Shown in pieces: positions 1 to 62,764 of a stretch of 62,764 bases of DNA. How positions within the stretch are numbered: the first letter of the stretch is position 1; each line of letters starts with the position of its first letter. Under the pieces are notes generated by a model that saw only the letters and a list, made by a program, of their open reading frames with translations, was not told the origin of the DNA and did not search any database. The position numbers were made by a program, and so were the translations under genes. This DNA is from a virus (taxonomy: Duplodnaviria > Caudoviricetes): positions 1 through 62,764 of IMG/VR virus record IMGVR_UViG_3300003868_000001; one strand, written 5' to 3'.

Positions 1-91
1 GTCGTCGAGCATCGTGGTGACAACCACTTCGAGAACGCCACGGGCACGAATGATGACGACAGTGTCATCAGTGATGTTCGCAGCATCGACG
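1..91. repeat. Terminal overlap identical to 62674-62764 (circular assembly)
   Basis: First 91 nt match the last 91 nt exactly; a reading frame runs through the junction. Confidence 0.95.
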
Positions 92-513
92 AGCAGGTTG
101 AGGTTCAGTTCCAGATCACCAGCGGTGTTGTCCAGAACCAGATCGACGCCGTCGGCGACGGTCAGAACCGGAGACAGTTCAGCAGTTGCAGCACCGATCG
201 CTGTGCTGGAAATGAAATCCACATCGCCAGCAGTGATGGTTGCATCAGAAGCCGGAGTGGAGCCGACACCGAAGTCACCGTCCCACGTATCAGTCAGGTT
301 CGCAGAAGTCGGGCCGCGGAACTGAACCTTGATGGCGACAGCATGGATCTTCAGATAGGCTTCCGGAAGGCCACCAAGAACGACCGAACCGAACCCGATG
401 GCGGCACCAGTGGCCGTCACAGAGATATCATGATCGATTTCAAGGCTGATCTTCTTGACAGCTTGTTTCAGCGCATTGCTGCGACCGAGAGAGCGAGGAA
501 GTCCTTTGGTCAT
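1..513 (-). CDS. Virion structural protein (head decoration-like), spans the window junction
   Basis: ATG at 513 (or 516) after GAAAGGAAAC; open frame MTKGLPRSLGRS...TTMLDD ends at TAA 62673-62671; directly downstream of MCP; missed by the ORF track because it crosses the edge. Confidence 0.75.
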   Translation of the reverse strand, partial: MTKGLPRSLGRSNALKQAVKKISLEIDHDISVTATGAAIGFGSVVLGGLPEAYLKIHAVAIKVQFRGPTSANLTDTWDGDFGVGSTPASDATITAGDVDFISSTAIGAATAELSPVLTVADGVDLVLDNTAGDLELNLNLLVDAANITDDTVVIIRARGVLEVVVTTMLDD

Positions 514-546
514 CATGTTTCCTTTCGAAACAGAAGGGTTGGAAGA

Positions 547-564
547 AGGGGGCCGAAGCCCCCT
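547..564 (-). terminator. Rho-independent terminator after MCP
   Basis: AGGGGGC-TTCG-GCCCCCT followed by TCTTCC. Confidence 0.7.
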
Positions 565-569
565 ACTCC

Positions 570-1628
570 TTACGCTTCGCGAGTGACCAAGCGAGCGAAC
601 TTGATCTGCTTCCGCTCGGGGTAGCGGCGATCCCACGAGGCCGCTTCGTCCAGGTCGGAGTTCGCAGTGCCCGTGTTGGCGGGACCACCTTCGTCGGCGG
701 TGCCGATCCAGGCATGGCCCGTCGGGTGGATGGACCACTGAACGCGCGAGTACAGCACGTCCTGACCACCACCGTTGCCGCCGCCTGCCTTGCGCTCGAC
801 TTCGGTCGCCACGGGCGGAGTGCCCACGCCGAGCTGAGTCGCACCAGAGCCGAACAACCACGTATCGTAGACGGAGCCGGTACGGGGCAGGCCGTCGTCG
901 ACGATCACTTCGCGACCGAGGAAGGTCGGAATGTTGATTTCACCACGGGCGTCCGGGATGAAGTCGATCAGGTTGTTCTTCTGCATCCGGTTGTACACGA
1001 CCGAGTGAACGGCCACGGCGACCAGACCTTCCTGCGAGTCACCCATCGTTTGGGCGGCGTCCAGGAAAGCTTCAGCAGAGAAGTTCGTCACACCGTCAAT
1101 GAACGCACCGCCAGAGATGTTGTTCGCATAGTCACCAGCATCGTTGGCAGCGTTGTCAGCAATGACACCGTTCCAGGTCGAGATGAAAGCAGCCTGCAGA
1201 CGAAGAACCCAATAAGCAGCGACGCGGTCAGCAATCGCGTTCATGGGGTCAGAACCGGCCAGGATCGCTGCGAGGTCAGTAGTGGACCACGAGTTGTTGC
1301 GGTTCATGCGAACAGCAATTTCTTTCAGCGAGCCGATTTTCAGCGGGTTGGGCGGACGAGCCTGACCAGCCGGGATGGCCGCGTCAGCGGCAGAGAACGG
1401 CACCGAGGTGTCGGTCGAAACGCGCTCAGCATCGTTGTCCAGATCGCGCCACGACGGCACCTGGAAAGTCAGACCACCGCCGACAAGCAGGGTGTCCAGA
1501 GGCTGCGAGCGGACCAGAAGACCAGACTGAACGAGACGAGACTTTTCTTCAGTCAAGTTCTGCATGTAGGGAGTGAAGACTTCGGGGACGATCACGTCGC
1601 CAACCCGAGTCGCGGGACCTGCGGCCAT
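570..1628 (-). CDS. Major capsid protein
   Basis: TRVGDVIVPEVFTPY...VIVDDGLP coat-protein motifs; RBS AAAGGAAA before ATG 1628; follows scaffold. Confidence 0.9.
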   Translation of the reverse strand: MAAGPATRVGDVIVPEVFTPYMQNLTEEKSRLVQSGLLVRSQPLDTLLVGGGLTFQVPSWRDLDNDAERVSTDTSVPFSAADAAIPAGQARPPNPLKIGSLKEIAVRMNRNNSWSTTDLAAILAGSDPMNAIADRVAAYWVLRLQAAFISTWNGVIADNAANDAGDYANNISGGAFIDGVTNFSAEAFLDAAQTMGDSQEGLVAVAVHSVVYNRMQKNNLIDFIPDARGEINIPTFLGREVIVDDGLPRTGSVYDTWLFGSGATQLGVGTPPVATEVERKAGGGNGGGQDVLYSRVQWSIHPTGHAWIGTADEGGPANTGTANSDLDEAASWDRRYPERKQIKFARLVTREA

Positions 1629-1761
1629 TTGATTTCCTTTCATGGCACTGGGGGAGGCGAACCCACGTTCGCGGGATTTTGGCTGATGACCCACGCCATC
1701 AAGAACTGATGTAAGCTACTTCAAGCCGGGAGGATTTGCAACAGGCTTTTAGTAAAGAAAA

Positions 1762-1792
1762 CGGCCCGGGAGCAAGATACTCAACCGGGCCG
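1762..1792 (-). terminator. Terminator after scaffold gene
   Basis: CGGCCCGG/CCGGGCCG stem followed by TTTTCTTT on minus strand. Confidence 0.65.
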
Positions 1793-1802
1793 ATCTCATT
1801 CC

Positions 1803-2633
1803 TTACTTGGCAGTGACAGGAGCGCGGGTCGCACCGACCTTGGAGCCGACAGCGGCTGCTGCCTGTTGGGCTTTCGCCAGACCATGCTCCTGGACATACT
1901 TGCCCTGAGCAGTGAGGTTCCAGCCCTTGGCCGACCACGGGTTCTCGCCGTTGTCACCGCCGAAGCCACCGCCACCAGCACCACCACCTTGCGAAGCGGG
2001 CCACCAGTGAGGACGGATCTTCTGCATGTCTTTCAAAAAGCCCTTGACGTCAGTTCCAGGTGTCACACCCTTCGCGTCGGCCTTGACGATGAAAGTGCCA
2101 GTCGTTGCGTCGCGTTCCAGGTACATCGAAGCAACCATCTCCACATCGGGGATGGCCGTTCCCAGCACCTTCATTTCAGTCGCCACAGCACGAACCACGT
2201 CCGTCATGTCGCGACGTTCCATTCCACCGCGCAGAGTTCCGACTTCCTGTTGCAGAGTATCACGCTCTGCAATAACATCACGAAGTTGGCGTTCCAGCGG
2301 TGCAGTCTTCTGCCCAAGACGAGCATCGATGATCTTCTGCATCGCGGCTTCATCGAGTTTTCCGCCAGCGGCGGCTTCGAGTTCAGCGATGCGGTCCAAC
2401 TTCGATTGAACTTCATCAGGCTTCAGTGCGCCCCATGCCTTGAGCGAGAGTTTCGCGGCACCGTGATCTTCACGCTCTTTGCGCAGGGCTTCTTGGACGT
2501 TGGCGACGTCCTGTTGGGTTTTCATGCCGTTGATGTGCGTGAGAACCGCTTTGCCGTCTTTCTCCGTGTAGAGGCCACGGAATGCTTCGGGCACTGCATC
2601 GAGTTTTTCGTAAACAAGTTCGAGCGGATCCAT
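1803..2633 (-). CDS. Capsid scaffolding protein
   Basis: Coiled-coil with Gly-rich linker and C-terminal NPW...WNLTAQ motif; between portal and MCP; RBS AGGAG before 2633. Confidence 0.8.
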   Translation of the reverse strand: MDPLELVYEKLDAVPEAFRGLYTEKDGKAVLTHINGMKTQQDVANVQEALRKEREDHGAAKLSLKAWGALKPDEVQSKLDRIAELEAAAGGKLDEAAMQKIIDARLGQKTAPLERQLRDVIAERDTLQQEVGTLRGGMERRDMTDVVRAVATEMKVLGTAIPDVEMVASMYLERDATTGTFIVKADAKGVTPGTDVKGFLKDMQKIRPHWWPASQGGGAGGGGFGGDNGENPWSAKGWNLTAQGKYVQEHGLAKAQQAAAAVGSKVGATRAPVTAK

Positions 2634-2786
2634 ATCCGTTCTCCTATATGAGCCGAGATCACCTCGGCTGGTTATGTTACCCGAGCAGAAGGCCCAGAGC
2701 GAAGGAACCTGCAATGAGCGCGCAGGTATAGATGGGATGAATTTGGAAACTCATCATCACCCATTCTTTGAAACCATTCCAGAAGG

Positions 2787-4322
2787 TCATTTCGGAGTTC
2801 TCCCTGATGGGTTCGTGGTTTGACCGTTGGTTTTGTCACCACCCTTATCGTCGCCGTTCGGGTTGTTCGGGTCGTTTGGTTGAATGGCCGTGTTGGAGCC
2901 AGTCTCTGGCTTCCCGAACACGAACCCTTCTTTGTCTTCCTTCTCGGCCTCGGCCTGCTCTTCCTCGAAGGTTTTGGTGGTCATGCGGCGCTTCCGCGAC
3001 AGATCGTGCATGGACTTGGCGCTGATCGGCCAGCCAAGGTTCCGTGCGGTGGCGATTTCCACCATGGTCTGTCCGGTGAGCGGCATTTCACCGAATTCTT
3101 TGTTCGCTTGGACCTTGACCTCGTCAGGGTTCTCACCCATCCACTTGGCACAGATCTTCAGGATTTGCTCGAGGCCAGTCGCTCCAGTTTCAGCGATCTG
3201 GTTCATGTCTGCGGTGCGAGCAGCAACTCGGATGCGCAGGCTGTCACCGCTTTCACGAGAACGTGAAGTGCTGTCCAGCGTTTGGGCTCCCATCGAACTC
3301 GCGCGAGTCTCAAGGTTGATCAGCGCGTCTTTCTGCTCGCTGAGACCGTTGCTGTTCACGCCGACGTACTTGGCGTCACCTCCCATTGGGAGATCAAGGC
3401 GAGAACCAGCACCGACACGCACTTCATCGGTTTCATCGAAGTTGCCGCCGATAGTGACGAAGGTGTCTTGACCCTGCATGAACAGGTTCTGGCGATAGTC
3501 TGCTTCGGCGCGGTAGATCGCCATGCAGATGTTTCCGAGGTCGAGCAGCGGCGGGTCATCAACATCAGCAGTCACGTCGCAGGAGTTGATGAACACGAAC
3601 GGAATTTCTTCCAGCAGAGTTCCACGCCATGAAGGAGCAGTGAGACCTTCCTCGTTGTAGAGGTCCTCTACGAACACACCCTGACGATAGGTGCCTCTGG
3701 GTTCGTTGGCACGTTCACTGCCCAAGAGGAGGACGCGATACTTGTCCTTCCCTTCCCACTTGAAGCCTTCGACACGAACCTGTTCAGTTTCATCGAGGAC
3801 GACAAGGTTCAGCTTCTGCGGCACAAGCTGCTCAACGGAACCATCGTCCCAGTTGATGCAGCGCTCGGCCGTGTACGTCGCGAGGTAAGGCAGGTCTTCA
3901 CCGGGAGCAGGATTGGTCGGCAAGTCAGCCATCAGACCGATGCGTCCAGTCAGCAACTGCTCAGTATTGATGCGACGAAGAAGAACCGGCAGGCTCTCAC
4001 CTTGGCGCGACTTGATGTTCTCCATGGCTTTCGGCAGCTTGATCTCAGGAGGCTGAGAGTGCATCATGCCGATTGCCATTTGCACAGCTTCACGAGCGAA
4101 GTTCGGGAACCGCGCTCTCTGCTTGTACGACTGATAGGCTTTGAAACCGTTCGATTGAGCGTTGTTGACTGCGCCGTCACGAATGTGCGCCGTGGTCATC
4201 GGAAGATACAGAGCGCCCTTGTTCTTGACCGTGCGCTCGCCTTTGTAGGCGTCCCGCATGAGGGTCCAGTCAGCGGTTGCTGCAAGGTACTCTGGATGCT
4301 GTGATGCGAGGGTGCTGGTCAT
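2787..4322 (-). CDS. Portal protein (DUF4055-like)
   Basis: HPEY...W..MRDAYKGE...YLP...RARFPN motifs; follows TerL. Confidence 0.85.
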   Translation of the reverse strand: MTSTLASQHPEYLAATADWTLMRDAYKGERTVKNKGALYLPMTTAHIRDGAVNNAQSNGFKAYQSYKQRARFPNFAREAVQMAIGMMHSQPPEIKLPKAMENIKSRQGESLPVLLRRINTEQLLTGRIGLMADLPTNPAPGEDLPYLATYTAERCINWDDGSVEQLVPQKLNLVVLDETEQVRVEGFKWEGKDKYRVLLLGSERANEPRGTYRQGVFVEDLYNEEGLTAPSWRGTLLEEIPFVFINSCDVTADVDDPPLLDLGNICMAIYRAEADYRQNLFMQGQDTFVTIGGNFDETDEVRVGAGSRLDLPMGGDAKYVGVNSNGLSEQKDALINLETRASSMGAQTLDSTSRSRESGDSLRIRVAARTADMNQIAETGATGLEQILKICAKWMGENPDEVKVQANKEFGEMPLTGQTMVEIATARNLGWPISAKSMHDLSRKRRMTTKTFEEEQAEAEKEDKEGFVFGKPETGSNTAIQPNDPNNPNGDDKGGDKTNGQTTNPSGRTPK

Positions 4323-4369
4323 GCTTGTCAACCTACTCTGAAGACATCGCCCTTGGCAAGTCTTATTTG

Positions 4370-5881
4370 TCAATGATATCCAACGGTGGTCCCAGAAGAA
4401 CCGGGAGTTGCCACCCATCGGATGAGATAGCGGGTCTCGTCTGCAACGTGATCTTCAGCATCAGTATTGATGTCGTCCATGTTGTCCTCATCACGAGGAA
4501 GCACAGGGATGGTCTCGATGAAAGACGAGCAGTGGTCGAATACGAATAGGCCGGGTTTCTCACGAGGATAGAGTCGAAGTTCGTCTTTCACGAGTTTCAC
4601 GTTCGGATGAGCGTTTTTCAGTCTCTGACGCATTTGGGTCCAGCCTGTGGACCGGCTTCCCGGTCTTTTGTCGGCCGGGTTCCAGTTGATACCGGGATAA
4701 CGGAAACCATCGTCCATTCGGACCTTGACTTTCATGTCCGTGGCGATACAGTTGCCATTTTCGGCCGCAAAGATCTGAGAGTCGGCCACACCGGCTTTCA
4801 CACGGCACCAATTCTCTCCAGGACGTCTCCAACCCCATTCCAGTTCTCGTTTGACGATACCTTCACTGATTTCGGAAGCGAGCATGTCCAGCCCTTCGTT
4901 GGGCTTGCCTGTGCTGCCATACCACTCTCGAACGCGAATTACGTCGCCTTTCACGGTGGATTTCCACTTTCCATCAGGCATTTGGACGTCTGAACCGTCG
5001 GAAATGGCCCACCACCCAACAGAGAAGGGTTTCGAGGCTCCCCAGTCAAATGACCTGACAATCTTCCAATTGTCAGGTATCTCAAAAGGTACGAGAATGT
5101 TGTGTTTCGGCTCCCAGACGTCGTCGAACATGCCGCCAGCGACAATGTCCCAAGAACCGTCCAACCAAGCGCGTTTTTCGGCCTCATTTCGTGCAGAAGC
5201 CGCAATTTTCTGCTTGTAGTCGGGGTCTGCTTCCAAAAGCGCGATATTTTCGTCAATATGGCTGTGGATTGACAGACGGGTCGGTGCTTGGTTGCCATCG
5301 TCGTCCAGAATGTCGCGACGGACGATCATATTCATGCTGTTGGGCTTGAAACGGTGCTTCACCCAGTTGTGTCCAGGCCCATAAGGGTTCGTTGTCGCGC
5401 GAACCATACGCGGCATTCCCTTTTTCGAGCTCCGGCAGGTCGAGAACATTCGTTTGTAGCCGCTGTCACTGTGCCAGTTGCAGAGTTCTTCCCAGCCGAT
5501 CCACGGATATTCGTGTCCGTGATAGTTGTCATAGTCGTGGTCTTTGGCGAACTGACGAAGAAGAAGCTGCTCGCCAGTCGCGAACGTCCAAGTGTGTTCG
5601 GAATGGTTGAACTTCGCGTCCGGCCAGATTTGCGGGATCCACTTTTTCGTCTTCGAGATAACGTCCGTCAACTGCTTGTAGGTCTGCCGAAACAGAATGC
5701 CTTTCCAAGCTGCCCCATAGCCCTTGCCGACGTGCATACAAAAGGACATGAGGAGAGAGTCGGTCTTACCACCGCCGCGAGTGCCCTCGAACAGGACTTC
5801 GAAGATAGGCGTGGCACTCAAGAAAGCTTCTTGAGAGCCGGGCATAGGTTTCCAAATGACGTTATCAGGATACTGGGTCAT
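4370..5881 (-). CDS. terL: Terminase large subunit
   Basis: GTRGGGKT Walker A, IGWEEL Walker B, ATTNP, DWG and EDHVADETRY nuclease motifs. Confidence 0.95.
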   Translation of the reverse strand: MTQYPDNVIWKPMPGSQEAFLSATPIFEVLFEGTRGGGKTDSLLMSFCMHVGKGYGAAWKGILFRQTYKQLTDVISKTKKWIPQIWPDAKFNHSEHTWTFATGEQLLLRQFAKDHDYDNYHGHEYPWIGWEELCNWHSDSGYKRMFSTCRSSKKGMPRMVRATTNPYGPGHNWVKHRFKPNSMNMIVRRDILDDDGNQAPTRLSIHSHIDENIALLEADPDYKQKIAASARNEAEKRAWLDGSWDIVAGGMFDDVWEPKHNILVPFEIPDNWKIVRSFDWGASKPFSVGWWAISDGSDVQMPDGKWKSTVKGDVIRVREWYGSTGKPNEGLDMLASEISEGIVKRELEWGWRRPGENWCRVKAGVADSQIFAAENGNCIATDMKVKVRMDDGFRYPGINWNPADKRPGSRSTGWTQMRQRLKNAHPNVKLVKDELRLYPREKPGLFVFDHCSSFIETIPVLPRDEDNMDDINTDAEDHVADETRYLIRWVATPGSSGTTVGYH

Positions 5882-6237
5882 GACATTTCTCTCAGAACGA
5901 ACCAGCCATCAAAATCTGTAACTCCACCACGACTTGGATGAGGATCGTGAAACAGTTCATTCTTCTCACGATCCCATACAACCAAATGACGAATTCCTCG
6001 AGGAGAGATGCCTGATCGCCCAACGAAACGGGGCCAGTGATCTTTCTCACTAGGAAAGTAATCGAAAATGAAACCTTTGTTTTCAAGATCCTGAAAGAAA
6101 TCCATATTCCAGTTTTTGTCTTCTCCGATTGGATGGGGAAGACCTAAATCTCTCTGAGCCAACGTATAGACGACTGCGCGAGTGCAATCACCATTGGTTG
6201 TTTCTGTATGAAGAATCTGCTGATCGAATGTAATCAT
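5878..6237 (-). CDS. Hypothetical protein, possible Cys-His-Asp (C39-like) fold
   Basis: GDC..., RHLVVW, HDPHP motifs; ATGA-coupled to terL. Confidence 0.5.
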   Translation of the reverse strand: MITFDQQILHTETTNGDCTRAVVYTLAQRDLGLPHPIGEDKNWNMDFFQDLENKGFIFDYFPSEKDHWPRFVGRSGISPRGIRHLVVWDREKNELFHDPHPSRGGVTDFDGWFVLREMS

Positions 6238-6536
6238 GACATTTGCATCATGGCTTGGAGGGCGCTGGTTTCGAAGGTGGTCAGCCGCACGCCTTCGGTG
6301 GTTTTGAACTCGCTGATACGAACGCCGCGCAGGCGTTCCAGCCAGTCTCCTTCGGTGACGCGGTAGATAAACCGTCGTCCGTCCGTGAAAGCACCTTTCT
6401 GCGTGCCAAGCTGGACCCAGTGAATGTCAGCCTCATTCGACTTCAGCCAATAGCTGAGGTTACAAGGCGCGATCAAGATGAGAATGTGTGCCATGCCCTC
6501 AAGGTAGCTGGCTGACGTCACACAAGCAAGCCTCAA
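6234..6536 (-). CDS. Hypothetical protein
   Basis: Coupled ORF; start uncertain. Confidence 0.5.
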   Translation of the reverse strand: MRLACVTSASYLEGMAHILILIAPCNLSYWLKSNEADIHWVQLGTQKGAFTDGRRFIYRVTEGDWLERLRGVRISEFKTTEGVRLTTFETSALQAMMQMS

Positions 6537-6577
6537 ATTCCGGCGACCTGGAATGAATTGCCATAAAGTCCCATTCT

Positions 6578-6880
6578 TTACAGAAGTGAACCTTGCTCAT
6601 CCCCTGCTTCTTGTATTGAATTGCCAGCAGTTCGTCGTGACATAAGTTTTCTGACGAGGTCTTTTGAGGAGAGAGGGACCGCGCCATTTCTAATGGCTTG
6701 GTCCCTCTTCCCTTTGGAGATGTCGAAGTGCTCATGCCAGTGATCCTTGTGTTGTATCCACTTGTGCTGAACACCGATGAGGGTCATCATGGCGAGAAGT
6801 TCCTCGCGCGTGTCAGCGATGCAGTGGCACATTAGCATTCGCCCAAAGGGATGAACAGGGTCATCAACGTAGACGGTCAT
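6578..6880 (-). CDS. DUF4031 family protein
   Basis: MTVYVDD...MCH..AD..EEL...HFDI...R..AI..GA signature. Confidence 0.8.
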   Translation of the reverse strand: MTVYVDDPVHPFGRMLMCHCIADTREELLAMMTLIGVQHKWIQHKDHWHEHFDISKGKRDQAIRNGAVPLSSKDLVRKLMSRRTAGNSIQEAGDEQGSLL

Positions 6881-7164
6881 TTCGTCACCAGAATTTCGAT
6901 CTTCGCTTTGAAAAGCGTCATTTCGTTGAACCTGTCACCGGCTTTTTGGCTGGTGAATGGGATTCTTTTCTCGAGAGCGAGTTTCGTGAGCGGGTCGTCC
7001 ATTCGCTCGTAGATTTTCCTCTGCACATAGCCCAATGGCATGTCAGACAGATACCTCGTCGGGATTTCTCCCTGCGCTTCCACGTTTAGCAGGCGTTTTC
7101 TTTTCCTGAGTTCCTTGATCAGGTCCTCATCGCTGATTTCCATGAAGCGATAGTCGTCTATCAT
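6877..7164 (-). CDS. Hypothetical protein
   Basis: ATGA-coupled ORF. Confidence 0.6.
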   Translation of the reverse strand: MIDDYRFMEISDEDLIKELRKRKRLLNVEAQGEIPTRYLSDMPLGYVQRKIYERMDDPLTKLALEKRIPFTSQKAGDRFNEMTLFKAKIEILVTK

Positions 7165-7691
7165 CTTGGCTTCTTTCTGTTATTGGATTCAATGAACTTG
7201 TGCCACGGTTTCTGCACCTTCGGAGCGCCTTCCGTCGGACGCGGTTCTGCTGGTGGCTCTTTATAGAACATCAGCTCGCGGCGTTCCAGCTTTATGGAAG
7301 GCCACATGTGAACTTCATCAATGATCATCATGTGAGGTCTCGCGCCGTACATATGGCGATACGCTTCTTCCTTACTGAGAATTCGTTTCTCAATTCCTGA
7401 ATAGTCAACTTCTACCATCGGAGACGGACGACGCATTCGCTCAATCGCCTGCAATTGAGCCATGATCTGCCCAAGGGTTGCTCCATATCGTGGTTGGTCC
7501 CAAACAGAGCGGGCGCGCGGCAGACGAGACAAACGTTCTTTGAGGCGAATTTGGTCTATGTCTGGGATGGACACATTCTCGATAGAAGCACAGATCGGCT
7601 TCCCGTGCTTCTTACATACGCAGCCGCCTGTCTTGGTGTGAACGTGGTCACAGTACCAGAGGCGCTTGAGGTTGGGAAGGTCGCGGTTCAT
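7161..7691 (-). CDS. Hypothetical protein (Cys/His-rich N-terminus, PolA-like peptide)
   Basis: Start placed downstream of promoter at 7715-7743. Confidence 0.6.
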   Translation of the reverse strand: MNRDLPNLKRLWYCDHVHTKTGGCVCKKHGKPICASIENVSIPDIDQIRLKERLSRLPRARSVWDQPRYGATLGQIMAQLQAIERMRRPSPMVEVDYSGIEKRILSKEEAYRHMYGARPHMMIIDEVHMWPSIKLERRELMFYKEPPAEPRPTEGAPKVQKPWHKFIESNNRKKPR

Positions 7692-7714
7692 GTTCGCCTG
7701 CTTGGTATATGGCA

Positions 7715-7743
7715 AGGGTAAGGCGTGATTGGGTAAAAGACAA
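7715..7743 (-). promoter_or_regulatory. sigma70-like promoter
   Basis: TTGTCT-N17-TACCCT. Confidence 0.6.
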
Positions 7744-8050
7744 GTGCAAAATGTCCAGGGTTTGTCTTCTATTTTTGGATTGGTGATTATAGTGTCAGGT
7801 TGTGTGCGGGGGAGGAGTTAAGGAGCGCGGGCCGTGGGGGTGGAGGCCAGGAACGCGTCCTTGGGGCGGGGTGGCCTGCCCCTAGGGGGCAAGCGCAAGC
7901 AACAGACCGACCAGCGTGGGGTGTAACATATAAGCAACAGTTGCAACTGCTGCAATGGGGAAAAGGACTTGGGCCATATCTGGGTCTCCAGGGGTGCAGG
8001 GTTAAGGGGGTGGCCCCTGCCCCGTGTAGGGCAGGGGCAGGGGGTAGGCG

Positions 8051-8509
8051 CTACGCCTTGGCAGGCGTTGCCACAGGGGCAGGGGTGGCAGGGGCAGGGG
8101 CAGGCGTTGCCTTGGGCGCGGTGGCCTTGGCCTTGGGCGCGGTGGCCTTTGCCGCCACAGGGGCAAGCCAGCCCTGCTTGGCGTGGGTGAACCAGTTGGC
8201 GTGGCTGTGGGCGTTGCCATTGGGCTTGGCAACAGTGCCCCACCCCGCCGACGGCTGCTTGTAGGTGCTGCCAGCCTGTGCCCCTGCCAGCGCGGCGGCA
8301 TATTCCGCGGCGGTAAAGCCATTGGGCTTGGCCTTTGCCAGCGCCTTTGCCACGTTGTAGCAATAGGCGCGGATGCTGTTGCCGCCTTGCGCCTTGGCAG
8401 GCCACGGCCCCATGGAAAACAGGGGGGCCATGGGTGCCGGGGTGGCCTTGGGCGCGGTGGCCTTGGCGGTGGAGACGGCGGTGGTGGACTTTGCGTTGGA
8501 AGCGGACAT
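8051..8509 (-). CDS. Ala/Lys/Pro-rich basic protein in TC/GA-free island
   Basis: AAGG RBS; KATAPK repeats flanking a non-repetitive core; only one acidic residue. Confidence 0.65.
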   Translation of the reverse strand: MSASNAKSTTAVSTAKATAPKATPAPMAPLFSMGPWPAKAQGGNSIRAYCYNVAKALAKAKPNGFTAAEYAAALAGAQAGSTYKQPSAGWGTVAKPNGNAHSHANWFTHAKQGWLAPVAAKATAPKAKATAPKATPAPAPATPAPVATPAKA

Positions 8510-8665
8510 TTGAGTTTACCTTGTGTTACCGGGCTGCACCATTGCCGCCCCGGTAAGACCATGTATGGCCCCCAAATGTGGCAAGATTAAGGCGCATTGG
8601 TGCGATTTGATAAATAGTTTGTTGCTGAGTTGGAAACAGACTTGGACGGGGTTGGACCTGATGAT

Positions 8666-8755
8666 TGTGGCGGAATTAAGGCGGAACGGAGGCATTTTGA
8701 AGGCGAAGAAGATTGCGGCGGAATTGAGGCAGAAATGCGGCGGAATTGAGGCAGA
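8666..8755 (+). repeat. 20-bp direct repeats TGCGGCGGAATTGAGGCAGA
   Basis: Exact copies at 8714-8733 and 8736-8755; 17/20 copy at 8666-8685. Confidence 0.85.
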
Positions 8756-9007
8756 CCGAGCCGGAAGAAGAAGATGAGGAGGACCGACCTACCGAAGAAG
8801 ACCGAATCGTTAGGCGAGACTCGGTCAATAAGGAAATCGGTCAATATAGTCGTCCTCGCCGATGGAGGAAGAAGATTTGGAAGAAAAAGAAGAGCCATCG
8901 GTCCGAAGAAGATGAAGATGTAAGGCCTCGGTCGTCGGAGGAGTTTGAAGAACTGTCAATCAGCCCAAGGAGACGAGCGCCCCGAGGAGCGCCCGCCTTG
9001 GCTTCGG

Positions 9008-9214
9008 TCAGACGCCGGTGCGAGGATGCTGATTGCGGCTGAAGCTGGCACCGTAGGCGATCGCAGGCTTGCACACGTGGATCACGCCGCCGTCGCGCGA
9101 ATAAAGGCGTGTGAGCATGTCGACTTCGTCACGGAGCGCTGCCTTCGCCGAGGCCAGCTTGCCAGTGAACACCGAGCGACCGGCTGCGAGCGAGAGGGTG
9201 AGGGACTTCTGCAT
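9008..9214 (-). CDS. Small hypothetical protein
   Basis: AAAGG RBS before ATG 9214; own promoter at 9255-9283. Confidence 0.5.
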   Translation of the reverse strand: MQKSLTLSLAAGRSVFTGKLASAKAALRDEVDMLTRLYSRDGGVIHVCKPAIAYGASFSRNQHPRTGV

Positions 9215-9254
9215 GGATTGGCCTTTCTTACATTGGGCACCATTGCCCACCAAC

Positions 9255-9283
9255 ACACTACCACGGGGAAATTGCGAAAACAA
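9255..9283 (-). promoter_or_regulatory. sigma70-like promoter
   Basis: TTGTTT-N17-TAGTGT. Confidence 0.55.
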
Positions 9284-9441
9284 CCGTCAATTGTCGGCGT
9301 CTCCTTCTCTCTTTCCGCATCTTCTTCTTCCCATCCAGGTTTATCTGGACTTATCTCCATCCCCGCTATCCGAGGAAGATGAAGAAGACCTTGTTTTATA
9401 TGAGAGCATCCTCTTCAAGGCAATCGGATAGACCGACTCGG

Positions 9442-10080
9442 TCAATTGGCATCTTTATCTTCATCATCCACGGTGATCGCTTCCACCGGAGGAGTGATGT
9501 TCTTGGCTCGGCTGAACCGCTTCTCCCAATCGTCCACCGATGCCATCTCCGCAGGAGCGACGAGGACGCCTCCAGTGTGATTGACCTGGACTTCCTGCTT
9601 CTCCCGGTAGCCAGCGTCGTGCTTCTTGAGTTCGAGCTCGATGAGGCGGATGGGATAAATTGTCTCGATGGAGACGAGCCCTCCGTTGCGATCGTAGCTC
9701 TCCTTCTGCGTGCCGTTGAAGACGAGGTCCTGGTGATGCCCAATGAGTTTCTCTCGGTACTCCTCCTCGGCCATCATGAGGGCTTGAGCGAACTCCTCAT
9801 CCTTCGCGATGTGCGCTCGTACGCATTGGGTCGAGACTCCACAGGCAGCGGCGCTCTCTCCCATTCGTCCCCACTTCCGATACTCCTCGAGGAAGATGCC
9901 CTTCTCTCTATCTCCGAAGGCGATCCGCTCCATCTTGATCCGGGATCTCCAGTTCCCATCCCCATCCTGGTAATCCACAACGACTGGATGTGAGCGTCGA
10001 GCGAGGAGGGAGCGGGGGCGTTTCCGGATCTGGAAGCGTTGATCGTGCTTGTCCGCATAGTCCTCAATGTCGTCCGTCAT
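9442..10080 (-). CDS. terS: Terminase small subunit
   Basis: HTH-like FLEEY...SAAACGVS...DEEFA, then LIELELK...YREKQEVQVNHTGGV, typical of TerS. Confidence 0.75.
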   Translation of the reverse strand: MTDDIEDYADKHDQRFQIRKRPRSLLARRSHPVVVDYQDGDGNWRSRIKMERIAFGDREKGIFLEEYRKWGRMGESAAACGVSTQCVRAHIAKDEEFAQALMMAEEEYREKLIGHHQDLVFNGTQKESYDRNGGLVSIETIYPIRLIELELKKHDAGYREKQEVQVNHTGGVLVAPAEMASVDDWEKRFSRAKNITPPVEAITVDDEDKDAN

Positions 10081-10367
10081 GTTTCTCACTTGTCTGTACG
10101 CGAATGAAGAGAATGAAGATCTCCCGATTTAAGAGTTCTACCTCACGGAAGCCCAAGTGAGCAAGCCGCATATCTCCCGATTTCAGTACCATCTTAAGTG
10201 ATGTCAGGTGTATCCTACCGATTACCCGTCAACCCGTTGTTTTTGTTACCATCTACTTACTCCTCTTTATTTAATAAATAGTAAATATACTTAATTGACA
10301 AAACCCATCCAACCAATCCAGCAGCGGACCACCGCCGGAGGAGGCTGGCAACTTTGGCTCCCTCATG

Positions 10368-10383
10368 GTTAATTTATCATTAA
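10368..10383 (-). promoter_or_regulatory. CtrA-binding consensus site
   Basis: Minus strand TTAA-TGATAAA-TTAAC = TTAA-N7-TTAAC. Confidence 0.55.
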
Positions 10384-10409
10384 TCCTTAACATTCGTCAG
10401 AATAAACCG

Positions 10410-10438
10410 TTGTAAAAGAACACTGTAAAGAGTAACCT
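10410..10438 (+). promoter_or_regulatory. Promoter of the only plus-strand operon
   Basis: TTGTAA-N17-TAACCT upstream of ORF 10472. Confidence 0.5.
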
Positions 10439-10471
10439 GAGCGCACACTTTAATCAGATAAAGAGATCGCA

Positions 10472-11131
10472 ATGCCCCTGCTAATTCCACACCAGCCAGA
10501 ACGTCCAAGGATTGACCCAGTCACGGGAGACATCCTTTTGTTCGCAACGATGCCCAATCCGGACATGAAGAAGAAGCAGTTCAAGGTCTGCGAGCCTCCT
10601 TCACAGAAAGCCCAGTGCAGAATGTACCGCGCAGTCCGCCAAGGCTTCATCGGCAGACAGGTGGTTGTATCCGACATCTATGACTATTGCATGGATGGAA
10701 TATACTCGGAGGTGTCCAAGACACAGATGGGATACAACGTCACAGCGACGACTTTGTACGAGCCGAGACTGCTGGTGAACAACAAGACGATCGGAAAGCC
10801 AGCCCTGACCTATACCTTCCGTAACCTGCTGGATTTCCAGTACGGACTTGAATGGCAGATCTGCACTTGGTTGCGGAAATTTTTGATTGCAACTGCCGCG
10901 CTCGAGGACGATATTGTAATTGACAGAGATTACATTGCCGAGGAACTCGATATCCTTGCGAGAGCCACTCCGACGGAATACATGGAGACCTACGAGAGCA
11001 AATTCGACAGCTTCTTCATGGACGAACCAGAATGGTCTGTCCTTCTCATTGGGCAGAAAGAGGATTTACCTGCGATGCCCAAGAAGCCAGCGGCTCCTCC
11101 GCCTCCGCCTCCGAGGAGATTTGACAAATGA
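10472..11131 (+). CDS. Hypothetical protein (plus strand)
   Basis: 219-aa ORF with no long competing minus-strand ORF; Pro-rich tail. Confidence 0.75.
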   Translation: MPLLIPHQPERPRIDPVTGDILLFATMPNPDMKKKQFKVCEPPSQKAQCRMYRAVRQGFIGRQVVVSDIYDYCMDGIYSEVSKTQMGYNVTATTLYEPRLLVNNKTIGKPALTYTFRNLLDFQYGLEWQICTWLRKFLIATAALEDDIVIDRDYIAEELDILARATPTEYMETYESKFDSFFMDEPEWSVLLIGQKEDLPAMPKKPAAPPPPPPRRFDK

Positions 11132-11355
11132 TCCACATGTCGAATCTGAAGCAATGGTTGGAGACCAATCTTCCTCTGGAGCCTCGACGCAAGGGAGAAA
11201 GACTTGCGGAGTTTCAGGATAGAGAATTGGCGTGGAAGCGAATGATCCACGCCAAATATCTAGAGTTGTATCCCAAGGAGCCAGAGCGGAAACCTGGAAT
11301 GCCGAGAAATCTCGGCTGGGTCTGGATCAGTGAAACTGACCTTCGTCCTTCTTGA
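11128..11355 (+). CDS. Hypothetical protein (plus strand)
   Basis: ATGA overlap with previous gene; GAGGAG RBS. Confidence 0.6.
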   Translation: MIHMSNLKQWLETNLPLEPRRKGERLAEFQDRELAWKRMIHAKYLELYPKEPERKPGMPRNLGWVWISETDLRPS

Positions 11356-11593
11356 ACATCTTGCCGAGGAACGAGTCCAGTCCACCGGAAGTTTCACGCA
11401 CCTCAGCAATCGCCGCAGTCATCTCGTCAAGCCGATTGAAGATGTCTGCGAGCGCCTGCATGGCGTATTCCTTCGCATCAGCGGCATCTTCGGGGCGACC
11501 GAACGAGGTCTCCTTCTGATACTGGATGATCCGAAACTCGACCTCCTCCGATAGCAGGTCGCACTTCTTGCGGAGTTCACAAACTTTGCACAT
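11327..11593 (-). CDS. Hypothetical protein (MCxVCE family)
   Basis: AAAGGAAAG RBS; helical; N-terminus resembles 12852-13118. Confidence 0.65.
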   Translation of the reverse strand: MCKVCELRKKCDLLSEEVEFRIIQYQKETSFGRPEDAADAKEYAMQALADIFNRLDEMTAAIAEVRETSGGLDSFLGKMFKKDEGQFH

Positions 11594-12167
11594 GCTTCTT
11601 TCCTTTCATGAAGCCAAACACAGCGATACCCGAGGCGAGCAACCAAGCCGCCGCTGGGACTGGAACAGGAGACACCGGGGGTTGCACCACAGGAGGCGTC
11701 CCGCCGCCTGTGCAGCACCACACCACAGGCACAGGGTCCACAGGCCTCCAGGGCGGCTCTGACGGCGTCCATACAGGCTCCACAACTGGTCCATAAACCA
11801 CAGGCACAGGCAGAGGGTCAGCGAACACCACCCAGTTCTGGCAGACGTCCAACTTGAACATGATGTAATGAACACCATCTTGTTCAAAGCGGTATCCTTC
11901 ACCAGACTGGTCCTCCGCCAAGATCGCAGAGTACCCCATTGCATAGGGAACTCCGTCACGAGCGTACGACATCTTCCGGACGATGGACCCAGCCGGAACG
12001 GTCATACGTTCCGGCTGTCCCTTGGGCACTCCGAACTCATCGACCGCCCATTCATATTCGCACGCTCCATCACAAGGAGCGCCGCCCGGAGTATAGTACG
12101 ACATCGTAGAGGCCGAAGCCTCTGACCCAAGAAGGATCAGGAGCATCACGCTAAAGAAGCTGAACAC
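11577..12167 (-). CDS. Secreted protein with VPLPA-CTERM-like sorting signal
   Basis: Signal peptide ending ASA; Pro/Val-rich stalk; C-terminal VPVPAAAWLLASGIAVFGFMKGKK. Confidence 0.75.
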   Translation of the reverse strand: MFSFFSVMLLILLGSEASASTMSYYTPGGAPCDGACEYEWAVDEFGVPKGQPERMTVPAGSIVRKMSYARDGVPYAMGYSAILAEDQSGEGYRFEQDGVHYIMFKLDVCQNWVVFADPLPVPVVYGPVVEPVWTPSEPPWRPVDPVPVVWCCTGGGTPPVVQPPVSPVPVPAAAWLLASGIAVFGFMKGKKHVQSL

Positions 12168-12684
12168 TGGAAATTCCTTTCATCATCTGGATCAGCATCT
12201 TGGTTTGGCCGATCGCATCTTCCATCGCGTTGTGCGACACCACTGTCTGGTCTTCGAGGTCGAGGTCAAATCTCTTGTAGAGCCAGCGCATCGTGCGGAA
12301 GTCGAGTTCCTGCGAATACTTCCACGGAACAGGCAGCTTGCAGGCCTCGAAATGACGTTGCATGAGGATGCAGTCGAAGGACGGCGAGTTCGCCCAGACC
12401 TTGTCCACTTTCTGGATGCGGAGATAGTCTGTCACCTCCAGAAGACTGTCTTTCAGCGACTGTCGCGGCATGGAACGAGGATCGTACGATTGATCCTGCC
12501 ACCACTTGATCGTCTCCGGATTGGGGCAGAAGCCAGTCGTCAGGATGACATCGAGCAGATCGACATTCCACTGCTGGGAACTGATGATCTCTTTCTGCTC
12601 CATGTCGAAGATGCACACCCCGATCTCGAACAGTGGAGCAGCGATCCCCACGTTCAGGGTTTCCAGGTCAATCATTGCGTGCAT
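12151..12684 (-). CDS. DEDDh 3'-5' exonuclease (Rv2179c/DUF5051-like)
   Basis: MIDLETL, WANSPSFD, DFRT, HNAMEDA motifs; AAGGAGG RBS. Confidence 0.85.
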   Translation of the reverse strand: MHAMIDLETLNVGIAAPLFEIGVCIFDMEQKEIISSQQWNVDLLDVILTTGFCPNPETIKWWQDQSYDPRSMPRQSLKDSLLEVTDYLRIQKVDKVWANSPSFDCILMQRHFEACKLPVPWKYSQELDFRTMRWLYKRFDLDLEDQTVVSHNAMEDAIGQTKMLIQMMKGISSVQLL

Positions 12685-12871
12685 TCCAAGCCTCCTTGAT
12701 CCAACGGCTGATGTCCCAGCACAGATAAACCCAGAGGCTCTCTGCACCGGAGACCATGAAGATGTGCGGCCATGTGATCTCGAGATGCTCGATGATCTCG
12801 TACAGGGCCATTGCGGGGATTATTCCACACAGAATAATCCCCACACATACTCTAAACGCGACGCGCTGCAA
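12668..12871 (-). CDS. Small membrane protein
   Basis: Two hydrophobic segments; fills operon gap. Confidence 0.45.
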   Translation of the reverse strand: MQRVAFRVCVGIILCGIIPAMALYEIIEHLEITWPHIFMVSGAESLWVYLCWDISRWIKEAWNARND

Positions 12872-13118
12872 TGTCGTGCTTCCTTTCTCCGCCCGTCAGC
12901 AGGCAGACAATGACCTCGACATCACCGGTCTCGAGGAGAGACGGCAGCTTGTCCTGCATCGCCAGCATCTCTTCGAACAGACCGACGATGATCGGCTTGA
13001 TCTCTTGGGCTTCCTGTGACTGGCCCATGAGGATGGCTTTCTCACGCTTCGCCATGAGCCTTCCGATCTCATTGATCGGACGCTCCTGTTCTTTCTTCAT
13101 CTCACAGACACGGCACAT
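12852..13118 (-). CDS. Hypothetical protein (MCxVCE family)
   Basis: TGATG coupling; GAGGA RBS. Confidence 0.6.
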   Translation of the reverse strand: MCRVCEMKKEQERPINEIGRLMAKREKAILMGQSQEAQEIKPIIVGLFEEMLAMQDKLPSLLETGDVEVIVCLLTGGERKHDIAARRV

Positions 13119-13462
13119 CACATCGTCCTCAGGTTGGTCCACTTGATGTGGCACTGGATTTCAACAAGCGATGACTTTGCATCGCGGCTATTTCCTGCGC
13201 GGTCAGAGCCGAGGATCAGCCCATTGCCCGCAAGCAGAGAGTCGTCTGCCCGACCGACATCGAACAGACGCATTCCGGATTTCAGCAGTCCTTCATCATC
13301 GACATACATCGTGTCCATGTTCTTGAAGTACTCTGCGATGGTCAGACAGTCCACCTTCGGCCCAAGAGGGTTGGACAGCAGACGATAGTAGTCAGTGATG
13401 TCAGGACCGACCTGAACCTCGGTGATCTCCTTGGTCCACGGATTGATTAGAATTCCACGCAT
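13118..13462 (-). CDS. DUF3846-like protein
   Basis: ILINP...MYVDDEGLL...LAGNGLILG motifs. Confidence 0.65.
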   Translation of the reverse strand: MRGILINPWTKEITEVQVGPDITDYYRLLSNPLGPKVDCLTIAEYFKNMDTMYVDDEGLLKSGMRLFDVGRADDSLLAGNGLILGSDRAGNSRDAKSSLVEIQCHIKWTNLRTM

Positions 13463-13500
13463 ATTCGCCTCGTTCTGGAGGGCACTATTACCCTGCCTTT

Positions 13501-13529
13501 ACTATACCCCGCGAGCGCCGTGAAGAACA
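13501..13529 (-). promoter_or_regulatory. Early-type promoter
   Basis: TGTTCT-N17(..CTCGCGGGG)-TATAGT. Confidence 0.6.
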
Positions 13530-13681
13530 GTTCTACTTGTCATTCCAAAAGCACCGAGCATGGAGAGCGCCCGCCTGTATTCTCCAGCTTCTGAAGAACC
13601 GACGTGGCCTGCGATCCTTCCTGATCACAAGCCACGCAGGCAGTTCGGCACTCACTGAGAGACTGAGTGACAAACGAATTC

Positions 13682-14017
13682 TCAGCATTCGAAGATGTCG
13701 TTCAGAAGACGTGTAACTTTCTGCGTTGGCTCAACGAGAGACTGAGGAGCGAACACTTCGATTACAGCGATCTCGACTTGATCACCTGTGCAAAGTTTCA
13801 CCAAATCATCATCGTTGCACAGGTTCAGGAACATCTCCAGACGGATGACGTCCATCACGGGAACGCCGTCGGCACAGAGTGCGCCCATTGCCCGCTCGAG
13901 GAACTGCTCCTCGCTTTCGCCACGGTTGATGAGACCGTTGTCATAGGCGACCTCGAGGGCAGCTTTCTTGATCCTCGGGTATGAGGCCCAGAACATCGCT
14001 TGGTCAATAGCAGACAT
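13682..14017 (-). CDS. Hypothetical protein
   Basis: AAGGAGG RBS. Confidence 0.65.
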   Translation of the reverse strand: MSAIDQAMFWASYPRIKKAALEVAYDNGLINRGESEEQFLERAMGALCADGVPVMDVIRLEMFLNLCNDDDLVKLCTGDQVEIAVIEVFAPQSLVEPTQKVTRLLNDIFEC

Positions 14018-14237
14018 GTTTCGCTGCCTCCTTGACGACCGTGTTCCACCCGTGAGCAGTCACGTGAACACGCGCCTCTTCTTGGGCTTCCTTGTGCCCC
14101 AGCATCTCCAGACGCCCAGCGTCGAGGACGGTCTCCGCCAGAATTTCGGCGAAGTTCTCGTCCTCCTCGACCTGGAGTTCATGTGCGAACTCGCCGGAAG
14201 TCTGCTGGATTGCAGCGATCAACTTATCAGAAAACAT
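14004..14237 (-). CDS. Hypothetical protein
   Basis: Acidic small ORF with RBS. Confidence 0.55.
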   Translation of the reverse strand: MFSDKLIAAIQQTSGEFAHELQVEEDENFAEILAETVLDAGRLEMLGHKEAQEEARVHVTAHGWNTVVKEAAKHVCY

Positions 14238-14499
14238 GCTCTTTCCCCCTCAGCAGGTCGTCCACCATTTTCGACAGGACGATCGGATCAGATTCGCCCT
14301 CCTCGATCTCCCAAGTGCCGACCATCTGGCCTTGATTGATCCAGCCGTCGCGCAGAATTTCTGCACACTTCACACGCTGTTCGGTCAGGTGCAAGTTCTT
14401 CGGGGCGGTGAACCCAAAGAACAACGACGATGCGTGGATGGTATTCATCAAACGACGCTGGCCGTTCTTGTCCGTGAACCACAGTCTCGTGACTTTCAT
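14227..14499 (-). CDS. Hypothetical protein
   Basis: AGGAG RBS. Confidence 0.55.
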   Translation of the reverse strand: MKVTRLWFTDKNGQRRLMNTIHASSLFFGFTAPKNLHLTEQRVKCAEILRDGWINQGQMVGTWEIEEGESDPIVLSKMVDDLLRGKEHVF

Positions 14500-14649
14500 T
14501 TTCAGCTCCTACATTTCCATCGGAGAACGCATCTCCGTGTTTCCAAAGTGCCCAGACGATAGTGCAGAATGTCACCCACACCACTGACTGCGCAATGAAA
14601 TCAGCGATTATCATGACAGTTCGCCTTGTTGAAGTGTTACCCTACCCCT

Positions 14650-14678
14650 ACAGTACCTTGCGAAACGGCAAAAGACAA
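14650..14678 (-). promoter_or_regulatory. Early-type promoter
   Basis: TTGTCT-N17(..TTTCGCAAGG)-TACTGT. Confidence 0.65.
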
Positions 14679-14833
14679 CCGTCATTTATCACACGCCGAC
14701 GGCGAACTAGCGCCGTCGGCGTGGAACGAAGTCACCCCGAACCCGGGAGGGCAGGCACGGCCCCAATAGACGCCGCCGGAGCCTTCGCTGCGGGTGTTAC
14801 AAAGCCACCGCCCGCAGGGCTATTCCACAGGTA

Positions 14834-15091
14834 TCAGAGGGCGCTCTGAGCGGTCCACAGACGCTGCTGCTTGGGCACCAGTGCCAGCCGCCCGCACGGG
14901 AGGGTCCGTAGCGTCACTCCATCAACCTGTCTCCACACCTTGAACTCTTTACCTTTCGGATACTTGATGGATTTGCCCATCTTCGCGGTATAGTGTCTCT
15001 CTACAACGCCTGTTGTCTTACTCACTCTAACGTTCTTGAACGGACCATACATCCATTCTTTGGACAACAGATTGCAGATCAGTCTGATCAC
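14834..15091 (-). CDS. Hypothetical protein
   Basis: Coupled ORF. Confidence 0.5.
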   Translation of the reverse strand: MIRLICNLLSKEWMYGPFKNVRVSKTTGVVERHYTAKMGKSIKYPKGKEFKVWRQVDGVTLRTLPCGRLALVPKQQRLWTAQSAL

Positions 15092-15420
15092 CCTTCGTGC
15101 GCCGCGTCCATGAGCCCAGCGAGCTCATGAGCGAGGATCACGGCCTTGTAAGGCTCGTTGATGGTGACCTCAAACTTGAAGTGGAAGTTCGCGTCGTACC
15201 AGCCCATCGCTTCCACGATAACGATGTTGCCACGGCGGCAGACCGAGAACAGCGACCGATCATCGCCGATCGCAGCTTCTGCGTAATAGGATTCACGGCT
15301 CGGCTTACCAGCCTTGTCGCCGTTGTCATAGGCCCAGATGACCTCGTTGTTCTCGGTCACAGCCGCGTACACGGTGGGCCAGCCGTACTTGTCTTCGAGT
15401 GGGAGCATCTCCAGTTTCAT
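15088..15420 (-). CDS. Hypothetical protein
   Basis: GAGG RBS before ATG 15420; downstream of promoter 15455-15483. Confidence 0.6.
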   Translation of the reverse strand: MKLEMLPLEDKYGWPTVYAAVTENNEVIWAYDNGDKAGKPSRESYYAEAAIGDDRSLFSVCRRGNIVIVEAMGWYDANFHFKFEVTINEPYKAVILAHELAGLMDAAHEG

Positions 15421-15454
15421 TTTCGCCTCAGGGTTAAGGGTTGCGCCATGCCAT

Positions 15455-15483
15455 ACCATACCCCGCGAGGGCGGGGCCGACAA
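15455..15483 (-). promoter_or_regulatory. Early-type promoter
   Basis: TTGTCG-N17(..CTCGCGGGG)-TATGGT. Confidence 0.65.
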
Positions 15484-15634
15484 ATTCACTTTATCAGGTC
15501 GGCGGGTGTCACGCAGGCCGGGTCTGACCAGTCCTCGCATCCGATCATCCAATTGACGGTAACGAACATGATCATCGCCGCCATGATGGTCGCGCAGCAC
15601 AGGATGCCCAGCGCGTTGAGAAATCCCTTGAGCA

Positions 15635-15973
15635 TCAGAATTCCTCCCCAAGAAGTTCCCGCATCTGAACGATGCCAGGATCTTCGCCGTTGATGGTGCC
15701 GTGAGCCTCGTCATACTCTGCTTGGGCTTCCCAGTTGGGAGTGTTCTGCAGACGCTTCAGCTCAGTCTCGTATTCGGACCGAGCCTCAGCTTCGGACGAG
15801 TAGTCATTCGTCCAGGCTTCATCGGCGTCCTCATCGGTCGCATCGTAGAACCACCACAGGTCTGCATCAACCTGCTTCACCAGAGCGATCAGCCCAAGAC
15901 GGTTCGGGTTTGCGTGTTCGAGGACCTGAACAGGAACTGTGAACTCGCGCTGCACTTGCTTCAAGACGGACAT
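15635..15973 (-). CDS. Acidic hypothetical protein
   Basis: AGGAGG RBS; own promoter. Confidence 0.7.
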   Translation of the reverse strand: MSVLKQVQREFTVPVQVLEHANPNRLGLIALVKQVDADLWWFYDATDEDADEAWTNDYSSEAEARSEYETELKRLQNTPNWEAQAEYDEAHGTINGEDPGIVQMRELLGEEF

Positions 15974-16003
15974 TCTTTGCCTCCTAGGGGGTTTACCTGC
16001 CCC

Positions 16004-16032
16004 AAAGTACCACGCGAAACCGCATGAAGCAA
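16004..16032 (-). promoter_or_regulatory. Early-type promoter
   Basis: TTGCTT-N17(..TTTCGCGTGG)-TACTTT. Confidence 0.65.
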
Positions 16033-16035
16033 ATT

Positions 16036-16335
16036 CTATTGCTCAGCAACCAGCAGATCGGTTTCCCAGTCCTCATAGTTGAACATCTCGGGAATGTACG
16101 TCTCCAGGATCAGAATGGTTTCCAGACGCTGGTGTTTCCCAAGATCAGGCCGGAACAGAACGCCAACTCGGAAGATGAGTTTACCTTCCATCAGCTTCTG
16201 CTCCAGCCTTGCTCCTGGAATGTGATCACCGAGATCTGGACCATAGTAGTATCCTTTCGGCTTGAAAGGACCTCCCGTCCATTGGGTTGCATTCTGATCC
16301 CAGAACCCGACTCTGAGTCCTGACGTCACTCTCAT
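16036..16335 (-). CDS. Hypothetical protein
   Basis: GGAGG RBS; ATGA coupling. Confidence 0.55.
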   Translation of the reverse strand: MRVTSGLRVGFWDQNATQWTGGPFKPKGYYYGPDLGDHIPGARLEQKLMEGKLIFRVGVLFRPDLGKHQRLETILILETYIPEMFNYEDWETDLLVAEQ

Positions 16336-16838
16336 GCTTCTGACCTCCGAGCCCATTCTGGCCATCCTCTGTTCCTGTACGAGGGAGGACGTTTGTCTGT
16401 CTTCCATCGCTCTTGCAAGTATTCCTGATACGAGACAGGAACTGGCAGGTGAGAGAAGTCAAGTCCCAGACCAGCGTGTCTCGCGCTATTTTGGAAGGGT
16501 AGCAGGGGACCGGCCAAAAGACAATCTTCCATTGCCGCGATGTATGGCACCCTTTCTCCAGCCGCGTGCAGAGTTCCGTATGCGAGGAACCATTCGTGCC
16601 GCAACGCCTGCGCATACTGCACGGTCCACAGCCAGTTGCCCCGCGTAGCGCCCACCCAGAGCGTCACTGGATGGTGTTGATGGCTTGGGCGGCATAGCAT
16701 ACCCGGCCCCACTTCCCCCACGCTCTGAAGGGGCACTGACAGCATCATGGTTGCTTCCATGAGTGCGCTCCCAAGGCGCTTGTCGTCCAAGCCCTGCGCA
16801 CAGGTAACGGGATCACTGTGCAGAGCGAAGATATTCAT
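16332..16838 (-). CDS. Pyrimidine-dimer DNA glycosylase-like protein (Pyr_excise family)
   Basis: MNIF...DP...A....DK......E...ML and HPVTLWV...GNW.W motifs. Confidence 0.75.
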   Translation of the reverse strand: MNIFALHSDPVTCAQGLDDKRLGSALMEATMMLSVPLQSVGEVGPGMLCRPSHQHHPVTLWVGATRGNWLWTVQYAQALRHEWFLAYGTLHAAGERVPYIAAMEDCLLAGPLLPFQNSARHAGLGLDFSHLPVPVSYQEYLQERWKTDKRPPSYRNRGWPEWARRSEA

Positions 16839-17415
16839 CGAGGCGACCTTTCAATTCTGAGACTTCCTTACGCATGTCATCGGCCCGCTCTGAGATACGG
16901 ATCACGTCGTTGTCGAGATCGTCTGTCTTCTTTGTCAACCTCTCAATCTCGGACTTCAGGAACTTGACCTGCTTGTTTTCCTTCTCACCCTCAGGCCCGA
17001 AGTTCTCTTCCCTGATCTTGGCAACCCAAGCCCAAGGGACAGTCAGCTTCTCGCCGATGGTCTTGTCGGTCACATCTTCGATGTACGACTTGGCGACGTA
17101 GTTCTCGTCGATCTCACGGAAAATGCGGCGACGATCTTCAGGCGACATTTCGCGGGGCTTGGTCAGCTGAGTGGTCACGATGGGTTCTTCCTTCTTGACA
17201 GAATGTTCGGGGCACAAACAAGACTTGTTCGACAGGTTGATCAACCAGCCTTTCTCTCGGGCTTGATGAACGACTAGTTCTGGTGTCGTTGGGATAGAGG
17301 TCTTGAACCGAGTCTTGCAGTTTCGCTCAGTGCAGTGCAAAATCTGCACAGGCTTTTTCTTGCCGCCGATCGTGTGCATCTCGGTTCTGATCAGCATGTC
17401 AGCTTTTGACATCAT
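16813..17415 (-). CDS. Hypothetical protein (Zn-finger, coiled coil)
   Basis: C-x4-C...CPEH; C-terminal coiled coil. Confidence 0.6.
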   Translation of the reverse strand: MMSKADMLIRTEMHTIGGKKKPVQILHCTERNCKTRFKTSIPTTPELVVHQAREKGWLINLSNKSCLCPEHSVKKEEPIVTTQLTKPREMSPEDRRRIFREIDENYVAKSYIEDVTDKTIGEKLTVPWAWVAKIREENFGPEGEKENKQVKFLKSEIERLTKKTDDLDNDVIRISERADDMRKEVSELKGRLDEYLRSAQ

Positions 17416-17665
17416 ACGTCCCATTCTTTGCTGCGTCCTCCAGTGCGTTGTTGATGATGTCATGTCCGCCGTAGAACAGAACGGTGAACTGCGTTTCTGA
17501 CATCTCTAGAGGCTGCATGTTGTCATGCAGAACTGTGACTTTGGTGACACACAGACTGTCGGGCGCATCACCTTCCACAGTCACGTTGATCTCGGCATTG
17601 CTGCCGACATCCATGTCATACATATCTTGCAGATAGTAGCAGGGAAAGTGAAAGATATGCTGCAT
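17399..17665 (-). CDS. Hypothetical protein
   Basis: GGAGGG RBS. Confidence 0.55.
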   Translation of the reverse strand: MQHIFHFPCYYLQDMYDMDVGSNAEINVTVEGDAPDSLCVTKVTVLHDNMQPLEMSETQFTVLFYGGHDIINNALEDAAKNGTYDVKS

Positions 17666-17666
17666 G

Positions 17667-17906
17667 TCAGCCCTCCACTTTGTGAAGTTCGCCGTCGGCA
17701 TTGCGGACATACTTCTGGCCGAAGCCAGTGCCCAGCCGCCCACCGCCGTTCATTTCGTAAGACCGCTGCGTCATCGTGGCCCACATTCCCATGCGACCGT
17801 TGCGACCACGGGTGCAAGCATCGTAGACGACCTCACCTTCTTTCTTGGTGAACACGTCTCCGAAGTCATCGTGGTGCATCTTCTCTGCGCTGAGATACCG
17901 GGTCAT
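17667..17906 (-). CDS. Hypothetical protein
   Basis: GGAGGG RBS. Confidence 0.6.
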   Translation of the reverse strand: MTRYLSAEKMHHDDFGDVFTKKEGEVVYDACTRGRNGRMGMWATMTQRSYEMNGGGRLGTGFGQKYVRNADGELHKVEG

Positions 17907-17907
17907 G

Positions 17908-18195
17908 TCAGTCCCTCCCAATCCGGTGATACTGGAAGTCGACTTCGTGATCAACAGCGGCCTGACGGGCAGCGATGATCTCGTCGTAGCGAGCCTGCAA
18001 GTCGGTGAGAGCCTGCGGCAACTGCCCGCGCTTGTATTCCTTGCCGAGGAGTTCGCCAGCCTTGGCGAGCATCGCGGTCGGCGTGTAGGCGCGGTTTGCC
18101 TTGATGCCGTGATTGACGTACATCTTGATGGCGCTTTTCAACGTCACGAGAACGAACGTGTTGATTTCTTCCGGAGTGGTCGCAGAGTATGCCAT
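17908..18195 (-). CDS. Hypothetical protein
   Basis: GAGG RBS; own promoter. Confidence 0.7.
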   Translation of the reverse strand: MAYSATTPEEINTFVLVTLKSAIKMYVNHGIKANRAYTPTAMLAKAGELLGKEYKRGQLPQALTDLQARYDEIIAARQAAVDHEVDFQYHRIGRD

Positions 18196-18226
18196 GTCTT
18201 GCCTCTTTGGGTTAAGTTACGCTTAC

Positions 18227-18255
18227 AGCGTACCCTGTGAAGCGGCTCGTGACAA
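18227..18255 (-). promoter_or_regulatory. Early-type promoter
   Basis: TTGTCA-N17(..TTCACAGGG)-TACGCT. Confidence 0.65.
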
Positions 18256-18259
18256 GCCA

Positions 18260-18496
18260 TCAAGTGTCTGTAAACTGTATCTCATTGAGCGGTACATTAC
18301 AGATCAGGTCACGACGCTCCATAGCATGACAGCCATAGGTATTCGTTGAGATGATCTCGCCGTCCTTAGCCAGCCCAAGGAGAATGGCCTTGTCTCCATA
18401 GATGCCGTTGCTTTTCCTCACTGCGAGGACGTACCAGAACTTCGTATCCTTACCGCCTTTCGAGCGGTAAAGATTTCCTGTGCGAACCTCGGTCAT
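18260..18496 (-). CDS. Hypothetical protein
   Basis: TGATG coupling. Confidence 0.55.
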   Translation of the reverse strand: MTEVRTGNLYRSKGGKDTKFWYVLAVRKSNGIYGDKAILLGLAKDGEIISTNTYGCHAMERRDLICNVPLNEIQFTDT

Positions 18497-19428
18497 CAGA
18501 ACATCCTGTTGATGAGTTCTGTCAGATATGCCGTGTCGATCTTCTCGGGGTTCTCTTTGTTCTTGGCCCGTTCCAACAACTGACCGAAGTAAGCAGCATC
18601 AACTCCGGTCAACTGTTCTTCCAAGATCTGGAAATTGGTCAGGTCCAGCTGGGAAATCTGCAAGCACATCTTCAGGTACTGGCCCGCGTTGATCTGCCAG
18701 CCGCGCTGGATGAACTTCTTCGCCCTGAACACCGAACAGATCGGATACAAAGAACCGTTGTAAACCAATGACTTAGACATCAAGGCTTCCAGCGAGTCTG
18801 AGTTCACGACCACGCCATCTTCGAAAGTCCAGTGGTTCATGCAGTGAATGAAGTCGAAGTTCTCGTGGATTGCATTGTGGTCGCCGAAAAAGCGCAGGAT
18901 GATCTGCACGTCATCTGACAGAGTGATCGCGTTGGACGAGAGGAATACCGGACGATACTTGGGCTTCTCGTCTTCTGTTGGGCCGGTCTGCTGGTCGAAA
19001 GCATCATCCAGATACTGACCAGCTTTCTCTTCGTCGGGAACCGTCTCGAAGTAACGGTAGTCTTCAACTTGCTCCTCGCCAGCAACCCCGGCCGACTGGA
19101 TCTTGATGCTGACACGGTCACGACCCATGGAGTCTTTCAACTCTTCCAGGACCATGGAATACTTGATGCCGCCTTCGTTCTTGTGCTTCTGAGCCTCGAT
19201 GAACTGAGCCAGATAGTGCTGAGCGACGAGCAGCACAGTTTTCTTCGTCTTGAAGTAGACGTCGTAGTCATTGACCTGTTCACCCAAGAGCATGGAGGCA
19301 ATGCAGCCGCCCGTGACGATGACGTTTTTCTTGACCTCGGACTGAAGGTCTTCCGGCAGAGTTGCCAGCCACTTATTCATCTTGCTCGTGATCACAAGAT
19401 TGATGTTGCGCTTCCGCATTCCAGTCAT
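18496..19428 (-). CDS. Pol-beta superfamily nucleotidyltransferase-like protein
   Basis: hhTGGCIAS...NDYDVYF motif; later FDFIHC. Confidence 0.7.
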   Translation of the reverse strand: MTGMRKRNINLVITSKMNKWLATLPEDLQSEVKKNVIVTGGCIASMLLGEQVNDYDVYFKTKKTVLLVAQHYLAQFIEAQKHKNEGGIKYSMVLEELKDSMGRDRVSIKIQSAGVAGEEQVEDYRYFETVPDEEKAGQYLDDAFDQQTGPTEDEKPKYRPVFLSSNAITLSDDVQIILRFFGDHNAIHENFDFIHCMNHWTFEDGVVVNSDSLEALMSKSLVYNGSLYPICSVFRAKKFIQRGWQINAGQYLKMCLQISQLDLTNFQILEEQLTGVDAAYFGQLLERAKNKENPEKIDTAYLTELINRMF

Positions 19429-19601
19429 TTCGGGTTCCTCTTCAAGGTTGTTACAACTTTCAGATCACCGGCATCCAGTGATCTAAGATGAATTCCGCAC
19501 AGTGGAACATCATCAATGCGAGTGATGGATTTCTGCTGGCACTTCTGCACCAGCGGAATTTTGTGATTATGCTGGATTTTCAGGATTGCGCAGCATTCCA
19601 T
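19425..19601 (-). CDS. Small Cys-rich hypothetical protein (58 aa)
   Basis: Manually translated MECCAILK...LCGIH; coupled at both ends. Confidence 0.45.
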   Translation of the reverse strand: MECCAILKIQHNHKIPLVQKCQQKSITRIDDVPLCGIHLRSLDAGDLKVVTTLKRNPK

Positions 19602-19756
19602 CACAGTTCATCCGGCATTGGCATATCGAGCCGTTTCTTTCCGCACTTCTTGCAGACGAACTCCCAGCCCAAGGACTGAGGATCAGGGAACTGCATGTCC
19701 CAGTCATGGCGACATGCTTGTTCTTTCTTGGAGAACAGAAGCGTGAACCAGTTCAT
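19601..19756 (-). CDS. Small Zn-ribbon protein (51 aa)
   Basis: Manually translated ...CRHDW...CKKCGKKR. Confidence 0.5.
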   Translation of the reverse strand: MNWFTLLFSKKEQACRHDWDMQFPDPQSLGWEFVCKKCGKKRLDMPMPDEL

Positions 19757-19759
19757 CGA

Positions 19760-20158
19760 TCACTCCCAGTTCCGGAAGCGACCATCGAAGAACTGATCAG
19801 CCGGGCGAACCCAAACAGGACCAGTTCCGTCGTAGGACTGATAGATCACACATGACTTGAGGCTTCCCTCAAACAAACCATGATACAAGATCTTGTAGTG
19901 CTTTCCGGTTTTCACATGGAGCCACAGCTTCTTCGGGTCCTCATGGGAGGAGGGATCAGCGATTGTCACAGGCTTTCCTTTCGTAACGATGCGAAACGGC
20001 AAAGTCTCGCTGAGTTTCGGGGCAACTTTGTCGTCGACGTAGAAGCCAGTCTCGTCAACTTTGATGAGGGTCCAACGCGGACCCCCAAGCACTTCAACGA
20101 TATCACCAGCCTGAGCGCCAATCTCACGCAGAAGGCCCATTGCATACAGTTCGCTCAT
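19760..20158 (-). CDS. DUF1653-domain protein
   Basis: H.KTG..Y......E.....VIYQS.....WVRP...F.DGRF. Confidence 0.7.
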   Translation of the reverse strand: MSELYAMGLLREIGAQAGDIVEVLGGPRWTLIKVDETGFYVDDKVAPKLSETLPFRIVTKGKPVTIADPSSHEDPKKLWLHVKTGKHYKILYHGLFEGSLKSCVIYQSYDGTGPVWVRPADQFFDGRFRNWE

Positions 20159-21288
20159 TTAATCAACTCCAGGATCTTGTCGAACAGGAACTGCTGCATT
20201 CCACAGGTCATGTCCGCATATCCCAGCTTGTCGTGGATCCACTCCTCGTAGATCGTGATGGCGGTAAAGTCTCGCCCGTTCGCCAGACACTGACGGGTCA
20301 GCACCATCTTGCCGTCTTTCGCCATGCCGACAACACCCGGCCCAAGATGCTCGACGAAGGTGATGTCTTCCGGCTTGACCAGAGCGTTCAGCTTCTCGAG
20401 CATCGTGCAGGCTTCCTGCACCATCTCGGCCTGCTCTTCCGACAGCTGAAAGATCTCATAGTCGTTGACAGCCCGCTTATTCTTCAGCAGCGTCCGGTTG
20501 CTGGCTTTCATCTGGGCATGTTCCCGGAACTTCTCCAGAGCATCGAGAAATTCCTCGCTCGGATCGTAGCAATCTGAGAAGTCCAGCCCAGCTTCGTAGT
20601 ATTCATGAGTCGGGTCTACAACTTTAACGCAGAACTCCGGGTCGGCCACGCGGGGCAGGCGGGTGTTCAGCTTGTAGTTCGCGTCATACATGGAAGCCAG
20701 CGTCCGATCTTCGGTCAGCTTCATGTCGACGGTGAAGTTGTAGGTGAAACGGCTGGCTTTCGGCAGTTTGTGAACGCGGACACCACGATAGTAGAGGTAC
20801 TCGCTTTTCCCGCGATGGACTTCGACACCATCGACGATCAACCACGGGTCGCCATGCAGAAAGATCTTGCCGCGTTCGCCGTGAACTTCTGCGATGTTCG
20901 GACCTTCAACGGTAAAGATCGTGTCGTTCTCGACCAGATTGCCGCTGATAGTGCCGCCTTCATCTTGACAGTTCGCGTAGAGTTCGCGGTATGCCTGCCA
21001 GACCTGCCAGTCTTTGCCGAGGTCGGTGGTGAACCCAAGCTGTTCGTCGTCCATGTAGATCATCTGAAACTCACGGTTCCGGATCATCTTGGGCTTGGTG
21101 CGGAACTGGATGGTCTCGCCGTTGGTGCGCAGACTGATGATGTGGCCCGTGCGAAGCAGCGTCGCAATGGCGTACTTCAGGCCTGTGCCGAAGTAGCCAA
21201 TGGGATTGTCGGTGTCCTTCACGGACACGCCCATCGTGCGGATGACGTCAAGGTCAATGTTGCCTTTGTTGGAGAAGTGAATAGCCAT
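20155..21288 (-). CDS. GHKL (HSP90/MutL-like) ATPase-domain protein
   Basis: IGYFGTGLK and RELYANCQD motifs; C-terminal EEWIH. Confidence 0.7.
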   Translation of the reverse strand: MAIHFSNKGNIDLDVIRTMGVSVKDTDNPIGYFGTGLKYAIATLLRTGHIISLRTNGETIQFRTKPKMIRNREFQMIYMDDEQLGFTTDLGKDWQVWQAYRELYANCQDEGGTISGNLVENDTIFTVEGPNIAEVHGERGKIFLHGDPWLIVDGVEVHRGKSEYLYYRGVRVHKLPKASRFTYNFTVDMKLTEDRTLASMYDANYKLNTRLPRVADPEFCVKVVDPTHEYYEAGLDFSDCYDPSEEFLDALEKFREHAQMKASNRTLLKNKRAVNDYEIFQLSEEQAEMVQEACTMLEKLNALVKPEDITFVEHLGPGVVGMAKDGKMVLTRQCLANGRDFTAITIYEEWIHDKLGYADMTCGMQQFLFDKILELIK

Positions 21289-21319
21289 TTTCGCCTCTTG
21301 AATGTTGTTGCCGTAACTT

Positions 21320-21348
21320 AGTATGCCACGCGAAGCGTGCCTTGACTA
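21320..21348 (-). promoter_or_regulatory. Early-type promoter
   Basis: TAGTCA-N17(..TTCGCGTGG)-CATACT. Confidence 0.6.
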
Positions 21349-21372
21349 CTGTCAATTGTCAGTACTTTGATA

Positions 21373-22092
21373 CTAAGCGATCCTCTTTTGATTGTTGGAG
21401 CCTGCGTTCAGCGGGCGGTTGAGGTTGATCTTGTCACCGGCCTTTCGTCCTTCTTGGAAGACGTTTTCGTAGGCGCGGATGCTACTCTTCTTGGGAGCAG
21501 TGAACGTGAGATCAGGCATCATCTCAGCCATACCAGCGCGCACGATCTCCATCTTCTTGACGACCAAGCTGGTGCCCGTGCTGTCGGCGACAACTTTCCG
21601 CGCTTCGATCAGTTGACGCAGCTTCTCGTTGATTCGGTTGGACATACCCATCATGAACGACCAGTACTCGGTGTGACGAGACACGCCTTTCTGCGCCGGA
21701 TGAGTTGCGACGTAGTTCTTCCATTCACGGTTCATGCTGTCGTGAACCATCTTCATGAGGAACTCATACATCTCAGTATCGCCGCTGAACCCAAAGCCGT
21801 TGGAGGAGTTGGTCGAAGAGCTGAACCAAGTCACAACTCCGCAGAACACGCCGATGGTCTTGCTGCACCATTTCGCGCACGGATGCTGCGTCTTGATCGT
21901 GTACGTGAACGACCCGGACCGCATGTCCTTCTTCGCTTGGGCAATATTCAGATCAGCTTCTGTCAAGCCATGCTCTTGCATCAGCGCGTCTGCCTTGAGC
22001 AGCGCGGCCATAGCTTCACCTTCAGTCGCGCCGTTCGCCGGAATAAGCTGGCGAAGGCGGAGGATGCGTTCTTTGATTTTATCAGTCGACAT
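21373..22092 (-). CDS. DUF2786-domain protein
   Basis: KIKERI..L.....GATEGEA.AAL.KA..LM..HGL. Confidence 0.75.
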   Translation of the reverse strand: MSTDKIKERILRLRQLIPANGATEGEAMAALLKADALMQEHGLTEADLNIAQAKKDMRSGSFTYTIKTQHPCAKWCSKTIGVFCGVVTWFSSSTNSSNGFGFSGDTEMYEFLMKMVHDSMNREWKNYVATHPAQKGVSRHTEYWSFMMGMSNRINEKLRQLIEARKVVADSTGTSLVVKKMEIVRAGMAEMMPDLTFTAPKKSSIRAYENVFQEGRKAGDKINLNRPLNAGSNNQKRIA

Positions 22093-22117
22093 GACGTTCT
22101 CCCGGTTGCCTGCTTAC

Positions 22118-22146
22118 AATGTAACCTGCGAAAAACCTCGTGACTA
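22118..22146 (-). promoter_or_regulatory. Early-type promoter
   Basis: TAGTCA-N17(..TTTCGCAGGT)-TACATT. Confidence 0.6.
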
Positions 22147-22407
22147 GTAGCTGTTTATCGGTTCACCATCCGGATGACAAATATACACGCCGAGCCATTC
22201 CGAACCATCACGAATATCGAGAGGTTTTCCAGGACCAGAATTAGCATGGACCCAATCATAGAAACGAGGGTCTCTGATCCATTCATACCGGAAGGTGAAT
22301 TCAGTACGTTCTTCTCGAATGAAGATGGCCCATCGCTCTTTCGCCTGCAACGGTATCTTCTCACCGAATGCTTTCCGGCACTTCTCTCTGAGTTGTTCAT
22401 GGTTCAA
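22144..22407 (-). CDS. Hypothetical protein
   Basis: Coupled ORF. Confidence 0.5.
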   Translation of the reverse strand: MNHEQLREKCRKAFGEKIPLQAKERWAIFIREERTEFTFRYEWIRDPRFYDWVHANSGPGKPLDIRDGSEWLGVYICHPDGEPINSY

Positions 22408-22658
22408 AACCCGGACTCCTCACTGCGGAAAGACTTGGCGATTTCTTTAGGCTTAAGAGAGTTCGGCGTCCAGGCGTCCCATGCCCACACGCTGCCATCT
22501 TCAAGAACGATGATAACACTTGGAGGATATTCTCCCATGCCAGCACCACCGCCCTGAGTTTGGATAACATGAGTGACACGAAGTCGAACAGCGCGAGCGA
22601 TTACTTCGCTTCCACGCTTCAAGGTTTGAGCGAACTTGAAATCTCCGATGGGTTTCAT
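22404..22658 (-). CDS. Hypothetical protein
   Basis: ATGA coupling; GAGG RBS. Confidence 0.5.
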   Translation of the reverse strand: MKPIGDFKFAQTLKRGSEVIARAVRLRVTHVIQTQGGGAGMGEYPPSVIIVLEDGSVWAWDAWTPNSLKPKEIAKSFRSEESGF

Positions 22659-22882
22659 GAACTCAATCCTCTCAGGGCTGCATATTCCAAAGCCTTGAGA
22701 TCTTTCTCCAGGTCTTTGATGTCTGACCAGTGGATCAGGCGCTCGACCTTGTCTGCTCCGTATTGAGCTTTGAACTGAAAGCCGTGCGGATGAACAGACC
22801 ATGTGGCCTCCACCCCATGAGCAGTGAGATAGTGATCACATCTCTCACCAATCTTCTTGAACACTTCAATGTTGATCAACAT
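22655..22882 (-). CDS. Hypothetical protein
   Basis: TGATG-coupled to ligase. Confidence 0.55.
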   Translation of the reverse strand: MLINIEVFKKIGERCDHYLTAHGVEATWSVHPHGFQFKAQYGADKVERLIHWSDIKDLEKDLKALEYAALRGLSS

Positions 22883-23811
22883 CAGAACAGGCTCCCTTGA
22901 CGATCTTCGGACATGTCATCGGCATCACGCAGCCCAAGGAAAACAGGGAACCGAGGAGCGTCTTTCGAGCCGACGGGGAAATATTTGAACTTCGCGGTCT
23001 TGCCGACGAGGCTTCCGCGAGTATTCCAAAAATGTTTCCTCATCGCGTCATTGAAGCCAGTGCCAATTCGGACAGACCGACTCGCCCAAATTTCTTGATC
23101 GGTCAGCTCAACCTCGATGGCTCCGAGAACTCCCATCGGGATCAGGTTCTCTTTGTGACCAGAGCGTTCAGTCTGACCGAGCAGACCGATGGTCGCCGGG
23201 TTGTCGTTGTGGTTCAACTCGTGGACAGCAATGATCTTGCCTTCCATGTCCTCGAAGCGTTTCAGCTTGATCAGCTGTCCTTGCTTGGGCGTTCCGCGGC
23301 CTTGTTTGTAGAACTGATCACGGCTCCGAAGGATGACACCTTCGTGACCTTCAAGCAGCCGTTTGCCTTCGTACTGGTTGAGCATTTCCATGTCTGTCAG
23401 CAGAGCAGTCGGGGCAATCTTAACCCAAGAAGGCAGCTTGTCGGCAAGTTCCAGAAGTTCGCCGTATCGTTCATCGTAGTTGCCGACGCTGTTCCACACG
23501 TCGAAAAGATACAGCGTCGCATGAGTGATATCCGGATTTTCGAAAGACATCACGGCGGAAGATGTCCGGACATAGCAATCTGCCGCTGTTGGATCTCCAA
23601 CAATTATCTCCCCATCCAGACCGGCTAGAATGTCCTTGTGTTTCCGAATCTCGGCTTGGAGATCTCGGTTGCGGATAGGTTTCAGGCTGCGCGTGTAAGC
23701 ATAGCCGTCATGACCGCAGAGGACGCGTATCCCGTCGAACTTGGGTTGCGCCCAGAACGGGAACATCGCTTCGTTGCGCTCTTCCCATTTACTTGCGAGC
23801 ATTGGTTTCAT
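22882..23811 (-). CDS. ATP-dependent DNA ligase
   Basis: KFDGIR adenylation motif, LDGEI, EGVILR, KLKRFED, PRFPVF. Confidence 0.92.
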   Translation of the reverse strand: MKPMLASKWEERNEAMFPFWAQPKFDGIRVLCGHDGYAYTRSLKPIRNRDLQAEIRKHKDILAGLDGEIIVGDPTAADCYVRTSSAVMSFENPDITHATLYLFDVWNSVGNYDERYGELLELADKLPSWVKIAPTALLTDMEMLNQYEGKRLLEGHEGVILRSRDQFYKQGRGTPKQGQLIKLKRFEDMEGKIIAVHELNHNDNPATIGLLGQTERSGHKENLIPMGVLGAIEVELTDQEIWASRSVRIGTGFNDAMRKHFWNTRGSLVGKTAKFKYFPVGSKDAPRFPVFLGLRDADDMSEDRQGSLF

Positions 23812-23999
23812 CGAGCCACTCCTTGATCTTGATTGCAGGATCCCATTTCGGGGGAAGCACGATCAGGATGATGCAGATCGCACTCAGGACGTATTCCATC
23901 AGAACCACCCCATCCACTTGCCGAATGAAAAGAAGGCATACAGGCCGAAGCCGAATATGAAGCCTTCCGAGAACTTGTCCCAGATCAGTTGCAGGTATC

Positions 24000-24251
24000 T
24001 CACGTTTGCGCCCTCATAGCTTGGAGTAAGGACTGCTCCTCTTCAGGAGACATGTCCAGGGTTTCGAAAGCATTGCGATACGTGTCATGAGATTTAATCA
24101 TGACCGTAGCCTGCTCTTGAGTAACTGCCTCGTGAAACACGATGAAGCTGCTCGAGAAGCAGCAATGGTTTGATACGCTATATGGGAACACCCACACATG
24201 CGATTTTAGCTCTGTCATGATCACGATCCTAACGTCACGCGTAGCCGCCAA
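24000..24251 (-). CDS. Hypothetical protein
   Basis: ORF downstream of promoter 24270-24298; start uncertain. Confidence 0.4.
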   Translation of the reverse strand: MAATRDVRIVIMTELKSHVWVFPYSVSNHCCFSSSFIVFHEAVTQEQATVMIKSHDTYRNAFETLDMSPEEEQSLLQAMRAQT

Positions 24252-24269
24252 ATTTTTGCTACTGAGACT

Positions 24270-24298
24270 ATTTTACCCCACGACAACGGCCCTGACCA
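24270..24298 (-). promoter_or_regulatory. sigma70-like promoter
   Basis: TGGTCA-N17-TAAAAT. Confidence 0.5.
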
Positions 24299-24441
24299 GT
24301 GCTACCCATCCGCCCGCCACAACTACCAATCCAACGCGTCCGGAGGCTGCGGGAGGACGTCCAGGAAGCGCCTGGACACCTTTGGGCTACCCTTGCCCAC
24401 CCCTGCCAGCCAAAGCCCCTCTAGCGCCCTCTGAGCAGTCG

Positions 24442-26850
24442 TTAAAAGGGCACATCATTGGGGTTTTCGAGCTCAAGCTGCACAGACTGTTCCCAGACTG
24501 TCCGACCATGCTTTTCTTCCCATGCTTGGCGGCACTGATCCAATGATCCAAAGTCATAGAAGTTCGCACGCTTGGACTCTGACTTCTCACGACCATCATA
24601 GTCCATCACTGAGACGTTGACACGCCGAGTTATCTTCGTGATGTGCGGAACAATCCTGGAGAGGAACCGGCCCAAGGCAGTTTCGTTCCCTCGTCGAGTC
24701 TGTTTCCACGCATCCATATATTTGATATAATCTGTGGTGACATATTCGGTTTGACCGTAGCGTTCCCAACCGACATCGCTCTCAAAGATCTTGCCATCTT
24801 GCAGTTTCCGATACCACCACTCTTCGTCATAGCCCATGGAGAGCAGCTTCTGTTCCTGCAACGCATCAGTCTGCGGAACGTTGCGCACGTTGAACTTCTC
24901 AATGTCCACTGATTGCAGATAGTACAGAAGGGCTTGGTAGCCGCCGTTCTCCAGTTGAGCCAGCATCGCTCCGAAGAATGTAGCGTTCTGCTTCTTGCCC
25001 TCTCCCATATCCAGCACCAGATAGCGCCGTTCGTCTCCGGTTGCACGAATGACGTGCGGGTCGTTGGATGCCATGATAAGGTGAACGAAGTTCGGCGACG
25101 ACTCTACGTCGTAGCCTTTCTTTTCCACCGGAATAGTGTCTTCGGTGATCAACATCTTGAGCACGCTTTCGTGCGACTTATCACCAGCAAAGAACGCTTC
25201 GTCAGCAAACAGACAGACACAGTCCTGCAAGTGAGCGTTGAAGTTCCCGATAAGATGCTTCGCGTTCGCAATGTGCATGAAGTGACGGCCGAACAGGCGA
25301 CCAAAGGTTCTCGCAAAGAAGCCTTTGCCTGTGCCCTTGCCGCCACGCATGACGATCGCAACTTCTCCAGATGTAGCTGGCTCCTGAACGACGCGGGCCA
25401 TCCAGTTGATCAGATATTCGTAGACCACCTTGTTCCCGCTGCACACGTTCTCAAGACAATGCTCAAGAAACATGTCGCAGTTTCCTGGGATCGCTTCATA
25501 GGCAAACCCACGCCACAGATTGTAGACACCTTCTTTCTCAAGCAAAGGCATGAACCGCATCGTGTCGTACTGTCGGCGCATTGGATGCTGTAGCCAATAC
25601 TTGCCGAGCGGCATCGTGACATCAGCACCCTCTTTTGTCTGGCCGACCTTGACCTTCTTGTTGAGATATCTCTGGTTGATGCTGTCGAAGCTGGACATGG
25701 TCAGCTTGCTGCGATTGTAGGTCTGTCCGTTGTGCAGCTTGAGGTGATCGTCGATCTCCTCGATGACAACGCATTTCCCACCGATGTTTCCGATTACCGC
25801 GTGCCTGTCGTTCATCTGCAACAGCAAAGGATCTTCGCTGTACTGTTTCGCCCGCAGGATTTGACGCCGCGCATATTTGTCGGCACCTGACTTGAGTTCA
25901 ATAACGCTGGACGAGATAGCCCAACCGGGATCGGTGAGGATGCTGTAGATAACTGCATCGGGGACATTGCAGCGTGCCAGTGAGCAGACGCAGTCGAACA
26001 CCCAAGAGGAACGAGAGTTGTCCTTCTCCTTGGGTTGGTCCGGGTGATGGCCCTGAGCAATGATGATCTTGACACGATCAGGCACACTCCACTCGTCGAG
26101 TTCCGAGAGTTCCTGAATGCGTTCTATGTTTCCCGGGATATCAAGATGTTCGTTGGCTGTACCACCGCCGCCGTCCATCATGGACCCGGAGTGCTGAACG
26201 CCTGCTGCCTTCTTGAAGTCTGAAATATCGTAGATGTTTTTGTTGAAGTCCAGCAACTGAGCAACGACTTCAACCCGACCTTTCTTGCGTTTCTGTGGGT
26301 TCGGAATGTTGACCGTACCTGGAAGGCGGGCGATGCGATCTACGTTGAAGCAGTGGTCGCCTCCGAACACCTGTTCAAGACGCTTGTTGTAGAGTTCGAA
26401 GTCTTCCCACTTGCTCTCAGTTCCCTCGATCTTGTAGGGTTCTTTGAGTTTCCAGAAGCCCCAGTACCCATTTCCTGAGAAGATGGTGCAGCTTGGCTGA
26501 GGCATACCCTTCGGAAGATTGGTCGTAAGCTGCGACAGGATGACATCGAGATCGTGGTCCAGACCTTCTTTGTCGGACGCATCACTGTCAATGTCCACAT
26601 GCAGCCAGCCAGCATGGAGAATGTCTGTCTTGCTCGGCTTCGTGCCAAGTTCACGGCTCGGTGTATTGACCAGAAAGTACAGGTTCCGGATGCCGTTTTC
26701 CTGATCGATAAAGTCAAACGCTTTCTTCTCGTCAGTGAAGGTCAGGAAGGTAACGTGCTTCCTGTCGGTGGCGATAGCACCGATAGTCCAAGGCTCGTTG
26801 GGCTTGAACTTCTTCAGAAATGATATCGCTTTGCTTGTGTCACCCTTCAT
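24442..26850 (-). CDS. Primase-helicase (RepB-like primase plus SF3/DUF5906 NTPase)
   Basis: HVDID, SGNGYWGFW, RIARLPGT; GGKGTGKG Walker A; LFADE. Confidence 0.88.
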   Translation of the reverse strand: MKGDTSKAISFLKKFKPNEPWTIGAIATDRKHVTFLTFTDEKKAFDFIDQENGIRNLYFLVNTPSRELGTKPSKTDILHAGWLHVDIDSDASDKEGLDHDLDVILSQLTTNLPKGMPQPSCTIFSGNGYWGFWKLKEPYKIEGTESKWEDFELYNKRLEQVFGGDHCFNVDRIARLPGTVNIPNPQKRKKGRVEVVAQLLDFNKNIYDISDFKKAAGVQHSGSMMDGGGGTANEHLDIPGNIERIQELSELDEWSVPDRVKIIIAQGHHPDQPKEKDNSRSSWVFDCVCSLARCNVPDAVIYSILTDPGWAISSSVIELKSGADKYARRQILRAKQYSEDPLLLQMNDRHAVIGNIGGKCVVIEEIDDHLKLHNGQTYNRSKLTMSSFDSINQRYLNKKVKVGQTKEGADVTMPLGKYWLQHPMRRQYDTMRFMPLLEKEGVYNLWRGFAYEAIPGNCDMFLEHCLENVCSGNKVVYEYLINWMARVVQEPATSGEVAIVMRGGKGTGKGFFARTFGRLFGRHFMHIANAKHLIGNFNAHLQDCVCLFADEAFFAGDKSHESVLKMLITEDTIPVEKKGYDVESSPNFVHLIMASNDPHVIRATGDERRYLVLDMGEGKKQNATFFGAMLAQLENGGYQALLYYLQSVDIEKFNVRNVPQTDALQEQKLLSMGYDEEWWYRKLQDGKIFESDVGWERYGQTEYVTTDYIKYMDAWKQTRRGNETALGRFLSRIVPHITKITRRVNVSVMDYDGREKSESKRANFYDFGSLDQCRQAWEEKHGRTVWEQSVQLELENPNDVPF

Positions 26851-27268
26851 TGTTCGCCCAGTATGCTACGAGTCTCTCGGGAGATGCTTTTCCGAGTTCC
26901 ATCAGGTTGTACCAATAGCGAGAAATCCCTGCCTGCTCGGCACACATCGGGATCGTCTTACCACTACGACGTCGCATGATAAAGCATTTTTCGTAAGGCT
27001 TTATGTCACCCAAGGGAGCAGCGATCAAGTCACTCTTGTGAGACTCTTCGCGCTCAAGAATTCCGTAGGTGTTTCGTGAAATTTCAAGTCGCTTGCCTGC
27101 TTCTCTTTGGGTCAACCCCTCGCGACGCCGCCACAATAGCAGCTTCTCAGCAAGGCTCAGGTTGGCTTGAACGATTTCAGGAAAGAGATCAGCTTCGGTC
27201 CGTCCAGTTTCCCCTCGAACACGATCGCTGCGTGCTGATACATCTGAGGTCTGGTCATATTGTCCCAC
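26840..27268 (-). CDS. XRE-type double HTH regulator
   Basis: RRREGLTQREAG..L.ISR..Y..LE and a second RRRSG.T....A..AGISR...N.ME.G repeat; true start probably near 27160. Confidence 0.75.
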   Translation of the reverse strand: MGQYDQTSDVSARSDRVRGETGRTEADLFPEIVQANLSLAEKLLLWRRREGLTQREAGKRLEISRNTYGILEREESHKSDLIAAPLGDIKPYEKCFIMRRRSGKTIPMCAEQAGISRYWYNLMELGKASPERLVAYWANNEG

Positions 27269-27582
27269 AGGTTAAGTTCCTTTATCCGTTTTCCGCACCA
27301 GAAGAACCAGCAGTTGCTGACCTTCCCCATCACCAGCGCCGTTCCGCCCAAACGAGCGCGGCGGTACAGCCAGACTTGCTGTTCTTTGGATAGCGGGTGT
27401 GGAAATATCACCGGCCTTGTGTCCGCGTTCACCGGCCATGCCTTCATCGCTTTGCATTCGATCCAACCTCCTATGAAATTCACATCAGGGATACCGATCC
27501 CAGTTCTTGGGGACTCGATAGAGACACCGTCTAGAGGAGCCAACCTTGCGAGTAGGGTTGACTTTGCGCTGCCTTCTGACAT
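27157..27582 (-). CDS. PD-(D/E)xK nuclease (Holliday junction resolvase/VRR-NUC-like)
   Basis: GIPD...WIECK...LSKEQ..W. Confidence 0.75.
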   Translation of the reverse strand: MSEGSAKSTLLARLAPLDGVSIESPRTGIGIPDVNFIGGWIECKAMKAWPVNADTRPVIFPHPLSKEQQVWLYRRARLGGTALVMGKVSNCWFFWCGKRIKELNLWDNMTRPQMYQHAAIVFEGKLDGPKLISFLKSFKPT

Positions 27583-27612
27583 GATTGCTCCGAGTGGCGG
27601 GGTTGGCTTTTA

Positions 27613-27641
27613 ACCATACCCCGCCGACAAAGCAGTGACAA
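27613..27641 (-). promoter_or_regulatory. sigma70-like promoter
   Basis: TTGTCA-N17-TATGGT. Confidence 0.65.
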
Positions 27642-27643
27642 GT

Positions 27644-28117
27644 TCAACCTTTCTCGAGGATCGGCCGGACTGGTCCTCTTTTCTGGTTCTGATACTTGCC
27701 GTCGTAGGCAACAGAAGCAGGCTCGTCAAGGAAATGGAACACGATCTGAGCGATAGGATCACCACGGCGAATGAGGACAGGTTCCTTGCTGTGGTTGGTG
27801 ATTTCCAGTGTGAGATACCCACACCATCCAGGCTCGATCACCGTGTTCTGAACTGCAACTCCGAGACGAGCCCAAGTGGACTTGTCATGAACGATGCCGA
27901 GAACATGCTTTGGCATGACAAACCGTTCGATCGTCGATGCGAGAATGAAGTCTCCAGGATACAAGGTCCACCTTGGTTCAAGACCTTCCTCGTCGAACTC
28001 CACCCGCACGTCGTAGCCAGCGGGACCTACGCCGTAGGTCATGCCGTTGTGTTTGGTCCGCTCAGAGAAAGGCTCGAAGATACCCAGCTTGCGGATCGTG
28101 TTGCCAGATGCGATCAT
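27644..28117 (-). CDS. dcd: dCTP deaminase
   Basis: AGYDVR, KSTWARLG, IEPGW.GYLTLE, IAQ..F, YDGKYQNQ. Confidence 0.88.
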   Translation of the reverse strand: MIASGNTIRKLGIFEPFSERTKHNGMTYGVGPAGYDVRVEFDEEGLEPRWTLYPGDFILASTIERFVMPKHVLGIVHDKSTWARLGVAVQNTVIEPGWCGYLTLEITNHSKEPVLIRRGDPIAQIVFHFLDEPASVAYDGKYQNQKRGPVRPILEKG

Positions 28118-28118
28118 G

Positions 28119-28826
28119 TCAGTCCCTCCGGTACGTCGCAAGAGTTTGCCACAGATTGTCTGCAATCGTAGGCTCACGAACAGCACGGAACCCAAGGGAC
28201 ATCATGAAGTCATGAAGGTCCTGTGCCTTGGCCGTGCCGAAACCGCTGATATGCAACTCCAGAGCAACCTGCTCCAGATTGGTGTTCGCCATCAGCCGAT
28301 CGAAGAACTCATACTCAGCACCCTCACAGTCGATCTTGGCGACCTGCATGTTGGGATACAACCCGACCAGAGTGTCGACCGAAATAGCGTTGATCTTGGT
28401 AGTAGAGCGGCCACGGCGGAACGTCGTCGACGAGTTTCCGGGGTTCTTGCCAGTGGTGCTGAGATAGAGTTCCATCTCACCATCATGCTTGCTGGTCAGC
28501 GCCGCGTTGTGCAACGACACACGGTCGTGGAAGCCAGCGGTGTTCAGGTCGAGCATCGCATAGTTGTTCGGTTCCGGCTCCAGCGAGATCACCTGAGCAG
28601 CACCCTTCTCCAGAGCCATCTTCGTGAAGCAGCCGATGTTCGCCCCGATGTCCAGCACGATTTTGCCTTCGCATTCAAGCAGGCCGTAGGACTTGTTGAT
28701 CTCTTTTTGCACATACTGATCGTAAGTTCCAACGCGTCCTTTCATTGGGCCGAGGAAACCTTTTGCAGTGATGTCTATGAGTTCGCGCTCTTCGAACTCA
28801 CCATTCACAATTACACCATATTTCAT
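28119..28826 (-). CDS. FkbM-family SAM-dependent methyltransferase
   Basis: VLDIGANIG, LEPEP.N, KIDCEGAE. Confidence 0.9.
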   Translation of the reverse strand: MKYGVIVNGEFEERELIDITAKGFLGPMKGRVGTYDQYVQKEINKSYGLLECEGKIVLDIGANIGCFTKMALEKGAAQVISLEPEPNNYAMLDLNTAGFHDRVSLHNAALTSKHDGEMELYLSTTGKNPGNSSTTFRRGRSTTKINAISVDTLVGLYPNMQVAKIDCEGAEYEFFDRLMANTNLEQVALELHISGFGTAKAQDLHDFMMSLGFRAVREPTIADNLWQTLATYRRD

Positions 28827-29239
28827 GATCTTCTCTCCATTCTTTGTTTAACGTCGCCACCTATGAAATGATCAAGAATATTATCTGATCTTGTCGACCA
28901 AACAACATGTCTCGGATTCACACATAGCCTGTTATCGCACAGATGTGCTGGTTCACTCTTAAGAACTGTTTGTTCTCCAGAAGCTATTATTCGATGAACG
29001 TACTGACTTCCTGTCCAAGCATATCCGTTACATTTTCCATAAGGCCAGATAATACAATCATCAGTTTCAGATTGTTTTGCTGACTTGATGAATTCAGAAA
29101 TTTGTTCTCCTGTAGCATATTTCTTAGTCATGTAAAGAGGATCACCATGACGAGACCATTTGTTGTAGTGAGACAAACACCAGCCAGTTCTCTTATTGAT
29201 CACTGGCTTGTCACAACCATCTATGGAGCATGTCAACAT
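28823..29239 (-). CDS. HNH homing endonuclease
   Basis: CSIDGC...C.SHY..W.RHGDP; DDCIIWP; HR...H.CDNRLCVNPRH...N; AT-rich. Confidence 0.85.
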   Translation of the reverse strand: MLTCSIDGCDKPVINKRTGWCLSHYNKWSRHGDPLYMTKKYATGEQISEFIKSAKQSETDDCIIWPYGKCNGYAWTGSQYVHRIIASGEQTVLKSEPAHLCDNRLCVNPRHVVWSTRSDNILDHFIGGDVKQRMERRS

Positions 29240-31296
29240 TTGCTGATCTCTCCCCAGCTTGGCCCTGTCTCAGTGTCCACGTTGAAAGGAACGTAGGGTG
29301 TGCAGCGATCTTTGACACAGTCCATCATGATCTTGCCAGCAGCTTTCGCTTCTGCAACACTACCGAACGTGCCGTCAGTCTCGTCGTGAACCTGCAACTG
29401 GATGAAGTAACCAGCACGATCAAGTTCGCACAGAGCCAGCTTTGTCTGGTCAGCAGAGGAGCCTTGGATGATCCGGTTCAGCGCCTTGTGCGTGTAGTCA
29501 AAGGTTCCGTCATCACGACGCTCGAAGTTCAACCTGCGGCCAAAGATTGTGGTGACGAAGCCGCGTGCCTCAGCTCGCTTGGTCGCTTCTTTCGCCAGCT
29601 TTCCAACATAAGGAACAGTCTGGTCGAAGTTGTCGATGATGTCCTGTCCTTCAGCACCCGCTGTCTCGCGGACATAGCCGCGTTGCAGTTCCATCTTGTA
29701 GGCCATCGCCTCTCTTTGGGTGTCAAAGTACTCAGTGCGCTTGTTCTCAGCCCAACCGTATGTCACCATCCAACGAGTGGGTTTCTTGATATCGTGGCAG
29801 AGTTTGGCACCGCCTTCACCATAGCACAGCCCAAGGAAGATGTTCTTGGAATACCCACGGTTCACCTTGTAGTCGCTGGTTCCGTTGGCGAGCCAAGCAT
29901 CAACCTTAGCATCACCATGAATGAGACGTGTCATCATATCATGGTTGTCTGTGGTCGGGTCGTCCATGTAACGCTGCGCTGCCTCTCTTGCACGAGGCAG
30001 GTTCATCACGGCGGCGAAGTGTGTCGTCCAACGTGGCTCTTGCTGAGAATAGTCGTTACACCCCCAGATACCACCATCCTCAGGAACAAATATCTTTCGC
30101 CATTCACCTGCAATATCCGGATCACGGTCTGGGGAGGGTTGTTGCTGCATGTTCGGGTGAGTCGCAGAAAGCCTGCCGTAGCGAACACCTTTCTGGTCAC
30201 CCTGCTCATCCTCTCTTGCGATCTGATGGAACTGGCAGTGCATCCGTCCATTCACAGAGTACTTGCGAATGCTTTCAGCGAACGTGGTTCTGATCTTGTT
30301 GACCTTGCGTGCCCTGAGAATAGCTTCGCAGACTGGATGGTCATTTCCGCCCAAGAGGAAGCGGTCAATTTGCGGAGCGCCTGTGCTGGTCTTCTGCAGA
30401 CGAATGCCGATAGCTTCCAGAGCAGGAGCCAAGGCTCCAGGCTTCCACACGTCTCCGAAAGCAACCTTCACACCTGTCTGGTGACGGATGAGATCGAGCG
30501 CAGCCTGCTCTTCTCTTTGGGACCAACGCTCAATCTCGCCCAGCTTGTCAAAGTCGATCTTCACACCACGGCGGCGCATACGAACAAGAACAGGAAGCGT
30601 TCTGGTCTCAAGGTCCCAGATCTCACGCAGCCCTTCGTCGTCAATCACCTTCTCCTGTCGGCGCAGCAATTCCAGAGGCGACGCAACGTCTTGCTCTGCA
30701 TACTCTCCAACGTACCGACCAGGAAGCCGCCACAGACCAGCCTTGGGGTCCAGCCCAAAGGAACGAGCAGCTTCCATGAGGACGGCTTCGTCCTTGGCCT
30801 CGATACCATACCGATCGCCGATAGCTTTCAGCGAATAGTTCATGTGCAGTTCGTAGATCAGCGGGTCAGCAATTTGGACGTCACGAAACTTAGCGTCGGC
30901 GTGCCATTCGAAACCGTCGTTATAGCCGTAGTCAACATCATACGCGAGGTTAGCACCAACGAATTCACCATCAAATCCCTTGATCTGGTCTCTGAGGTAG
31001 GCAAGAACTCCTTCAACAGGGAGATTATCACCTCCTTCATGACGGAACGGAAGATAGTGCTTAGGTCCTCCATCGATAGCGAACCCCCAGCCGACAGTGT
31101 ATCCATCTCGGAGCGAACCTGATCCCATTTGGTTTCCGATTGATGGGTCTCTGGTTTCGGCGTCGATTGCAATTCGTTTTGCTCCTTGCCACGAAGGTAG
31201 ATCGGACAAGGAAGGCGGCGACCACTTGGCTTCGGGTGTGAAGAACCCAAGCTGGAGCGGGCCTCCCTTATTGGGATTGGACTTTGTTCTTATCAC
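29233..31296 (-). CDS. Family A DNA polymerase with 3'-5' exonuclease
   Basis: DAET exo motif; DYSQQEPR, K...LG..YG (Leu at the 762-equivalent), QVHDE. Confidence 0.95.
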   Translation of the reverse strand: MIRTKSNPNKGGPLQLGFFTPEAKWSPPSLSDLPSWQGAKRIAIDAETRDPSIGNQMGSGSLRDGYTVGWGFAIDGGPKHYLPFRHEGGDNLPVEGVLAYLRDQIKGFDGEFVGANLAYDVDYGYNDGFEWHADAKFRDVQIADPLIYELHMNYSLKAIGDRYGIEAKDEAVLMEAARSFGLDPKAGLWRLPGRYVGEYAEQDVASPLELLRRQEKVIDDEGLREIWDLETRTLPVLVRMRRRGVKIDFDKLGEIERWSQREEQAALDLIRHQTGVKVAFGDVWKPGALAPALEAIGIRLQKTSTGAPQIDRFLLGGNDHPVCEAILRARKVNKIRTTFAESIRKYSVNGRMHCQFHQIAREDEQGDQKGVRYGRLSATHPNMQQQPSPDRDPDIAGEWRKIFVPEDGGIWGCNDYSQQEPRWTTHFAAVMNLPRAREAAQRYMDDPTTDNHDMMTRLIHGDAKVDAWLANGTSDYKVNRGYSKNIFLGLCYGEGGAKLCHDIKKPTRWMVTYGWAENKRTEYFDTQREAMAYKMELQRGYVRETAGAEGQDIIDNFDQTVPYVGKLAKEATKRAEARGFVTTIFGRRLNFERRDDGTFDYTHKALNRIIQGSSADQTKLALCELDRAGYFIQLQVHDETDGTFGSVAEAKAAGKIMMDCVKDRCTPYVPFNVDTETGPSWGEISKC

Positions 31297-31447
31297 GGTT
31301 CTTCCTTTTTACTCGCAGCAGCAGCTTGAGACTCATGATCGATGTTTCTTCAGAGTCACCAGAGCCATGACAGTTTGGAAACTCTCCACCCAGAAGGGTG
31401 GAGATGAACTTTCCTGTGAACACGCATTGGTAGATGCTGACATTCAT
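31268..31447 (-). CDS. Small protein (59 aa), HicB-N-like
   Basis: Manual translation MNVSIYQCVFTGKFISTLLGGEFPNCHGSGDSEETSIMSLKLL...; ATGA-coupled. Confidence 0.45.
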   Translation of the reverse strand: MNVSIYQCVFTGKFISTLLGGEFPNCHGSGDSEETSIMSLKLLLRVKRKNRDKNKVQSQ

Positions 31448-32097
31448 CCTTGAATTGGTCCTTCCGACCAGTCATCGTAGCCAAACGGGTGTTCCATGCC
31501 GTCGACTGCCTTATTGTGAGGCTCTGTGGACGTGTTGGTTGGCGCGGCCTGCCCCATAGTACCACCAGCCGCACCACAGGGCAGGGCAGGGGCAGGCGTT
31601 GCGCCCTTGGCAGCACCTACCCCACCCGCCGCACCAGCACCAGCCTCCAGCGCCTTCTGAGCGTTCGCAATAATGTTGTCCAACAGCCGCAAAGCAAACT
31701 CCAGCTGCTGAGTGCTTTGCCAGTCCGAGAGAATGCAGCAGAACTGATACTCCAGGTCAGGCAGGTTGTTGGCTTTCTTGAAGCGAGCGTTCAGTTCGTC
31801 GATGTTGTCCGGCGGCTCGATCGACAACGCATAGACTGCGTCATAGTTGGTGATCATCTTCAAGACATAGGTGCGAGCCTTCGCCAAGTCTTGCAGGCCG
31901 TTTTTCTTCCACCACCGCGAGACGTACTTCGTGGCGCAGCCTTCCAGATAACCGAGGCCAGCCTCGATCACCCAGTCCCAGTGCTGATACTCGGCCTGAT
32001 AGTGTTCGCCACCTTCTTGGGCTACGAACTTGATGTTCTTGCACAGACACATCTTCTTGTCATGGCCGCAGGTGTCACAGTTCGTGTTGCCCATCAT
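31444..32097 (-). CDS. DUF3310 (SaV-like) protein with low-complexity tail
   Basis: QEGGEHY...QHWD...LGYLEG.A.KY.SRW.KKNG..DL.KA..Y. Confidence 0.8.
   Translation of the reverse strand: MMGNTNCDTCGHDKKMCLCKNIKFVAQEGGEHYQAEYQHWDWVIEAGLGYLEGCATKYVSRWWKKNGLQDLAKARTYVLKMITNYDAVYALSIEPPDNIDELNARFKKANNLPDLEYQFCCILSDWQSTQQLEFALRLLDNIIANAQKALEAGAGAAGGVGAAKGATPAPALPCGAAGGTMGQAAPTNTSTEPHNKAVDGMEHPFGYDDWSEGPIQG
31524..31633. repeat. 110-bp dispersed element, copy 1
   Basis: Ungapped alignment with 46196-46305; four identical blocks. Confidence 0.85.
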
Positions 32098-32648
32098 TCT
32101 GCTCCTGCATCCGGAAGGTAGTGCCACGAATGATCTTTGATGAGGTAGTACACATCAATGATCGCTTCGGGATACTTGTGACGATACTTGAGCATGTAGT
32201 TCTCTACCGCCAGACGCTTCGTTTCCATGTTGCGGTTGCCCAACATGAGCTGATCACGGACATAGCAGTAGAACTCGAGCATGTCCAGCCCATGAAGCCA
32301 CTTCACTTCGTGTTCGTTCAGGTCCTGGATCGCGTCGTGTCCAAAGACCTGTTCGTTCATGTGCATCTCGATCTGCATCTGAACGTCGTTGTTCTGCACC
32401 CCGGCTTTCTTGGCGGGATGAGGCATGTCACCGGTGAGACGTTCCGGAATGTCGTGCTGCACCACGGCACGAATGAGCGAACCAGAAGCTGTCGGGTTCA
32501 AGATCAACAGCATCGTCAGCATGTTGAAGGTGTGCATCCCAACAGAGTGGGAGCCGATGCCTGGAGAAGCGTGGGTCCGTTCGACCCGCGCCCCTTCCCG
32601 AGCAAACTTGATGCGTTGAACAACGTCCTCAAGAAAATATTCCATCAT
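32094..32648 (-). CDS. HD-domain nucleotide phosphohydrolase (YfbR-like)
   Basis: R.H...HSVGMH...HDIPE..TGD.P...D.LE. Confidence 0.85.
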   Translation of the reverse strand: MMEYFLEDVVQRIKFAREGARVERTHASPGIGSHSVGMHTFNMLTMLLILNPTASGSLIRAVVQHDIPERLTGDMPHPAKKAGVQNNDVQMQIEMHMNEQVFGHDAIQDLNEHEVKWLHGLDMLEFYCYVRDQLMLGNRNMETKRLAVENYMLKYRHKYPEAIIDVYYLIKDHSWHYLPDAGAE

Positions 32649-33667
32649 GCTCTCCGTGCCAACCATTCAACGCAAGCGCGGCTCCAGTCAGGAGCGGCGA
32701 TCTGCTGCGCGAGAACCATGGCTTTCGCCACCCGCGCAGGGTCTTCCTTGTCTTTCCAGGCCATCCAAGACTGGTACATCGGCACCACCGTCTTCTTGAA
32801 AAACTTGTCCTGGAAGCCCATCACCGCACCTTGGGTCATGAACATGTCCAGGTCCTGGAACCACGCCTCGATTGGGCCGTTGACGATCGGCGTCGCACGC
32901 ACTTCGCCCAAAGAGTACGGGTCCATCCCTGGAGCGTGCTGGGTCACGTTGCCGTGCTTGTCCAGAGTGTTGTGATAGGCGTGAAAGTTGGTGCTGATCT
33001 GTTCGTAGATGCCCATCGGCACGCCGACCCACGCAGACATCACTTCCTGCAACACCGAGAAGTGAACGGCATTCGCACCGTAGGCACCCCAGATCATGTC
33101 GTTGCTGCGATTGAAGACGTACATGTCCAGCTTGCCATAGGGGCTGATGCGGAACGTGCAGATCAGGTTGCAGGGAAAATCCTTGCCGTCCATGCCGAGG
33201 TCAGCAGAAGCGTCCCACATCTGAAGAACGATACGACGGTCGTCGGGGTTCTTCTTGAGCAGGGTGGCAATGGTTGCAAGCTGATCGATACCGCCGATCT
33301 CGAAGCCGCCGTCGCTGTGCTGGATAGTCGCTTCGAAGTGAACCCTCCAGCGATAGCCATAGGCACCATGGAAGTTCACGCCGTCGTCAGTGTAGTTGGC
33401 AATGCTGCCAGCGAACTGAGAGACCCACGCCACATCACGACGACCAGCCAGCATCCACAGGCTTTCCATGAAATGAAAGTAGGGATTGGCATCGCGTTCC
33501 GGATAGAACAGAACACGTTCTTCAGGATGAGCATAGGTGGTCGTCACAGACCCCGGAAAGAGCGTGACAGGGCCGTTGCGAGAGTCGCGATTAACACCTT
33601 CAGCTTTCAGCGCTTGAAGCCCAAGGAGAAGGGCTTCGCTGACATTGCGGGCAGAGATAACTTTCAT
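32645..33667 (-). CDS. Thymidylate synthase homologue, probable dUMP hydroxymethylase
   Basis: SRNG, ANPYFH..E..W, YGYRW, DFPCN, RSND..WG..GAN; Asn rather than the Asp of T4 gp42 at the specificity position; flanked by hmU-modification genes. Confidence 0.8.
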   Translation of the reverse strand: MKVISARNVSEALLLGLQALKAEGVNRDSRNGPVTLFPGSVTTTYAHPEERVLFYPERDANPYFHFMESLWMLAGRRDVAWVSQFAGSIANYTDDGVNFHGAYGYRWRVHFEATIQHSDGGFEIGGIDQLATIATLLKKNPDDRRIVLQMWDASADLGMDGKDFPCNLICTFRISPYGKLDMYVFNRSNDMIWGAYGANAVHFSVLQEVMSAWVGVPMGIYEQISTNFHAYHNTLDKHGNVTQHAPGMDPYSLGEVRATPIVNGPIEAWFQDLDMFMTQGAVMGFQDKFFKKTVVPMYQSWMAWKDKEDPARVAKAMVLAQQIAAPDWSRACVEWLARRA

Positions 33668-34950
33668 GCGAGAACTCCATATTGATCGAACATCAGATCT
33701 TCGTATTTCTTTCTGACGCCGGGGTCGTCTACCCCTGTTTCGGTTACGATGTTGCCGTGGGCAAGATCGATGAGACGCTGCGCGACCGCGACACGGTCGA
33801 ACATGGGAAGGATTTGCCGAGCCTGATCACGATAGATCATGGCTTGGTTGCGATCCATATTGCCAGCTTCCAGGACGATCTCGGCATAGTGTTCGGGATC
33901 ACCATTGGCAACGCCGAGATCGATGTAGTGCTGTCCGGCGACGAACAGTTCGTTGCCCATACCACGAGTCTGTGCGACAGGAACGCAGCCGTTGATCATG
34001 GCGTCCACGACGACACGGTTCCAGTGGCCTCCGACCGCAGAGTACTTCGCCGACCACGAAGGGTCAACCAGAACTCGGGCGCTGGTCAGCATTTCCAGAA
34101 CCTGCTCGCTGTTCCAGTAATCGTGATGGGTCATGCCGTTGGTCTCAGCAGCTTCCCAGAACTTCATCGATGAGAACCAGTCATCGTTTTGATCGTGGAA
34201 ATAGTTCGGCTTGCACTTGTCTTCGCTGGTCATGTACTGATATTCGATACCCTTGCCAGCGATCTCACGCAGTTCTTCAGGATGCTTGTCGGGCATGTAA
34301 GCGATTGCTTCCACCAGTTCGTGGACATGCTTCCAAGCCTTGAAGGTTTGCATGTTGACGAAACCTTTCCGCTTGTTCTCCCACGGCTGGATATCGCGGA
34401 TAGGCATGAACTGCGGGTTGACCACCATCGCCCGAGGGATAGCAAGGTGAGCGGCACCGTTCAAGGCACAGGCATGGACGCAGGCCAGCCCAGACAGCTT
34501 GTCCAGGATATGCAGCAGATGCGGCGCACCGGACTTGACGTTGCCGTCATGAACGAAGGCGATCTGCTTCACATTTGGGTTGAGGTCGTAGAGATCTGGC
34601 CAGCGGTCGTTGCCGAGATGTTGCTTGTTCTTGGGCGGGACAGGCACGGTCCAGATAACCATGTCGTAGCCATTCAGGATTTGGATTGCAGTCCTGAGAC
34701 CTGCGGTCGTCTTGTAAGCCAGCCGGTTCTCGGCTTTGAAGTTCCAGCCTTTGCCTTGGTTGAACCGGATGCCACTGTGACCAATTTCGAAGTCACCGTC
34801 TTTGCCCATCGTGGCCGCTCGATCGGCGTACACCAGTTCTTTGAGATCGACTTTGTGGCCTAGTTCTTTCAAGCCGCCGATCAACTGTTCTGTGTGATTG
34901 ATAATGCCCCCGAGGTCCATGCAGGAATGGAGGGCAACACATATTTTCAT
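33664..34950 (-). CDS. GT-B (GT4-like) glycosyltransferase, putative DNA-modifying
   Basis: GGII.H...L..GLKELGH.V N-terminus; VLVDPS...VVVDAM.NGCVPV C-terminus; ATGA-coupled to hydroxymethylase. Confidence 0.8.
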   Translation of the reverse strand: MKICVALHSCMDLGGIINHTEQLIGGLKELGHKVDLKELVYADRAATMGKDGDFEIGHSGIRFNQGKGWNFKAENRLAYKTTAGLRTAIQILNGYDMVIWTVPVPPKNKQHLGNDRWPDLYDLNPNVKQIAFVHDGNVKSGAPHLLHILDKLSGLACVHACALNGAAHLAIPRAMVVNPQFMPIRDIQPWENKRKGFVNMQTFKAWKHVHELVEAIAYMPDKHPEELREIAGKGIEYQYMTSEDKCKPNYFHDQNDDWFSSMKFWEAAETNGMTHHDYWNSEQVLEMLTSARVLVDPSWSAKYSAVGGHWNRVVVDAMINGCVPVAQTRGMGNELFVAGQHYIDLGVANGDPEHYAEIVLEAGNMDRNQAMIYRDQARQILPMFDRVAVAQRLIDLAHGNIVTETGVDDPGVRKKYEDLMFDQYGVLA

Positions 34951-34979
34951 GTCCAAGGCTCCCATGTGCGGTATAAACC

Positions 34980-35008
34980 ACCTTAGCCCTGGACGTGGCA
35001 AAAGACAA
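34980..35008 (-). promoter_or_regulatory. Promoter of GT-hydroxymethylase-PolA operon
   Basis: TTGTCT-N17-TAAGGT. Confidence 0.65.
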
Positions 35009-35012
35009 GTGC

Positions 35013-35246
35013 TTACTTGTCTGAGTCGCGGTCGTTATTTAATGACATGCCCTTGCCGATGATGATTGCAATAGCAAGGAAGGGGCCGAAGCCTGACAGC
35101 AGAAACATAAAGAAGGCTTCTTCTGGACTGACTTTCTGCTTCTTTCCATCAACCAGTTGGCGGTCATACCATGTGATGAAAACGTAAAACCAGACCGCCC
35201 ACCAAAGGGCGATCCAGAACCAGTTGCTGATGATCCAGTTGATCAT
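35013..35246 (-). CDS. Small membrane protein
   Basis: Two hydrophobic helices; coupled to upstream gene. Confidence 0.55.
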   Translation of the reverse strand: MINWIISNWFWIALWWAVWFYVFITWYDRQLVDGKKQKVSPEEAFFMFLLSGFGPFLAIAIIIGKGMSLNNDRDSDK

Positions 35247-36154
35247 TTGATCCGATACCTCGATCTCGGTTTGCCCTGCAGAAGACGGACACGTTCATAC
35301 TTGTCGAACTCACAGAGCGCGAATTGTATGTCGGTCGGTGCCAGCTTGAACGGGTGTGCGAACCACGCACTCTGATTGATGTACAGATCTTGAATGACCT
35401 GTCCAGCATGAGCCTCTTTCAAGGATGACTGGTCAGTCAAACCCAAGACACGAGCAGCACCGCGCAGAGCGCCCGGTCCGATCGGCGTCCATTCCCACCA
35501 GTCTCTTGGGTAAGAGAAGGTGCCGTCCTCCGGGCTTTCAAACACGCTGTTCCAGAAGCCAGTGTAGGTCGTGTCCAGGAGAACTTCCTTGGTCATGAAC
35601 CCTGTGCCGCCGAAGCCCATGAGAGTTCGCATGGAGGTCGCGACTTTCTCCCAGCTTTGGGATACAGTTGCGAGTTGGATCAGGTTCGGCGTTGCCGCGT
35701 GCAAACCCTTGAGAAATATATCCACCACGACCTCTTGCTTCGGGGCGGAGATTCCTTGATTTGTGATGACATATGCGCCTGTGAACACTCTCTCGCCGTC
35801 GGCCAGTCTGTCCGCCGCGAGATCTTTGATGCCATCAAAATCGAAGTCCTCATAGTCTTGCCACCCCACTGCTTCTGCAAATTCCCAAGTGCCGAAGTAT
35901 CTGAATAGCGCGCAGTTCATGAGAACTGAACGGCGGTCATCATGGAAATTCTTCCCGTAGAAAAGCTTCCTCAGCTGATCGCTGGTCCGGTCGTGATGCC
36001 GCCGGACGTTTGTGAACTTATAGGTTTGAAGGATAGGATCTTCGGTCCAAGCCTTGACATCAAACCCAACGGAAAGGCCCGCCTCCTTCCGGAGACGGAC
36101 CTCTTCGCGTTCGTTGAGGTAATCGAAGAACGCTGGTGCTTTGAGCAGTTCCAC
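35243..36154 (-). CDS. aGPT-Pplase1 / 5-hmdU DNA kinase-like protein
   Basis: ER...R......WT.DPIL..YKFTNV.R..DRTS; GPGA.RG; LCEFDKY.R signatures. Confidence 0.8.
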   Translation of the reverse strand: MELLKAPAFFDYLNEREEVRLRKEAGLSVGFDVKAWTEDPILQTYKFTNVRRHHDRTSDQLRKLFYGKNFHDDRRSVLMNCALFRYFGTWEFAEAVGWQDYEDFDFDGIKDLAADRLADGERVFTGAYVITNQGISAPKQEVVVDIFLKGLHAATPNLIQLATVSQSWEKVATSMRTLMGFGGTGFMTKEVLLDTTYTGFWNSVFESPEDGTFSYPRDWWEWTPIGPGALRGAARVLGLTDQSSLKEAHAGQVIQDLYINQSAWFAHPFKLAPTDIQFALCEFDKYERVRLLQGKPRSRYRIK

Positions 36155-36157
36155 CGA

Positions 36158-36910
36158 TTACTCGGCAGCAGCCGGAGCAGCGGCCTTGTCGGCCTTGGCT
36201 TTCGCAGCAGCTTCGGCAGCCGCGTTCTTCTCGGCGACCTTCGCAGCCTTGGCAGCTTCGCGTTCGGCTTTCTTGGCCGCGTTCGCCTTTTCACGCTCGG
36301 CCTTGGCAGCTTCGCGCTCTTCGGCCTTGCGGTTCTTGCCGAGGTCGGGGTCTTCCAGGTTGTGCTTCTTGTACCACGCGGCACGACGTTCGGCGTATTC
36401 GGCGTCGGTCGGTTCCGTGACGGTCATCAGGCCAGCAGCTTCCCAGTTGATGATGTCCCACGCCAGAGTGCCTTCGCCCTCGATCGCATCGATCACCAAC
36501 ATACCGTCCTTGTAGTTGGGCCAGCGATGACCGCGACCCTCAGCGCCCGTGTGCTGTTTCACGATGTTGACCACCGAGAACATCTTGCGGGTCGGACGTT
36601 TCACATACTGCGCAGCAGCCGGTTTCGCCAGCTTGCGGTCCTTGGGTTCCTTCGGAGCCTTCGGTGCCTTGGCAGCTTTCGGCGCGGGCGCTTCAGCGCC
36701 ACCGGCCTCGGCCTTGACGGTCTCGTCGAACTTCTGCAGGGCTTTCCAGGTCTGCACGACGGCAGTCTCGTGGTCCTTGAACGCCTTGATCGTGGCGACG
36801 CCGAGGTTGGTCGCAACGAGGTTGCGCAGGGTCATCAGGTTTTCTATGCTTTCAGACTGGAGCGACGCTTCGGTGTGCTCTTTGTCCATGAACTTGATTT
36901 TGTCGGTCAC
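36158..36910 (-). CDS. Ala/Lys-rich hypothetical protein
   Basis: GGAG RBS before GTG 36910; strongly biased codons; basic AK-rich tail. Confidence 0.7.
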   Translation of the reverse strand: MTDKIKFMDKEHTEASLQSESIENLMTLRNLVATNLGVATIKAFKDHETAVVQTWKALQKFDETVKAEAGGAEAPAPKAAKAPKAPKEPKDRKLAKPAAAQYVKRPTRKMFSVVNIVKQHTGAEGRGHRWPNYKDGMLVIDAIEGEGTLAWDIINWEAAGLMTVTEPTDAEYAERRAAWYKKHNLEDPDLGKNRKAEEREAAKAEREKANAAKKAEREAAKAAKVAEKNAAAEAAAKAKADKAAAPAAAE

Positions 36911-36966
36911 GATTGACTCCATTTCTACGATGCGGTTCTTTGGCAACACATGCCGCCAACACTCGA

Positions 36967-36995
36967 ACACTAACCCGTCGATGTATTGGCGGCAA
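36967..36995 (-). promoter_or_regulatory. sigma70-like promoter
   Basis: TTGCCG-N17-TAGTGT. Confidence 0.55.
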
Positions 36996-37021
36996 GCATT
37001 ATTTGTCCGTGTCTGACCTAT

Positions 37022-38866
37022 TTAGTCAGCACAGGCACCAGTCTTGCGTCCATGCTCATCAAGAGCACAGGCACCAGCGAAACCATCTTCGAGTTGAAGC
37101 TCGACCACCTTGGCGATTTCCTCGTCTTTGGCTTCGTCACCATCAGCAGCCTTGATGGGTTCGTCATAGTTCCCTGCCGGACGGTAGGTCGTGATGCCTT
37201 TCGCACCGTTCTCCCAAGCCATCATGTAGATGTCCTTGAAGTCAGTGTAAGGCATGTCAGCCGGGACGTTGCAGGTTTTGCTGACAGCACTGTCGCTCCA
37301 CCGTTGGGCAGTACACAGGACAGCCACATGCTCAGCCGCTGTGATGTTCCCATGGGTGACGGTACGGCCCTTGACGCCCAAGTAGGCGACTCCATAGTCC
37401 GGGATGAGAACCGTCTTCATGCCGTCTTTCATGATGACGTTGCGCTTCTGTTCGTACGCAATCACAGGCTCGATGCCGGAGGTCACGTTGTCAGCATAGA
37501 GCGAAATCGTACCGGTCGGAGCGATGCTCGTCAGGTGCGAATTGCGGATGCCATGCTTCTTGATCAGAGCGATCGTGTCTGCCCACAAGCCCTTGACGAA
37601 CTTGCTCTTCAGGTACGACTCGGCTTCGTACAGCGGGAACGAGCCTTTCTCAGCCGACAGCAACGCCGAAGCCTGATAGCACTTGTTCGCGATGAACTCC
37701 ATGAGTTTGTCCTGGAACTCGATGAAGTCCGGCGTGCCGTAGGGCAGGCCCATCGCTTCCAGAGCATTCGCAAGGCCGGTCACACCGAGACCCATGCGGC
37801 GCTTTCTTTGGGCTTCCTGCTTCTGCTGCGGCAACGGATAGCGGCTGCGGTCGATGACGTTGTCCATCGCACGAACCACAGGCGGAATGTCCGCTGCCAG
37901 CATGTCGAAGTCGAATCCGTACAGAGGTGCATCATCACGCTTGTAGAGATACTTGACGAGGTTGAAGCTGCCCAAGAGACAGGCTCCGTACGGAGGGAGA
38001 GGTTGTTCGCCGCACGGATTGGTCGCTGCGATTGTTTCGCAGTAGTAGAGATTGTTCATCTCGTTGATGCGGTCGATGAACAGAACGCCGGGTTCGGCCC
38101 AGTCGTAGGTGCCGCGCATGATCATGTCCCAGAGAGCACGAGCATTAACCTCGCGGTAGTTCTTGCCGCCGAAACGCAGCATGAACATCTTGTCGCCCTT
38201 GACGGCTTCCATCAGTTCATCAGTGACGGCGATCGACATGTTGAACCCACGAAGCGGGCGCATGTCCCACGGGATCGCACTGTCCATGACTTGCTTGGCG
38301 CGGATGAACTTCTCGATGTCAGGATGGTCACAGCGAAGCACCATCATCTGTGCGCCCCTGCGGTTCCCGGCGCTGGTCGTAGCACGGCACACCATGTCCA
38401 GGATGCCTGCAAAGGCAAGGGGACCGTCGGTCGCACTGTCCACGCCCTTGATAATGTCACCTGATGGACGCAAGGTGGAGAAGTCGTAGCCGACGCCGCC
38501 GCCTTGACGCATGGTAGTCGCGGCCAACTTGGCGACGTCCATGATGCTTTCGGAGTGGAAATAGCCGTTGCTGCGCTCGATGATTTTCTCGGCCTCGGTC
38601 GGACCATCAACAAAGCTGTCGTGAATTGTCGGCATCACGAAGCAGTTGTAGAGTGTCACGTTCTTGAGCGATCCAGCACCAGCCTGAACTCGGCCGGGAG
38701 GCATGAACCGCTGTTCCATCAGGATAGAGCGAAATGCCATGTAGTGATCGTGGTTGTCTTGAAGGAAGCCAGCGACACGATTGGTGGCCTCTCTGAAGTC
38801 TTCGTTTTGGCCGCGATACTTTTCAGCACCGATCGCGTCACAGTGCGGGTTCTGTGGTCCAGACAT
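37022..38866 (-). CDS. nrdJ: Class II (B12-dependent) ribonucleotide reductase
   Basis: RRGAQM, TNPCGEQPL...CLLGS, SIAPTGTIS; no beta subunit gene recognised. Confidence 0.88.
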   Translation of the reverse strand: MSGPQNPHCDAIGAEKYRGQNEDFREATNRVAGFLQDNHDHYMAFRSILMEQRFMPPGRVQAGAGSLKNVTLYNCFVMPTIHDSFVDGPTEAEKIIERSNGYFHSESIMDVAKLAATTMRQGGGVGYDFSTLRPSGDIIKGVDSATDGPLAFAGILDMVCRATTSAGNRRGAQMMVLRCDHPDIEKFIRAKQVMDSAIPWDMRPLRGFNMSIAVTDELMEAVKGDKMFMLRFGGKNYREVNARALWDMIMRGTYDWAEPGVLFIDRINEMNNLYYCETIAATNPCGEQPLPPYGACLLGSFNLVKYLYKRDDAPLYGFDFDMLAADIPPVVRAMDNVIDRSRYPLPQQKQEAQRKRRMGLGVTGLANALEAMGLPYGTPDFIEFQDKLMEFIANKCYQASALLSAEKGSFPLYEAESYLKSKFVKGLWADTIALIKKHGIRNSHLTSIAPTGTISLYADNVTSGIEPVIAYEQKRNVIMKDGMKTVLIPDYGVAYLGVKGRTVTHGNITAAEHVAVLCTAQRWSDSAVSKTCNVPADMPYTDFKDIYMMAWENGAKGITTYRPAGNYDEPIKAADGDEAKDEEIAKVVELQLEDGFAGACALDEHGRKTGACAD

Positions 38867-38901
38867 TCGTCTCTTCTCCTGACCTAGCATTTGTTTCCTA
38901 T

Positions 38902-40140
38902 CTACATTCTGACGATAGTCAGGTTTTCTGACGCTCGGGTTATAGCGGTATAGAGCCAACGGTCTCTCTGACTCTTGAAGCAAAACGACTCGTCAAAAAC
39001 ACAAACGCTTTCCCACTGGGAGCCTTGTGATTTGTGACAAGTCAGGGCGTAGCCATAGTCGAACTCGTGGGCCTCAGAACGAAGCCAGTATTGCTTTTCG
39101 AGCTCTTTGCCGCGACCAAGGAAGTGATGCTCCAAGGCAGCGACGTTGATGCTCATTGGGTTATCTTCTGGATGAACCGACATGTGGACCTTGCTGTCCA
39201 TCACACCTTCGACATCACTGACGTTAAAGATAGCCCCGTTTAGCAAGCCTAACTCATTGTTATTGCGTAGACAAACCAAACGGTCACCGACTACAGGGTA
39301 CGGATCGTGGATATCACGCAGCTTGCGAAGCTTCATGTTGCTGGCATGGCGCGTGACGTTCTTGCCCACAAGCACCTGATCAAAGCTGAGGATCTGTTCA
39401 GGATCGAGCTTCGTACCTTGCGGGTAGACGAAGCAGCCTTGGCCCCAGTCACCGAGTTCGAGACGCTCACCGTTCCGAACCTTGGTCGCCATTCTGAGGA
39501 TGGGAGACTCAGCAGCCTGACGGTGAATTTCATCAAGCATGATGTCCGGGCGAACACCCTCGGTGAAGTACCCAGCGCCACCAACTGGAGGCAACTGAGC
39601 GGGATCACCCAAGACAAGGATAGGCGTCTTGAACGACATCAGGTCCTGCCCCATTTGGGCATCAACCATGGAACATTCATCAATGACGATAAGCGGTGCG
39701 TCCTTGACAATGCTCTCTTTGTTCAGCGTGAACTGCGGCTGCGAAGCGTTCTTGGCTTCTTCCTCAATCGCCTTGTGCAACGCTCGCACCTTCGGGTGAT
39801 TGTTGATGAAGTCGTCTTCCATGTCTTTCATGTCAGCAAGGAGCAACACGAGTTGCTCTTCGAGCTCTTTCAGGTGAGCCTTGCTTTTGTCACGGCTTCG
39901 GTAGATGAGAGAGTGGATAGTGGCTGCATTTTCACAGCCTTTGGTTCGCAGGACGTGAGCCGCTTTCCCAGTGTACGCGGCGAACAGAACACCTTCACCG
40001 ATAGTCTCGGCGAGGTACTTTGCGAGCGTTGTCTTCCCGGTGCCAGCATACCCAAAGAGGTGGAACACCTGCTTCTCGCTGTTGTGATACCAACGGTTCA
40101 CAGCGACAAGGGCCGCATCCTGCTGCGGTGCGAATATCAT
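38902..40140 (-). CDS. RecD/Dda-like SF1 helicase
   Basis: GYAGTGKTT, DECSMV, GDPAQLPPV, YALTCHKSQGS, YTAITRA. Confidence 0.9.
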   Translation of the reverse strand: MIFAPQQDAALVAVNRWYHNSEKQVFHLFGYAGTGKTTLAKYLAETIGEGVLFAAYTGKAAHVLRTKGCENAATIHSLIYRSRDKSKAHLKELEEQLVLLLADMKDMEDDFINNHPKVRALHKAIEEEAKNASQPQFTLNKESIVKDAPLIVIDECSMVDAQMGQDLMSFKTPILVLGDPAQLPPVGGAGYFTEGVRPDIMLDEIHRQAAESPILRMATKVRNGERLELGDWGQGCFVYPQGTKLDPEQILSFDQVLVGKNVTRHASNMKLRKLRDIHDPYPVVGDRLVCLRNNNELGLLNGAIFNVSDVEGVMDSKVHMSVHPEDNPMSINVAALEHHFLGRGKELEKQYWLRSEAHEFDYGYALTCHKSQGSQWESVCVFDESFCFKSQRDRWLYTAITRASENLTIVRM

Positions 40141-40158
40141 GTAGCCCTCCTGACTGAA

Positions 40159-40184
40159 ACGGACGGGGAATTACCCCCGCCCGT
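40159..40184 (-). terminator. Terminator after SSB-like gene
   Basis: ACGGGCGGGG/CCCCGTCCGT stem followed by a short T run. Confidence 0.55.
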
Positions 40185-40202
40185 CTATGAATGTTCCGTC
40201 GA

Positions 40203-41075
40203 TCAGAACGGAATTTCAGTGTCGTCAGAGGACAGAGGCTTGGATTGACCACCCCGGCCAGCCGAGGCCGACTCGTCGTCGCCACCAGCACCAAGGCTGT
40301 CGAAGTCAGCACGGGCCAGACCGTTCTCGATCATGGTGCCGAATTCCTTGGCTTCCTTCAGCAGAGGCATGTCTTCGGCCGGATTGATCAACGACTCTTT
40401 CCACGTATCGGCCATCGGGCTGATCTTGTAGTTGTAGTAGGTGCCGCTGTCGTTTTTCTGCTTGGTGGTCGAGATCTTGCAACGGTTCGCGAAGATCGGC
40501 GGACGGCCTTTCTGCGTGTACATCGCCGTCATCCAGTCCTTGTGGACCTTGATCTTGGTAGATGAGAAGCTGAGAACGCAGTAGCCTTCGGTCTGCTTGC
40601 CGTCGGCGTCCATGATCAGACAGTAGACATAGTAGGTCTCGACCAGATCGTTGCCAGCAGGCGACTTGAACTGGATGCGTTTCCCGTCTGCGTCCTTGGG
40701 CGGAATGCGCGACCCGCCGTTCTTGGCGATTGCATCCTTGAACACCTGCGAGTCCAGTTCATGACGATCGACCAGACCGCCGCCCTTGGTCCGCGGAACC
40801 CATTCGACGACAGCAGCTTCCTTGTACACCGGGATGATGGTGACCGGCTGTTTCAGGATTTCTTTGGTCACCGAGTTGATCAGATCACCGGCCTTGCAGC
40901 CTTCGATCGTCTGGTCCTCGACTTCCGGCGAGTTGGACTGCAACACGTTGATGAACGGAATGGAAAGGTCGTTGATCGTCGTGCCTTCGAAACCGGAGTG
41001 AGAATACTCACCATAGTCGTACCCTGTGGATGCGACTGCGGTTCCTTTCGTTTCAGCTACTTCTTTGCCAGCCAT
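40203..41075 (-). CDS. ssDNA-binding/annealing protein
   Basis: DL.IP....LQ..SP motif; acidic DDTEIPF C-terminus. Confidence 0.7.
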   Translation of the reverse strand: MAGKEVAETKGTAVASTGYDYGEYSHSGFEGTTINDLSIPFINVLQSNSPEVEDQTIEGCKAGDLINSVTKEILKQPVTIIPVYKEAAVVEWVPRTKGGGLVDRHELDSQVFKDAIAKNGGSRIPPKDADGKRIQFKSPAGNDLVETYYVYCLIMDADGKQTEGYCVLSFSSTKIKVHKDWMTAMYTQKGRPPIFANRCKISTTKQKNDSGTYYNYKISPMADTWKESLINPAEDMPLLKEAKEFGTMIENGLARADFDSLGAGGDDESASAGRGGQSKPLSSDDTEIPF

Positions 41076-41129
41076 GATGGCTCCTTTCGGCTATCGTTGA
41101 TGGGGATGCACCCCACGCTCACCACTATC

Positions 41130-41318
41130 CTAGGTGACAGGATTGGTCATGCTCACGTCCACTGAAATTTCGTCAGGAACTTTGCCGACGGTAACTTCGG
41201 CAACTGAGCCAATGACTGCAATCGAAATGTAGCCGCCTTGAGAAAGAGCGGCATTCACAGCAGCAGTCACGATCACAGCCAACTTTTCGTTGGTAATTTC
41301 ATTGATGTCAGTTTTCAC
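41130..41318 (-). CDS. Hypothetical protein
   Basis: GTGA-coupled ORF. Confidence 0.45.
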   Translation of the reverse strand: MKTDINEITNEKLAVIVTAAVNAALSQGGYISIAVIGSVAEVTVGKVPDEISVDVSMTNPVT

Positions 41319-41863
41319 AGGTCTTTCACCTTTGCTGTGCGCTGGCGGAAAATGCCAAACGTCTCTCTGGGCAGATCAACACCGTCGCCAAGGCGTTCCT
41401 TGACCCAAGAGTTGAGGGTTGCATGATGGACCGAGAAGTTGCTCTTCATCACAAGCTGCATACCAAGTTTCTGGACAGCCTCGATGAAAGCCTTGCTGCG
41501 GGCCTCGTCGCCCTTGGGGAACTCGAATATCAGTTCGCGCTTCACGATGTGGCCGTAACCGTTGTCGTCCAACCACTTGATCGCAGGGTCGCGCTTCTCG
41601 CCAGCAATGCTGGAACGGATCTCTTCTTTGACGGTCAGCTCGCGACCATCGCCGAGGTTGAACTTGCCTTCCATACCGTCGGTCGCCTGCGGAATACGCA
41701 TTTCTGCGATGTCCTTCAGTTCTGCTTGGGCTGTCTCAAGTTCAGCAGCGATGCGGGCTACCTTGGCCTCAGCTGCGAGATACTCGTCTGCCAGCGTGCG
41801 TAATACAGCGGTCAGATTGTCTGAGGGACGGTCATCGCGGAACGCTGCATAGTCGTCTTGCAT
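41315..41863 (-). CDS. Conserved phage replication-module protein
   Basis: WL..NG.G.IVK...VH..TL..WVKE motif. Confidence 0.7.
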   Translation of the reverse strand: MQDDYAAFRDDRPSDNLTAVLRTLADEYLAAEAKVARIAAELETAQAELKDIAEMRIPQATDGMEGKFNLGDGRELTVKEEIRSSIAGEKRDPAIKWLDDNGYGHIVKRELIFEFPKGDEARSKAFIEAVQKLGMQLVMKSNFSVHHATLNSWVKERLGDGVDLPRETFGIFRQRTAKVKDL

Positions 41864-41892
41864 CTGTGAAACCCTTTGTTGTCAGCTTGTAC

Positions 41893-41921
41893 ACTATGCC
41901 CCAACGGCGCACAAAAGACAA
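41893..41921 (-). promoter_or_regulatory. sigma70-like promoter
   Basis: TTGTCT-N17-CATAGT. Confidence 0.65.
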
Positions 41922-41923
41922 CC

Positions 41924-42271
41924 TTAATATATCTTCGCGACAATCTCGGTGTACTCATTGTGTCTTCCGCTCCACTGGAGAAGCTTGACACAACCGCCGT
42001 TGTAGTGAGCAGCGATAGTCGTCGCCATTCCGATGAGACCTGGATTGCCGATCAGAAGAAGATGATCTTTGTCCGTGAAGTCAGACAGCTTTTCGTGCAT
42101 GTCACCCAAGACAAGGCCGGGGTTGAACGGATGCGCCGAGGGCGAAAGGAGATACTGGATCTCCCCCCACCGCTCAGCCTTGTTGATAGATGTGAAGCGG
42201 GGAACCAGTTCCTTGCTGACCTGATCGAACCGCATCTGTTGCTGAACTGCGAAGACTGTCATTATATCCAA
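41924..42271 (-). CDS. Hypothetical protein
   Basis: Coupled to helicase; D.LLL.G.P motif. Confidence 0.65.
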   Translation of the reverse strand: MDIMTVFAVQQQMRFDQVSKELVPRFTSINKAERWGEIQYLLSPSAHPFNPGLVLGDMHEKLSDFTDKDHLLLIGNPGLIGMATTIAAHYNGGCVKLLQWSGRHNEYTEIVAKIY

Positions 42272-43734
42272 GCCTTGAGTGCGTCGCCAAGGATTTCGGC
42301 TGCAACGTCCTTCTTGTTGCGCAGATTCGTGACGATGTGTTCATCGATGTCAGAGTCACTCATGATGTCGATATAGTTGACGGGATGCTCGTCCATTCCG
42401 CCGCGATGAGCACGATCCTCTGACTGGAGCCGGTCCAGCAAGCGGAACGAATTCGAATAGTAGACCATTGTCTTGGCCTGCGTCAGCGTCAGACCGGAGC
42501 CACCCTTTTGGGCATTCCCGACGAACCACTGAACATCGCCTTTCTGGAAGGCCAGCTTGTTCTTCTCAGACTGGTCCTGGTCAACCTTGCCGTCATAGCG
42601 AACAGCAGTCTTGCCGAGGAGATCCATGATCTGATCGATGTCGTGGCTGAACCGTGCCCAAATGATGCCAGGATGGTAGGTCTCGTCACGGATTTGCTCC
42701 ATGGCTCCGAGGCGAGGGTTCTTGTCCGAGAACATATGGACAGGCTCTTCGTCGCCGACCGGAACATAGTTGCAACTGATCTGCTGGAGACGAAGCTGCT
42801 TGACGATCGGAAGTTCAGCAGTGATTAGATGGTCACCGATCTCGAGCATTAGTTCGTCTTCAAGTTGGCTGTAGGCCGCTTTCATTTCGCGCGACATTTC
42901 GAAGTATCGCTTCGAGTACAGCTTCGGCGGAAGGTCGAGAACGTCGTCCTTCAAAACACGATCGCTGATCTCGTTGAGCCACTGATACAGCTTGTCGAGA
43001 TTCTGGTACTCGATCAGCTTGTCGTAGCCGGGATCATAGCCATGCAGAGCCTTGCAGTCGGCGGCTGTGAACCAGCGGCCAAAGAAGTTGCGAAACTCGA
43101 CAGTTCCATGGATGCCGTGGTTCTTCCAGAAAAACTCATCAAGGAACCGGATTTGACTGTAGACGTCGAATGGCCCAATAGCAACAGGAGTTCCCGTTAG
43201 GATTCGACGGAACTTCGCGTACTTGCCGGAAGCGACGATGCTCTTCGTGCGCTTGGCATTCGGAGTCTTGATGTTGTGCGCTTCGTCGAGGACGTACAGG
43301 CACTTGCGCTTCTGCAAGAACTTCCAGACCAGTTCCTTGCCTTCTTTGGTCATGAAGCCGTTGTAGCTGATGAGCAGCACCGACAGACCATCGTGGGTGA
43401 ACAGAGAGTTCATCGCCCGCTTGTGTGCGGCTGTTGCCTTGCGGGCTGTGCTGAACACCTGCACGCGCACGTCGAGGGAGATCTCAACTGGCATGTGCTT
43501 CGGTATCTCGTCCGTGTTCCAGTTGCGCTCAACTCCGGGAGGAGCGACAACCAGCAGGCCGTCGATCTCCCCTTCGGAGTACATGACAGCAGCAGTGTCG
43601 ATGATTGGCTTGGTCTTTGCCGTTCCCTGTTCCCAGAGCAAACCCCACGACTTTTCGCGCATGTGGTTCTTCAGATGGTTCAGCTGATGTTGGAAGGGAG
43701 TGACGGTGTGCGGGTAGTTTTCAATATCTAACAT
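42262..43734 (-). CDS. SNF2-like SF2 helicase
   Basis: EQGTAKT, LDEAH, LTGTP, GLTLT.A, QSEDRAHR.G. Confidence 0.9.
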   Translation of the reverse strand: MLDIENYPHTVTPFQHQLNHLKNHMREKSWGLLWEQGTAKTKPIIDTAAVMYSEGEIDGLLVVAPPGVERNWNTDEIPKHMPVEISLDVRVQVFSTARKATAAHKRAMNSLFTHDGLSVLLISYNGFMTKEGKELVWKFLQKRKCLYVLDEAHNIKTPNAKRTKSIVASGKYAKFRRILTGTPVAIGPFDVYSQIRFLDEFFWKNHGIHGTVEFRNFFGRWFTAADCKALHGYDPGYDKLIEYQNLDKLYQWLNEISDRVLKDDVLDLPPKLYSKRYFEMSREMKAAYSQLEDELMLEIGDHLITAELPIVKQLRLQQISCNYVPVGDEEPVHMFSDKNPRLGAMEQIRDETYHPGIIWARFSHDIDQIMDLLGKTAVRYDGKVDQDQSEKNKLAFQKGDVQWFVGNAQKGGSGLTLTQAKTMVYYSNSFRLLDRLQSEDRAHRGGMDEHPVNYIDIMSDSDIDEHIVTNLRNKKDVAAEILGDALKAWI

Positions 43735-43755
43735 ATGTGCTCCTTTTCTACGACC

Positions 43756-43784
43756 ATTATAGCAGCGCCAAGCCCAAGTGACAA
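43756..43784 (-). promoter_or_regulatory. Promoter of replication operon
   Basis: TTGTCA-N17-TATAAT. Confidence 0.75.
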
Positions 43785-43808
43785 AGGGCATATTTCGCTG
43801 ACAGTACC

Positions 43809-44064
43809 TGACATCACTGGGGACTTTCAAAGTGAAGTAAGTGATGTCACCCTTTTGCCTTTGTTTACAGTATCTTACTACTCTCTGACTATACTTACTA
43901 TACTTGCAATACTAAAAACAGGGTTACGGTAAAACGGCGGAGGGCTGGTGGTTGGGTTTTAGGTGCTGCCAGTGCTGCAAGTGATGTCAGGGACAAAAGG
44001 GCCAAGCATAACAGTCACTTGACACTTTGTCTCTGACATCACTTGACATCACTTGACACTACTT
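43809..44064. repeat. AAGTGATGTCA iteron-like repeats around an AT-rich tract (candidate origin)
   Basis: Copies at 43809(rc, partial), 43839, 43979, 44034(rc), 44044(rc), degenerate 44054(rc). Confidence 0.65.
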
Positions 44065-44868
44065 AGCAAACTTCTTGAGCACAATGTAGGCAACGACGAG
44101 CGCCGCCATCACAAAGATGCCAGCCGCAGCCCATTGCAAGGGACCGGGCGGAAGTGCCGTCACGGTAGCCAAGGCTCCGGGAATGATACCGGCGCTGATC
44201 TTGCCAAGGCTGTCGATATTCAGCTCGTCCTTGGCCTGTCCCATCAGGGCCATGTCCTCGGCTTCGGCCTTGCCCGGTGCAGCCATGAGCGGAGCAGCGA
44301 TGTTGGTCTGGCCTTCGAACAACCAGACAGCGCGATCGATGACGCCATGATCTTTGCCAGCCTGCACGCCGTCAATGACATCGCCCATCACACGACGGGT
44401 CCAGCCTTTGCCGAAGGTCTTGAACGTGGACAGACGCTTCATCCAGTTCCAGCGTTTCAAGCACAGAGCCTGGATGAGACCGCTGATATCGTTGCGACGT
44501 TTGATAGCGCCGAGAGTGACGTTGCCCATCACGCCGTCGACCTTCACACCAAGGATTTCCTGCAAGAACGTCACAGCGCGGGAAGGACCGGAGTTGATCG
44601 AGAAATCGTACATCGCGTAGTCGAGGCCAGCAGGTAGGTCATCGCCGTGGATCAAGTCCCAGTATTGGGATTTGTAGATGTCCAGAACCTCGGCCATCGT
44701 GATGCTGCGAACAGACTGACGAGGCTTGCCGATGCGATTGCGATACCCGTCATAGGTGCGCTGGATCACGCCCTTGTTTGTCGCACCACCCGGATCCTTT
44801 GGGTGATTGACATATCCACCTTCATGGACCAGTGCCCACTCGGTGCATTCATCGAAATTATCTTTCAT
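44059..44868 (-). CDS. Endolysin, GH108 plus PG-binding domain, C-terminal TM segments
   Basis: HEGGYVNHPKDPGGATNKGV; DG.MG..TL; FGKGW.RR. Confidence 0.9.
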   Translation of the reverse strand: MKDNFDECTEWALVHEGGYVNHPKDPGGATNKGVIQRTYDGYRNRIGKPRQSVRSITMAEVLDIYKSQYWDLIHGDDLPAGLDYAMYDFSINSGPSRAVTFLQEILGVKVDGVMGNVTLGAIKRRNDISGLIQALCLKRWNWMKRLSTFKTFGKGWTRRVMGDVIDGVQAGKDHGVIDRAVWLFEGQTNIAAPLMAAPGKAEAEDMALMGQAKDELNIDSLGKISAGIIPGALATVTALPPGPLQWAAAGIFVMAALVVAYIVLKKFAK

Positions 44869-44883
44869 GTTGATCTCCGTCTA

Positions 44884-45384
44884 TCAGGGTGTTGGTCCAC
44901 GAATTACCAGTTCGGGGAAGAAGTCAGAAGTCAGACCAGTGAACAGCACAGTCTCAGTTTCCCAGAAGGGATGGCAGCGATGCCGAATTCGTATGATCAG
45001 GGATGGCCCAAGAGGAGGACCAGGAGCCGTGAAAGTCCAAGGACCGAAGTACTGAGACCCGACTGGCCTGCTGCTCCAAGTCTCATTGGGCTCGAACTTC
45101 ACAGCGATCTTCTTCGCCGGATGGTTCACATCATTTACGAACTCATCAGTGAAGACTGTAAGGGTGCCCTCAATGGGTTCACACTCACCGCGTTCTTTGA
45201 TGAGGATACCTGAGACCTGTGTCGTGCCGTCCGGCATCATTTGAATTCCTTCCGGCAGGATTTCAAACTTTGTGATCACAGGAAACAAGATCTGTTTCAG
45301 ACGAGGACCAACGGCGTAAATGATTACGATCATCATCAAGAGGATGACCCACTGAAATAGACGATAGACGTGGTTCATGGTCAT
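44884..45384 (-). CDS. Membrane-anchored lysis-cassette protein
   Basis: N-terminal TM, periplasmic-type domain with two Cys. Confidence 0.55.
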   Translation of the reverse strand: MTMNHVYRLFQWVILLMMIVIIYAVGPRLKQILFPVITKFEILPEGIQMMPDGTTQVSGILIKERGECEPIEGTLTVFTDEFVNDVNHPAKKIAVKFEPNETWSSRPVGSQYFGPWTFTAPGPPLGPSLIIRIRHRCHPFWETETVLFTGLTSDFFPELVIRGPTP

Positions 45385-45629
45385 GGTTTCCCCGCTTTGA
45401 TGACTGGCCAGATCACTTCCGAGAATATGAAGCTGCCCAATGCAAGGATGACACCGCCAGACCAAATCAGCGCCGTCCTTAGACGGCGAGCTTCCATTTC
45501 CTTCTGTTCAGTGACATACTCATCGAAACGACTTTCCAATGTTTCGAGGTGCTTTTGCAGTCTCTCAGACGTCCGCTTCTCGTCTTGGAGTTCACGCTCC
45601 AGATCTCTTATGCGCTGCTCTTCAGTCAA
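45381..45629 (-). CDS. Coiled-coil membrane protein (holin/antiholin-like)
   Basis: Coiled coil plus C-terminal TM within lysis cassette. Confidence 0.5.
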   Translation of the reverse strand: MTEEQRIRDLERELQDEKRTSERLQKHLETLESRFDEYVTEQKEMEARRLRTALIWSGGVILALGSFIFSEVIWPVIKAGKP

Positions 45630-45936
45630 TTTGTTCTCCCGTTACTTTGGAGTCGCGGGATCGATAGAACTCTACGAGAGCCTGATGACGTTCTCCGCAA
45701 GTGATGAGGTTTGCCCGATCACGAATCCAGAAGGTTTCGGTATCGGACTGTGTCAATATGCGATCAGGCAAGCGAACAGGCCGAGGGCAAACCTCGGTCA
45801 TAGAAACTGGAGGCGGGGCCAGCTTCGGCGGTTCAATCGACCCTATTGATGCGCCGCACCCCATCAAGAGAAATGGCAGGACGGAAAGCATCAGGGTCTG
45901 AAAGAGTTTCCCGCAAGAGTTGAGAAATGGTGACAT
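45622..45936 (-). CDS. o-spanin (Rz1-like lipoprotein)
   Basis: Lipobox LLMGC, Pro-rich, overlaps i-spanin 3' end; start may be 45891. Confidence 0.7.
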   Translation of the reverse strand: MSPFLNSCGKLFQTLMLSVLPFLLMGCGASIGSIEPPKLAPPPVSMTEVCPRPVRLPDRILTQSDTETFWIRDRANLITCGERHQALVEFYRSRDSKVTGEQID

Positions 45937-46174
45937 CTCTTTCCCGTATCAGTCGGCTCAGTTCGGCTTCCTTTTTACGAGCCTCCTCGAGAGCAATCCT
46001 GTTTGCTTCCCGAAGACGATCGCGTTCGTTCTGGATTGCAGTCTCATACTTCAGAGTCGTGTCTTCAACGCCATTGTTGTAGGCAACGTTCCGAACGTAG
46101 AGATACGCTCCCACGAGCGTAGCGATTATGATGATATACGGCAAAAAACGCCTGATTACAACCCATGGGAGCAT
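45833..46174 (-). CDS. i-spanin (Rz-like)
   Basis: N-terminal TM plus coiled coil; AAAGG RBS. Confidence 0.7.
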   Translation of the reverse strand: MLPWVVIRRFLPYIIIIATLVGAYLYVRNVAYNNGVEDTTLKYETAIQNERDRLREANRIALEEARKKEAELSRLIRERDVTISQLLRETLSDPDAFRPAISLDGVRRINRVD

Positions 46175-46195
46175 TAGACTACCTTTCTGAGAACA

Positions 46196-46305
46196 CTGTG
46201 GACGTGTTGGTTGCAAGCCCTTGGGCAATGGTGCCACCAGCGGCCCCGCAGGGCAGGGCAGGGGCACGCTTACCACCCCTTGCCGCTACCCTACCACCCG
46301 CCGCA
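46196..46305. repeat. 110-bp dispersed element, copy 2 (intergenic)
   Basis: Ungapped alignment with 31524-31633. Confidence 0.85.
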
Positions 46306-46358
46306 GCTAAACCGCGTCCCTGGACGTCCCTACGCATCGTTGAGTTTGCTTTCCACGT

Positions 46359-48818
46359 TTATTGTTGCAGGAAGAATGGATAAGAAGCGTAGTCAGCACT
46401 GACTTCAGCGTTCGTGAGGTCGTTCGCATATATTCTGATCTCTGCTGGGTTGCCAGCATACGAAGTCAAGTTGAAAGGAATGCTGTAAGTATAGACACCA
46501 GCACCCACAGTTCCTGACAGAGTGAAGTCTTTGGAACCATTCACGAAAACGTCGATGACGTAGCCTTCGCTCCAAGATGGAACTTCTGCTGCACCATCTT
46601 CGAAAGTGATGGTCGACTGATCAGGCTTGCGAGGAACCCAAGTGACACTCTTGGCGACCAACGTGATCAACGTCGGATTGTAGGAGCGAGCGCCATCAAG
46701 GAAGATGTTGCCAGGACGCAAGGGTCTCTTGTTGATGTTGTTCGCAGCCGAGATATTGATAACTGAGGGTGCAACCTCTTCAGGAATTTTGGTGGCACCA
46801 CCAGCCGTGTCCAGAAGACGAACGTTGTAATCGCTGGCTACGATGAAAGGAACGTTGCCTTCACCGAAAGCTTCCACAGGAACTGAATAAACCCTTGCGC
46901 CGATTGAGTGATCAGCAGGTCTGGTCCCGAACAAGCCACGATAGACGTTGCTGATTTCCCAGTTGTTGCTGCCAACATCGAGGGCAGTTTCAAAAGCCAT
47001 GAATTCGTTGTCAACCAGAAGAATGTTCTGGAAGCCAGACGTGATGTCGCCAACGAGTTTGGAAACGAATGGACCGACCACGGAATTCAGCTGGAGACCA
47101 ACGGTGTCTTTACCAGTGACAAACCCAGCGGAAGCAAGATAGGCACTCGTGAGAGAACCAGAGCCTTGATAGAAGATAGAGCCGGGTTCCAGCGAACCAT
47201 CAGCAACAGCTTCGCCGGGTTCAGCAACATGAACAGAGTACGCCGCAGAAGCATTCGCAGGACGAGCAGCAACAGCGAGGATCGCATAGGCTGTTCTTGG
47301 GATAGGGTTCGTCAGCTTGAGCGAGAAGAAGCGCGGCATTTGAACGATGCGTGACAGAACGATGTTCGCCGGGCTGTAGGTGACGTTGACCCAGCCTGAT
47401 CCTTCAGGAGTTGCGAATACAACGTCGCTCAAGGCGAACTTGTCTTGGATTGCTTCAACGACGATTTGACCCTTGGTGAGAGAACCAAGATCGAAACGCT
47501 GAACTCGCATCACCATGTCAACGATACCGTAGTCCGGCCACGAGAAGCGGAAAGGCGAGCCGGGCCGAAGCCGGTTGGCGTTTCTGTTCAACTCGAGTGT
47601 TGCCCTGAACAAAGGAACCGAACGCTGTGAACGTTCACGAGACGCGATCTGGTTTGCCAGTGTGGGTTCATAAACGAACGGGAAGCCCAAGGTAGTGGAG
47701 CGAAGGCGACCGATCGTTGCGACAACTGCCATGTCTTGTGAGATAGCGACAGCTTCGCTTTCGGCGTCCCGCTGCGGGAATGTGACTTTCACTTGGGCTT
47801 GAACTTCGTCCCACGACGTGCGAGTGAAGCTCTTGACATCGACAATATCATTCTCGTCAAAGACCGGAAGATCATCAATGTCATAGTCATCGCGGATCAG
47901 CGAGATCGTAACCTTGCCGCTTTCAGGGTCTTGATACATGAACCCATCGATTTGACGCAACAACTCAGTGATAAGACGCTTGCCATCAGACTCGCTGGTC
48001 ACGACGATAGAGCAGCCGTTCTGTTCTGCATGAAGAACGGTGCCCACAGTCTGCAGAGCCAGCACATCAATATCACCGACGCTGACACCGAGGCCGCGCC
48101 ATTGGTCAGTCAGGATTTGGAAAATCGCCTCAGCGACGTTCATGTCCTTGCCGCCGTTACAGGTTCCACTGTCCGGCAGACCGAGAGCATTCGTGTAGCT
48201 TTCAAGAACGAAAGCAATCTTACGAAGCTGAGCACTTTCGCCGATGTAGGCTTTGTTGAATACGATGTGACACATGCCGTTGTAAGCAGGGGTATTCCCC
48301 GCTCCGACTTGAGACTCTACATACGCATCAACACTCTGGGTGAAATCACCGCCGTAGAAAGTTCCGGTGCTGGACCAGCCTCCGCCGCTCTTGTAGCCGC
48401 CGAACAGATCGCCTTTGGAGACGTTGATGACGACTTCATTCACACCAGCCGTGTCGCCAGTCCATGCCAGTTCATCATCGATGTAGATCTCACGAAGATC
48501 AACGCTGGGGCCGAGGCACAAGCCAAGATCGATGCCGAGATAGTACGAATGGCCGACGGTCACACGCTTCGAGCTGAACAGACCAGTCTTGACTTTCTCA
48601 GTGATAGGAACAGCCTCGAAGTCTCCATACCAAAGAGTGTTCGGACCATTCATTCGCACCTGCCCAAGGACGAGAGGAATGGGCGCATTCTCCGTCGCTC
48701 TTGGGAAAGACGCATCGTCGAGTTGATCAGCCCTCGCGTTCTCGAACTCAGGCTTGGGGGCAAGCAGAGCCGTGATGATAAACGAGATGAAGAATAGCGC
48801 GAGGGTGAACCAAATCAT
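46359..48818 (-). CDS. Tail tip / host-specificity protein (Phage-tail_3-like)
   Basis: FPRA.E..PIP.V.G...WYGD; LRPG..F...P.YG; RG..GT.PA.H. Confidence 0.8.
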   Translation of the reverse strand: MIWFTLALFFISFIITALLAPKPEFENARADQLDDASFPRATENAPIPLVLGQVRMNGPNTLWYGDFEAVPITEKVKTGLFSSKRVTVGHSYYLGIDLGLCLGPSVDLREIYIDDELAWTGDTAGVNEVVINVSKGDLFGGYKSGGGWSSTGTFYGGDFTQSVDAYVESQVGAGNTPAYNGMCHIVFNKAYIGESAQLRKIAFVLESYTNALGLPDSGTCNGGKDMNVAEAIFQILTDQWRGLGVSVGDIDVLALQTVGTVLHAEQNGCSIVVTSESDGKRLITELLRQIDGFMYQDPESGKVTISLIRDDYDIDDLPVFDENDIVDVKSFTRTSWDEVQAQVKVTFPQRDAESEAVAISQDMAVVATIGRLRSTTLGFPFVYEPTLANQIASRERSQRSVPLFRATLELNRNANRLRPGSPFRFSWPDYGIVDMVMRVQRFDLGSLTKGQIVVEAIQDKFALSDVVFATPEGSGWVNVTYSPANIVLSRIVQMPRFFSLKLTNPIPRTAYAILAVAARPANASAAYSVHVAEPGEAVADGSLEPGSIFYQGSGSLTSAYLASAGFVTGKDTVGLQLNSVVGPFVSKLVGDITSGFQNILLVDNEFMAFETALDVGSNNWEISNVYRGLFGTRPADHSIGARVYSVPVEAFGEGNVPFIVASDYNVRLLDTAGGATKIPEEVAPSVINISAANNINKRPLRPGNIFLDGARSYNPTLITLVAKSVTWVPRKPDQSTITFEDGAAEVPSWSEGYVIDVFVNGSKDFTLSGTVGAGVYTYSIPFNLTSYAGNPAEIRIYANDLTNAEVSADYASYPFFLQQ

Positions 48819-49618
48819 ATCTTGCTCGTGAATGGGTTTCTTGCCGGAACCAGCGGGGTTCCCCCGTAGCGTGGACCATTGCTGAACTTCGTCTTACACG
48901 TTGTGAAGCTATGGTCGCAACCCCTAAGTATCTCGACAGAGTCACCGAGAGAGATATTCGAGAACGGATAGGTGAGAGTGATGTCGCTGGCTGTCACACC
49001 AGTAATCATTCTGGACTCACCTGAAGACACCCGACGGACCATACCTGCGGCCAGATCGGCAAACAGATACGGGTTTGACCCCACTGTGATGATGTTGTTC
49101 AGGATACCAGAGACTGTCGTGGTGTGCTTGTTTCCAGACTCGAGAACCCCACAGCGAGTGTCATAAAGAATATGGTTGCAGGGAGCCTGATAGCGCGGCG
49201 TCGGGGCAGAGCCTGCCATGATGTACCCAAAGATGGCAGGGACCAGCAGCTTCGCGATCTGACCTTCAACTGTGAAAGATGTAACGCGGCCTTTCCACAG
49301 AAGCAGCGTATCATCGAGGTCGGTCTCATGAGCACGATAGATCTCACACACCAGAGAAGGCGGCGCTTGATCGTAGGCATATTCACGAACCAACGGATGC
49401 GTGAAAGGCATTGTCACTTCGAGCGCAAGCTGGCTTTCTTCTTGGGTTCCCACCTTGAGCGCATTTCTGTCGATGCTGACAGCGGTGTAGTTCTGCCCTC
49501 CAACAATCAAGTTCTTGTAGTAGCTGGTGAGGAAATAGTTGTTGTAGGTTCCAAGGAACCTGTAGACCTCGCGAGGCGCACCAGTCTGAATGCCAGTTTC
49601 TGAATCTTGATATGCCAT
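48815..49618 (-). CDS. Baseplate hub protein (DUF2163/BR0599-like)
   Basis: C.H.LYD..CG and GCDHSF.TC..KF.N...YGG.P.VP..NPF. Confidence 0.85.
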   Translation of the reverse strand: MAYQDSETGIQTGAPREVYRFLGTYNNYFLTSYYKNLIVGGQNYTAVSIDRNALKVGTQEESQLALEVTMPFTHPLVREYAYDQAPPSLVCEIYRAHETDLDDTLLLWKGRVTSFTVEGQIAKLLVPAIFGYIMAGSAPTPRYQAPCNHILYDTRCGVLESGNKHTTTVSGILNNIITVGSNPYLFADLAAGMVRRVSSGESRMITGVTASDITLTYPFSNISLGDSVEILRGCDHSFTTCKTKFSNGPRYGGTPLVPARNPFTSKI

Positions 49619-51345
49619 CAGTTGTGATCCGTTGTTGTGATGCCCCATGAGTACACCGTTTCACGATGCTCATGGCGGCGAGAAATTCTGTCAGAACCAC
49701 GGACTTTCAGCATGAAGCTGATAGTCTTGACGTCAGAGACGAGAGGATTGTCTGCAAGAGGAGGACTGAAGCTGAGATCGACCAAGCCATCAATATCACG
49801 AACAGAAGCCCCGACCACCTTGTGATAGCTTGGAGGAAGCTGGTCGTACTGGATCATGATGTATTGCCAAGTCGGATGGGGGAAGAACAACGAAGGATAG
49901 TTCACTTCATTGACAATCACCGTTCCTTCGAGAGGATCAGGTGTCGAGATACTTGCCAGCGTCAAGTCAGGGAACCAAGTCGGCATGAGCCATGCCTTCT
50001 GTCCACCGCGAACCTGATCGATGAATTCACGCATGTAGTCTTCGTCTTCAGAGTTGTCGTAGCGTTTGATCAACCACTGGCGATTACCTGCAATCGTTGG
50101 GTGAGGATCAGCTTTACGAAGGATAGTCTTGAGACCGACATCGAAGTCCATGATGTCAGCACGAAAACCGAATTGCTCATCAGCACTGATGAGAGGCCGC
50201 AGCTTCATGACGTTCAAGCCGTCAACTGTATCGATGCTGACAGAGGCTCCAGGACGCGGCAAAGCAGGCTGTGAGTAGCCTTCCGCTTTGATGCTCAGCT
50301 TACCTGTGATGGAATTCATTGTCAGACCAGAGCCATTCTGGATGACCATCGCATGGCAGGGATAGACATAGTTTCCAGTGTCAACGTCTTCACCCAAGGA
50401 AGAGCCAATGGTGACACCGTCCGTATAGATCACAGTCACAGCGGCAACAATAGCCTTCTGTGTCTTGATGTTGATGATGGCAATGCTTTCACCGACACGC
50501 ATTTGTGTTTTGGTCGAATCGAAGTACAGTCGGCTTGAGCCGATGAAGCTGGTCTGGGTGATGCGGGTCGCGTGCTGGTAGGCAGGGATGATAGCCTGCA
50601 AACCCATGTTCTTGTAGATGAGTTCATACTGCTCTTGACGCTGCTCGAGATCGATGATGTCAACGTCAAACTCGATGGTTCTGCGAGGATCACGACGCAA
50701 CGAGATACGCTGCTCGGTTCCATCATAAGCTGTGAGAACATCGGTGAGGAATTCCCACGTCTCTTGAACAGGCACATCAGGAATGAGGTTGAAGGTCTCA
50801 GAGACAGTTGCGAACAGATACAGGAAAGCGGAGCCGAGCGGAAACTCGAACTCGATGACTGCCTCGATGTTGGGCTCACCTATGCCGATTTGCAGGTTGA
50901 CCGTCTGATATTCAGCATCACGAATTGTGCTGATTGCAGGTGTCTTGTCAAAACTCAGAACATCAGAGCCAGTGACTGTGATTGCCTGATAGGTCTGCTG
51001 AACTGGAAATGTGTTCCAGATAATGAACGGAATGTCAGTGTTGACGAGAGGGTTTGCCAGCCGCAGTTCTTCAGGAATGACCCAGAAGCGGAAATGGAAA
51101 TCGAAAAGCTGGTCCGAAGTCATCAGGATCGGAAGCATGAACCCAGCCCAAGAAGTCTCGTCGACCGTGCTGATGCTTCCAAGATGAATTTCATCACCAC
51201 CGAAAGCAATGCTCTCGCTGGTGTTTAGAGAAGGATCTGCTCCTGGACCCTGCCTTGGGATTTGACTTCCGCTCAGAACAAGCAAATCACCTGCGGTTCC
51301 AGTGGACCACAAGGCAACGCTTTGTCCTTCCATGATGATAGCCAT
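49618..51345 (-). CDS. Distal tail / virion structural protein
   Basis: E.WEFLTDV....DG.EQRI.LR..PRR; W.PTW; tail-module position. Confidence 0.7.
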   Translation of the reverse strand: MAIIMEGQSVALWSTGTAGDLLVLSGSQIPRQGPGADPSLNTSESIAFGGDEIHLGSISTVDETSWAGFMLPILMTSDQLFDFHFRFWVIPEELRLANPLVNTDIPFIIWNTFPVQQTYQAITVTGSDVLSFDKTPAISTIRDAEYQTVNLQIGIGEPNIEAVIEFEFPLGSAFLYLFATVSETFNLIPDVPVQETWEFLTDVLTAYDGTEQRISLRRDPRRTIEFDVDIIDLEQRQEQYELIYKNMGLQAIIPAYQHATRITQTSFIGSSRLYFDSTKTQMRVGESIAIINIKTQKAIVAAVTVIYTDGVTIGSSLGEDVDTGNYVYPCHAMVIQNGSGLTMNSITGKLSIKAEGYSQPALPRPGASVSIDTVDGLNVMKLRPLISADEQFGFRADIMDFDVGLKTILRKADPHPTIAGNRQWLIKRYDNSEDEDYMREFIDQVRGGQKAWLMPTWFPDLTLASISTPDPLEGTVIVNEVNYPSLFFPHPTWQYIMIQYDQLPPSYHKVVGASVRDIDGLVDLSFSPPLADNPLVSDVKTISFMLKVRGSDRISRRHEHRETVYSWGITTTDHN

Positions 51346-52403
51346 TACGGAACTTTCTTGTAAGCATAACCAGAGCGACCGCTGCTCACAGTATCAAGGA
51401 TCATCATTTGTGTCCAAGGTGTTGAACGCAACATGGGAAAGATCATCCAATCATCAGTCGAATAAGTGACGATGTCTTGAGGATTGTAGCCTTCCATTCC
51501 ACACATGCGAACATTCGGAAACGCCCCGACGTACATCATCTGTGAAGTTGTGAGAAGACCTTGAATGATGAAGAAGGGAAGCGAAGTCATGCTGATCGCG
51601 CCAGAATATGGCTGCGGCAAAGCAAGCTGACACCATGTAGCCCAGCGAGTGACCATGTTGGTCCTGTTCGCAGGAGTGATAAAGCTGATTGCTGAATATC
51701 CTTGGGAGATGGTGTCCATGACATCACCTCGACCATTGAGGGTATTGACAGTCGGCCAACCTGCACCCGGAAGAGGACTTACAGTCGGATCAATGATGTA
51801 GACCAGATTGTTGTAGTTGTAGACTTGTGTATAGGTGTAACGAGTCGTTCCCGAGAAAGCATGAAGAAGCTGGCCGTACATGCCGCCGTTCGAAGTGTTC
51901 CCTTGGTTTCCGAAAGAGTTGTTCACCGAATACCCTTGGTTCGGAGAAGCCGTCGCATAAGCGATCCCAGTGTGGGTCATGCCCTGAAGATCAAGTTCGC
52001 CGAACGAGAAATGCCCGTAGCAATCGCCGTTCACTCCGTTGGAGAAGTTGTAAACAACGTGGATATAGTCGCACAGAGCGGGATCAGAGAAAATGTGCCA
52101 CGAAGTGAAAGTGTATTCCATGTTCGCAGCAACAGCCGAAGTCGCTGTAGCAGCGGCGTTCGCTGTAGCGCTCGCAGGTGAGGTGCCGATTGAGATGTTG
52201 ACATAACGAGCGGTCTTGCTCGCACCACCAAGGAAAGTTCTGTCGACTTCGCTTGCAGTGAACGTGGACCAATCAACACCGCGTACGACGCCCTTGTTGA
52301 TCGGCCAGTTGCCAGCAGTTGTGGTCCAGCCATCAGCGACGGCATGAGCGAGAACCGCAGCCATGAGAGCAACATAGTTGCCTGATCCGGTAGAGTAAGT
52401 CAT
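51345..52403 (-). CDS. Virion structural (tail) protein
   Basis: MTY.TG...L...A...GW; position after TMP. Confidence 0.7.
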   Translation of the reverse strand: MTYSTGSGNYVALMAAVLAHAVADGWTTTAGNWPINKGVVRGVDWSTFTASEVDRTFLGGASKTARYVNISIGTSPASATANAAATATSAVAANMEYTFTSWHIFSDPALCDYIHVVYNFSNGVNGDCYGHFSFGELDLQGMTHTGIAYATASPNQGYSVNNSFGNQGNTSNGGMYGQLLHAFSGTTRYTYTQVYNYNNLVYIIDPTVSPLPGAGWPTVNTLNGRGDVMDTISQGYSAISFITPANRTNMVTRWATWCQLALPQPYSGAISMTSLPFFIIQGLLTTSQMMYVGAFPNVRMCGMEGYNPQDIVTYSTDDWMIFPMLRSTPWTQMMILDTVSSGRSGYAYKKVP

Positions 52404-52406
52404 GGA

Positions 52407-53897
52407 TTAGTCCTCACGAATTGCGAACCAAGCAATGCCTTCACGGCGAGTGCGGTTCGGGAATACTCTGTAGTCTTGTCCACCGATCACAATCACTTGG
52501 GTTGGTGTCAGAGTTCCGCCGCTCGGAAGGGCGAAAACACCATCAAGAGAACCAATGTTTCCATATGTGAAATTCACGACTGTACAGGGGATCAATGGTA
52601 GATGACCCTGCACTGTTGGGATTGTGAATTCAAAGAAGTGACCTGGAGTATAGTCGTTGAAGTCTGAGAACATTGCTTCCGGCCAGACAAGACCGATTGT
52701 GTTTTTCCCAGCGTGATATGGAAACATCCAAGTCGTAGGTTCTTGGATATACAGGTTCGAAGCGTTGTTGTCAGGACGGTTTCCAGGAGTGATGATCGAT
52801 CCATCCCAAAGACGAACAGAAGCCGCATTCAGTCCAGGATCAGCGCAGCTTGACAAGCGAGCGTTTGAGCTGACCGAAGAATAGGTAGTGGCGTCCGGCA
52901 TTGTTGAAAAGACACCAAGCGGGAATGGATAATCATCAGGAGTTGCGAAGGCACTCATGAAACCGAGATAGGTCGAAGTGTAGTCCTGAGCGCCCGAACG
53001 AGTGACGAGGATAATCCGCTTGGAGTTGGAATACAACCAATAGGTGATTGTTCCTGCATCCATCAGATGAGTTCGACTGGCCCCAGAATTTCCGTCTTGA
53101 GCATTCCATGGCAAGATCGCAGCATTGTAGCCGATTGAGAAATCCATCTCAATCTCATGCGTCGCAGCCAAGGGGCGGCATTGCCCTCTCATGTGAATGT
53201 ACACACGACGAGCAGCATCATAGCCTGGACCCTGCCAGATGAAATAGTCCTCAGAGAAATCACGAAAATCACTGATGCTGAAATCAGAGTCGAGAGTGAA
53301 GTTCTCATTTCGACCAGACCGACGAGGCACAGTACCAGAGACGTGACGAGCAGCAACAGTTCCGTCGGTGATGGTGAACGTCTTGAATTCGCTGGCCGTC
53401 CATACGATACCAGAGTATTCTTGAAGAGTTGTCCAGGTCAGATTGTCGTTGGACCACTGGAACGCGAAGTTCCTTGGGCTGTTCGCCAGAGTGCTGTAGC
53501 CACGAACATAGAATTCACGAACGATAGTTGGCGCACCGAAATCATAGGTAACAGTCCAGACTTGATCCTCGATATCAGCAGATCTCAGCAGACCACCAGC
53601 CGCCATCAAAGAAGCGGTGCCAGTACCAGCGCTCGAAGTCGAGAAGTTTGCACCGACAGTCGCGACGTTCGCACCACCGATAGCAGTCCTCATGTTCAGA
53701 AGCTGCAGACCACGAAAGTCAATGGTCGTGGTGCCACTTTCCCAAACCAACATTCTCCAGTAGCGAGCCGCTTTCGGAGAGGCACAGGCGAGATCTGTTT
53801 CACCACGAAGTTTCGTCCAGCCATTTGCGACCAGATGAGCATTGATAGCAGCGAGAAGAGCCGAAGGAGAAGCCGCTGTTCCGGTTGTGAAAGGCAT
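52407..53897 (-). CDS. Virion structural (tail) protein with discoidin-like insert
   Basis: PR.F.FQWSND...WTT F5/8C-like motif; position after TMP. Confidence 0.7.
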   Translation of the reverse strand: MPFTTGTAASPSALLAAINAHLVANGWTKLRGETDLACASPKAARYWRMLVWESGTTTIDFRGLQLLNMRTAIGGANVATVGANFSTSSAGTGTASLMAAGGLLRSADIEDQVWTVTYDFGAPTIVREFYVRGYSTLANSPRNFAFQWSNDNLTWTTLQEYSGIVWTASEFKTFTITDGTVAARHVSGTVPRRSGRNENFTLDSDFSISDFRDFSEDYFIWQGPGYDAARRVYIHMRGQCRPLAATHEIEMDFSIGYNAAILPWNAQDGNSGASRTHLMDAGTITYWLYSNSKRIILVTRSGAQDYTSTYLGFMSAFATPDDYPFPLGVFSTMPDATTYSSVSSNARLSSCADPGLNAASVRLWDGSIITPGNRPDNNASNLYIQEPTTWMFPYHAGKNTIGLVWPEAMFSDFNDYTPGHFFEFTIPTVQGHLPLIPCTVVNFTYGNIGSLDGVFALPSGGTLTPTQVIVIGGQDYRVFPNRTRREGIAWFAIRED

Positions 53898-53906
53898 TTG
53901 CTTTCC

Positions 53907-56900
53907 TTACGACTGCGCGATCTGTTTGACCGTCGAAGAGTTTCGTTGCAGAATGTTGATGATCTGAGTGTCTCCACCAGTATCGAACACCCCGATGATA
54001 TCATTCGGGCTCAGAACAGCCGCAATGTTGACAGGAGGAGATTGAACGATTGTGGTGCCACCGCCTTCTCCCTTCCCGTTCTTTTGAGCATTCTGCTGAC
54101 CCGGTGTAAGTATGTCTACACGCTCATCAGGTCTCTTGGCAAATGCTACCACTTGCGAGTCGGTTGACCCTGGACCAGATGGAAGAATTGAGCCACCAGT
54201 CGCAAAACCGAGACCACCACCGCCACCACCAAGACCAGCGCCGGGAATGCCCAAGAAGCCACCGAGGAAGGACAGCAGGAGACGCTGCGCTGCCAGCTTG
54301 AGAAGCTGAGCGAACAAGTCTGCGAAGAACGCACGAATATTCAGCTTACCTGTTTTGGCAAACTCTACGATTGCATCTGCGGCCTTACCAGCCGCACCGA
54401 CCACCACACCACCGAGTGCCTCACCAAACTCACCAGCAGACTGGATGCTTCCTGCGATAGCAGCCCTGAAACCACCGCCGATCGTGTTGGCAGCTTTGTC
54501 CGCGTTGATCTGAAGTTCACGAAGTTTGGTGTTGTAGTTCTCGAGATTGATCGCGCCTTCTGCGAACAGTTGGTTCAATGCAGCTTGCCCGATTTGCAGG
54601 GCTTCCTGAGGTCCCCTGATTTCTTCGAGAATGGAACCATAAGCCTTCGAGATTTCCAGAAGCTGAACAGCCGTTGCGACCTGCTCTTTCTCGGTAGCAG
54701 ACAAGTCACGCTTCAGAGTTTTCTCGATAGCGAGGATCTGATTGTTGATCTCTTTCTGCAGACCGTACTGCTTCTCGAGCTCGATCTTTTGTTGGATCTC
54801 AGCCAGTTCTTGAGCGAAGCTTTTCTCGTTGGCTCCACCAGCACCCCCGCCTCCACCAGCACCAGCGCCAGGACCACCTGGATTTGTACCAGCGAGATCT
54901 TCCAACGCTCCTGCCTTGGGCGGCTCGTTTGCGATGTTCTGACGAGCACGATCGATGATAGCGTCACCAACAGGAGCCAGCGCATTCGCGATGCCCGTTC
55001 CAATGTTGGCGATCTTGCCACCTTCGTAGACTTTGTTGAACCCGTTGATGAAAGCGTCGCCAGCTTCTACACCAGCATCAGCCGCCGCACCAGTGAAGCG
55101 AGGCAGAGTGACTTCAGAAAGTTCAGAAAGCTGACCACTGAACCCAAAGAGTTCAGCAGCCTTTTCAGCACCAACGAAGCTGAGCAGCGCGTTCAAGGCT
55201 CTGATCACAGTGTTGATAGCTTTGATAGCACCGTTGGCGAATGCTTCGAAACCACCGATCAGAGCGTTGGCGATACCTGTCGCAACCGCAGCCGCTTGAC
55301 CGGGCAGTGCTTGGAAGGCTGCGATAACCCCAGCTACCACGCCGATAACCACGCGAGGAATGAACGTGAATGCGTCGATGATATTCTCAACAGCGTTGAA
55401 GAAAGCTGTCGAGATAACACCAGCCGCGTCCACAATGAAATCACGAGTTGCTGCAAGAGCATTCGAGATTGCATCCCAAACAGGACCAACGAATGGAGCG
55501 AGGGCTTCGAACAGAAGCTGGAATGCTGCGACTGTGGCGTCTTTGAAACTCACCACGCCATCAGCAGTGACCTTGATCTTGTCGCCCAAGGTGAAGAACA
55601 GGATAAGCAGAGCCGTGATCGCTGCAATAACAAGCCCGATCGGATTTGCCAGAAGCGCAGCAGAGAAGATACCGATCGCAGCAGTTGCACCCCGGATAAC
55701 ACCAGTGAGCAGCGGGAACGTAGCTGCCAGACGCACAAGGATGCCGCTCTGGGCGGCTGTAGCCCCTGCCAGACGCGTCCGTGCCGCAGCCTGTGCCGTC
55801 TCAGCCGCCGTGGTCTGGGCGGACAGTGCAACGCTTCTGCCAGTCGCGATATTGTTCGCGTTTTCAGCAGCCGTCAGGCGAATGGTCGCAGCCGTCAGGC
55901 GATCACGCGCTGCCTGCATACCGATGAACTGTCCAGTCGCCGTGGAACGAGCGCGGCCACCTTGGAACACCGCAGTCGCTTCAGCATATTCAGCCTGAGC
56001 ATTTCGCAGAGTTGCTCCGATTTGAACAGACCGAGTTTGAATGTTCGCGAGGCGAGCGCGGCTGTCAGCGAGAACAGCAGTCGTCGCGGCCACTTGGCTC
56101 GTTGCAGAAGCGACTTGGATCGAGGCGTAGCGGGCAATCGCAGCACCAGCGCGGGTGAAGCCAGCCGCATATCCATTGATGGTCGCAAGCACCGAAGCGC
56201 CAAAGGACAGAGCAAAGCCACCAGCAACCAGAGCCAGAGCAGCGACAATGAAATCGATGTTCTCAGATACGACGATGATCGCTTTGGCAAGTTTCGCACT
56301 TGCACCAGTCGCATCATCAAAGTCATCGATAAATTTCAAGATGTTGTTTCGGGCGACGTTGAACGCTTGTTCAATCGTCGGATTGGTTTCTGCGAACAGA
56401 GCATCAACGCCGGACTGTGCAGCCTCAATCGCCTTGAACACTATGTCAGCAGTCAGCTTGCCTTCGGTGCCGAGTTCACGCAGCGTACCCCGAGTGACCT
56501 TGCCGAATTGACCAGTCTTGTTCAGGTAGTCAACGAGAATGTCAGCAACGAAAGGAAGCTGTTCGAGAACGGACCGAAGTTCGTCACCAGACAGACGGTC
56601 AGATGCAAGACCCTGTCCAAGCTGGATCAGTGCTGCGTTCGCTTCTTGGGCAGAGGCACCCGAGATAACAGCCGCTTTCTGCAGCGTTTCAGTGACCGCG
56701 ATAACTTGCTCTTGACTGGCCCCGAGGTTACGAGCCGAGAGCGCGATACGGCTGTAGATGGATGCCGTCGCTTCAACCGCCGAACGAGAACGGTTCGCAG
56801 ACTCGAACAGCTTGCTCTGCACCGCTTCCAAGTTCGCCGTACTGTTGGAAGTCAGACGCAGTTTGTTTTCCATGTTCGTGAGAGCGTCAGTCATCTTAGC

Positions 56901-57065
56901 GAGGCTGCTTACGACACCAGCACCACCCAAGACGAAGAGCGCACGCTTGAGCAGAAAAATGCCCCGAGTGGCTTTGTTCGCAGACTCACCGATTTCATCG
57001 ATACGGCGCTTGATAACTCGAGCGCCGTTCTCAACAAAGTTGACTGTGACGGTTTCAGTAACCAT
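53907..57065 (-). CDS. Tape measure protein
   Basis: 1052 aa, Ala-rich; tape_meas N-terminal QLGQ.L....L.GDEL.SV.EQ motif. Confidence 0.92.
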   Translation of the reverse strand: MVTETVTVNFVENGARVIKRRIDEIGESANKATRGIFLLKRALFVLGGAGVVSSLAKMTDALTNMENKLRLTSNSTANLEAVQSKLFESANRSRSAVEATASIYSRIALSARNLGASQEQVIAVTETLQKAAVISGASAQEANAALIQLGQGLASDRLSGDELRSVLEQLPFVADILVDYLNKTGQFGKVTRGTLRELGTEGKLTADIVFKAIEAAQSGVDALFAETNPTIEQAFNVARNNILKFIDDFDDATGASAKLAKAIIVVSENIDFIVAALALVAGGFALSFGASVLATINGYAAGFTRAGAAIARYASIQVASATSQVAATTAVLADSRARLANIQTRSVQIGATLRNAQAEYAEATAVFQGGRARSTATGQFIGMQAARDRLTAATIRLTAAENANNIATGRSVALSAQTTAAETAQAAARTRLAGATAAQSGILVRLAATFPLLTGVIRGATAAIGIFSAALLANPIGLVIAAITALLILFFTLGDKIKVTADGVVSFKDATVAAFQLLFEALAPFVGPVWDAISNALAATRDFIVDAAGVISTAFFNAVENIIDAFTFIPRVVIGVVAGVIAAFQALPGQAAAVATGIANALIGGFEAFANGAIKAINTVIRALNALLSFVGAEKAAELFGFSGQLSELSEVTLPRFTGAAADAGVEAGDAFINGFNKVYEGGKIANIGTGIANALAPVGDAIIDRARQNIANEPPKAGALEDLAGTNPGGPGAGAGGGGGAGGANEKSFAQELAEIQQKIELEKQYGLQKEINNQILAIEKTLKRDLSATEKEQVATAVQLLEISKAYGSILEEIRGPQEALQIGQAALNQLFAEGAINLENYNTKLRELQINADKAANTIGGGFRAAIAGSIQSAGEFGEALGGVVVGAAGKAADAIVEFAKTGKLNIRAFFADLFAQLLKLAAQRLLLSFLGGFLGIPGAGLGGGGGGLGFATGGSILPSGPGSTDSQVVAFAKRPDERVDILTPGQQNAQKNGKGEGGGTTIVQSPPVNIAAVLSPNDIIGVFDTGGDTQIINILQRNSSTVKQIAQS

Positions 57066-57544
57066 TAGATGTCGCCTCCGTCACTGCCACCGGAATTGCT
57101 GAAGATCTTAAATCCACGAAGCACCGCTTGGGCCTCACGGATAGAAACCTCAACAGCACCCGGAAGCAAGGCTTTGTCGAGATATGGTACGTTGTTCGAG
57201 ATGATGATGGCAGTCTTCAGACCGACACCTGACACACCTTTCACACCGTTGATGCGAGCGTTACCAGCAGCGATCGTGGCGTTGGCATTCGCAGTCTCGG
57301 AGGTTCCTCGTCCGGTGCCTTTGCTGCCCTTCGCATGGGGAGCGTAAGCCTCAATGACAGCAGTCGTAGGAGCGCCGATACCGACCCGCCAGTTGGAGCG
57401 GGCTTTCCCGGTATCGACTTTGGTATTCTGGACAAGGGAGCGAAGAGTGCGTTTAGCCATGCTGCGAACAAGTTCAGCGGCCGAGTTCTCAACCTGACGT
57501 CCCCGACGTCTGATGTTTTTCGAGAACTGGATGAGATCGGCCAT
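57065..57544 (-). CDS. HK97 gp10-like tail/neck protein
   Basis: VDTG.AR.NW...NNVPY. Confidence 0.75.
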   Translation of the reverse strand: MADLIQFSKNIRRRGRQVENSAAELVRSMAKRTLRSLVQNTKVDTGKARSNWRVGIGAPTTAVIEAYAPHAKGSKGTGRGTSETANANATIAAGNARINGVKGVSGVGLKTAIIISNNVPYLDKALLPGAVEVSIREAQAVLRGFKIFSNSGGSDGGDI

Positions 57545-57831
57545 TACTTCTGCTTCTTTGCTTGATACTTTATGTAGACGGTGTCCATCGCGATGATGTG
57601 ATGGTGCATCGCCTCTTGCTGCTCTTCATCAAGTCCCTTCACCATGCAGTATTGTTCAATCGCGAGCCACGGGATAGGTCCGATGCCGAAGCCAATTTGC
57701 CGCGAAGAAGTTAACTCCAGAAAGCCTATGTAGTATAGTTCAAGCCCCGGCATAATGCTAGGGGCATTTTCTATACGACTAGGTATGGGCTGGCCGGTTT
57801 TCACGGCCTGCTCAATGATCTGTTGTTCCAC
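57544..57831 (-). CDS. Tail assembly chaperone, frameshift extension (gpT-like)
   Basis: In -1 frame from the slippery site; R..GFG.GPIPW.AI..Y. Confidence 0.75.
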   Translation of the reverse strand: MEQQIIEQAVKTGQPIPSRIENAPSIMPGLELYYIGFLELTSSRQIGFGIGPIPWLAIEQYCMVKGLDEEQQEAMHHHIIAMDTVYIKYQAKKQK

Positions 57832-57840
57832 CGCCCCACT

Positions 57841-57876
57841 CTGGAGTTGATACTCCAGGACGGCTGTCAGTTTCCC
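57841..57876 (-). other. Programmed -1 frameshift site
   Basis: G GGA AAC before TGA, then hairpin CTGGAGT-ATCA-ACTCCAG; -1 frame open into 57831 ORF. Confidence 0.8.
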
Positions 57877-58295
57877 GAGTCTTCCTCGATTTCCTGCTTC
57901 CGGAAGTTCGAGATCGAGTTCGCCTGTTCCTGCACGTCGATGAACAGGTTGGGCAGAGCCTCGAAAACCTTCTGGACTTCTTCCTTGTTGAAGGGAAGGA
58001 TCTCGCCGTCGCGGCCTTCGATGCCGGGCTTCCAGCCGTTGTCGCCCTTGACTTGCCAGTCGAGCACGATTGTCTTGGCATAGATGTCGGACATGATCGC
58101 CATGGAGCGTTCGTTCGAAACTGCTCCGGCCTGCATGGCACGGCGAATCGGCTTCAGAGCCTTTTCGGCATAGCGCACATATTTCTTGTTGCCCTGACCA
58201 GCCGAGGCAACCTTCACACGGAAGTCGCCATAGTCCAGCCAGATGCCAGCGTTTTCGAGGTCCTCATCGGTCTCGAAAATGTCATACATACCCAT
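57867..58295 (-). CDS. Tail assembly chaperone (gpG-like)
   Basis: Between tube and TMP genes; ends in slippery site. Confidence 0.8.
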   Translation of the reverse strand: MGMYDIFETDEDLENAGIWLDYGDFRVKVASAGQGNKKYVRYAEKALKPIRRAMQAGAVSNERSMAIMSDIYAKTIVLDWQVKGDNGWKPGIEGRDGEILPFNKEEVQKVFEALPNLFIDVQEQANSISNFRKQEIEEDSGN

Positions 58296-58332
58296 CTTTA
58301 ATCTCCTGTTCTAGGTGGGGTAGACGCCGCGA

Positions 58333-59892
58333 TTACGCGGCGTCCGGTACATAGTTGAAGAAGGTCACCAGCAGCGTGTGATCGAGATCGGCGCTGATGT
58401 CTTGACCAGATGCAGCATCCGTGTTGAGCGGAAGCGTGATCGGCTGGTCAATTTCGACGCTGAGACGCCCGTCGCCCAAAGAGATGAGCGGCAGATCATA
58501 GACCAGCGCCGTGTTGTCTTTCACGAAGCTGATGTCGAGCGTCACGCTTGCGTTGTTGCGAACAGCCTGTGTCGCAGCAACAGTGGAGAAGTAGGCCGTC
58601 AGCGAGCCGGACACGTTGAACGTACCAGCCGTCACGTCGAAGGCACCGAGAACACCGACCGCCTTGTTGGGCGTGACGTTGTTGTTGATCGCGATGCTTG
58701 CTTCCGTGACGTAGGCGAACAGAGCCGAGGAGGCTTCGTCCACATCAGACACGACACCCAGACGGATGCGGCCGATGTCGCTCGAGGTGTTGTACTCTTG
58801 AGCAACCCGGAAGTCCTGGACGTTGCTCTGCTTCGGGCCAGTCGCTGCGTCGCGCTGAGAGTTGTCCGTGGCGACGAAGGTCACGTCGACGTTCGCAAGT
58901 TCAGCTTGCGGAATGTTCAGCGTGAATTCGTTCGGCACAGCACCGATCAGAACTTCGGACTGGATTTGAGCGGGCGAAGCATCGTCAGGAGCGCCGAGCG
59001 TGCGTTCCACGTTGTAGGTCCGGCGCTTGATGAGAGAGCCAGTTTCGTTGCGAAGAACATCGCCGTAGTAGAGGCGAATGGTCTTGCCAGCGACACCTGC
59101 ATCGGCCACCATGACAGCGTCCGACTTGTCGAACGTGATTGCGTCAGCAGTGATCGAGCGCACGCGCTTAAAGCCGTTGTTCACAGCCGCTGTGAAAGTG
59201 TTGGCCGCGAGATCACCACCGATATAGACCCACTGACCGGGAACCAGACCTAGAGTGGTCAGATCGGCGACAGCAGTCGAGGTCAGAGCAGGAAGGTTCC
59301 CGCTGACGTCGATCGCTGCGTCTGCATCAGCGAACTGGAAGCCAACGACCTTGATGTCAGCACCAGTCGGCGGCGAAGCTTCTGCGACCAGCGAACCAGT
59401 GGCGACTTCGATCGAAGTAGCAGCAACGACCGCTGTCACCCGATTGACGCCGTTGTTCTGAGAGTTCGCAAAACCACGACCGATGATCAGATTGCCAACG
59501 ATGAAGCCGGTGGTCGATGCGACTTCGTATTCGTCAGGGTTTGCACCATCGATGTCGACGGCAGTCACCAACTGCACACCTTGAGCACGAATGTCAGCGA
59601 ACATGACACCTTGCATGAGATCGGTCAGGTTTTCGAACGTCAGGTTCTGATTGATGCCACCAGTCGCGTTCAGATCAGTGGTCACACCCTTGCGCCGCTG
59701 ACGCGACGGGTTGATCGGGTTCGGAGCAACGGTGATGATCTCACCGCCGAAATCGTTGTAGCTGTTGGGGTTCAGTCGATACCAGACTGGTGTACCCCCG
59801 AGTCCGCCTTCACCGGGGAGCAGGCCGAGCTGAGCTTCCTCAGCGTAGGCAAGGCCGGTGATATTGGAGTCGATCTTTGGGACCTGTGCCAT
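58333..59892 (-). CDS. Major tail (tube) protein
   Basis: SN.TGL.YAEE...; G.F.VSGSLTAYF; position. Confidence 0.85.
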   Translation of the reverse strand: MAQVPKIDSNITGLAYAEEAQLGLLPGEGGLGGTPVWYRLNPNSYNDFGGEIITVAPNPINPSRQRRKGVTTDLNATGGINQNLTFENLTDLMQGVMFADIRAQGVQLVTAVDIDGANPDEYEVASTTGFIVGNLIIGRGFANSQNNGVNRVTAVVAATSIEVATGSLVAEASPPTGADIKVVGFQFADADAAIDVSGNLPALTSTAVADLTTLGLVPGQWVYIGGDLAANTFTAAVNNGFKRVRSITADAITFDKSDAVMVADAGVAGKTIRLYYGDVLRNETGSLIKRRTYNVERTLGAPDDASPAQIQSEVLIGAVPNEFTLNIPQAELANVDVTFVATDNSQRDAATGPKQSNVQDFRVAQEYNTSSDIGRIRLGVVSDVDEASSALFAYVTEASIAINNNVTPNKAVGVLGAFDVTAGTFNVSGSLTAYFSTVAATQAVRNNASVTLDISFVKDNTALVYDLPLISLGDGRLSVEIDQPITLPLNTDAASGQDISADLDHTLLVTFFNYVPDAA

Positions 59893-59904
59893 ACTTGGCC
59901 TCCT

Positions 59905-60321
59905 TTACTTTGTTTCAGTGTATTCGAAGTCTATGAGCACGTTGGTCTGGAAGAAAGTACCAAACCGACCGAGTTCATTGACGCGAACATTACGGAACCA
60001 AACTCCATTGGGTGAAGACACACCTTCATATGCGTCGGCCACCACCTTAGCCAAGGCATAGGCATTTGACAAGCCAGAACCTGATGGAGTGTGGATAGTG
60101 ATAATCGCAACACCGAGTCGCAAAAAGCTTCTCCGTCCACGACCTCCCAGACTATCTTGCTGTCCAGCCGCATGACGGACAACGACCATCGCCCACGGCG
60201 ACTGATCCTCATCTCTTTGATCTCTGACATCTTCGTAGAACAGTTTGTGACCAGTCGGGTCCCAGACTGTTTTCAACAGAGCCAGAATTTCATCATTCGC
60301 TTGGGCGTAAGTCAGTGTCAC
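59905..60321 (-). CDS. Tail terminator (DUF4128-like)
   Basis: G...I.I.TP.GSG...WFRN....E.G. Confidence 0.75.
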   Translation of the reverse strand: MTLTYAQANDEILALLKTVWDPTGHKLFYEDVRDQRDEDQSPWAMVVVRHAAGQQDSLGGRGRRSFLRLGVAIITIHTPSGSGLSNAYALAKVVADAYEGVSSPNGVWFRNVRVNELGRFGTFFQTNVLIDFEYTETK

Positions 60322-60716
60322 CTTCTTACTCCAATATAACCGAGAAGAGTGATCTCAGCAGGTCGAAGAGACTGAGTCGCTTCGATGTTGAAATAGACAC
60401 CTTCATCAAGAACTTGTGTGTATTGATGGAGATCGCTTTCACCAGCGAACACGATGTAAACATATTCAGAGAGTGAGATCAATCCATCAAGGCGGCTGGC
60501 ATCGCCCAAGGCGGCAAGCCCAAAGATACGGACAGCGTTCGGCAGAAGCTGAATGGCCGGAACAATCAATCCAGTTTCAGGAGCGGAGAAAGATCCATTC
60601 CAAGGTTTTGAAGGATCTACTGCTGTCTCGTTCTTTCGAATGAGAGTTACAGTCCTACCGCTTTGGGTGACAAGCTGTTGAGCTTTTGCTGCGAGTTTGG
60701 CATAGTCGATCGCCAT
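60318..60716 (-). CDS. Head-tail joining/closure protein
   Basis: IDY..LA..A..L....GR...L; position. Confidence 0.7.
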   Translation of the reverse strand: MAIDYAKLAAKAQQLVTQSGRTVTLIRKNETAVDPSKPWNGSFSAPETGLIVPAIQLLPNAVRIFGLAALGDASRLDGLISLSEYVYIVFAGESDLHQYTQVLDEGVYFNIEATQSLRPAEITLLGYIGVRR

Positions 60717-61597
60717 TACCGAATGACCCCACCACTGGAGGAAATCAGGCTGGAGAGCAGCCGGTCAGCAGCAGGATACTTCTGGAAGATCTGAATAGTA
60801 GAGCCGCCGATGAACTCACGTTCAGTTTCGATTGGCCCCACCTTGTCGAAAGCGCGAACCAGTTGTCCACCAGTCGCTTCAACTTCAGGATCAGGCATCA
60901 GCGCGCTTGACAGCGCCCGCTCAGCATACTCAGCGACAGCTTGCTTGAGAACTTCAGGGATACCCTCTATCAGGATACCTGTCGGCGAGTACAGATAGGC
61001 TCTTGGGAATTCCAACACCTGATCGGCTTCGTCAGCACCACCAGTCAATTCGGTATAGTCCCAGACATGCTGAGGATTGCTCGCAGACACAGGGATGGCT
61101 GTTGCCAGCACACCAGCCACCAGTGCCCGCACAATGACGTCCCCCACCCCTGCCAGGACGGCCCCAGAGGCGCTTGGATGGGCCACTGTGCCCACACCCC
61201 CACCCGTGCCCGCCATAGCTGCCACAAGGGCTCCTGTGGCGTCTGCCAGCGTCGCACCAATGGTCACTTCGTTTGCAATGGCGGCAGCAGCGCGGAAAGT
61301 GTACGTCACAGTCCCGATTGTGATAGTGTTGCCGTCGACAGGCAGAACGCGAAGCTGCAGAATGCTAGAGGCGAACACGGTCAGATCGGTGAACTGCTTT
61401 TCACCCAAGAAACGAGGGCCGAAGCGACGATCGATGTAATCAGTCGCTGCAATAATCGCTGCGTCCTTGATCGCATCGGAGGCTGCGTCCCACGCAGTTG
61501 CACGATTGCGCTTCAGGAGGTAGTTGCGAACGAAACCCCGGCCAGCGTAGGCATTCGCTTCGTAGATACCTGTTCCGTTTTCTACGATGAGTGTCAT
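60716..61597 (-). CDS. Head-tail adaptor (DnaT-like) with ~120-aa insert
   Basis: LIVE.GTG...AN.Y...ATDYID..F.G; Q.LEFPR; KVGPIETE. Confidence 0.75.
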   Translation of the reverse strand: MTLIVENGTGIYEANAYAGRGFVRNYLLKRNRATAWDAASDAIKDAAIIAATDYIDRRFGPRFLGEKQFTDLTVFASSILQLRVLPVDGNTITIGTVTYTFRAAAAIANEVTIGATLADATGALVAAMAGTGGGVGTVAHPSASGAVLAGVGDVIVRALVAGVLATAIPVSASNPQHVWDYTELTGGADEADQVLEFPRAYLYSPTGILIEGIPEVLKQAVAEYAERALSSALMPDPEVEATGGQLVRAFDKVGPIETEREFIGGSTIQIFQKYPAADRLLSSLISSSGGVIR

Positions 61598-61956
61598 TAT
61601 GAGACTATCCTGGTGTTGCTTACAAAAATGGATCTGTTTTTCAAAGCGTCTCTGACGATCTCACGAACAGACCAGCTTTGACCAGTCGTCACAACTGTTC
61701 CGCCAACGTAAGTTTGCCAATCACCTGAATTGAGTTTCATCTGTTTGTGAAGCTCATTTGAGAAATTGTAAGTTCCCCAAGAAACAGCAGAAGACAATAT
61801 CACACCGTTGCTAAGAACAGCCAGAGATGGAGGAGTGCCTGTGATGACATTTCCTTTTCGTTCTCTTTCAAGACGACGTTTTCTGCTGTAGAACATCGCA
61901 GCCCGGACTCTGTTGTCCGTAAGACCTCCAAGTTCCAGGCTGCGCTTCATTACCAT
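61597..61956 (-). CDS. Hypothetical virion protein
   Basis: GAGG RBS; TAATG-coupled. Confidence 0.55.
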   Translation of the reverse strand: MVMKRSLELGGLTDNRVRAAMFYSRKRRLERERKGNVITGTPPSLAVLSNGVILSSAVSWGTYNFSNELHKQMKLNSGDWQTYVGGTVVTTGQSWSVREIVRDALKNRSIFVSNTRIVS

Positions 61957-61959
61957 GGA

Positions 61960-62616
61960 TTACCTCGTCGGGCGCTGACCCCCACGAGCAGTCTTGCGAG
62001 CGAAGGCCCGGTCGATGGCAGCGCGAGGATCGAGTTTCATCAGATCTGACGGTTTCAAACCGCCGAGCGCGTCCTTGATCGCTTTCGCTTTCGCGTTGCG
62101 GTTTTCGGCCGACGCCTTGATGTAGGCTTGGATCGCTTGCTGGTTGGTCATGTCCGGGATCAGCGTTTTGATCCAGGCGCGGGTCGTGGCGAGGCTGAGT
62201 TTCAGCTTGCGGCTGACCTCGTCCATTTCTTTCTGGCGAACAGCCAGTTCTGCCATTTGCTCGATCAGAAGCTTCTCGACTTCCGGCAGCAGAGACACGG
62301 GCAGACCCTTCAGAACCTTCTCGGCCAGTTCTTCAGGAAGCATCGGCTCCATTTCGGCGAAAGCTTCCAGAAGCGAAGTGTCCAGTTCAGGCTCTTCGTC
62401 AAGTTCCGGCTCTTCATCGACTTTCGGTTCTTCGTCCGTCAGTGCCGACAGATCAGGGTTTTCACGCGTGAACTTCGGGGCAGCGTCAGTGATTTCCTTG
62501 CGGCTCACGGTCTTGCCGACGATCTCGCTGACAGCCTTCGTCGCGGGCACACCAGCGTCGGTCCACTGTTCGTCGTTGAAAGGGTCAAGCTGACCGAGTG
62601 CTTCTTTGATATCCAT
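61960..62616 (-). CDS. Hypothetical head-module protein
   Basis: AL..LDP.NDEQWT..G.P...RKEI..AAP.FTR motif. Confidence 0.7.
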   Translation of the reverse strand: MDIKEALGQLDPFNDEQWTDAGVPATKAVSEIVGKTVSRKEITDAAPKFTRENPDLSALTDEEPKVDEEPELDEEPELDTSLLEAFAEMEPMLPEELAEKVLKGLPVSLLPEVEKLLIEQMAELAVRQKEMDEVSRKLKLSLATTRAWIKTLIPDMTNQQAIQAYIKASAENRNAKAKAIKDALGGLKPSDLMKLDPRAAIDRAFARKTARGGQRPTR

Positions 62617-62673
62617 TGTATCTACCTCTTGGGTTCAGGTGGTGGGAGAAGCCCAAGAAGGGCTTCTGCCTTA

Positions 62674-62764
62674 GTCGTCGAGCATCGTGGTGACAACCAC
62701 TTCGAGAACGCCACGGGCACGAATGATGACGACAGTGTCATCAGTGATGTTCGCAGCATCGACG
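62674..62764. repeat. Terminal overlap identical to 1-91
   Basis: Exact match. Confidence 0.95.

What the first reader, a model, noticed from the sequence alone, without database searches (positions are those of the whole stretch)
7695..43780. Promoters sit in TC/GA-free windows: a footprint of context-specific DNA hypermodification
Seen: TC+GA steps are frequent in ordinary sequence (12 per 60 nt in each of the first two lines). Yet 13 sigma70-like promoters have no TC or GA across the -10/TSS region: 7695-7727, 9227-9268, 13479-13513, 14632-14662, 15429-15467, 15983-16016, 18205-18239, 21301-21332, 22101-22130, 27593-27626, 34961-34992, 41883-41917, 43753-43780 (28-42 nt each). Exceptions: 24270, 36967 and the plus-strand promoter at 10410. 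TT, TA and TG are tolerated. Known: 5-hmdU DNA kinases act post-replicatively with sequence-context preference. Inference: a bulky adduct is placed on T (hmU) in 5'-TC-3' and the phage keeps the host RNAP open-complex zone unmodified, so the modification motif can be read from sequence alone.
Basis: partly seen in the sequence, partly recalled or inferred. Interest (0 to 1): 0.88.

Follow-up and report, generated by a model that had tools for sequence, protein, structure and literature searches.

The report
Phage promoters purged of TC/GA
In this uncultured phage and its relatives the two-letter word TC (GA on the other strand) is almost absent from about 50 bases at each early promoter and from a whole 0.5-1 kb gene island, which suggests that TC marks where the phage chemically modifies its DNA, though this has not been shown.

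Summary
All 13 windows are TC/GA-free. Single runs of this length are expected by chance: 49 runs of 27 nt or more against 49.8 in Markov simulations. Their placement is not chance. Thirteen of 14 promoter -10 sites lie in runs that cover 3.45% of the genome. The depletion is specific to GA/TC: 11 observed against 33-34 expected, 0 of 2000 shuffles as low. It recurs in 34 non-redundant promoters of relatives (z -7 to -8). It runs from the -35 hexamer to the Shine-Dalgarno sequence, including untranscribed DNA. Internal ribosome sites do not show it.

A larger signal was missed. A conserved island (7852-8557), holding a basic Ala/Lys/Pro-rich protein gene, is nearly TC/GA-free. Relatives have wholly free runs of 785 and 721 nt.

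The link to DNA modification is only circumstantial. The genome has a TS-like gene, an HMUDK_hel-domain protein and a unique GT1 glycosyltransferase. It has no P-loop 5-hmdU kinase and no amino-acid:DNA transferase. TC is itself conserved at two fixed promoter positions. M6-like promoters are TC-rich. Interest is high and the mechanism is unproven.

The parts
7695..7743 (-). Promoter-like unit (TTGTCT-N17-TACCCT) before the late/packaging genes; TC/GA-free from 7727 down to the SD
9235..9283 (-). Promoter-like unit (TTGTTT-N17-TAGTGT); TC/GA-free window 9227-9268
13481..13529 (-). Promoter-like unit (..TCGCGGGG TATAGT); TC/GA-free window 13479-13513
14630..14678 (-). Promoter-like unit (TTGTCT-N17-TACTGT); TC/GA-free window 14632-14662
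15435..15483 (-). Promoter-like unit (TTGTCG-N17-TATGGT); TC/GA-free window 15429-15467
15984..16032 (-). Promoter-like unit (TTGCTT-N17-TACTTT); TC/GA-free window 15983-16016
18207..18255 (-). Promoter-like unit (TTGTCA-N17-TACGCT); TC/GA-free window 18205-18239
21300..21348 (-). Promoter-like unit (TAGTCA-N17-CATACT); TC/GA-free window 21301-21332
22098..22146 (-). Promoter-like unit (TAGTCA-N17-TACATT); TC/GA-free window 22101-22130
24250..24298 (-). Exception: promoter-like unit (TGGTCA-N17-TAAAAT) with TCTC right after the -10; the TCTC is kept in its counterparts in relatives
27593..27641 (-). Promoter-like unit (TTGTCA-N17-TATGGT); TC/GA-free window 27593-27626
34960..35008 (-). Promoter-like unit (TTGTCT-N17-TAAGGT) before the GT1 gene; TC/GA-free window 34961-34992
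41873..41921 (-). Promoter-like unit (TTGTCT-N17-CATAGT); TC/GA-free window 41883-41917
43736..43784 (-). Promoter-like unit (TTGTCA-N17-TATAAT); TC/GA-free window 43753-43780
7852..8557 (-). TC/GA-poor island, at most 3 TC/GA per 100 nt and a longest free run of 202 nt. It covers the upstream region, the gene and the downstream hairpins of the Ala/Lys/Pro-rich protein
8051..8509 (-). Gene of a 152-aa basic Ala/Lys/Pro-rich protein with 1 Asp/Glu and no known family. It has 10 TC/GA against 32.0 +/- 4.1 on synonymous resampling, and it is the only outlier among 79 called genes
35243..36154 (-). HMUDK_hel-domain protein (PF18723, E 2.6e-32), no Walker A motif; homologue of PAE1 Orf49, not of its P-loop kinase Orf47
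33664..34950 (-). GT1-family glycosyltransferase (weak Pfam match, E 5.2e-07); no homologue in 50,697 phage records
32645..33667 (-). Divergent thymidylate-synthase homologue, far below the NCBIfam cut-offs for true ThyA; candidate dUMP hydroxymethylase (inferred)
32094..32648 (-). HD-domain phosphohydrolase (5'-deoxynucleotidase-like)
27644..28117 (-). dCTP deaminase/dUTPase-fold protein
28119..28826 (-). FkbM-family methyltransferase

Best explanation
TC (GA on the other strand) is a word read on double-stranded DNA by a phage-specific process. The most likely process is a post-replicative hypermodification of thymidine (5-hmdU) in the context 5'-TC-3', made by the clade's own module (TS-like enzyme, HMUDK_hel-domain protein, GT1 glycosyltransferase).

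Because a bulky major-groove adduct hinders bacterial RNA polymerase at initiation, selection has removed TC on both strands from the roughly 50-bp zone the polymerase contacts, from the -35 hexamer to about +12 of the transcript. Two fixed TCs remain, where the mark is either tolerated or used.

The same selection keeps one whole locus free of the word: the gene of a basic Ala/Lys/Pro-rich protein with its promoter and flanks. This has gone far enough to shape the protein, which has lost Asp/Glu and uses a GA-free Shine-Dalgarno sequence.

Shown: the word avoidance, its class specificity, its boundaries, its conservation across relatives, and the gene content. Inferred: that the sites are promoters, that a modification exists, that T in TC is its target, and why the island needs to be free.
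For: Promoters.
- GA/TC is uniquely depleted: n=14, 11 against 33-34 expected, 0 of 2000 shuffles as low.
- In 34 independent promoters of relatives z is -6.9 to -7.8, and 19 of 34 are wholly free.
- Both GA (z -9.8) and TC (z -5.4) are depleted on one strand.
- Every sub-zone is depleted, including the untranscribed spacer (z -5.5) and the -10 region (z -6.6).
- The zone has sharp limits, -25..+24 from the start of the -10 hexamer, with normal density (0.13-0.19) on both sides.
- Leaders are unrelated in sequence: pairwise identity 0.29 against 0.26 from composition.
- 48 internal ribosome-binding regions are normal (0.150, none free), and non-coding DNA elsewhere is normal (0.151).

Island.
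- The gene has 10 TC/GA against 32.0 +/- 4.1 on synonymous resampling (minimum 18 in 5000).
- It is the only outlier among 79 genes (density 0.022 against 0.10-0.21).
- Homologous loci have TC+GA of 0.02 or less in 14 of 30 loci, in genomes of 42-60% GC, with wholly free runs of 785 and 721 nt.
- 46 of 85 homologous proteins have no Asp/Glu.
- In one strain variant, 39 substitutions create 3 TC/GA against 9-10 expected (P about 0.005).

Gene content.
- The seven related loci that reach the region all keep the HMUDK_hel, GT1 and TS-like genes.
- 33-35% of all T lie in TC. Published figures are 'up to half of thymidines' hypermodified (abstract) and 23% of 5-hmdU phosphorylated in vitro (passage), both in PMC8989533.

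Literature (passages read).
- Conversion of 5-hmdU is 'sequence-specific' (PMC5889632).
- Restriction-resistant sites in M6, ViI and phiW-14 are enriched in TG/TC (PMC6449724).
- Bulky major-groove groups block bacterial RNA polymerase, probably at initiation (PMC4838386).
- 5-hmU raises transcription and its phosphorylation lowers it (PMC6457204).
Against: - There is no direct evidence of any modification or of its context. All public runs holding this DNA are kept as contigs only.
- The complete genome lacks the P-loop 5-hmdU DNA kinase (PF18748) and the amino-acid:DNA transferase (PF18724) that define the characterised pathways. The GT1 assignment is weak (E 5e-07) and the role of HMUDK_hel is unknown.
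- TC is conserved inside the promoter (-20: 44 of 48; -8: 35 of 48). A conserved sub-family has TCTC after the -10. The matrix used to find the relatives' promoters includes those two positions, so their conservation in relatives is partly circular.
- PAE1 (M6-like, TG/TC preference suggested in print) has TC-rich promoters and no dinucleotide-free islands. Phage Simon has none either.
- The 3' limit of the zone coincides with the Shine-Dalgarno sequence, which needs GA. So the limit may be set by translation rather than by the polymerase footprint.
- The polymerase argument does not explain why a whole gene must be free. In some lineages the gene is relaxed (TC+GA 0.06, 6-7 Asp/Glu) while the promoters stay TC/GA-free.
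- The enrichment of GA/TC at codon junctions (1.10) is not specific: CA/TG is 1.14 and TA is 0.60.
Confidence: 0.47

Rival explanations
1. TC/GA is the word of something other than the phage's own modification. It could be a host or phage enzyme or binding protein acting on DNA at very short TC-containing motifs, for example a nuclease or nickase, a DNA deaminase, or a thymidine ADP-ribosyltransferase of a defence system. The promoters, which are melted often, and one indispensable locus are kept free of targets.
For: The evidence for a strand-symmetric, DNA-level word fits this as well as it fits a modification. The genome lacks the kinase and the transferase of the known hypermodification route. 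That DarT-type and DddA-type enzymes prefer TC-containing motifs is recalled, not taken from any call.
Against: The rest of the genome is full of TC/GA (0.159 in coding DNA) and even slightly enriched at codon junctions. A harmful target word would be expected to be depleted genome-wide. No such enzyme was identified in the window. TC is conserved at two promoter positions.
Confidence: 0.2
2. The constraint acts on RNA. The short 5' leaders, and the mRNA of the basic protein, avoid GA (Shine-Dalgarno-like) and UC (anti-Shine-Dalgarno-like), or avoid the cleavage sites of a ribonuclease, to secure translation or stability.
For: The free zone ends exactly at the Shine-Dalgarno sequence. Leaders are A/C-rich near the SD. 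The basic protein's gene uses a GA-free SD, AAGG.
Against: Untranscribed parts are depleted too: spacer z -5.5, -7..+5 z -6.6, +6..+12 z -4.6. 48 internal ribosome-binding regions show no depletion. GA is absent in every context, not only SD-like ones. The island also includes upstream DNA that is probably not transcribed with the gene. It would need two unrelated words on one strand.
Confidence: 0.08
3. No selection on the dinucleotide. The promoters are copies of one cassette whose consensus happens to lack TC/GA, and the island is a low-complexity Ala/Lys/Pro gene whose codons happen to lack them.
For: Runs of this length are as common as chance predicts genome-wide. The 117- and 116-nt runs at 31.5 and 46.2 kb are largely explained by Ala/Gly/Pro-rich coding: 7 against 10.7 expected, P 0.07, though that stretch was read two bases out of the gene's frame.
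Against: Leaders share no more identity than composition gives (0.29 against 0.26). Column, block and mononucleotide shuffles all give z of -7 or lower. Synonymous resampling rejects a codon-composition explanation for the gene (10 against 32). The free state holds in genomes of 42-60% GC with diverged sequences. Strain substitutions avoid creating the word.
Confidence: 0.04

Closest known systems
Thymidine hypermodification of phages M6, ViI, phiW-14 and SP10 (5-hmdU made by a TS homologue, then post-replicative, partial, sequence-dependent conversion)
   Same: Genome architecture like Yuavirus/M6-type phages: helicases, RNR, modification cluster, TS homologue, 5'-deoxynucleotidase-like HD protein, PolA, deaminase, primase. 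An HMUDK_hel-domain protein is present. A third of T lie in the candidate context, against 'up to half' modified in those phages (PMC8989533, abstract).
   Different: No P-loop 5-HMUDK and no amino-acid:DNA transferase. Instead there is a GT1 glycosyltransferase with no homologue in 50,697 phage records. M6-like PAE1 shows neither TC-free promoters nor dinucleotide-free islands.
Short modification motifs of phage DNA, e.g. dPreQ0 at GA in Pseudomonas phage iggy (PMC10484667, abstract and passages)
   Same: A two-letter context (GA/TC) that would mark a large share of one base across the genome.
   Different: No DpdA or 7-deazaguanine genes were found among the window's proteins searched. That paper does not mention promoters or intergenic regions (0 occurrences of either word).
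Motif avoidance and methylation-sensitive promoters in bacteria and phages (restriction-site avoidance, Dam GATC sites in regulated promoters; by analogy, unmethylated CpG islands). Recalled, not from a call.
   Same: A short DNA word whose local presence or absence is shaped by an enzyme that marks or cuts it.
   Different: Here the word is only two letters and is frequent in the rest of the genome. It is purged locally over about 50 bp at many promoters and over a whole gene, to the point of removing Asp/Glu from the encoded protein.
In-vitro effects of 5-substituted uracils on bacterial RNA polymerase (PMC4838386, PMC6457204)
   Same: They give the physical basis of the proposed selection: bulky groups block initiation, 5-hmU stimulates transcription, and phosphorylated 5-hmU represses it.
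   Different: Those templates were modified at every T of synthetic DNA. No natural promoter architecture that avoids a context was described in the passages read.

Membership tests
5-HMUDK-dependent thymidine hypermodification system (M6/ViI/phiW-14/SP10 type) | Thymidylate-synthase homologue acting as dUMP hydroxymethylase | tested here: inconclusive
   32645-33667 matches PF00303 (E 3.3e-21) and phrog_5131 (E 1.5e-118). It scores far below the NCBIfam ThyA cut-offs (64.5 against 174.6 bits; 60.5 against 327), so it is a divergent homologue. Its activity is not testable here.
5-HMUDK-dependent thymidine hypermodification system (M6/ViI/phiW-14/SP10 type) | P-loop 5-hmdU DNA kinase (PF18748) | tested here: not met
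   The six-frame search of the complete genome found nothing at E up to 1. There was no tblastn hit for PAE1 Orf47, which does match PF18748. Walker A motifs occur only in the terminase and a helicase.
5-HMUDK-dependent thymidine hypermodification system (M6/ViI/phiW-14/SP10 type) | Amino-acid:DNA transferase (aGPT-Pplase2/ADDT, PF18724) | tested here: not met
   No match at E up to 1 in the complete genome. No tblastn hit for PAE1 Orf43.
5-HMUDK-dependent thymidine hypermodification system (M6/ViI/phiW-14/SP10 type) | HMUDK_hel-domain protein (PF18723) | tested here: met
   35243-36154: E 2.6e-32, covering 6-276 of 281 profile positions. It is 26% identical to PAE1 Orf49.
5-HMUDK-dependent thymidine hypermodification system (M6/ViI/phiW-14/SP10 type) | Hypermodified thymidine in virion DNA | not testable with these tools
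   Only assembled contigs of the public runs are held, with no raw native reads.
Sigma-70-type promoter | -35 and -10 hexamers 16-18 nt apart, upstream of a gene, on the coding strand | tested here: met
   TTGTCa-N17-TAnnnT in 14 sites, all just upstream of SD+ATG on the minus strand. A matrix gives 53 forward against 1 reverse hits in relatives. A strict TTGACA/TATAAT scan finds only 3 of the 14.
Sigma-70-type promoter | Mapped transcription start, or dependence on host sigma-70 | not testable with these tools
   No RNA run holds the stretch (0 rows on record as RNA).
Selected avoidance of a short DNA word | Depletion beyond composition, position-specific composition and codon usage, specific to one word, and conserved in diverged relatives | tested here: met

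The most novel reading that the evidence does not exclude
T hypermodification at TC works as an epigenetic layer on phage transcription. Each early promoter is a TC-free landing pad for host RNA polymerase that carries exactly two phased marks, on the non-template strand at about -32 and -20 from the start site. These marks tune or time promoter use as the DNA goes from 5-hmdU to the fully modified state. One locus, the basic Ala/Lys/Pro-rich protein gene next to terS, with its own TC-less promoter, is kept entirely unmarked so that it can be read or bound whatever the modification state, for example as a first-expressed gene, a packaging site or an origin. If so, the modification motif of an uncultured phage clade, made by an undescribed glycosyltransferase route without a kinase, can be read from sequence alone.
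Probability: 0.2. Interest if true: 0.92.

Novelty: new variant of a known kind. Interest (0 to 1): 0.8.

Why it matters
If TC is the modification context, three things follow.

1. The target motif of a DNA hypermodification could be inferred from genome sequence alone, in phages that have never been cultured. The signal would be local 'deserts' of a short word at promoters.
2. It would show that a phage has to reconcile protective DNA chemistry with transcription by the host polymerase, and that it does so through promoter architecture.
3. A dinucleotide ban on DNA would have reshaped a protein: no Asp/Glu, unusual codons, and a GA-free ribosome-binding site.

The module itself (TS-like, HMUDK_hel protein, a GT1 glycosyltransferase found in no catalogued phage, no kinase, no amino-acid transferase) points to an undescribed thymidine modification. 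Even if the modification reading fails, a strand-symmetric two-letter word purged from about 50 bp at dozens of promoters and from 0.5-1 kb islands, across genomes of 42-60% GC, still needs an explanation.

Tried and rejected
- **Genome-wide excess of long TC/GA-free runs.** Rejected as evidence: 49 against 49.8 expected. Only the longest runs (202, 117, 116 nt) exceed the simulated maximum of 62.
- **The 117- and 116-nt runs at 31530-31646 and 46202-46317.** These are two copies of a 110-nt repeat (74% identity). The coding copy is mostly explained by Ala/Gly/Pro-rich codons (7 against 10.7, P 0.07; that stretch was read two bases out of the gene's frame). They are not used as support.
- **Enrichment of TC/GA at codon junctions as a sign of a 'useful' word.** The ratio is 1.10 (z 15.6), but CA/TG is 1.14 and TA is 0.60, so this is compensation for TA avoidance. 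Lambda gives 0.96 and PAE1 1.03. Inconclusive.
- **Relatives without the module as a control.** None were found. All seven loci that reach the region keep it, and the other loci are cut short. Phage Simon (primase 46% identical, HMUDK_hel 28%) lacks this promoter family, GT1 and the basic protein, and has no dinucleotide-free islands. PAE1 has none either.
- **Whole-record search of metagenome contigs for the module.** Not possible.
- **Family and fold of the basic protein.**
  - Pfam, PHROGs: no match.
  - Atlas: only unnamed viral clusters at 0.85.
  - AlphaFold model: mean pLDDT 64, core 70-85.
  - Foldseek against PDB: nothing at E of 0.001 or better.
- **The 377-aa and 250-aa unknown proteins against PDB sequences.** Nothing found.
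- **DNA similarity of 12 kb to catalogued phages.** No match.
- **Literature.** Searches found no paper describing promoters or genes purged of a modification context in hypermodified phages. The supplements of PMC8989533 and PMC6449724 may hold context data that I could not see.
- **Strain variants.** Read laying printed only 40 of 811 differences, so the substitution test covers 7718-8306 only.

Full report
**What the window is.** The 62,764-base window is a complete phage genome. Its two ends share 91 identical bases, and the record is classed as having direct terminal repeats and as 100% complete. It is 54% G+C, and my own ORF-based gene call puts nearly all genes on the minus strand. No catalogued phage is similar at the DNA level. 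By protein it is related to Yuavirus/Ab18-type Pseudomonas phages and to 'phage Simon', with primase 42-46% identical. The gene order matches that of the M6-like phage PAE1. Near-identical DNA occurs in groundwater, wastewater, river, biofilm and soil metagenomes from 11 studies.

**The observation.** All 13 windows are free of TC and GA, and the first two lines hold 12 each. Read on the minus strand they belong to one family:
- a -35 hexamer TTGTCa;
- a 17-nt spacer that usually ends in TTTCGCGnGG;
- a -10 hexamer TAnnnT;
- about 20 variable bases;
- a Shine-Dalgarno sequence (GAGGCGAA or similar) and ATG.

The free run starts just after the spacer's TC and ends at the GA of the Shine-Dalgarno sequence.

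**Is it more than chance?**
- Not as single runs. The genome has 49 TC/GA-free runs of 27 nt or more, and first-order Markov genomes have 49.8 +/- 7.1.
- The placement is not chance. Runs of 28 nt or more cover 3.45% of the genome, yet they contain the -10 of 13 of 14 family members.
- Within +6..+25 after the start of the -10 hexamer, GA/TC occurs 11 times against 34.1 (mononucleotide shuffle) or 32.8 (column shuffle), with 0 of 2000 shuffles as low. Of the nine other strand-symmetric dinucleotide classes, only CG is notably low, at 8 against 16.7.
It gave 53 hits on the coding strand and 1 on the other at 12 bits.
- I dropped 16 near-duplicates and 3 that resembled the window's own leaders. 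The remaining 34 leaders, which the matrix never saw, have 29 GA/TC against 72-82 expected (z -6.9 to -7.8). CG is next, at z about -3.6 to -4.0. Nineteen of 34 windows (-7..+25) are wholly free.
- The leaders are not alike: mean pairwise identity is 0.29 against 0.26 from composition, with at most 0.35 bit per column. A shared consensus therefore cannot explain the result.

**Anatomy of the depletion** (pooled n=48).
- GA (20 against 82.6, z -9.8) and TC (25 against 54.1, z -5.4) are both low on the mRNA-like strand.
- Every sub-zone is depleted:

| Sub-zone (from start of -10 hexamer) | z |
|---|---|
| spacer, -16..-9 | -5.5 |
| -7..+5 | -6.6 |
| +6..+12 | -4.6 |
| +13..+25 | -7.2 |

- In 5-nt bins, the density is 0.13-0.19 up to -26. 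It is near zero from -25 to +24 except in two bins, and normal again from +25.
- Those two bins hold conserved TCs: at -20 inside TTGTCA (44 of 48) and at -8 (35 of 48). This conservation is partly circular for the relatives, because the matrix includes both positions.
- A third recurrent place is TCTC at +8/+10.
- Forty-eight internal translation-start regions with no promoter within 90 nt have a normal density (0.150) and none is free. Non-coding DNA outside promoters and islands is also normal, at 0.151.
- So the constraint belongs to the promoter unit, is strand-symmetric, and includes DNA that is not transcribed.

The longest free runs are not at promoters.
- Positions 7852-8557 have at most 3 TC/GA per 100 nt, with runs of 202, 68, 61, 57 and 54 nt.
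- The region holds a 152-aa gene (8051-8509, minus strand). It has Ala/Lys/Pro-rich tails, a conserved core and a single acidic residue.
- Synonymous resampling with the phage's own codon usage gives 32.0 +/- 4.1 TC/GA (minimum 18 in 5000), against 10 observed.
- It is the only outlier among 79 called genes: density 0.022 against 0.10-0.21.
- The protein has no Pfam or PHROG family and no recognisable fold. It has 85 homologues, all metagenomic, and 46 of them have no Asp/Glu.
- In 30 loci with a homologue, TC+GA inside the gene is 0.02 or less in 14, against 0.14-0.19 in the rest of each locus. Two pairs of these loci are one record held in two collections, and several are near-identical strains. 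The genomes range from 42% to 60% G+C.
- Two loci have wholly free runs of 785 and 721 nt that include the gene's promoter, its GA-free ribosome site (AAGG) and its flanks.
- In these lineages the gene's own promoter uses TC-less -35 hexamers (TTGTAC, TTGCCA, TTGCGC).
- In other lineages the gene is relaxed (0.03-0.11, up to 7 Asp/Glu) while early promoters in the same contig stay TC/GA-free (L030).
- In one strain variant, the 39 substitutions listed for 7718-8306 create 3 new TC/GA against 9-10 expected (P about 0.005). Only 40 of 811 differences were shown to me.

**What could read the word?** The genome encodes:
- a dCTP-deaminase-fold protein;
- an HD phosphohydrolase;
- a divergent thymidylate-synthase homologue, far below the ThyA cut-offs;
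- a family A DNA polymerase;
- an FkbM methyltransferase;
- a GT1-type glycosyltransferase with no homologue in 50,697 phage records;
- a 303-aa protein matching Pfam HMUDK_hel.

All seven related loci that reach this region keep the HMUDK_hel, GT1 and TS-like genes.

In PAE1 the P-loop 5-hmdU DNA kinase (PF18748) is a separate 190-aa protein. The window has no counterpart of it, no amino-acid:DNA transferase (PF18724), and no Walker A motif outside the terminase and a helicase. If thymidine is hypermodified here, the route is undescribed. Glycosylation of 5-hmdU is my inference.

**Literature.**
- Lee et al. state that 5-hmdU is converted 'in a sequence-specific fashion' (PMC5889632, passage).
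- Flodman et al. found TG/TC enriched among restriction-resistant sites of M6, ViI and phiW-14, and say the specificity was otherwise unknown (PMC6449724, passages).
- M6 gp54 phosphorylated about 23% of 5-hmdU in vitro, and 'up to half' of T are modified in such phages (PMC8989533, passages and abstract). Here 33-35% of T lie in TC.
- Bulky major-groove groups block bacterial RNA polymerase, probably at initiation (PMC4838386, abstract and passages).
- 5-hmU raises transcription and its phosphorylation lowers it (PMC6457204, abstract and passages).
- Six searches found no description of promoters or genes purged of a modification context. Supplements were closed.

**Weighing the explanations.**
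- The RNA-level rival fails on the untranscribed parts and on the internal ribosome-site control.
- The 'shared cassette / low complexity' rival fails on the shuffles, the resampling and the conservation across G+C contents.
- What remains is a word read on duplex DNA. Its being the phage's own modification context is the most economical reading, given the conserved module and the published polymerase data.
- Several facts weigh against the simple form of that reading:
  - the canonical kinase and transferase are missing;
  - TCs are conserved inside the promoter;
  - PAE1 promoters are TC-rich (CTTTACTTCTTCGG...TATACTTCTTCAC), and neither PAE1 nor Simon has islands;
  - the zone's 3' limit coincides with the Shine-Dalgarno sequence;
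  - a polymerase-footprint argument does not explain a whole TC/GA-free gene.
- A different DNA-acting factor (nuclease, deaminase, ADP-ribosyltransferase or binding protein) is not excluded.
- I put the modification reading at about 0.47.

**Verdict.** It extends to a clade and to a conserved gene island.

Noticed in passing
window 31524-31633 and 46196-46305: Two copies of a 110-nt repeat (74% identity), both TC/GA-free. Each carries CCCTGCCCTGCCC and the E. coli Chi octamer GCTGGTGG on the minus strand (CCACCAGC at 31562 and 46234). The first copy encodes the C-terminal Ala/Gly/Pro-rich part of the DUF3310 protein. The second lies directly after, and in frame with, the stop codon of the 819-aa tail protein gene (46359-48818) and would encode a similar peptide.
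   Followed up: partly
window 1-91 and 62674-62764: Identical 91-nt ends inside a coding region. The record is classed as having direct terminal repeats and as 100% complete, which fits a circularly assembled genome.
   Followed up: partly
window 7982-8452 (+ strand): Three of the genome's four G-quadruplex-like motifs (four or more G-tracts) lie in the TC/GA-free island, on the strand opposite the basic protein's coding strand. 21-nt periodic repeats occur at 8076-8166.
   Followed up: no
window 7882-7977 (-): A small ORF of 31 hydrophobic residues (MAQVLFPIAAV...) just downstream of the basic protein gene, with a similar sequence in relative L027. It may be a small membrane protein.
   Followed up: no
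window 8510-9007: Directly upstream of the TC/GA-free island lies a stretch very rich in TC on the minus strand, with three 20-nt direct repeats (8666, 8714, 8736). The terS-like gene (9442-10080, phrog_4044) has the highest TC/GA density of all genes (0.207).
   Followed up: no
window 43990-44058 (-): Repeated AAGTGATGTCA-type words (iteron- or operator-like) upstream of the promoter at 43761, followed by a 96-nt stretch nearly free of TC/GA (43888-43983).
   Followed up: no
whole window: TA is strongly under-represented: odds ratio 0.43, and 0.60 of the synonymous-resampling expectation at codon level.
   Followed up: partly
L024/L025 (Pseudomonas phage PAE1, NC_028980.1): PAE1 Orf47, annotated 'terminase small subunit', matches the Pfam 5-hmdU DNA kinase family PF18748 (E 8e-18). 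Orf49 matches HMUDK_hel, Orf43 matches ADDT and Orf51 matches Nmad5. PAE1 promoters share CTTTACTTCTTCGG...CACTATACTTCTTCAC, so TC repeats flank both hexamers.
   Followed up: partly
window 16501 and 36967 (-): Further promoter-like sites that are not TC/GA-free: TTGTCT-N17-TACCCT followed by TC at 16501 (17 bits), and TTGCCG-N17-TAGTGT followed by TCGA near 36967.
   Followed up: partly
window 12151-12684 (-): A 3'-5' exoribonuclease Rv2179c-like protein (PF16473, E 1.7e-30) among the early genes.
   Followed up: no

Follow-up and report, generated by a model that had tools for sequence, protein, structure and literature searches.

In the phage genome record analysed here (62,764 nt, called the window throughout), nearly half a kilobase within a two-gene cassette between terS and terL has been all but emptied of the dinucleotide TC and its reverse complement GA, and this depletion acts at the nucleotide level, not as a side effect of amino acid choice. 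The explanation we prefer, with a little less than even confidence, is that thymidine is modified within TC in this phage group and that the cassette is kept unmodified. From sequence we infer both the existence of the modification and its TC context, as well as the reason a cassette would be spared.

Direct counting finds no TC and no GA in 7989-8188 and five in 7989-8471, one TC and four GA, at 8189, 8250, 8304, 8372, and 8415; a sequence-only reading of this DNA had reported the zero and the five, and the depletion proves stronger than it had noted. The poor stretch, a property of neither strand in particular, can be drawn at 7988-8471, with none in 7988-8188. TC and GA together number 9782 over the whole contig, or 15.6 per 100 nt; at that rate the 483 nt of 7989-8471 would hold about 75 and, from their own base composition, about 48, against the 5 observed. 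The interval from 7987 to 8189 is the contig’s longest TC/GA-free gap (202 nt, where the expected longest is about 54 nt), followed by gaps of 117 and 116 nt; the other long gaps in the window (31530-31646 and 46202-46317) lie inside Gly/Ala/Pro-rich coding repeats. Relative to expectation, the longest gap reaches 3.7 for GA/TC and at most 1.6 for the other nine reverse-complement dinucleotide classes. The seven motif copies and dense G runs mentioned earlier are likewise there: GGCAGGGG at 8030, 8036, 8078, 8087, and 8093, CCCCTGCC at 8014 and 8281, and eleven runs of at least four G. Most GGCAGGGG copies are CCT-GCC (Pro-Ala) codons on the opposite strand, the remainder belonging to a hairpin 3' of the stop codon; G4-type patterns on the plus strand of the region are the reverse of these same Pro-Ala codons and hairpin. 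The window holds no known RNA or tRNA (Rfam at gathering threshold, ARAGORN), and 4000-12000 has no DNA match among the cultured phages of the phage collection.

The principal gene of the cassette is a 152-aa ORF (8051-8509, minus strand), whose codons 14 to stop (420 nt) contain five TC/GA. Resampling with phage codon usage and the protein fixed gives 26.2 ± 3.9 (minimum 12 in 20,000), and permuting the ORF’s own codons gives 13.3 ± 2.0 (minimum 6 in 20,000); because both tests reject composition as the explanation, the depletion is a nucleotide-level one. None of the five falls on a codon 3|1 boundary. At 2.2 TC/GA per 100 nt the ORF stands apart from 80 phage ORFs (mean 15.9 ± 2.5, next lowest 10.4), with a permutation z of -4.4 against a mean of +2.2 over phage ORFs, and GA/TC is the consistently negative class among the ten dinucleotide classes in homologous ORFs. 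Frames that the crude ORF caller got wrong include 7818-8405 and 35942-36916; such errors, where recognised, were taken out of the codon table used for the strand-asymmetry test described below but stayed in the codon-resampling tests. An upstream GGA-type word was found in 28 of 64 ORFs, with start calls from this caller unreliable.

Relatives extend the pattern. Among 37 distinct ORFs, the window’s included, five have no TC/GA, eleven have fewer than 1 per 100 nt, and fourteen have 2.2 or fewer, on locus backgrounds of 12-19 per 100 nt. TC/GA-free runs reach 785 nt in L003 and 721 nt in L020, and 693, 622, 677, 648, and 616 nt in G006, G007, G008, G013, and G019. The desert of strict relatives takes in non-coding flanks, with borders 110-130 nt before the ATG, at the block homologous to 8510-8640, and 85-225 nt after the stop; these flanks and the codon tests bear out that part of the earlier proposal which has the depletion act on nucleotides rather than on protein composition. 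The longest TC/GA-free run of the whole record sits on the gene in 12 of 13 gene-carrying records, and none of five records without the gene has a run of at least 95 nt, record counts that are not independent given the common descent of the relatives (G011 and G012 look like one phage). Nor is the purge universal: 10 of the 37 ORFs have 5-11 TC/GA per 100 nt, those of L055, L004, L042, and L015 avoid the dinucleotide no further than their own codons account for, and G001 has a whole modification module yet a weak desert and no palindrome contrast. A 200-nt run free of CC/GG in the distant record G016, considered as a desert of another class, was rejected as only an A+T-rich intergenic stretch.

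The protein carries the mark of this selection. Its single acidic residue, already remarked upon, is confirmed (no Asp, one Glu, with 15 Lys and 7 Asn), and the ORFs from relatives that fall below 1 TC/GA per 100 nt, 11 in number, all lack Asp and Glu; thus the purge has shaped the protein, and avoiding TC/GA cost it its acidic residues, upholding the suggestion that its composition is partly a by-product. In strict lineages Asp and Glu are missing and every Ser is encoded by AGY. The protein is conserved and virus-only, with a core at about residues 27-118 between Ala/Pro/Lys/Thr-rich tails that are chiefly Lys, Ala, and Pro; there are 85 homologues, and an alignment of 29 representatives has 28 invariant columns. 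No Pfam or PHROG family covers it, a PDB sequence-profile search gave a chance-level match only, no match was found among the cultured phages of the phage collection, and its ESM Atlas neighbours at 0.85 are virus-only hypothetical clusters. An AlphaFold model (core pLDDT 87-91) predicts a three-helix core with a wing-like hairpin. Foldseek returned no match to the model at E <= 0.001, and VIA-align peaked at Z 5.8 and placed many winged-helix domains at Z 4-5; the matches are mostly winged-helix (JetA/MukF kleisins, ORC, forkhead, H1.8), at Z 3.9-5.8, below the tool’s own informative level. The model thus hints weakly at a winged-helix-like core. Linker histones of the H1 type would offer a parallel, a winged-helix core with Lys/Ala/Pro-rich tails; unlike them, the protein here has no sequence-family match, and its DNA binding is putative.

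The position of the cassette is the same in all relatives examined, and matches to phrog_4044 for terS (9442-10089, minus strand, E 2.4e-21) and phrog_2 for terL (4370-5881, minus strand, E 4.4e-33) confirm that the desert lies between the two. The second cassette gene, 3' of the first, is a 31-aa hydrophobic ORF (7882-7977, minus strand) with four TC/GA; ORFs of the same small, hydrophobic kind occur within the deserts of G006, G007, and G013, and one was read by eye in L003. Directly after the stop of the 152-aa ORF comes a G+C-rich hairpin (8013-8038, minus strand; arms 8013-8022 and 8029-8038), with no T run after it, built from the motif CCCCTGCCC (9 observed, 1.5 expected); L003 has the same hairpin after its ORF stop. 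Upstream, 8510-8640 (minus strand) comprises a promoter-like segment and a palindrome of AACAAAnTGTT type, conserved in an alignment of 13 upstream regions. A simple sigma-70 scan of this block found nothing; we infer a promoter/operator from its sequence. The leader or spacer at 8600-8960 (minus strand) is pyrimidine-rich on the sense strand, with CTTCTTC-type runs; on the plus strand, 8600-8799 holds 32 GA and no TC, and three 20-nt repeats (family D17) at 8666-8755 differ in copy number between strains.

The two strands are not purged alike. Outside GAN codons, sense GA is absent from 24 of the 37 ORFs, where 6-13 would be expected in each, and totals 92 over all 37 against 355 expected; sense TC totals 358 against 654 (Wilcoxon p = 0.0017 for the contrast). 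The template strand, then, is purged first, seen as GA on the sense strand, and this points to transcription rather than to a pac site or an origin.

A second, genome-wide sign comes from palindromes. Six-base palindromes containing TC occur in the window nearly as often as expected (356 observed, 380 expected, ratio 0.94), against ratios of 0.44 for TG-only, 0.42 for TA/TT, and 0.29 for T-free palindromes. Of 12 gene-carrying records, 11 show significantly weaker avoidance of the TC class, as does 1 of the 5 that lack the gene; over 12 records the correlation of this contrast with desert length is not significant (Spearman 0.38, p = 0.23). GANTC is depleted despite its TC (observed/expected 80/213 in the window, 228/335 in G001, and 149/240 in G002), and TCGA is depleted too, at 376/445, 204/329, and 227/324 in the same three. 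As a control, PaMx11, with proven thymidine hypermodification, spares TG (0.86) and TC (0.77) palindromes over the other classes (0.20 and 0.03), which fits the TG/TC motif published for related phages; no dinucleotide class has a desert in its first 50 kb. Restriction-resistant sites of M6, ViI, and phiW-14 are reported to share TG/TC, attributed to a 5hmdU DNA kinase (PMC6449724), and thymidine hypermodification is described as sequence-specific, by motifs that were unknown in 2018 (PMC5889632).

Genes that could make such a modification are found together on the minus strand. A thymidylate-synthase homologue (32645-33667; PF00303, E 3.3e-21; phrog_5131, E 1.5e-118; 45% identical to Pam3 gp52) is a candidate dUMP hydroxymethylase. 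At 35243-36154 a protein resembling aGPT-Pplase1 and amino-acid:DNA transferases (PF18723, E 2.6e-32, 112.7 bits against a cut-off of 25) is 27-29% identical to PaMx11 gp50 and to the Pam3 gene annotated aGPT-Pplase1. Between the two sits a glycosyltransferase of the GT1 family (33664-35001; PF00534, E 5.8e-7, 29.6 bits against a cut-off of 26.4), conserved in 10 relatives, and at 32094-32666 an HD-domain 5'-deoxynucleotidase-like protein (PF13023, E 5.7e-5; 25% identical to Pam3 gp53). The module is syntenic with those of Pam3 and PaMx11, the shared genes keeping their order next to DNA polymerase I; two of the first five relatives have records that reach its region, and both carry it. Pam3 gp49, a P-loop 5-hmdU DNA kinase, has no tblastn match in the window, and the subset of ORFs scanned yielded neither any kinase family nor a phage RNA polymerase; no dioxygenase was seen among the ORFs scanned. 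Going by these gene assignments, the phage probably decorates its thymines. The earlier proposal that the desert must stay unmodified gains indirect support from this module and from the exemption of TC palindromes.

Taken along the minus strand, the cassette, of which the desert is the core, is self-contained: a putative promoter/operator block, a gene for a small basic winged-helix-like protein, a hairpin, and a gene for a small hydrophobic peptide. Selection has stripped TC from the template strand first and, in strict lineages, from both strands and the non-coding flanks. TC would be the context in which the group hypermodifies thymidine, by way of candidate enzymes (the thymidylate-synthase-like hydroxymethylase, the aGPT-Pplase or amino-acid:DNA-transferase-like enzyme, and the glycosyltransferase), leaving the TC-free cassette as ordinary DNA within an otherwise decorated genome. 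Borders and strand bias together hint that reading by RNA polymerase and regulators is the step that needs ordinary DNA, likely at the moment of expression from the injected, fully modified genome. Bulky groups in the major groove are reported to block bacterial RNA polymerases in vitro (PMC4838386), and with T7 RNA polymerase the effect of phage thymine modifications is reported to depend on whether they lie in the template or the non-template strand (PMC11550810). All other genes of the phage, it should be said, are TC-rich and must be transcribed too. A bolder extension, unlikely as we judge it, is that template-strand thymidines hypermodified at TC get in the way of the host RNA polymerase and that the purged, canonical cassette encodes a bootstrap product. 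The injected genome would then be largely unreadable apart from this cassette; its basic winged-helix protein and membrane peptide would license or protect the decorated genome, and avoidance of one dinucleotide would have forced that protein to evolve without Asp or Glu.

Selection might instead act on RNA, the message having to lack GA (in strict lineages UC as well), for example to escape a host or phage endoribonuclease or, in a variant, to keep Shine-Dalgarno-like words (GGAG/GAGG) out of a message translated at a very high level. The desert borders do match a transcription unit, sense GA is the word purged first and most widely, and sense-strand GA-free runs reach over the pyrimidine-rich leader (503 nt in the window, 1060 nt in L003, 835 nt in L007). 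GA and TC are reverse complements, however, so that one cause in double-stranded DNA explains both and an RNA cause does not; the desert starts before the promoter-like block, and about 200 nt of tandem repeats further upstream are covered too in L003, L049, and L061; and the genome-wide exemption of TC palindromes is left unexplained. No ribonuclease is known to us that recognises GA or UC as a dinucleotide. On balance, RNA-level selection in either form seems quite improbable.

The sites that the sequence-only reading had favoured (pac or terminase loading, a first-injected end, or an origin) find no support: the borders are those of a two-gene cassette, from promoter to terminator, and the template strand is purged first. 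Were the cassette to enter the cell first, free of modified bases, it might be safe from modification-dependent nucleases until its product is made, by analogy with the site-free first-step-transfer region of T5 (PMC10644984) and with the Murciavirus precedent (PMC12455610). With a promoter-like block and a hairpin of its own, the cassette has the look of a self-sufficient early unit, and it adjoins the packaging genes. Four sequencing runs, seen as contigs, showed no place where molecules start or stop, and runs labelled RNA-Seq are probably DNA. The contig’s 91-bp end repeat lies elsewhere, nevertheless, and nothing points to a two-step injection; a nuclease against modified DNA would still cut the remaining genome after entry, and a template-strand bias is not predicted. 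Protection of a leading end strikes us as just as improbable as selection on RNA.

Less probable again, indeed very unlikely, is a pac or terminase-loading site, or an origin, recognised on unmodified DNA with the ORF incidental. Its location between terS and terL in every relative examined and the repeats and palindromes nearby would suit such a site. But the desert tracks the borders of the two-gene cassette, not those of a repeat array, the invariant columns show the ORF to be conserved as a protein, and strand asymmetry has no place in the model. Better pac-like candidates lie between terS and the cassette and are rich in TC/GA: GACCGAGT words clustered there in G001, G002, G006, and G013, and a TTGACCGAGTCGGTC palindrome at the terS stop; terS itself has a normal density (19-24 per 100 nt).

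A mutational footprint can be given very little credence. A TC-specific cytosine deaminase or other context mutagen, acting on an often single-stranded, highly transcribed region, would have eroded TC to TT on both strands and turned Asp/Glu into Asn/Lys, in keeping with a protein rich in Lys and Asn and nearly devoid of acidic residues, and some ORFs have slightly more AA/TT than permutation predicts (z +1.2 in the window, +1.8 in L004, +2.8 in L013). Against this, zeros over 616-785 nt with sharp borders need selection rather than biased drift and are held in lineages whose core proteins are only 36-51% identical to the window’s, AA/TT is not raised in the strictest ORFs (z +0.3 in L003, -1.1 in L020), and no other phage gene is affected. 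That the desert is a by-product of an acid-free, Ala/Pro/Lys/Thr/Gly-rich composition and codon bias, an outcome the sequence-only reading had itself set against its proposal, is scarcely credible: composition does lower the expectation for the 420 nt (26 TC/GA against about 66 at the genome rate), and the window’s two other long gaps lie in Gly/Ala/Pro-rich repeats, but none of 20,000 resamplings reaches the observed value, the non-coding flanks of strict relatives are purged as well, and homologous ORFs that share the fold and have a similar composition vary between 0 and 11.4 TC/GA per 100 nt.

If the modification-context explanation is true, the context of a phage’s hypermodification is readable from sequence alone, through two independent signs, the palindromes that escape avoidance and the dinucleotide purged from one cassette. 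It would be the first example found in which a phage maintains a delimited stretch of ordinary DNA within its decorated genome; a full-text literature search for a precedent returned nothing relevant. It would also mean that these modifications come at a cost to some process, most probably to transcription, which the phage handles one gene at a time. The cassette would be a clean natural example of nucleotide-level selection dictating protein composition, and its conserved protein would stand out as one that probably has a key early or regulatory part in a widespread environmental phage group.

Comparison with known systems is instructive. With modules of the M6, ViI, phiW-14, PaMx11, and Pam3 type, the window shares the thymidylate-synthase homologue, the aGPT-Pplase/AADT-like gene, and the HD nucleotidase; Pam3 has Nmad5 where the window has the GT1 glycosyltransferase. 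In the published TG/TC-context systems the dinucleotide likewise starts with T (PMC6449724), and palindromes give TG and TC in PaMx11 but TC alone here; the portions of the thymidine-hypermodification literature consulted mention no modification-free island. TC-directed thymine modification tied to glycosyltransferases also recalls the pathway of the 5mYOX97-type T-dioxygenase, a phage enzyme reported to prefer NTC and to belong to a clade linked to glycosyltransferases (PMC13229309); it differs in that the hydroxymethyl here would come from the thymidylate-synthase homologue, before replication. Avoidance confined to one small early-gene part of the genome is paralleled in T5 and BF23, reported to be sensitive only when sites lie in the FST region (PMC10644984), and in Murciavirus, where motif avoidance is likewise described as confined to the leading, early region (PMC12455610). 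According to these reports, what those phages avoid are host restriction sites of 4-7 specified bases, whereas here it is a dinucleotide over a cassette of 0.5-0.8 kb. The avoided word is not a host restriction site, and 4-bp palindromes such as GGCC and GCGC are present inside the ORF; it is apparently the phage’s own modification context.

The window is an entire virus contig of 62,764 bp with a 91-bp exact repeat at its ends, and its minus strand carries nearly all of its genes, among them terL (4370-5881) and terS (9442-10089). Between these two lies a stretch nearly free of TC and GA, one dinucleotide seen on two strands: both are absent from 7989-8188, and 7989-8471 holds 1 TC and 4 GA, against 15.6 TC+GA per 100 nt contig-wide. 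These counts confirm, and relatives extend, a desert reported by a sequence-only reading; its seven GGCAGGGG/CCCCTGCC copies, G runs and single acidic residue also matched on re-counting. The GGCAGGGG copies correspond to CCT GCC (Pro-Ala) codons on the other strand, in the C-terminal tail of the encoded protein, and the remaining copies make a hairpin immediately 3' of the stop codon. The longest TC/GA-free gap of the contig, 202 nt, lies in the desert (the next are 117 and 116 nt); across the ten reverse-complement dinucleotide classes, the longest gap is 3.7x expectation for GA/TC and at most 1.6x for the others.

The second and third of these runs (31530-31646 and 46202-46317) are two copies of a G+C-rich element, 74% identical over 110 nt, which codes for Gly/Ala/Pro-rich peptides ending in ...(P/A)TNTST and terminates with CCAACACGTCCACAG. 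Of the copies, one supplies the C-terminal portion of the DUF3310 protein and the other is a 52-aa ORF that follows a tail gene; equivalent runs are present in the genome records of four relatives (G001, G007, G008, G010). The word CCCTGCCC is common to both copies and the desert cassette, with 9 window sites versus 1.5 expected and none elsewhere.

Amino-acid composition does not explain the depletion. The part of the 152-aa ORF within 7989-8471 (420 nt) holds 5 TC/GA, where keeping the protein and drawing codons from phage usage gives 26.2 +/- 3.9 (minimum 12 in 20,000) and permuting its own codons among synonymous positions gives 13.3 +/- 2.0 (minimum 6 in 20,000). The lowest attainable count is 1, and no TC/GA spans a codon boundary. 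Among 80 contig ORFs this is the sole outlier, at 2.2 TC/GA per 100 nt versus 15.9 +/- 2.5 (next lowest 10.4), with a permutation z of -4.4 versus a mean of +2.2 for the rest; the reference codon table held a few wrongly called frames, whose removal left the picture unchanged. The earlier proposal that a DNA-level constraint shapes the protein is thus supported, since composition alone fails both codon tests.

Judged by its conservation, the ORF (8051-8509, minus strand) is a real gene: of 102 candidates from a large protein collection, 85 are homologues at E <= 1e-3, with 61-100% identity across a 92-residue core. An exhaustive search gave 29 representatives. In an alignment of 29 sequences, 28 columns of the core are invariant, whereas the Ala/Pro/Lys/Thr tails vary. 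Pfam and PHROG hold no family for it, and a cultured-phage collection contains no close relative of the protein or, at DNA level, of the window. The AlphaFold model predicts a core (pLDDT 87-91) of three main helices, preceded by a short fourth, with flanking strands. Because Foldseek gave no match at E <= 0.001 and a wide structural search returned mostly winged-helix domains, whose Z of 4-5.8 falls where common arrangements also score, the core may be called winged-helix-like only as a lead.

The ORF sits between terS and terL in all 18 loci found first. Over 37 distinct ORFs (from viral and metagenome loci plus the window; five are truncated by contig ends), TC/GA spans 0-11.4 per 100 nt (<1 in 11, at most 2.2 in 14, 3-5 in 13 and 5-11.4 in 10), and the purge is therefore widespread but graded; locus background outside the ORF is 12-19. 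Five ORFs (354-435 nt) have none at all, Asp and Glu are absent from every one of the 11 below 1, and four loci (L055, L004, L042, L015) show no purge beyond their own codon usage. The whole-genome comparison covered 18 large or complete relatives, two of which (G011 and G012) look like one phage. The gene is present in 13 records, the window counted, and the record-wide longest TC/GA-free run sits on it in 12 (693 nt in G006, 622 in G007, 677 in G008, 648 in G013 and 616 in G019, where about 50-60 nt is expected); in G001 it ranks only third. In the five records lacking this gene (G014-G018) every TC/GA-free run is shorter than 95 nt. G016 does have a CC/GG-free run, which is only an A+T-rich spacer.

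The desert is a cassette, more than a coding sequence. In strict lineages, with near-zero TC/GA, the free run includes non-coding DNA (785 nt in L003, whose ORF is 435 nt; 721 nt in L020). It starts 110-130 nt upstream of the ATG, where an AACAAAnTGTT-type palindrome leads into a conserved promoter-like block. Depending on the lineage it ends 85 nt or 210-225 nt past the stop, where the next promoter-like sequence, of the operon leading to terL, starts. The desert's downstream part comprises a hairpin rich in G+C and another ORF, which encodes a hydrophobic peptide of 31-61 residues (7977->7882 in the window, with 4 TC/GA inside).

The DNA adjoining the desert has features of its own. The plus strand of 8600-8799 holds 32 GA versus 0 TC, an extreme asymmetry, so that the sense strand upstream of the cassette is TC-packed and the template strand without TC; CTTCTTC-type runs at this place are conserved in relatives. 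Within it, 8666-8755 carries three 20-nt direct repeats (TGCGGCGGAATTGAGGCAGA type); a 22-nt unit at 8714 is missing from contigs of other runs, several contigs break at 8663-8683, and repeat copy number therefore differs between strains. Some relatives (L003 80-300; G008 37490-38667, upstream part) have tandem repeats or perfect-palindrome arrays (GTAACAAATTGTTAC type) immediately upstream of the cassette promoter, themselves nearly TC/GA-free in L003, L049 and L061. Between terS and the cassette, several relatives show clustered GACCGAGT words and a TTGACCGAGTCGGTC palindrome at the terS stop codon (window 8819-8843 and 9421-9444; G001, G002, G006, G013), with 7 copies in 1.4 kb of G002 and 4 in 50 nt of G006. 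TerS or a regulator may bind these elements, whose count in the window is not above chance (22 one-mismatch matches versus 17.8 expected). Just upstream of the terS start, the 62.6-kb assembly contig of a run from which the window may derive stops at 10089 and restarts at 10128. The surrounding 10060-10157 shows a 4-nt indel, a rise in summed depth and several variant contigs of 41-61 nt, and may be either a variable site or a feature related to an end.

The window also encodes a putative modification module: a thymidylate-synthase homologue, an aGPT-Pplase/amino-acid:DNA-transferase-like protein (PF18723, E 2.6e-32), a GT1 glycosyltransferase between these two genes, and an HD nucleotidase. 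All four genes are found in ten further cassette-bearing records; G011 and G021 are fragments ending short of the region. G014 lacks both glycosyltransferase and cassette, and none of the four genes was found in G015-G018. Adjoining the aGPT-Pplase-like gene is a 270-aa ORF (36158-36970, minus strand) that matches no Pfam family and has low-complexity tails rich in Ala, Lys and Glu; in contrast to the cassette protein it is Glu-rich, and its DNA is not TC/GA-poor.

Passages in the literature bear on TC as a modification context. Restriction-resistant sites in M6, ViI and phiW-14 have TG or TC in common, ascribed to a 5hmdU DNA kinase (PMC6449724); thymidine hypermodification was described as sequence-specific, its motifs unknown in 2018 (PMC5889632); and a phage T-dioxygenase, of a clade linked to glycosyltransferases, prefers NTC (PMC13229309). 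An indirect prediction is that restriction sites holding a protected context need not be avoided. TC-containing 6-bp palindromes in the window number 356 versus 380 expected, while observed/expected is 0.44 for TG-only, 0.42 for TA/TT-only and 0.29 for T-free palindromes. Avoidance of the TC class is significantly weaker in 11 of 12 cassette records (the exception is G001) and in 1 of 5 without the cassette. Against a TC context, GANTC and TCGA are depleted despite containing TC, and records with longer deserts do not show a correspondingly larger palindrome contrast (Spearman 0.38, p = 0.23). Together, the module genes and the TC-palindrome exemption lend indirect support to the earlier suggestion that this DNA must stay unmodified in a genome that is, by its gene content, probably modified. 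GANTC is strongly under-represented in the window (80 versus 213 expected at third order or 381 at first order) and in G001 and G002; GTAC is nearly missing in G001 (0 versus 75) and G002 (1 versus 99), not in the window (120 versus 153), and T-free palindromes such as GCCGGC, GGCGCC and GGGCCC number 0 in the window versus 6-13 expected. These deficits look like host restriction pressures differing between relatives.

The process requiring unmodified DNA may be transcription of the cassette. Counting sense-strand GA outside Asp/Glu codons as template-strand TC, 24 of 37 ORFs have none (6-13 expected in each), including lineages with sense TC at the expected level (L031, L010, L058-L060). Summed over all ORFs, sense GA is 92 versus 355 expected and TC 358 versus 654 (Wilcoxon p = 0.0017); a smaller set (L052, L054, L050, L015, L038) shows the reverse tendency. 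The template strand is purged first, and both strands in strict lineages only. Transcription is favoured because of this order and because bulky groups in the major groove stop bacterial RNA polymerases in vitro (PMC4838386) and phage-type thymine modifications affect T7 RNA polymerase differently on template and non-template strands (PMC11550810). An RNA-level cause would fit in part, agreeing with the desert borders and the GA bias, but it leaves unexplained both the palindrome pattern and the exact reverse-complementarity of the two purged words. A location in the first-entering DNA would have precedent by analogy, in T5/BF23 (PMC10644984) and Murciavirus (PMC12455610); the first-injected end, like the pac site and origin suggested with it, is not supported as the desert's role. 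Four things count against a pac site or origin: the borders of the cassette, conservation of its protein, the strand bias, and the fact that the repeats and palindromes most resembling protein-binding arrays are TC/GA-rich and outside the desert. Absolute zeros bounded sharply, together with the codon tests, contradict both a mutational footprint and a pure composition effect.

Among the nearest known systems are the thymidine-hypermodification modules of phages Pam3 and PaMx11. A Pam3 gp49 query found no P-loop DNA kinase in the window, and the first 50 kb of PaMx11 have no desert, a point against the TC context. PaMx11, with proven thymidine hypermodification, spares TG (0.86) and TC (0.77) palindromes versus 0.20 and 0.03 for others, which fits the published TG/TC motif and so serves as a positive control. 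The aGPT-Pplase-like protein is homologous to PaMx11 gp50 and to a Pam3 gene annotated aGPT-Pplase1, and the module genes follow, beside DNA polymerase I, the order known from Pam3 and PaMx11.
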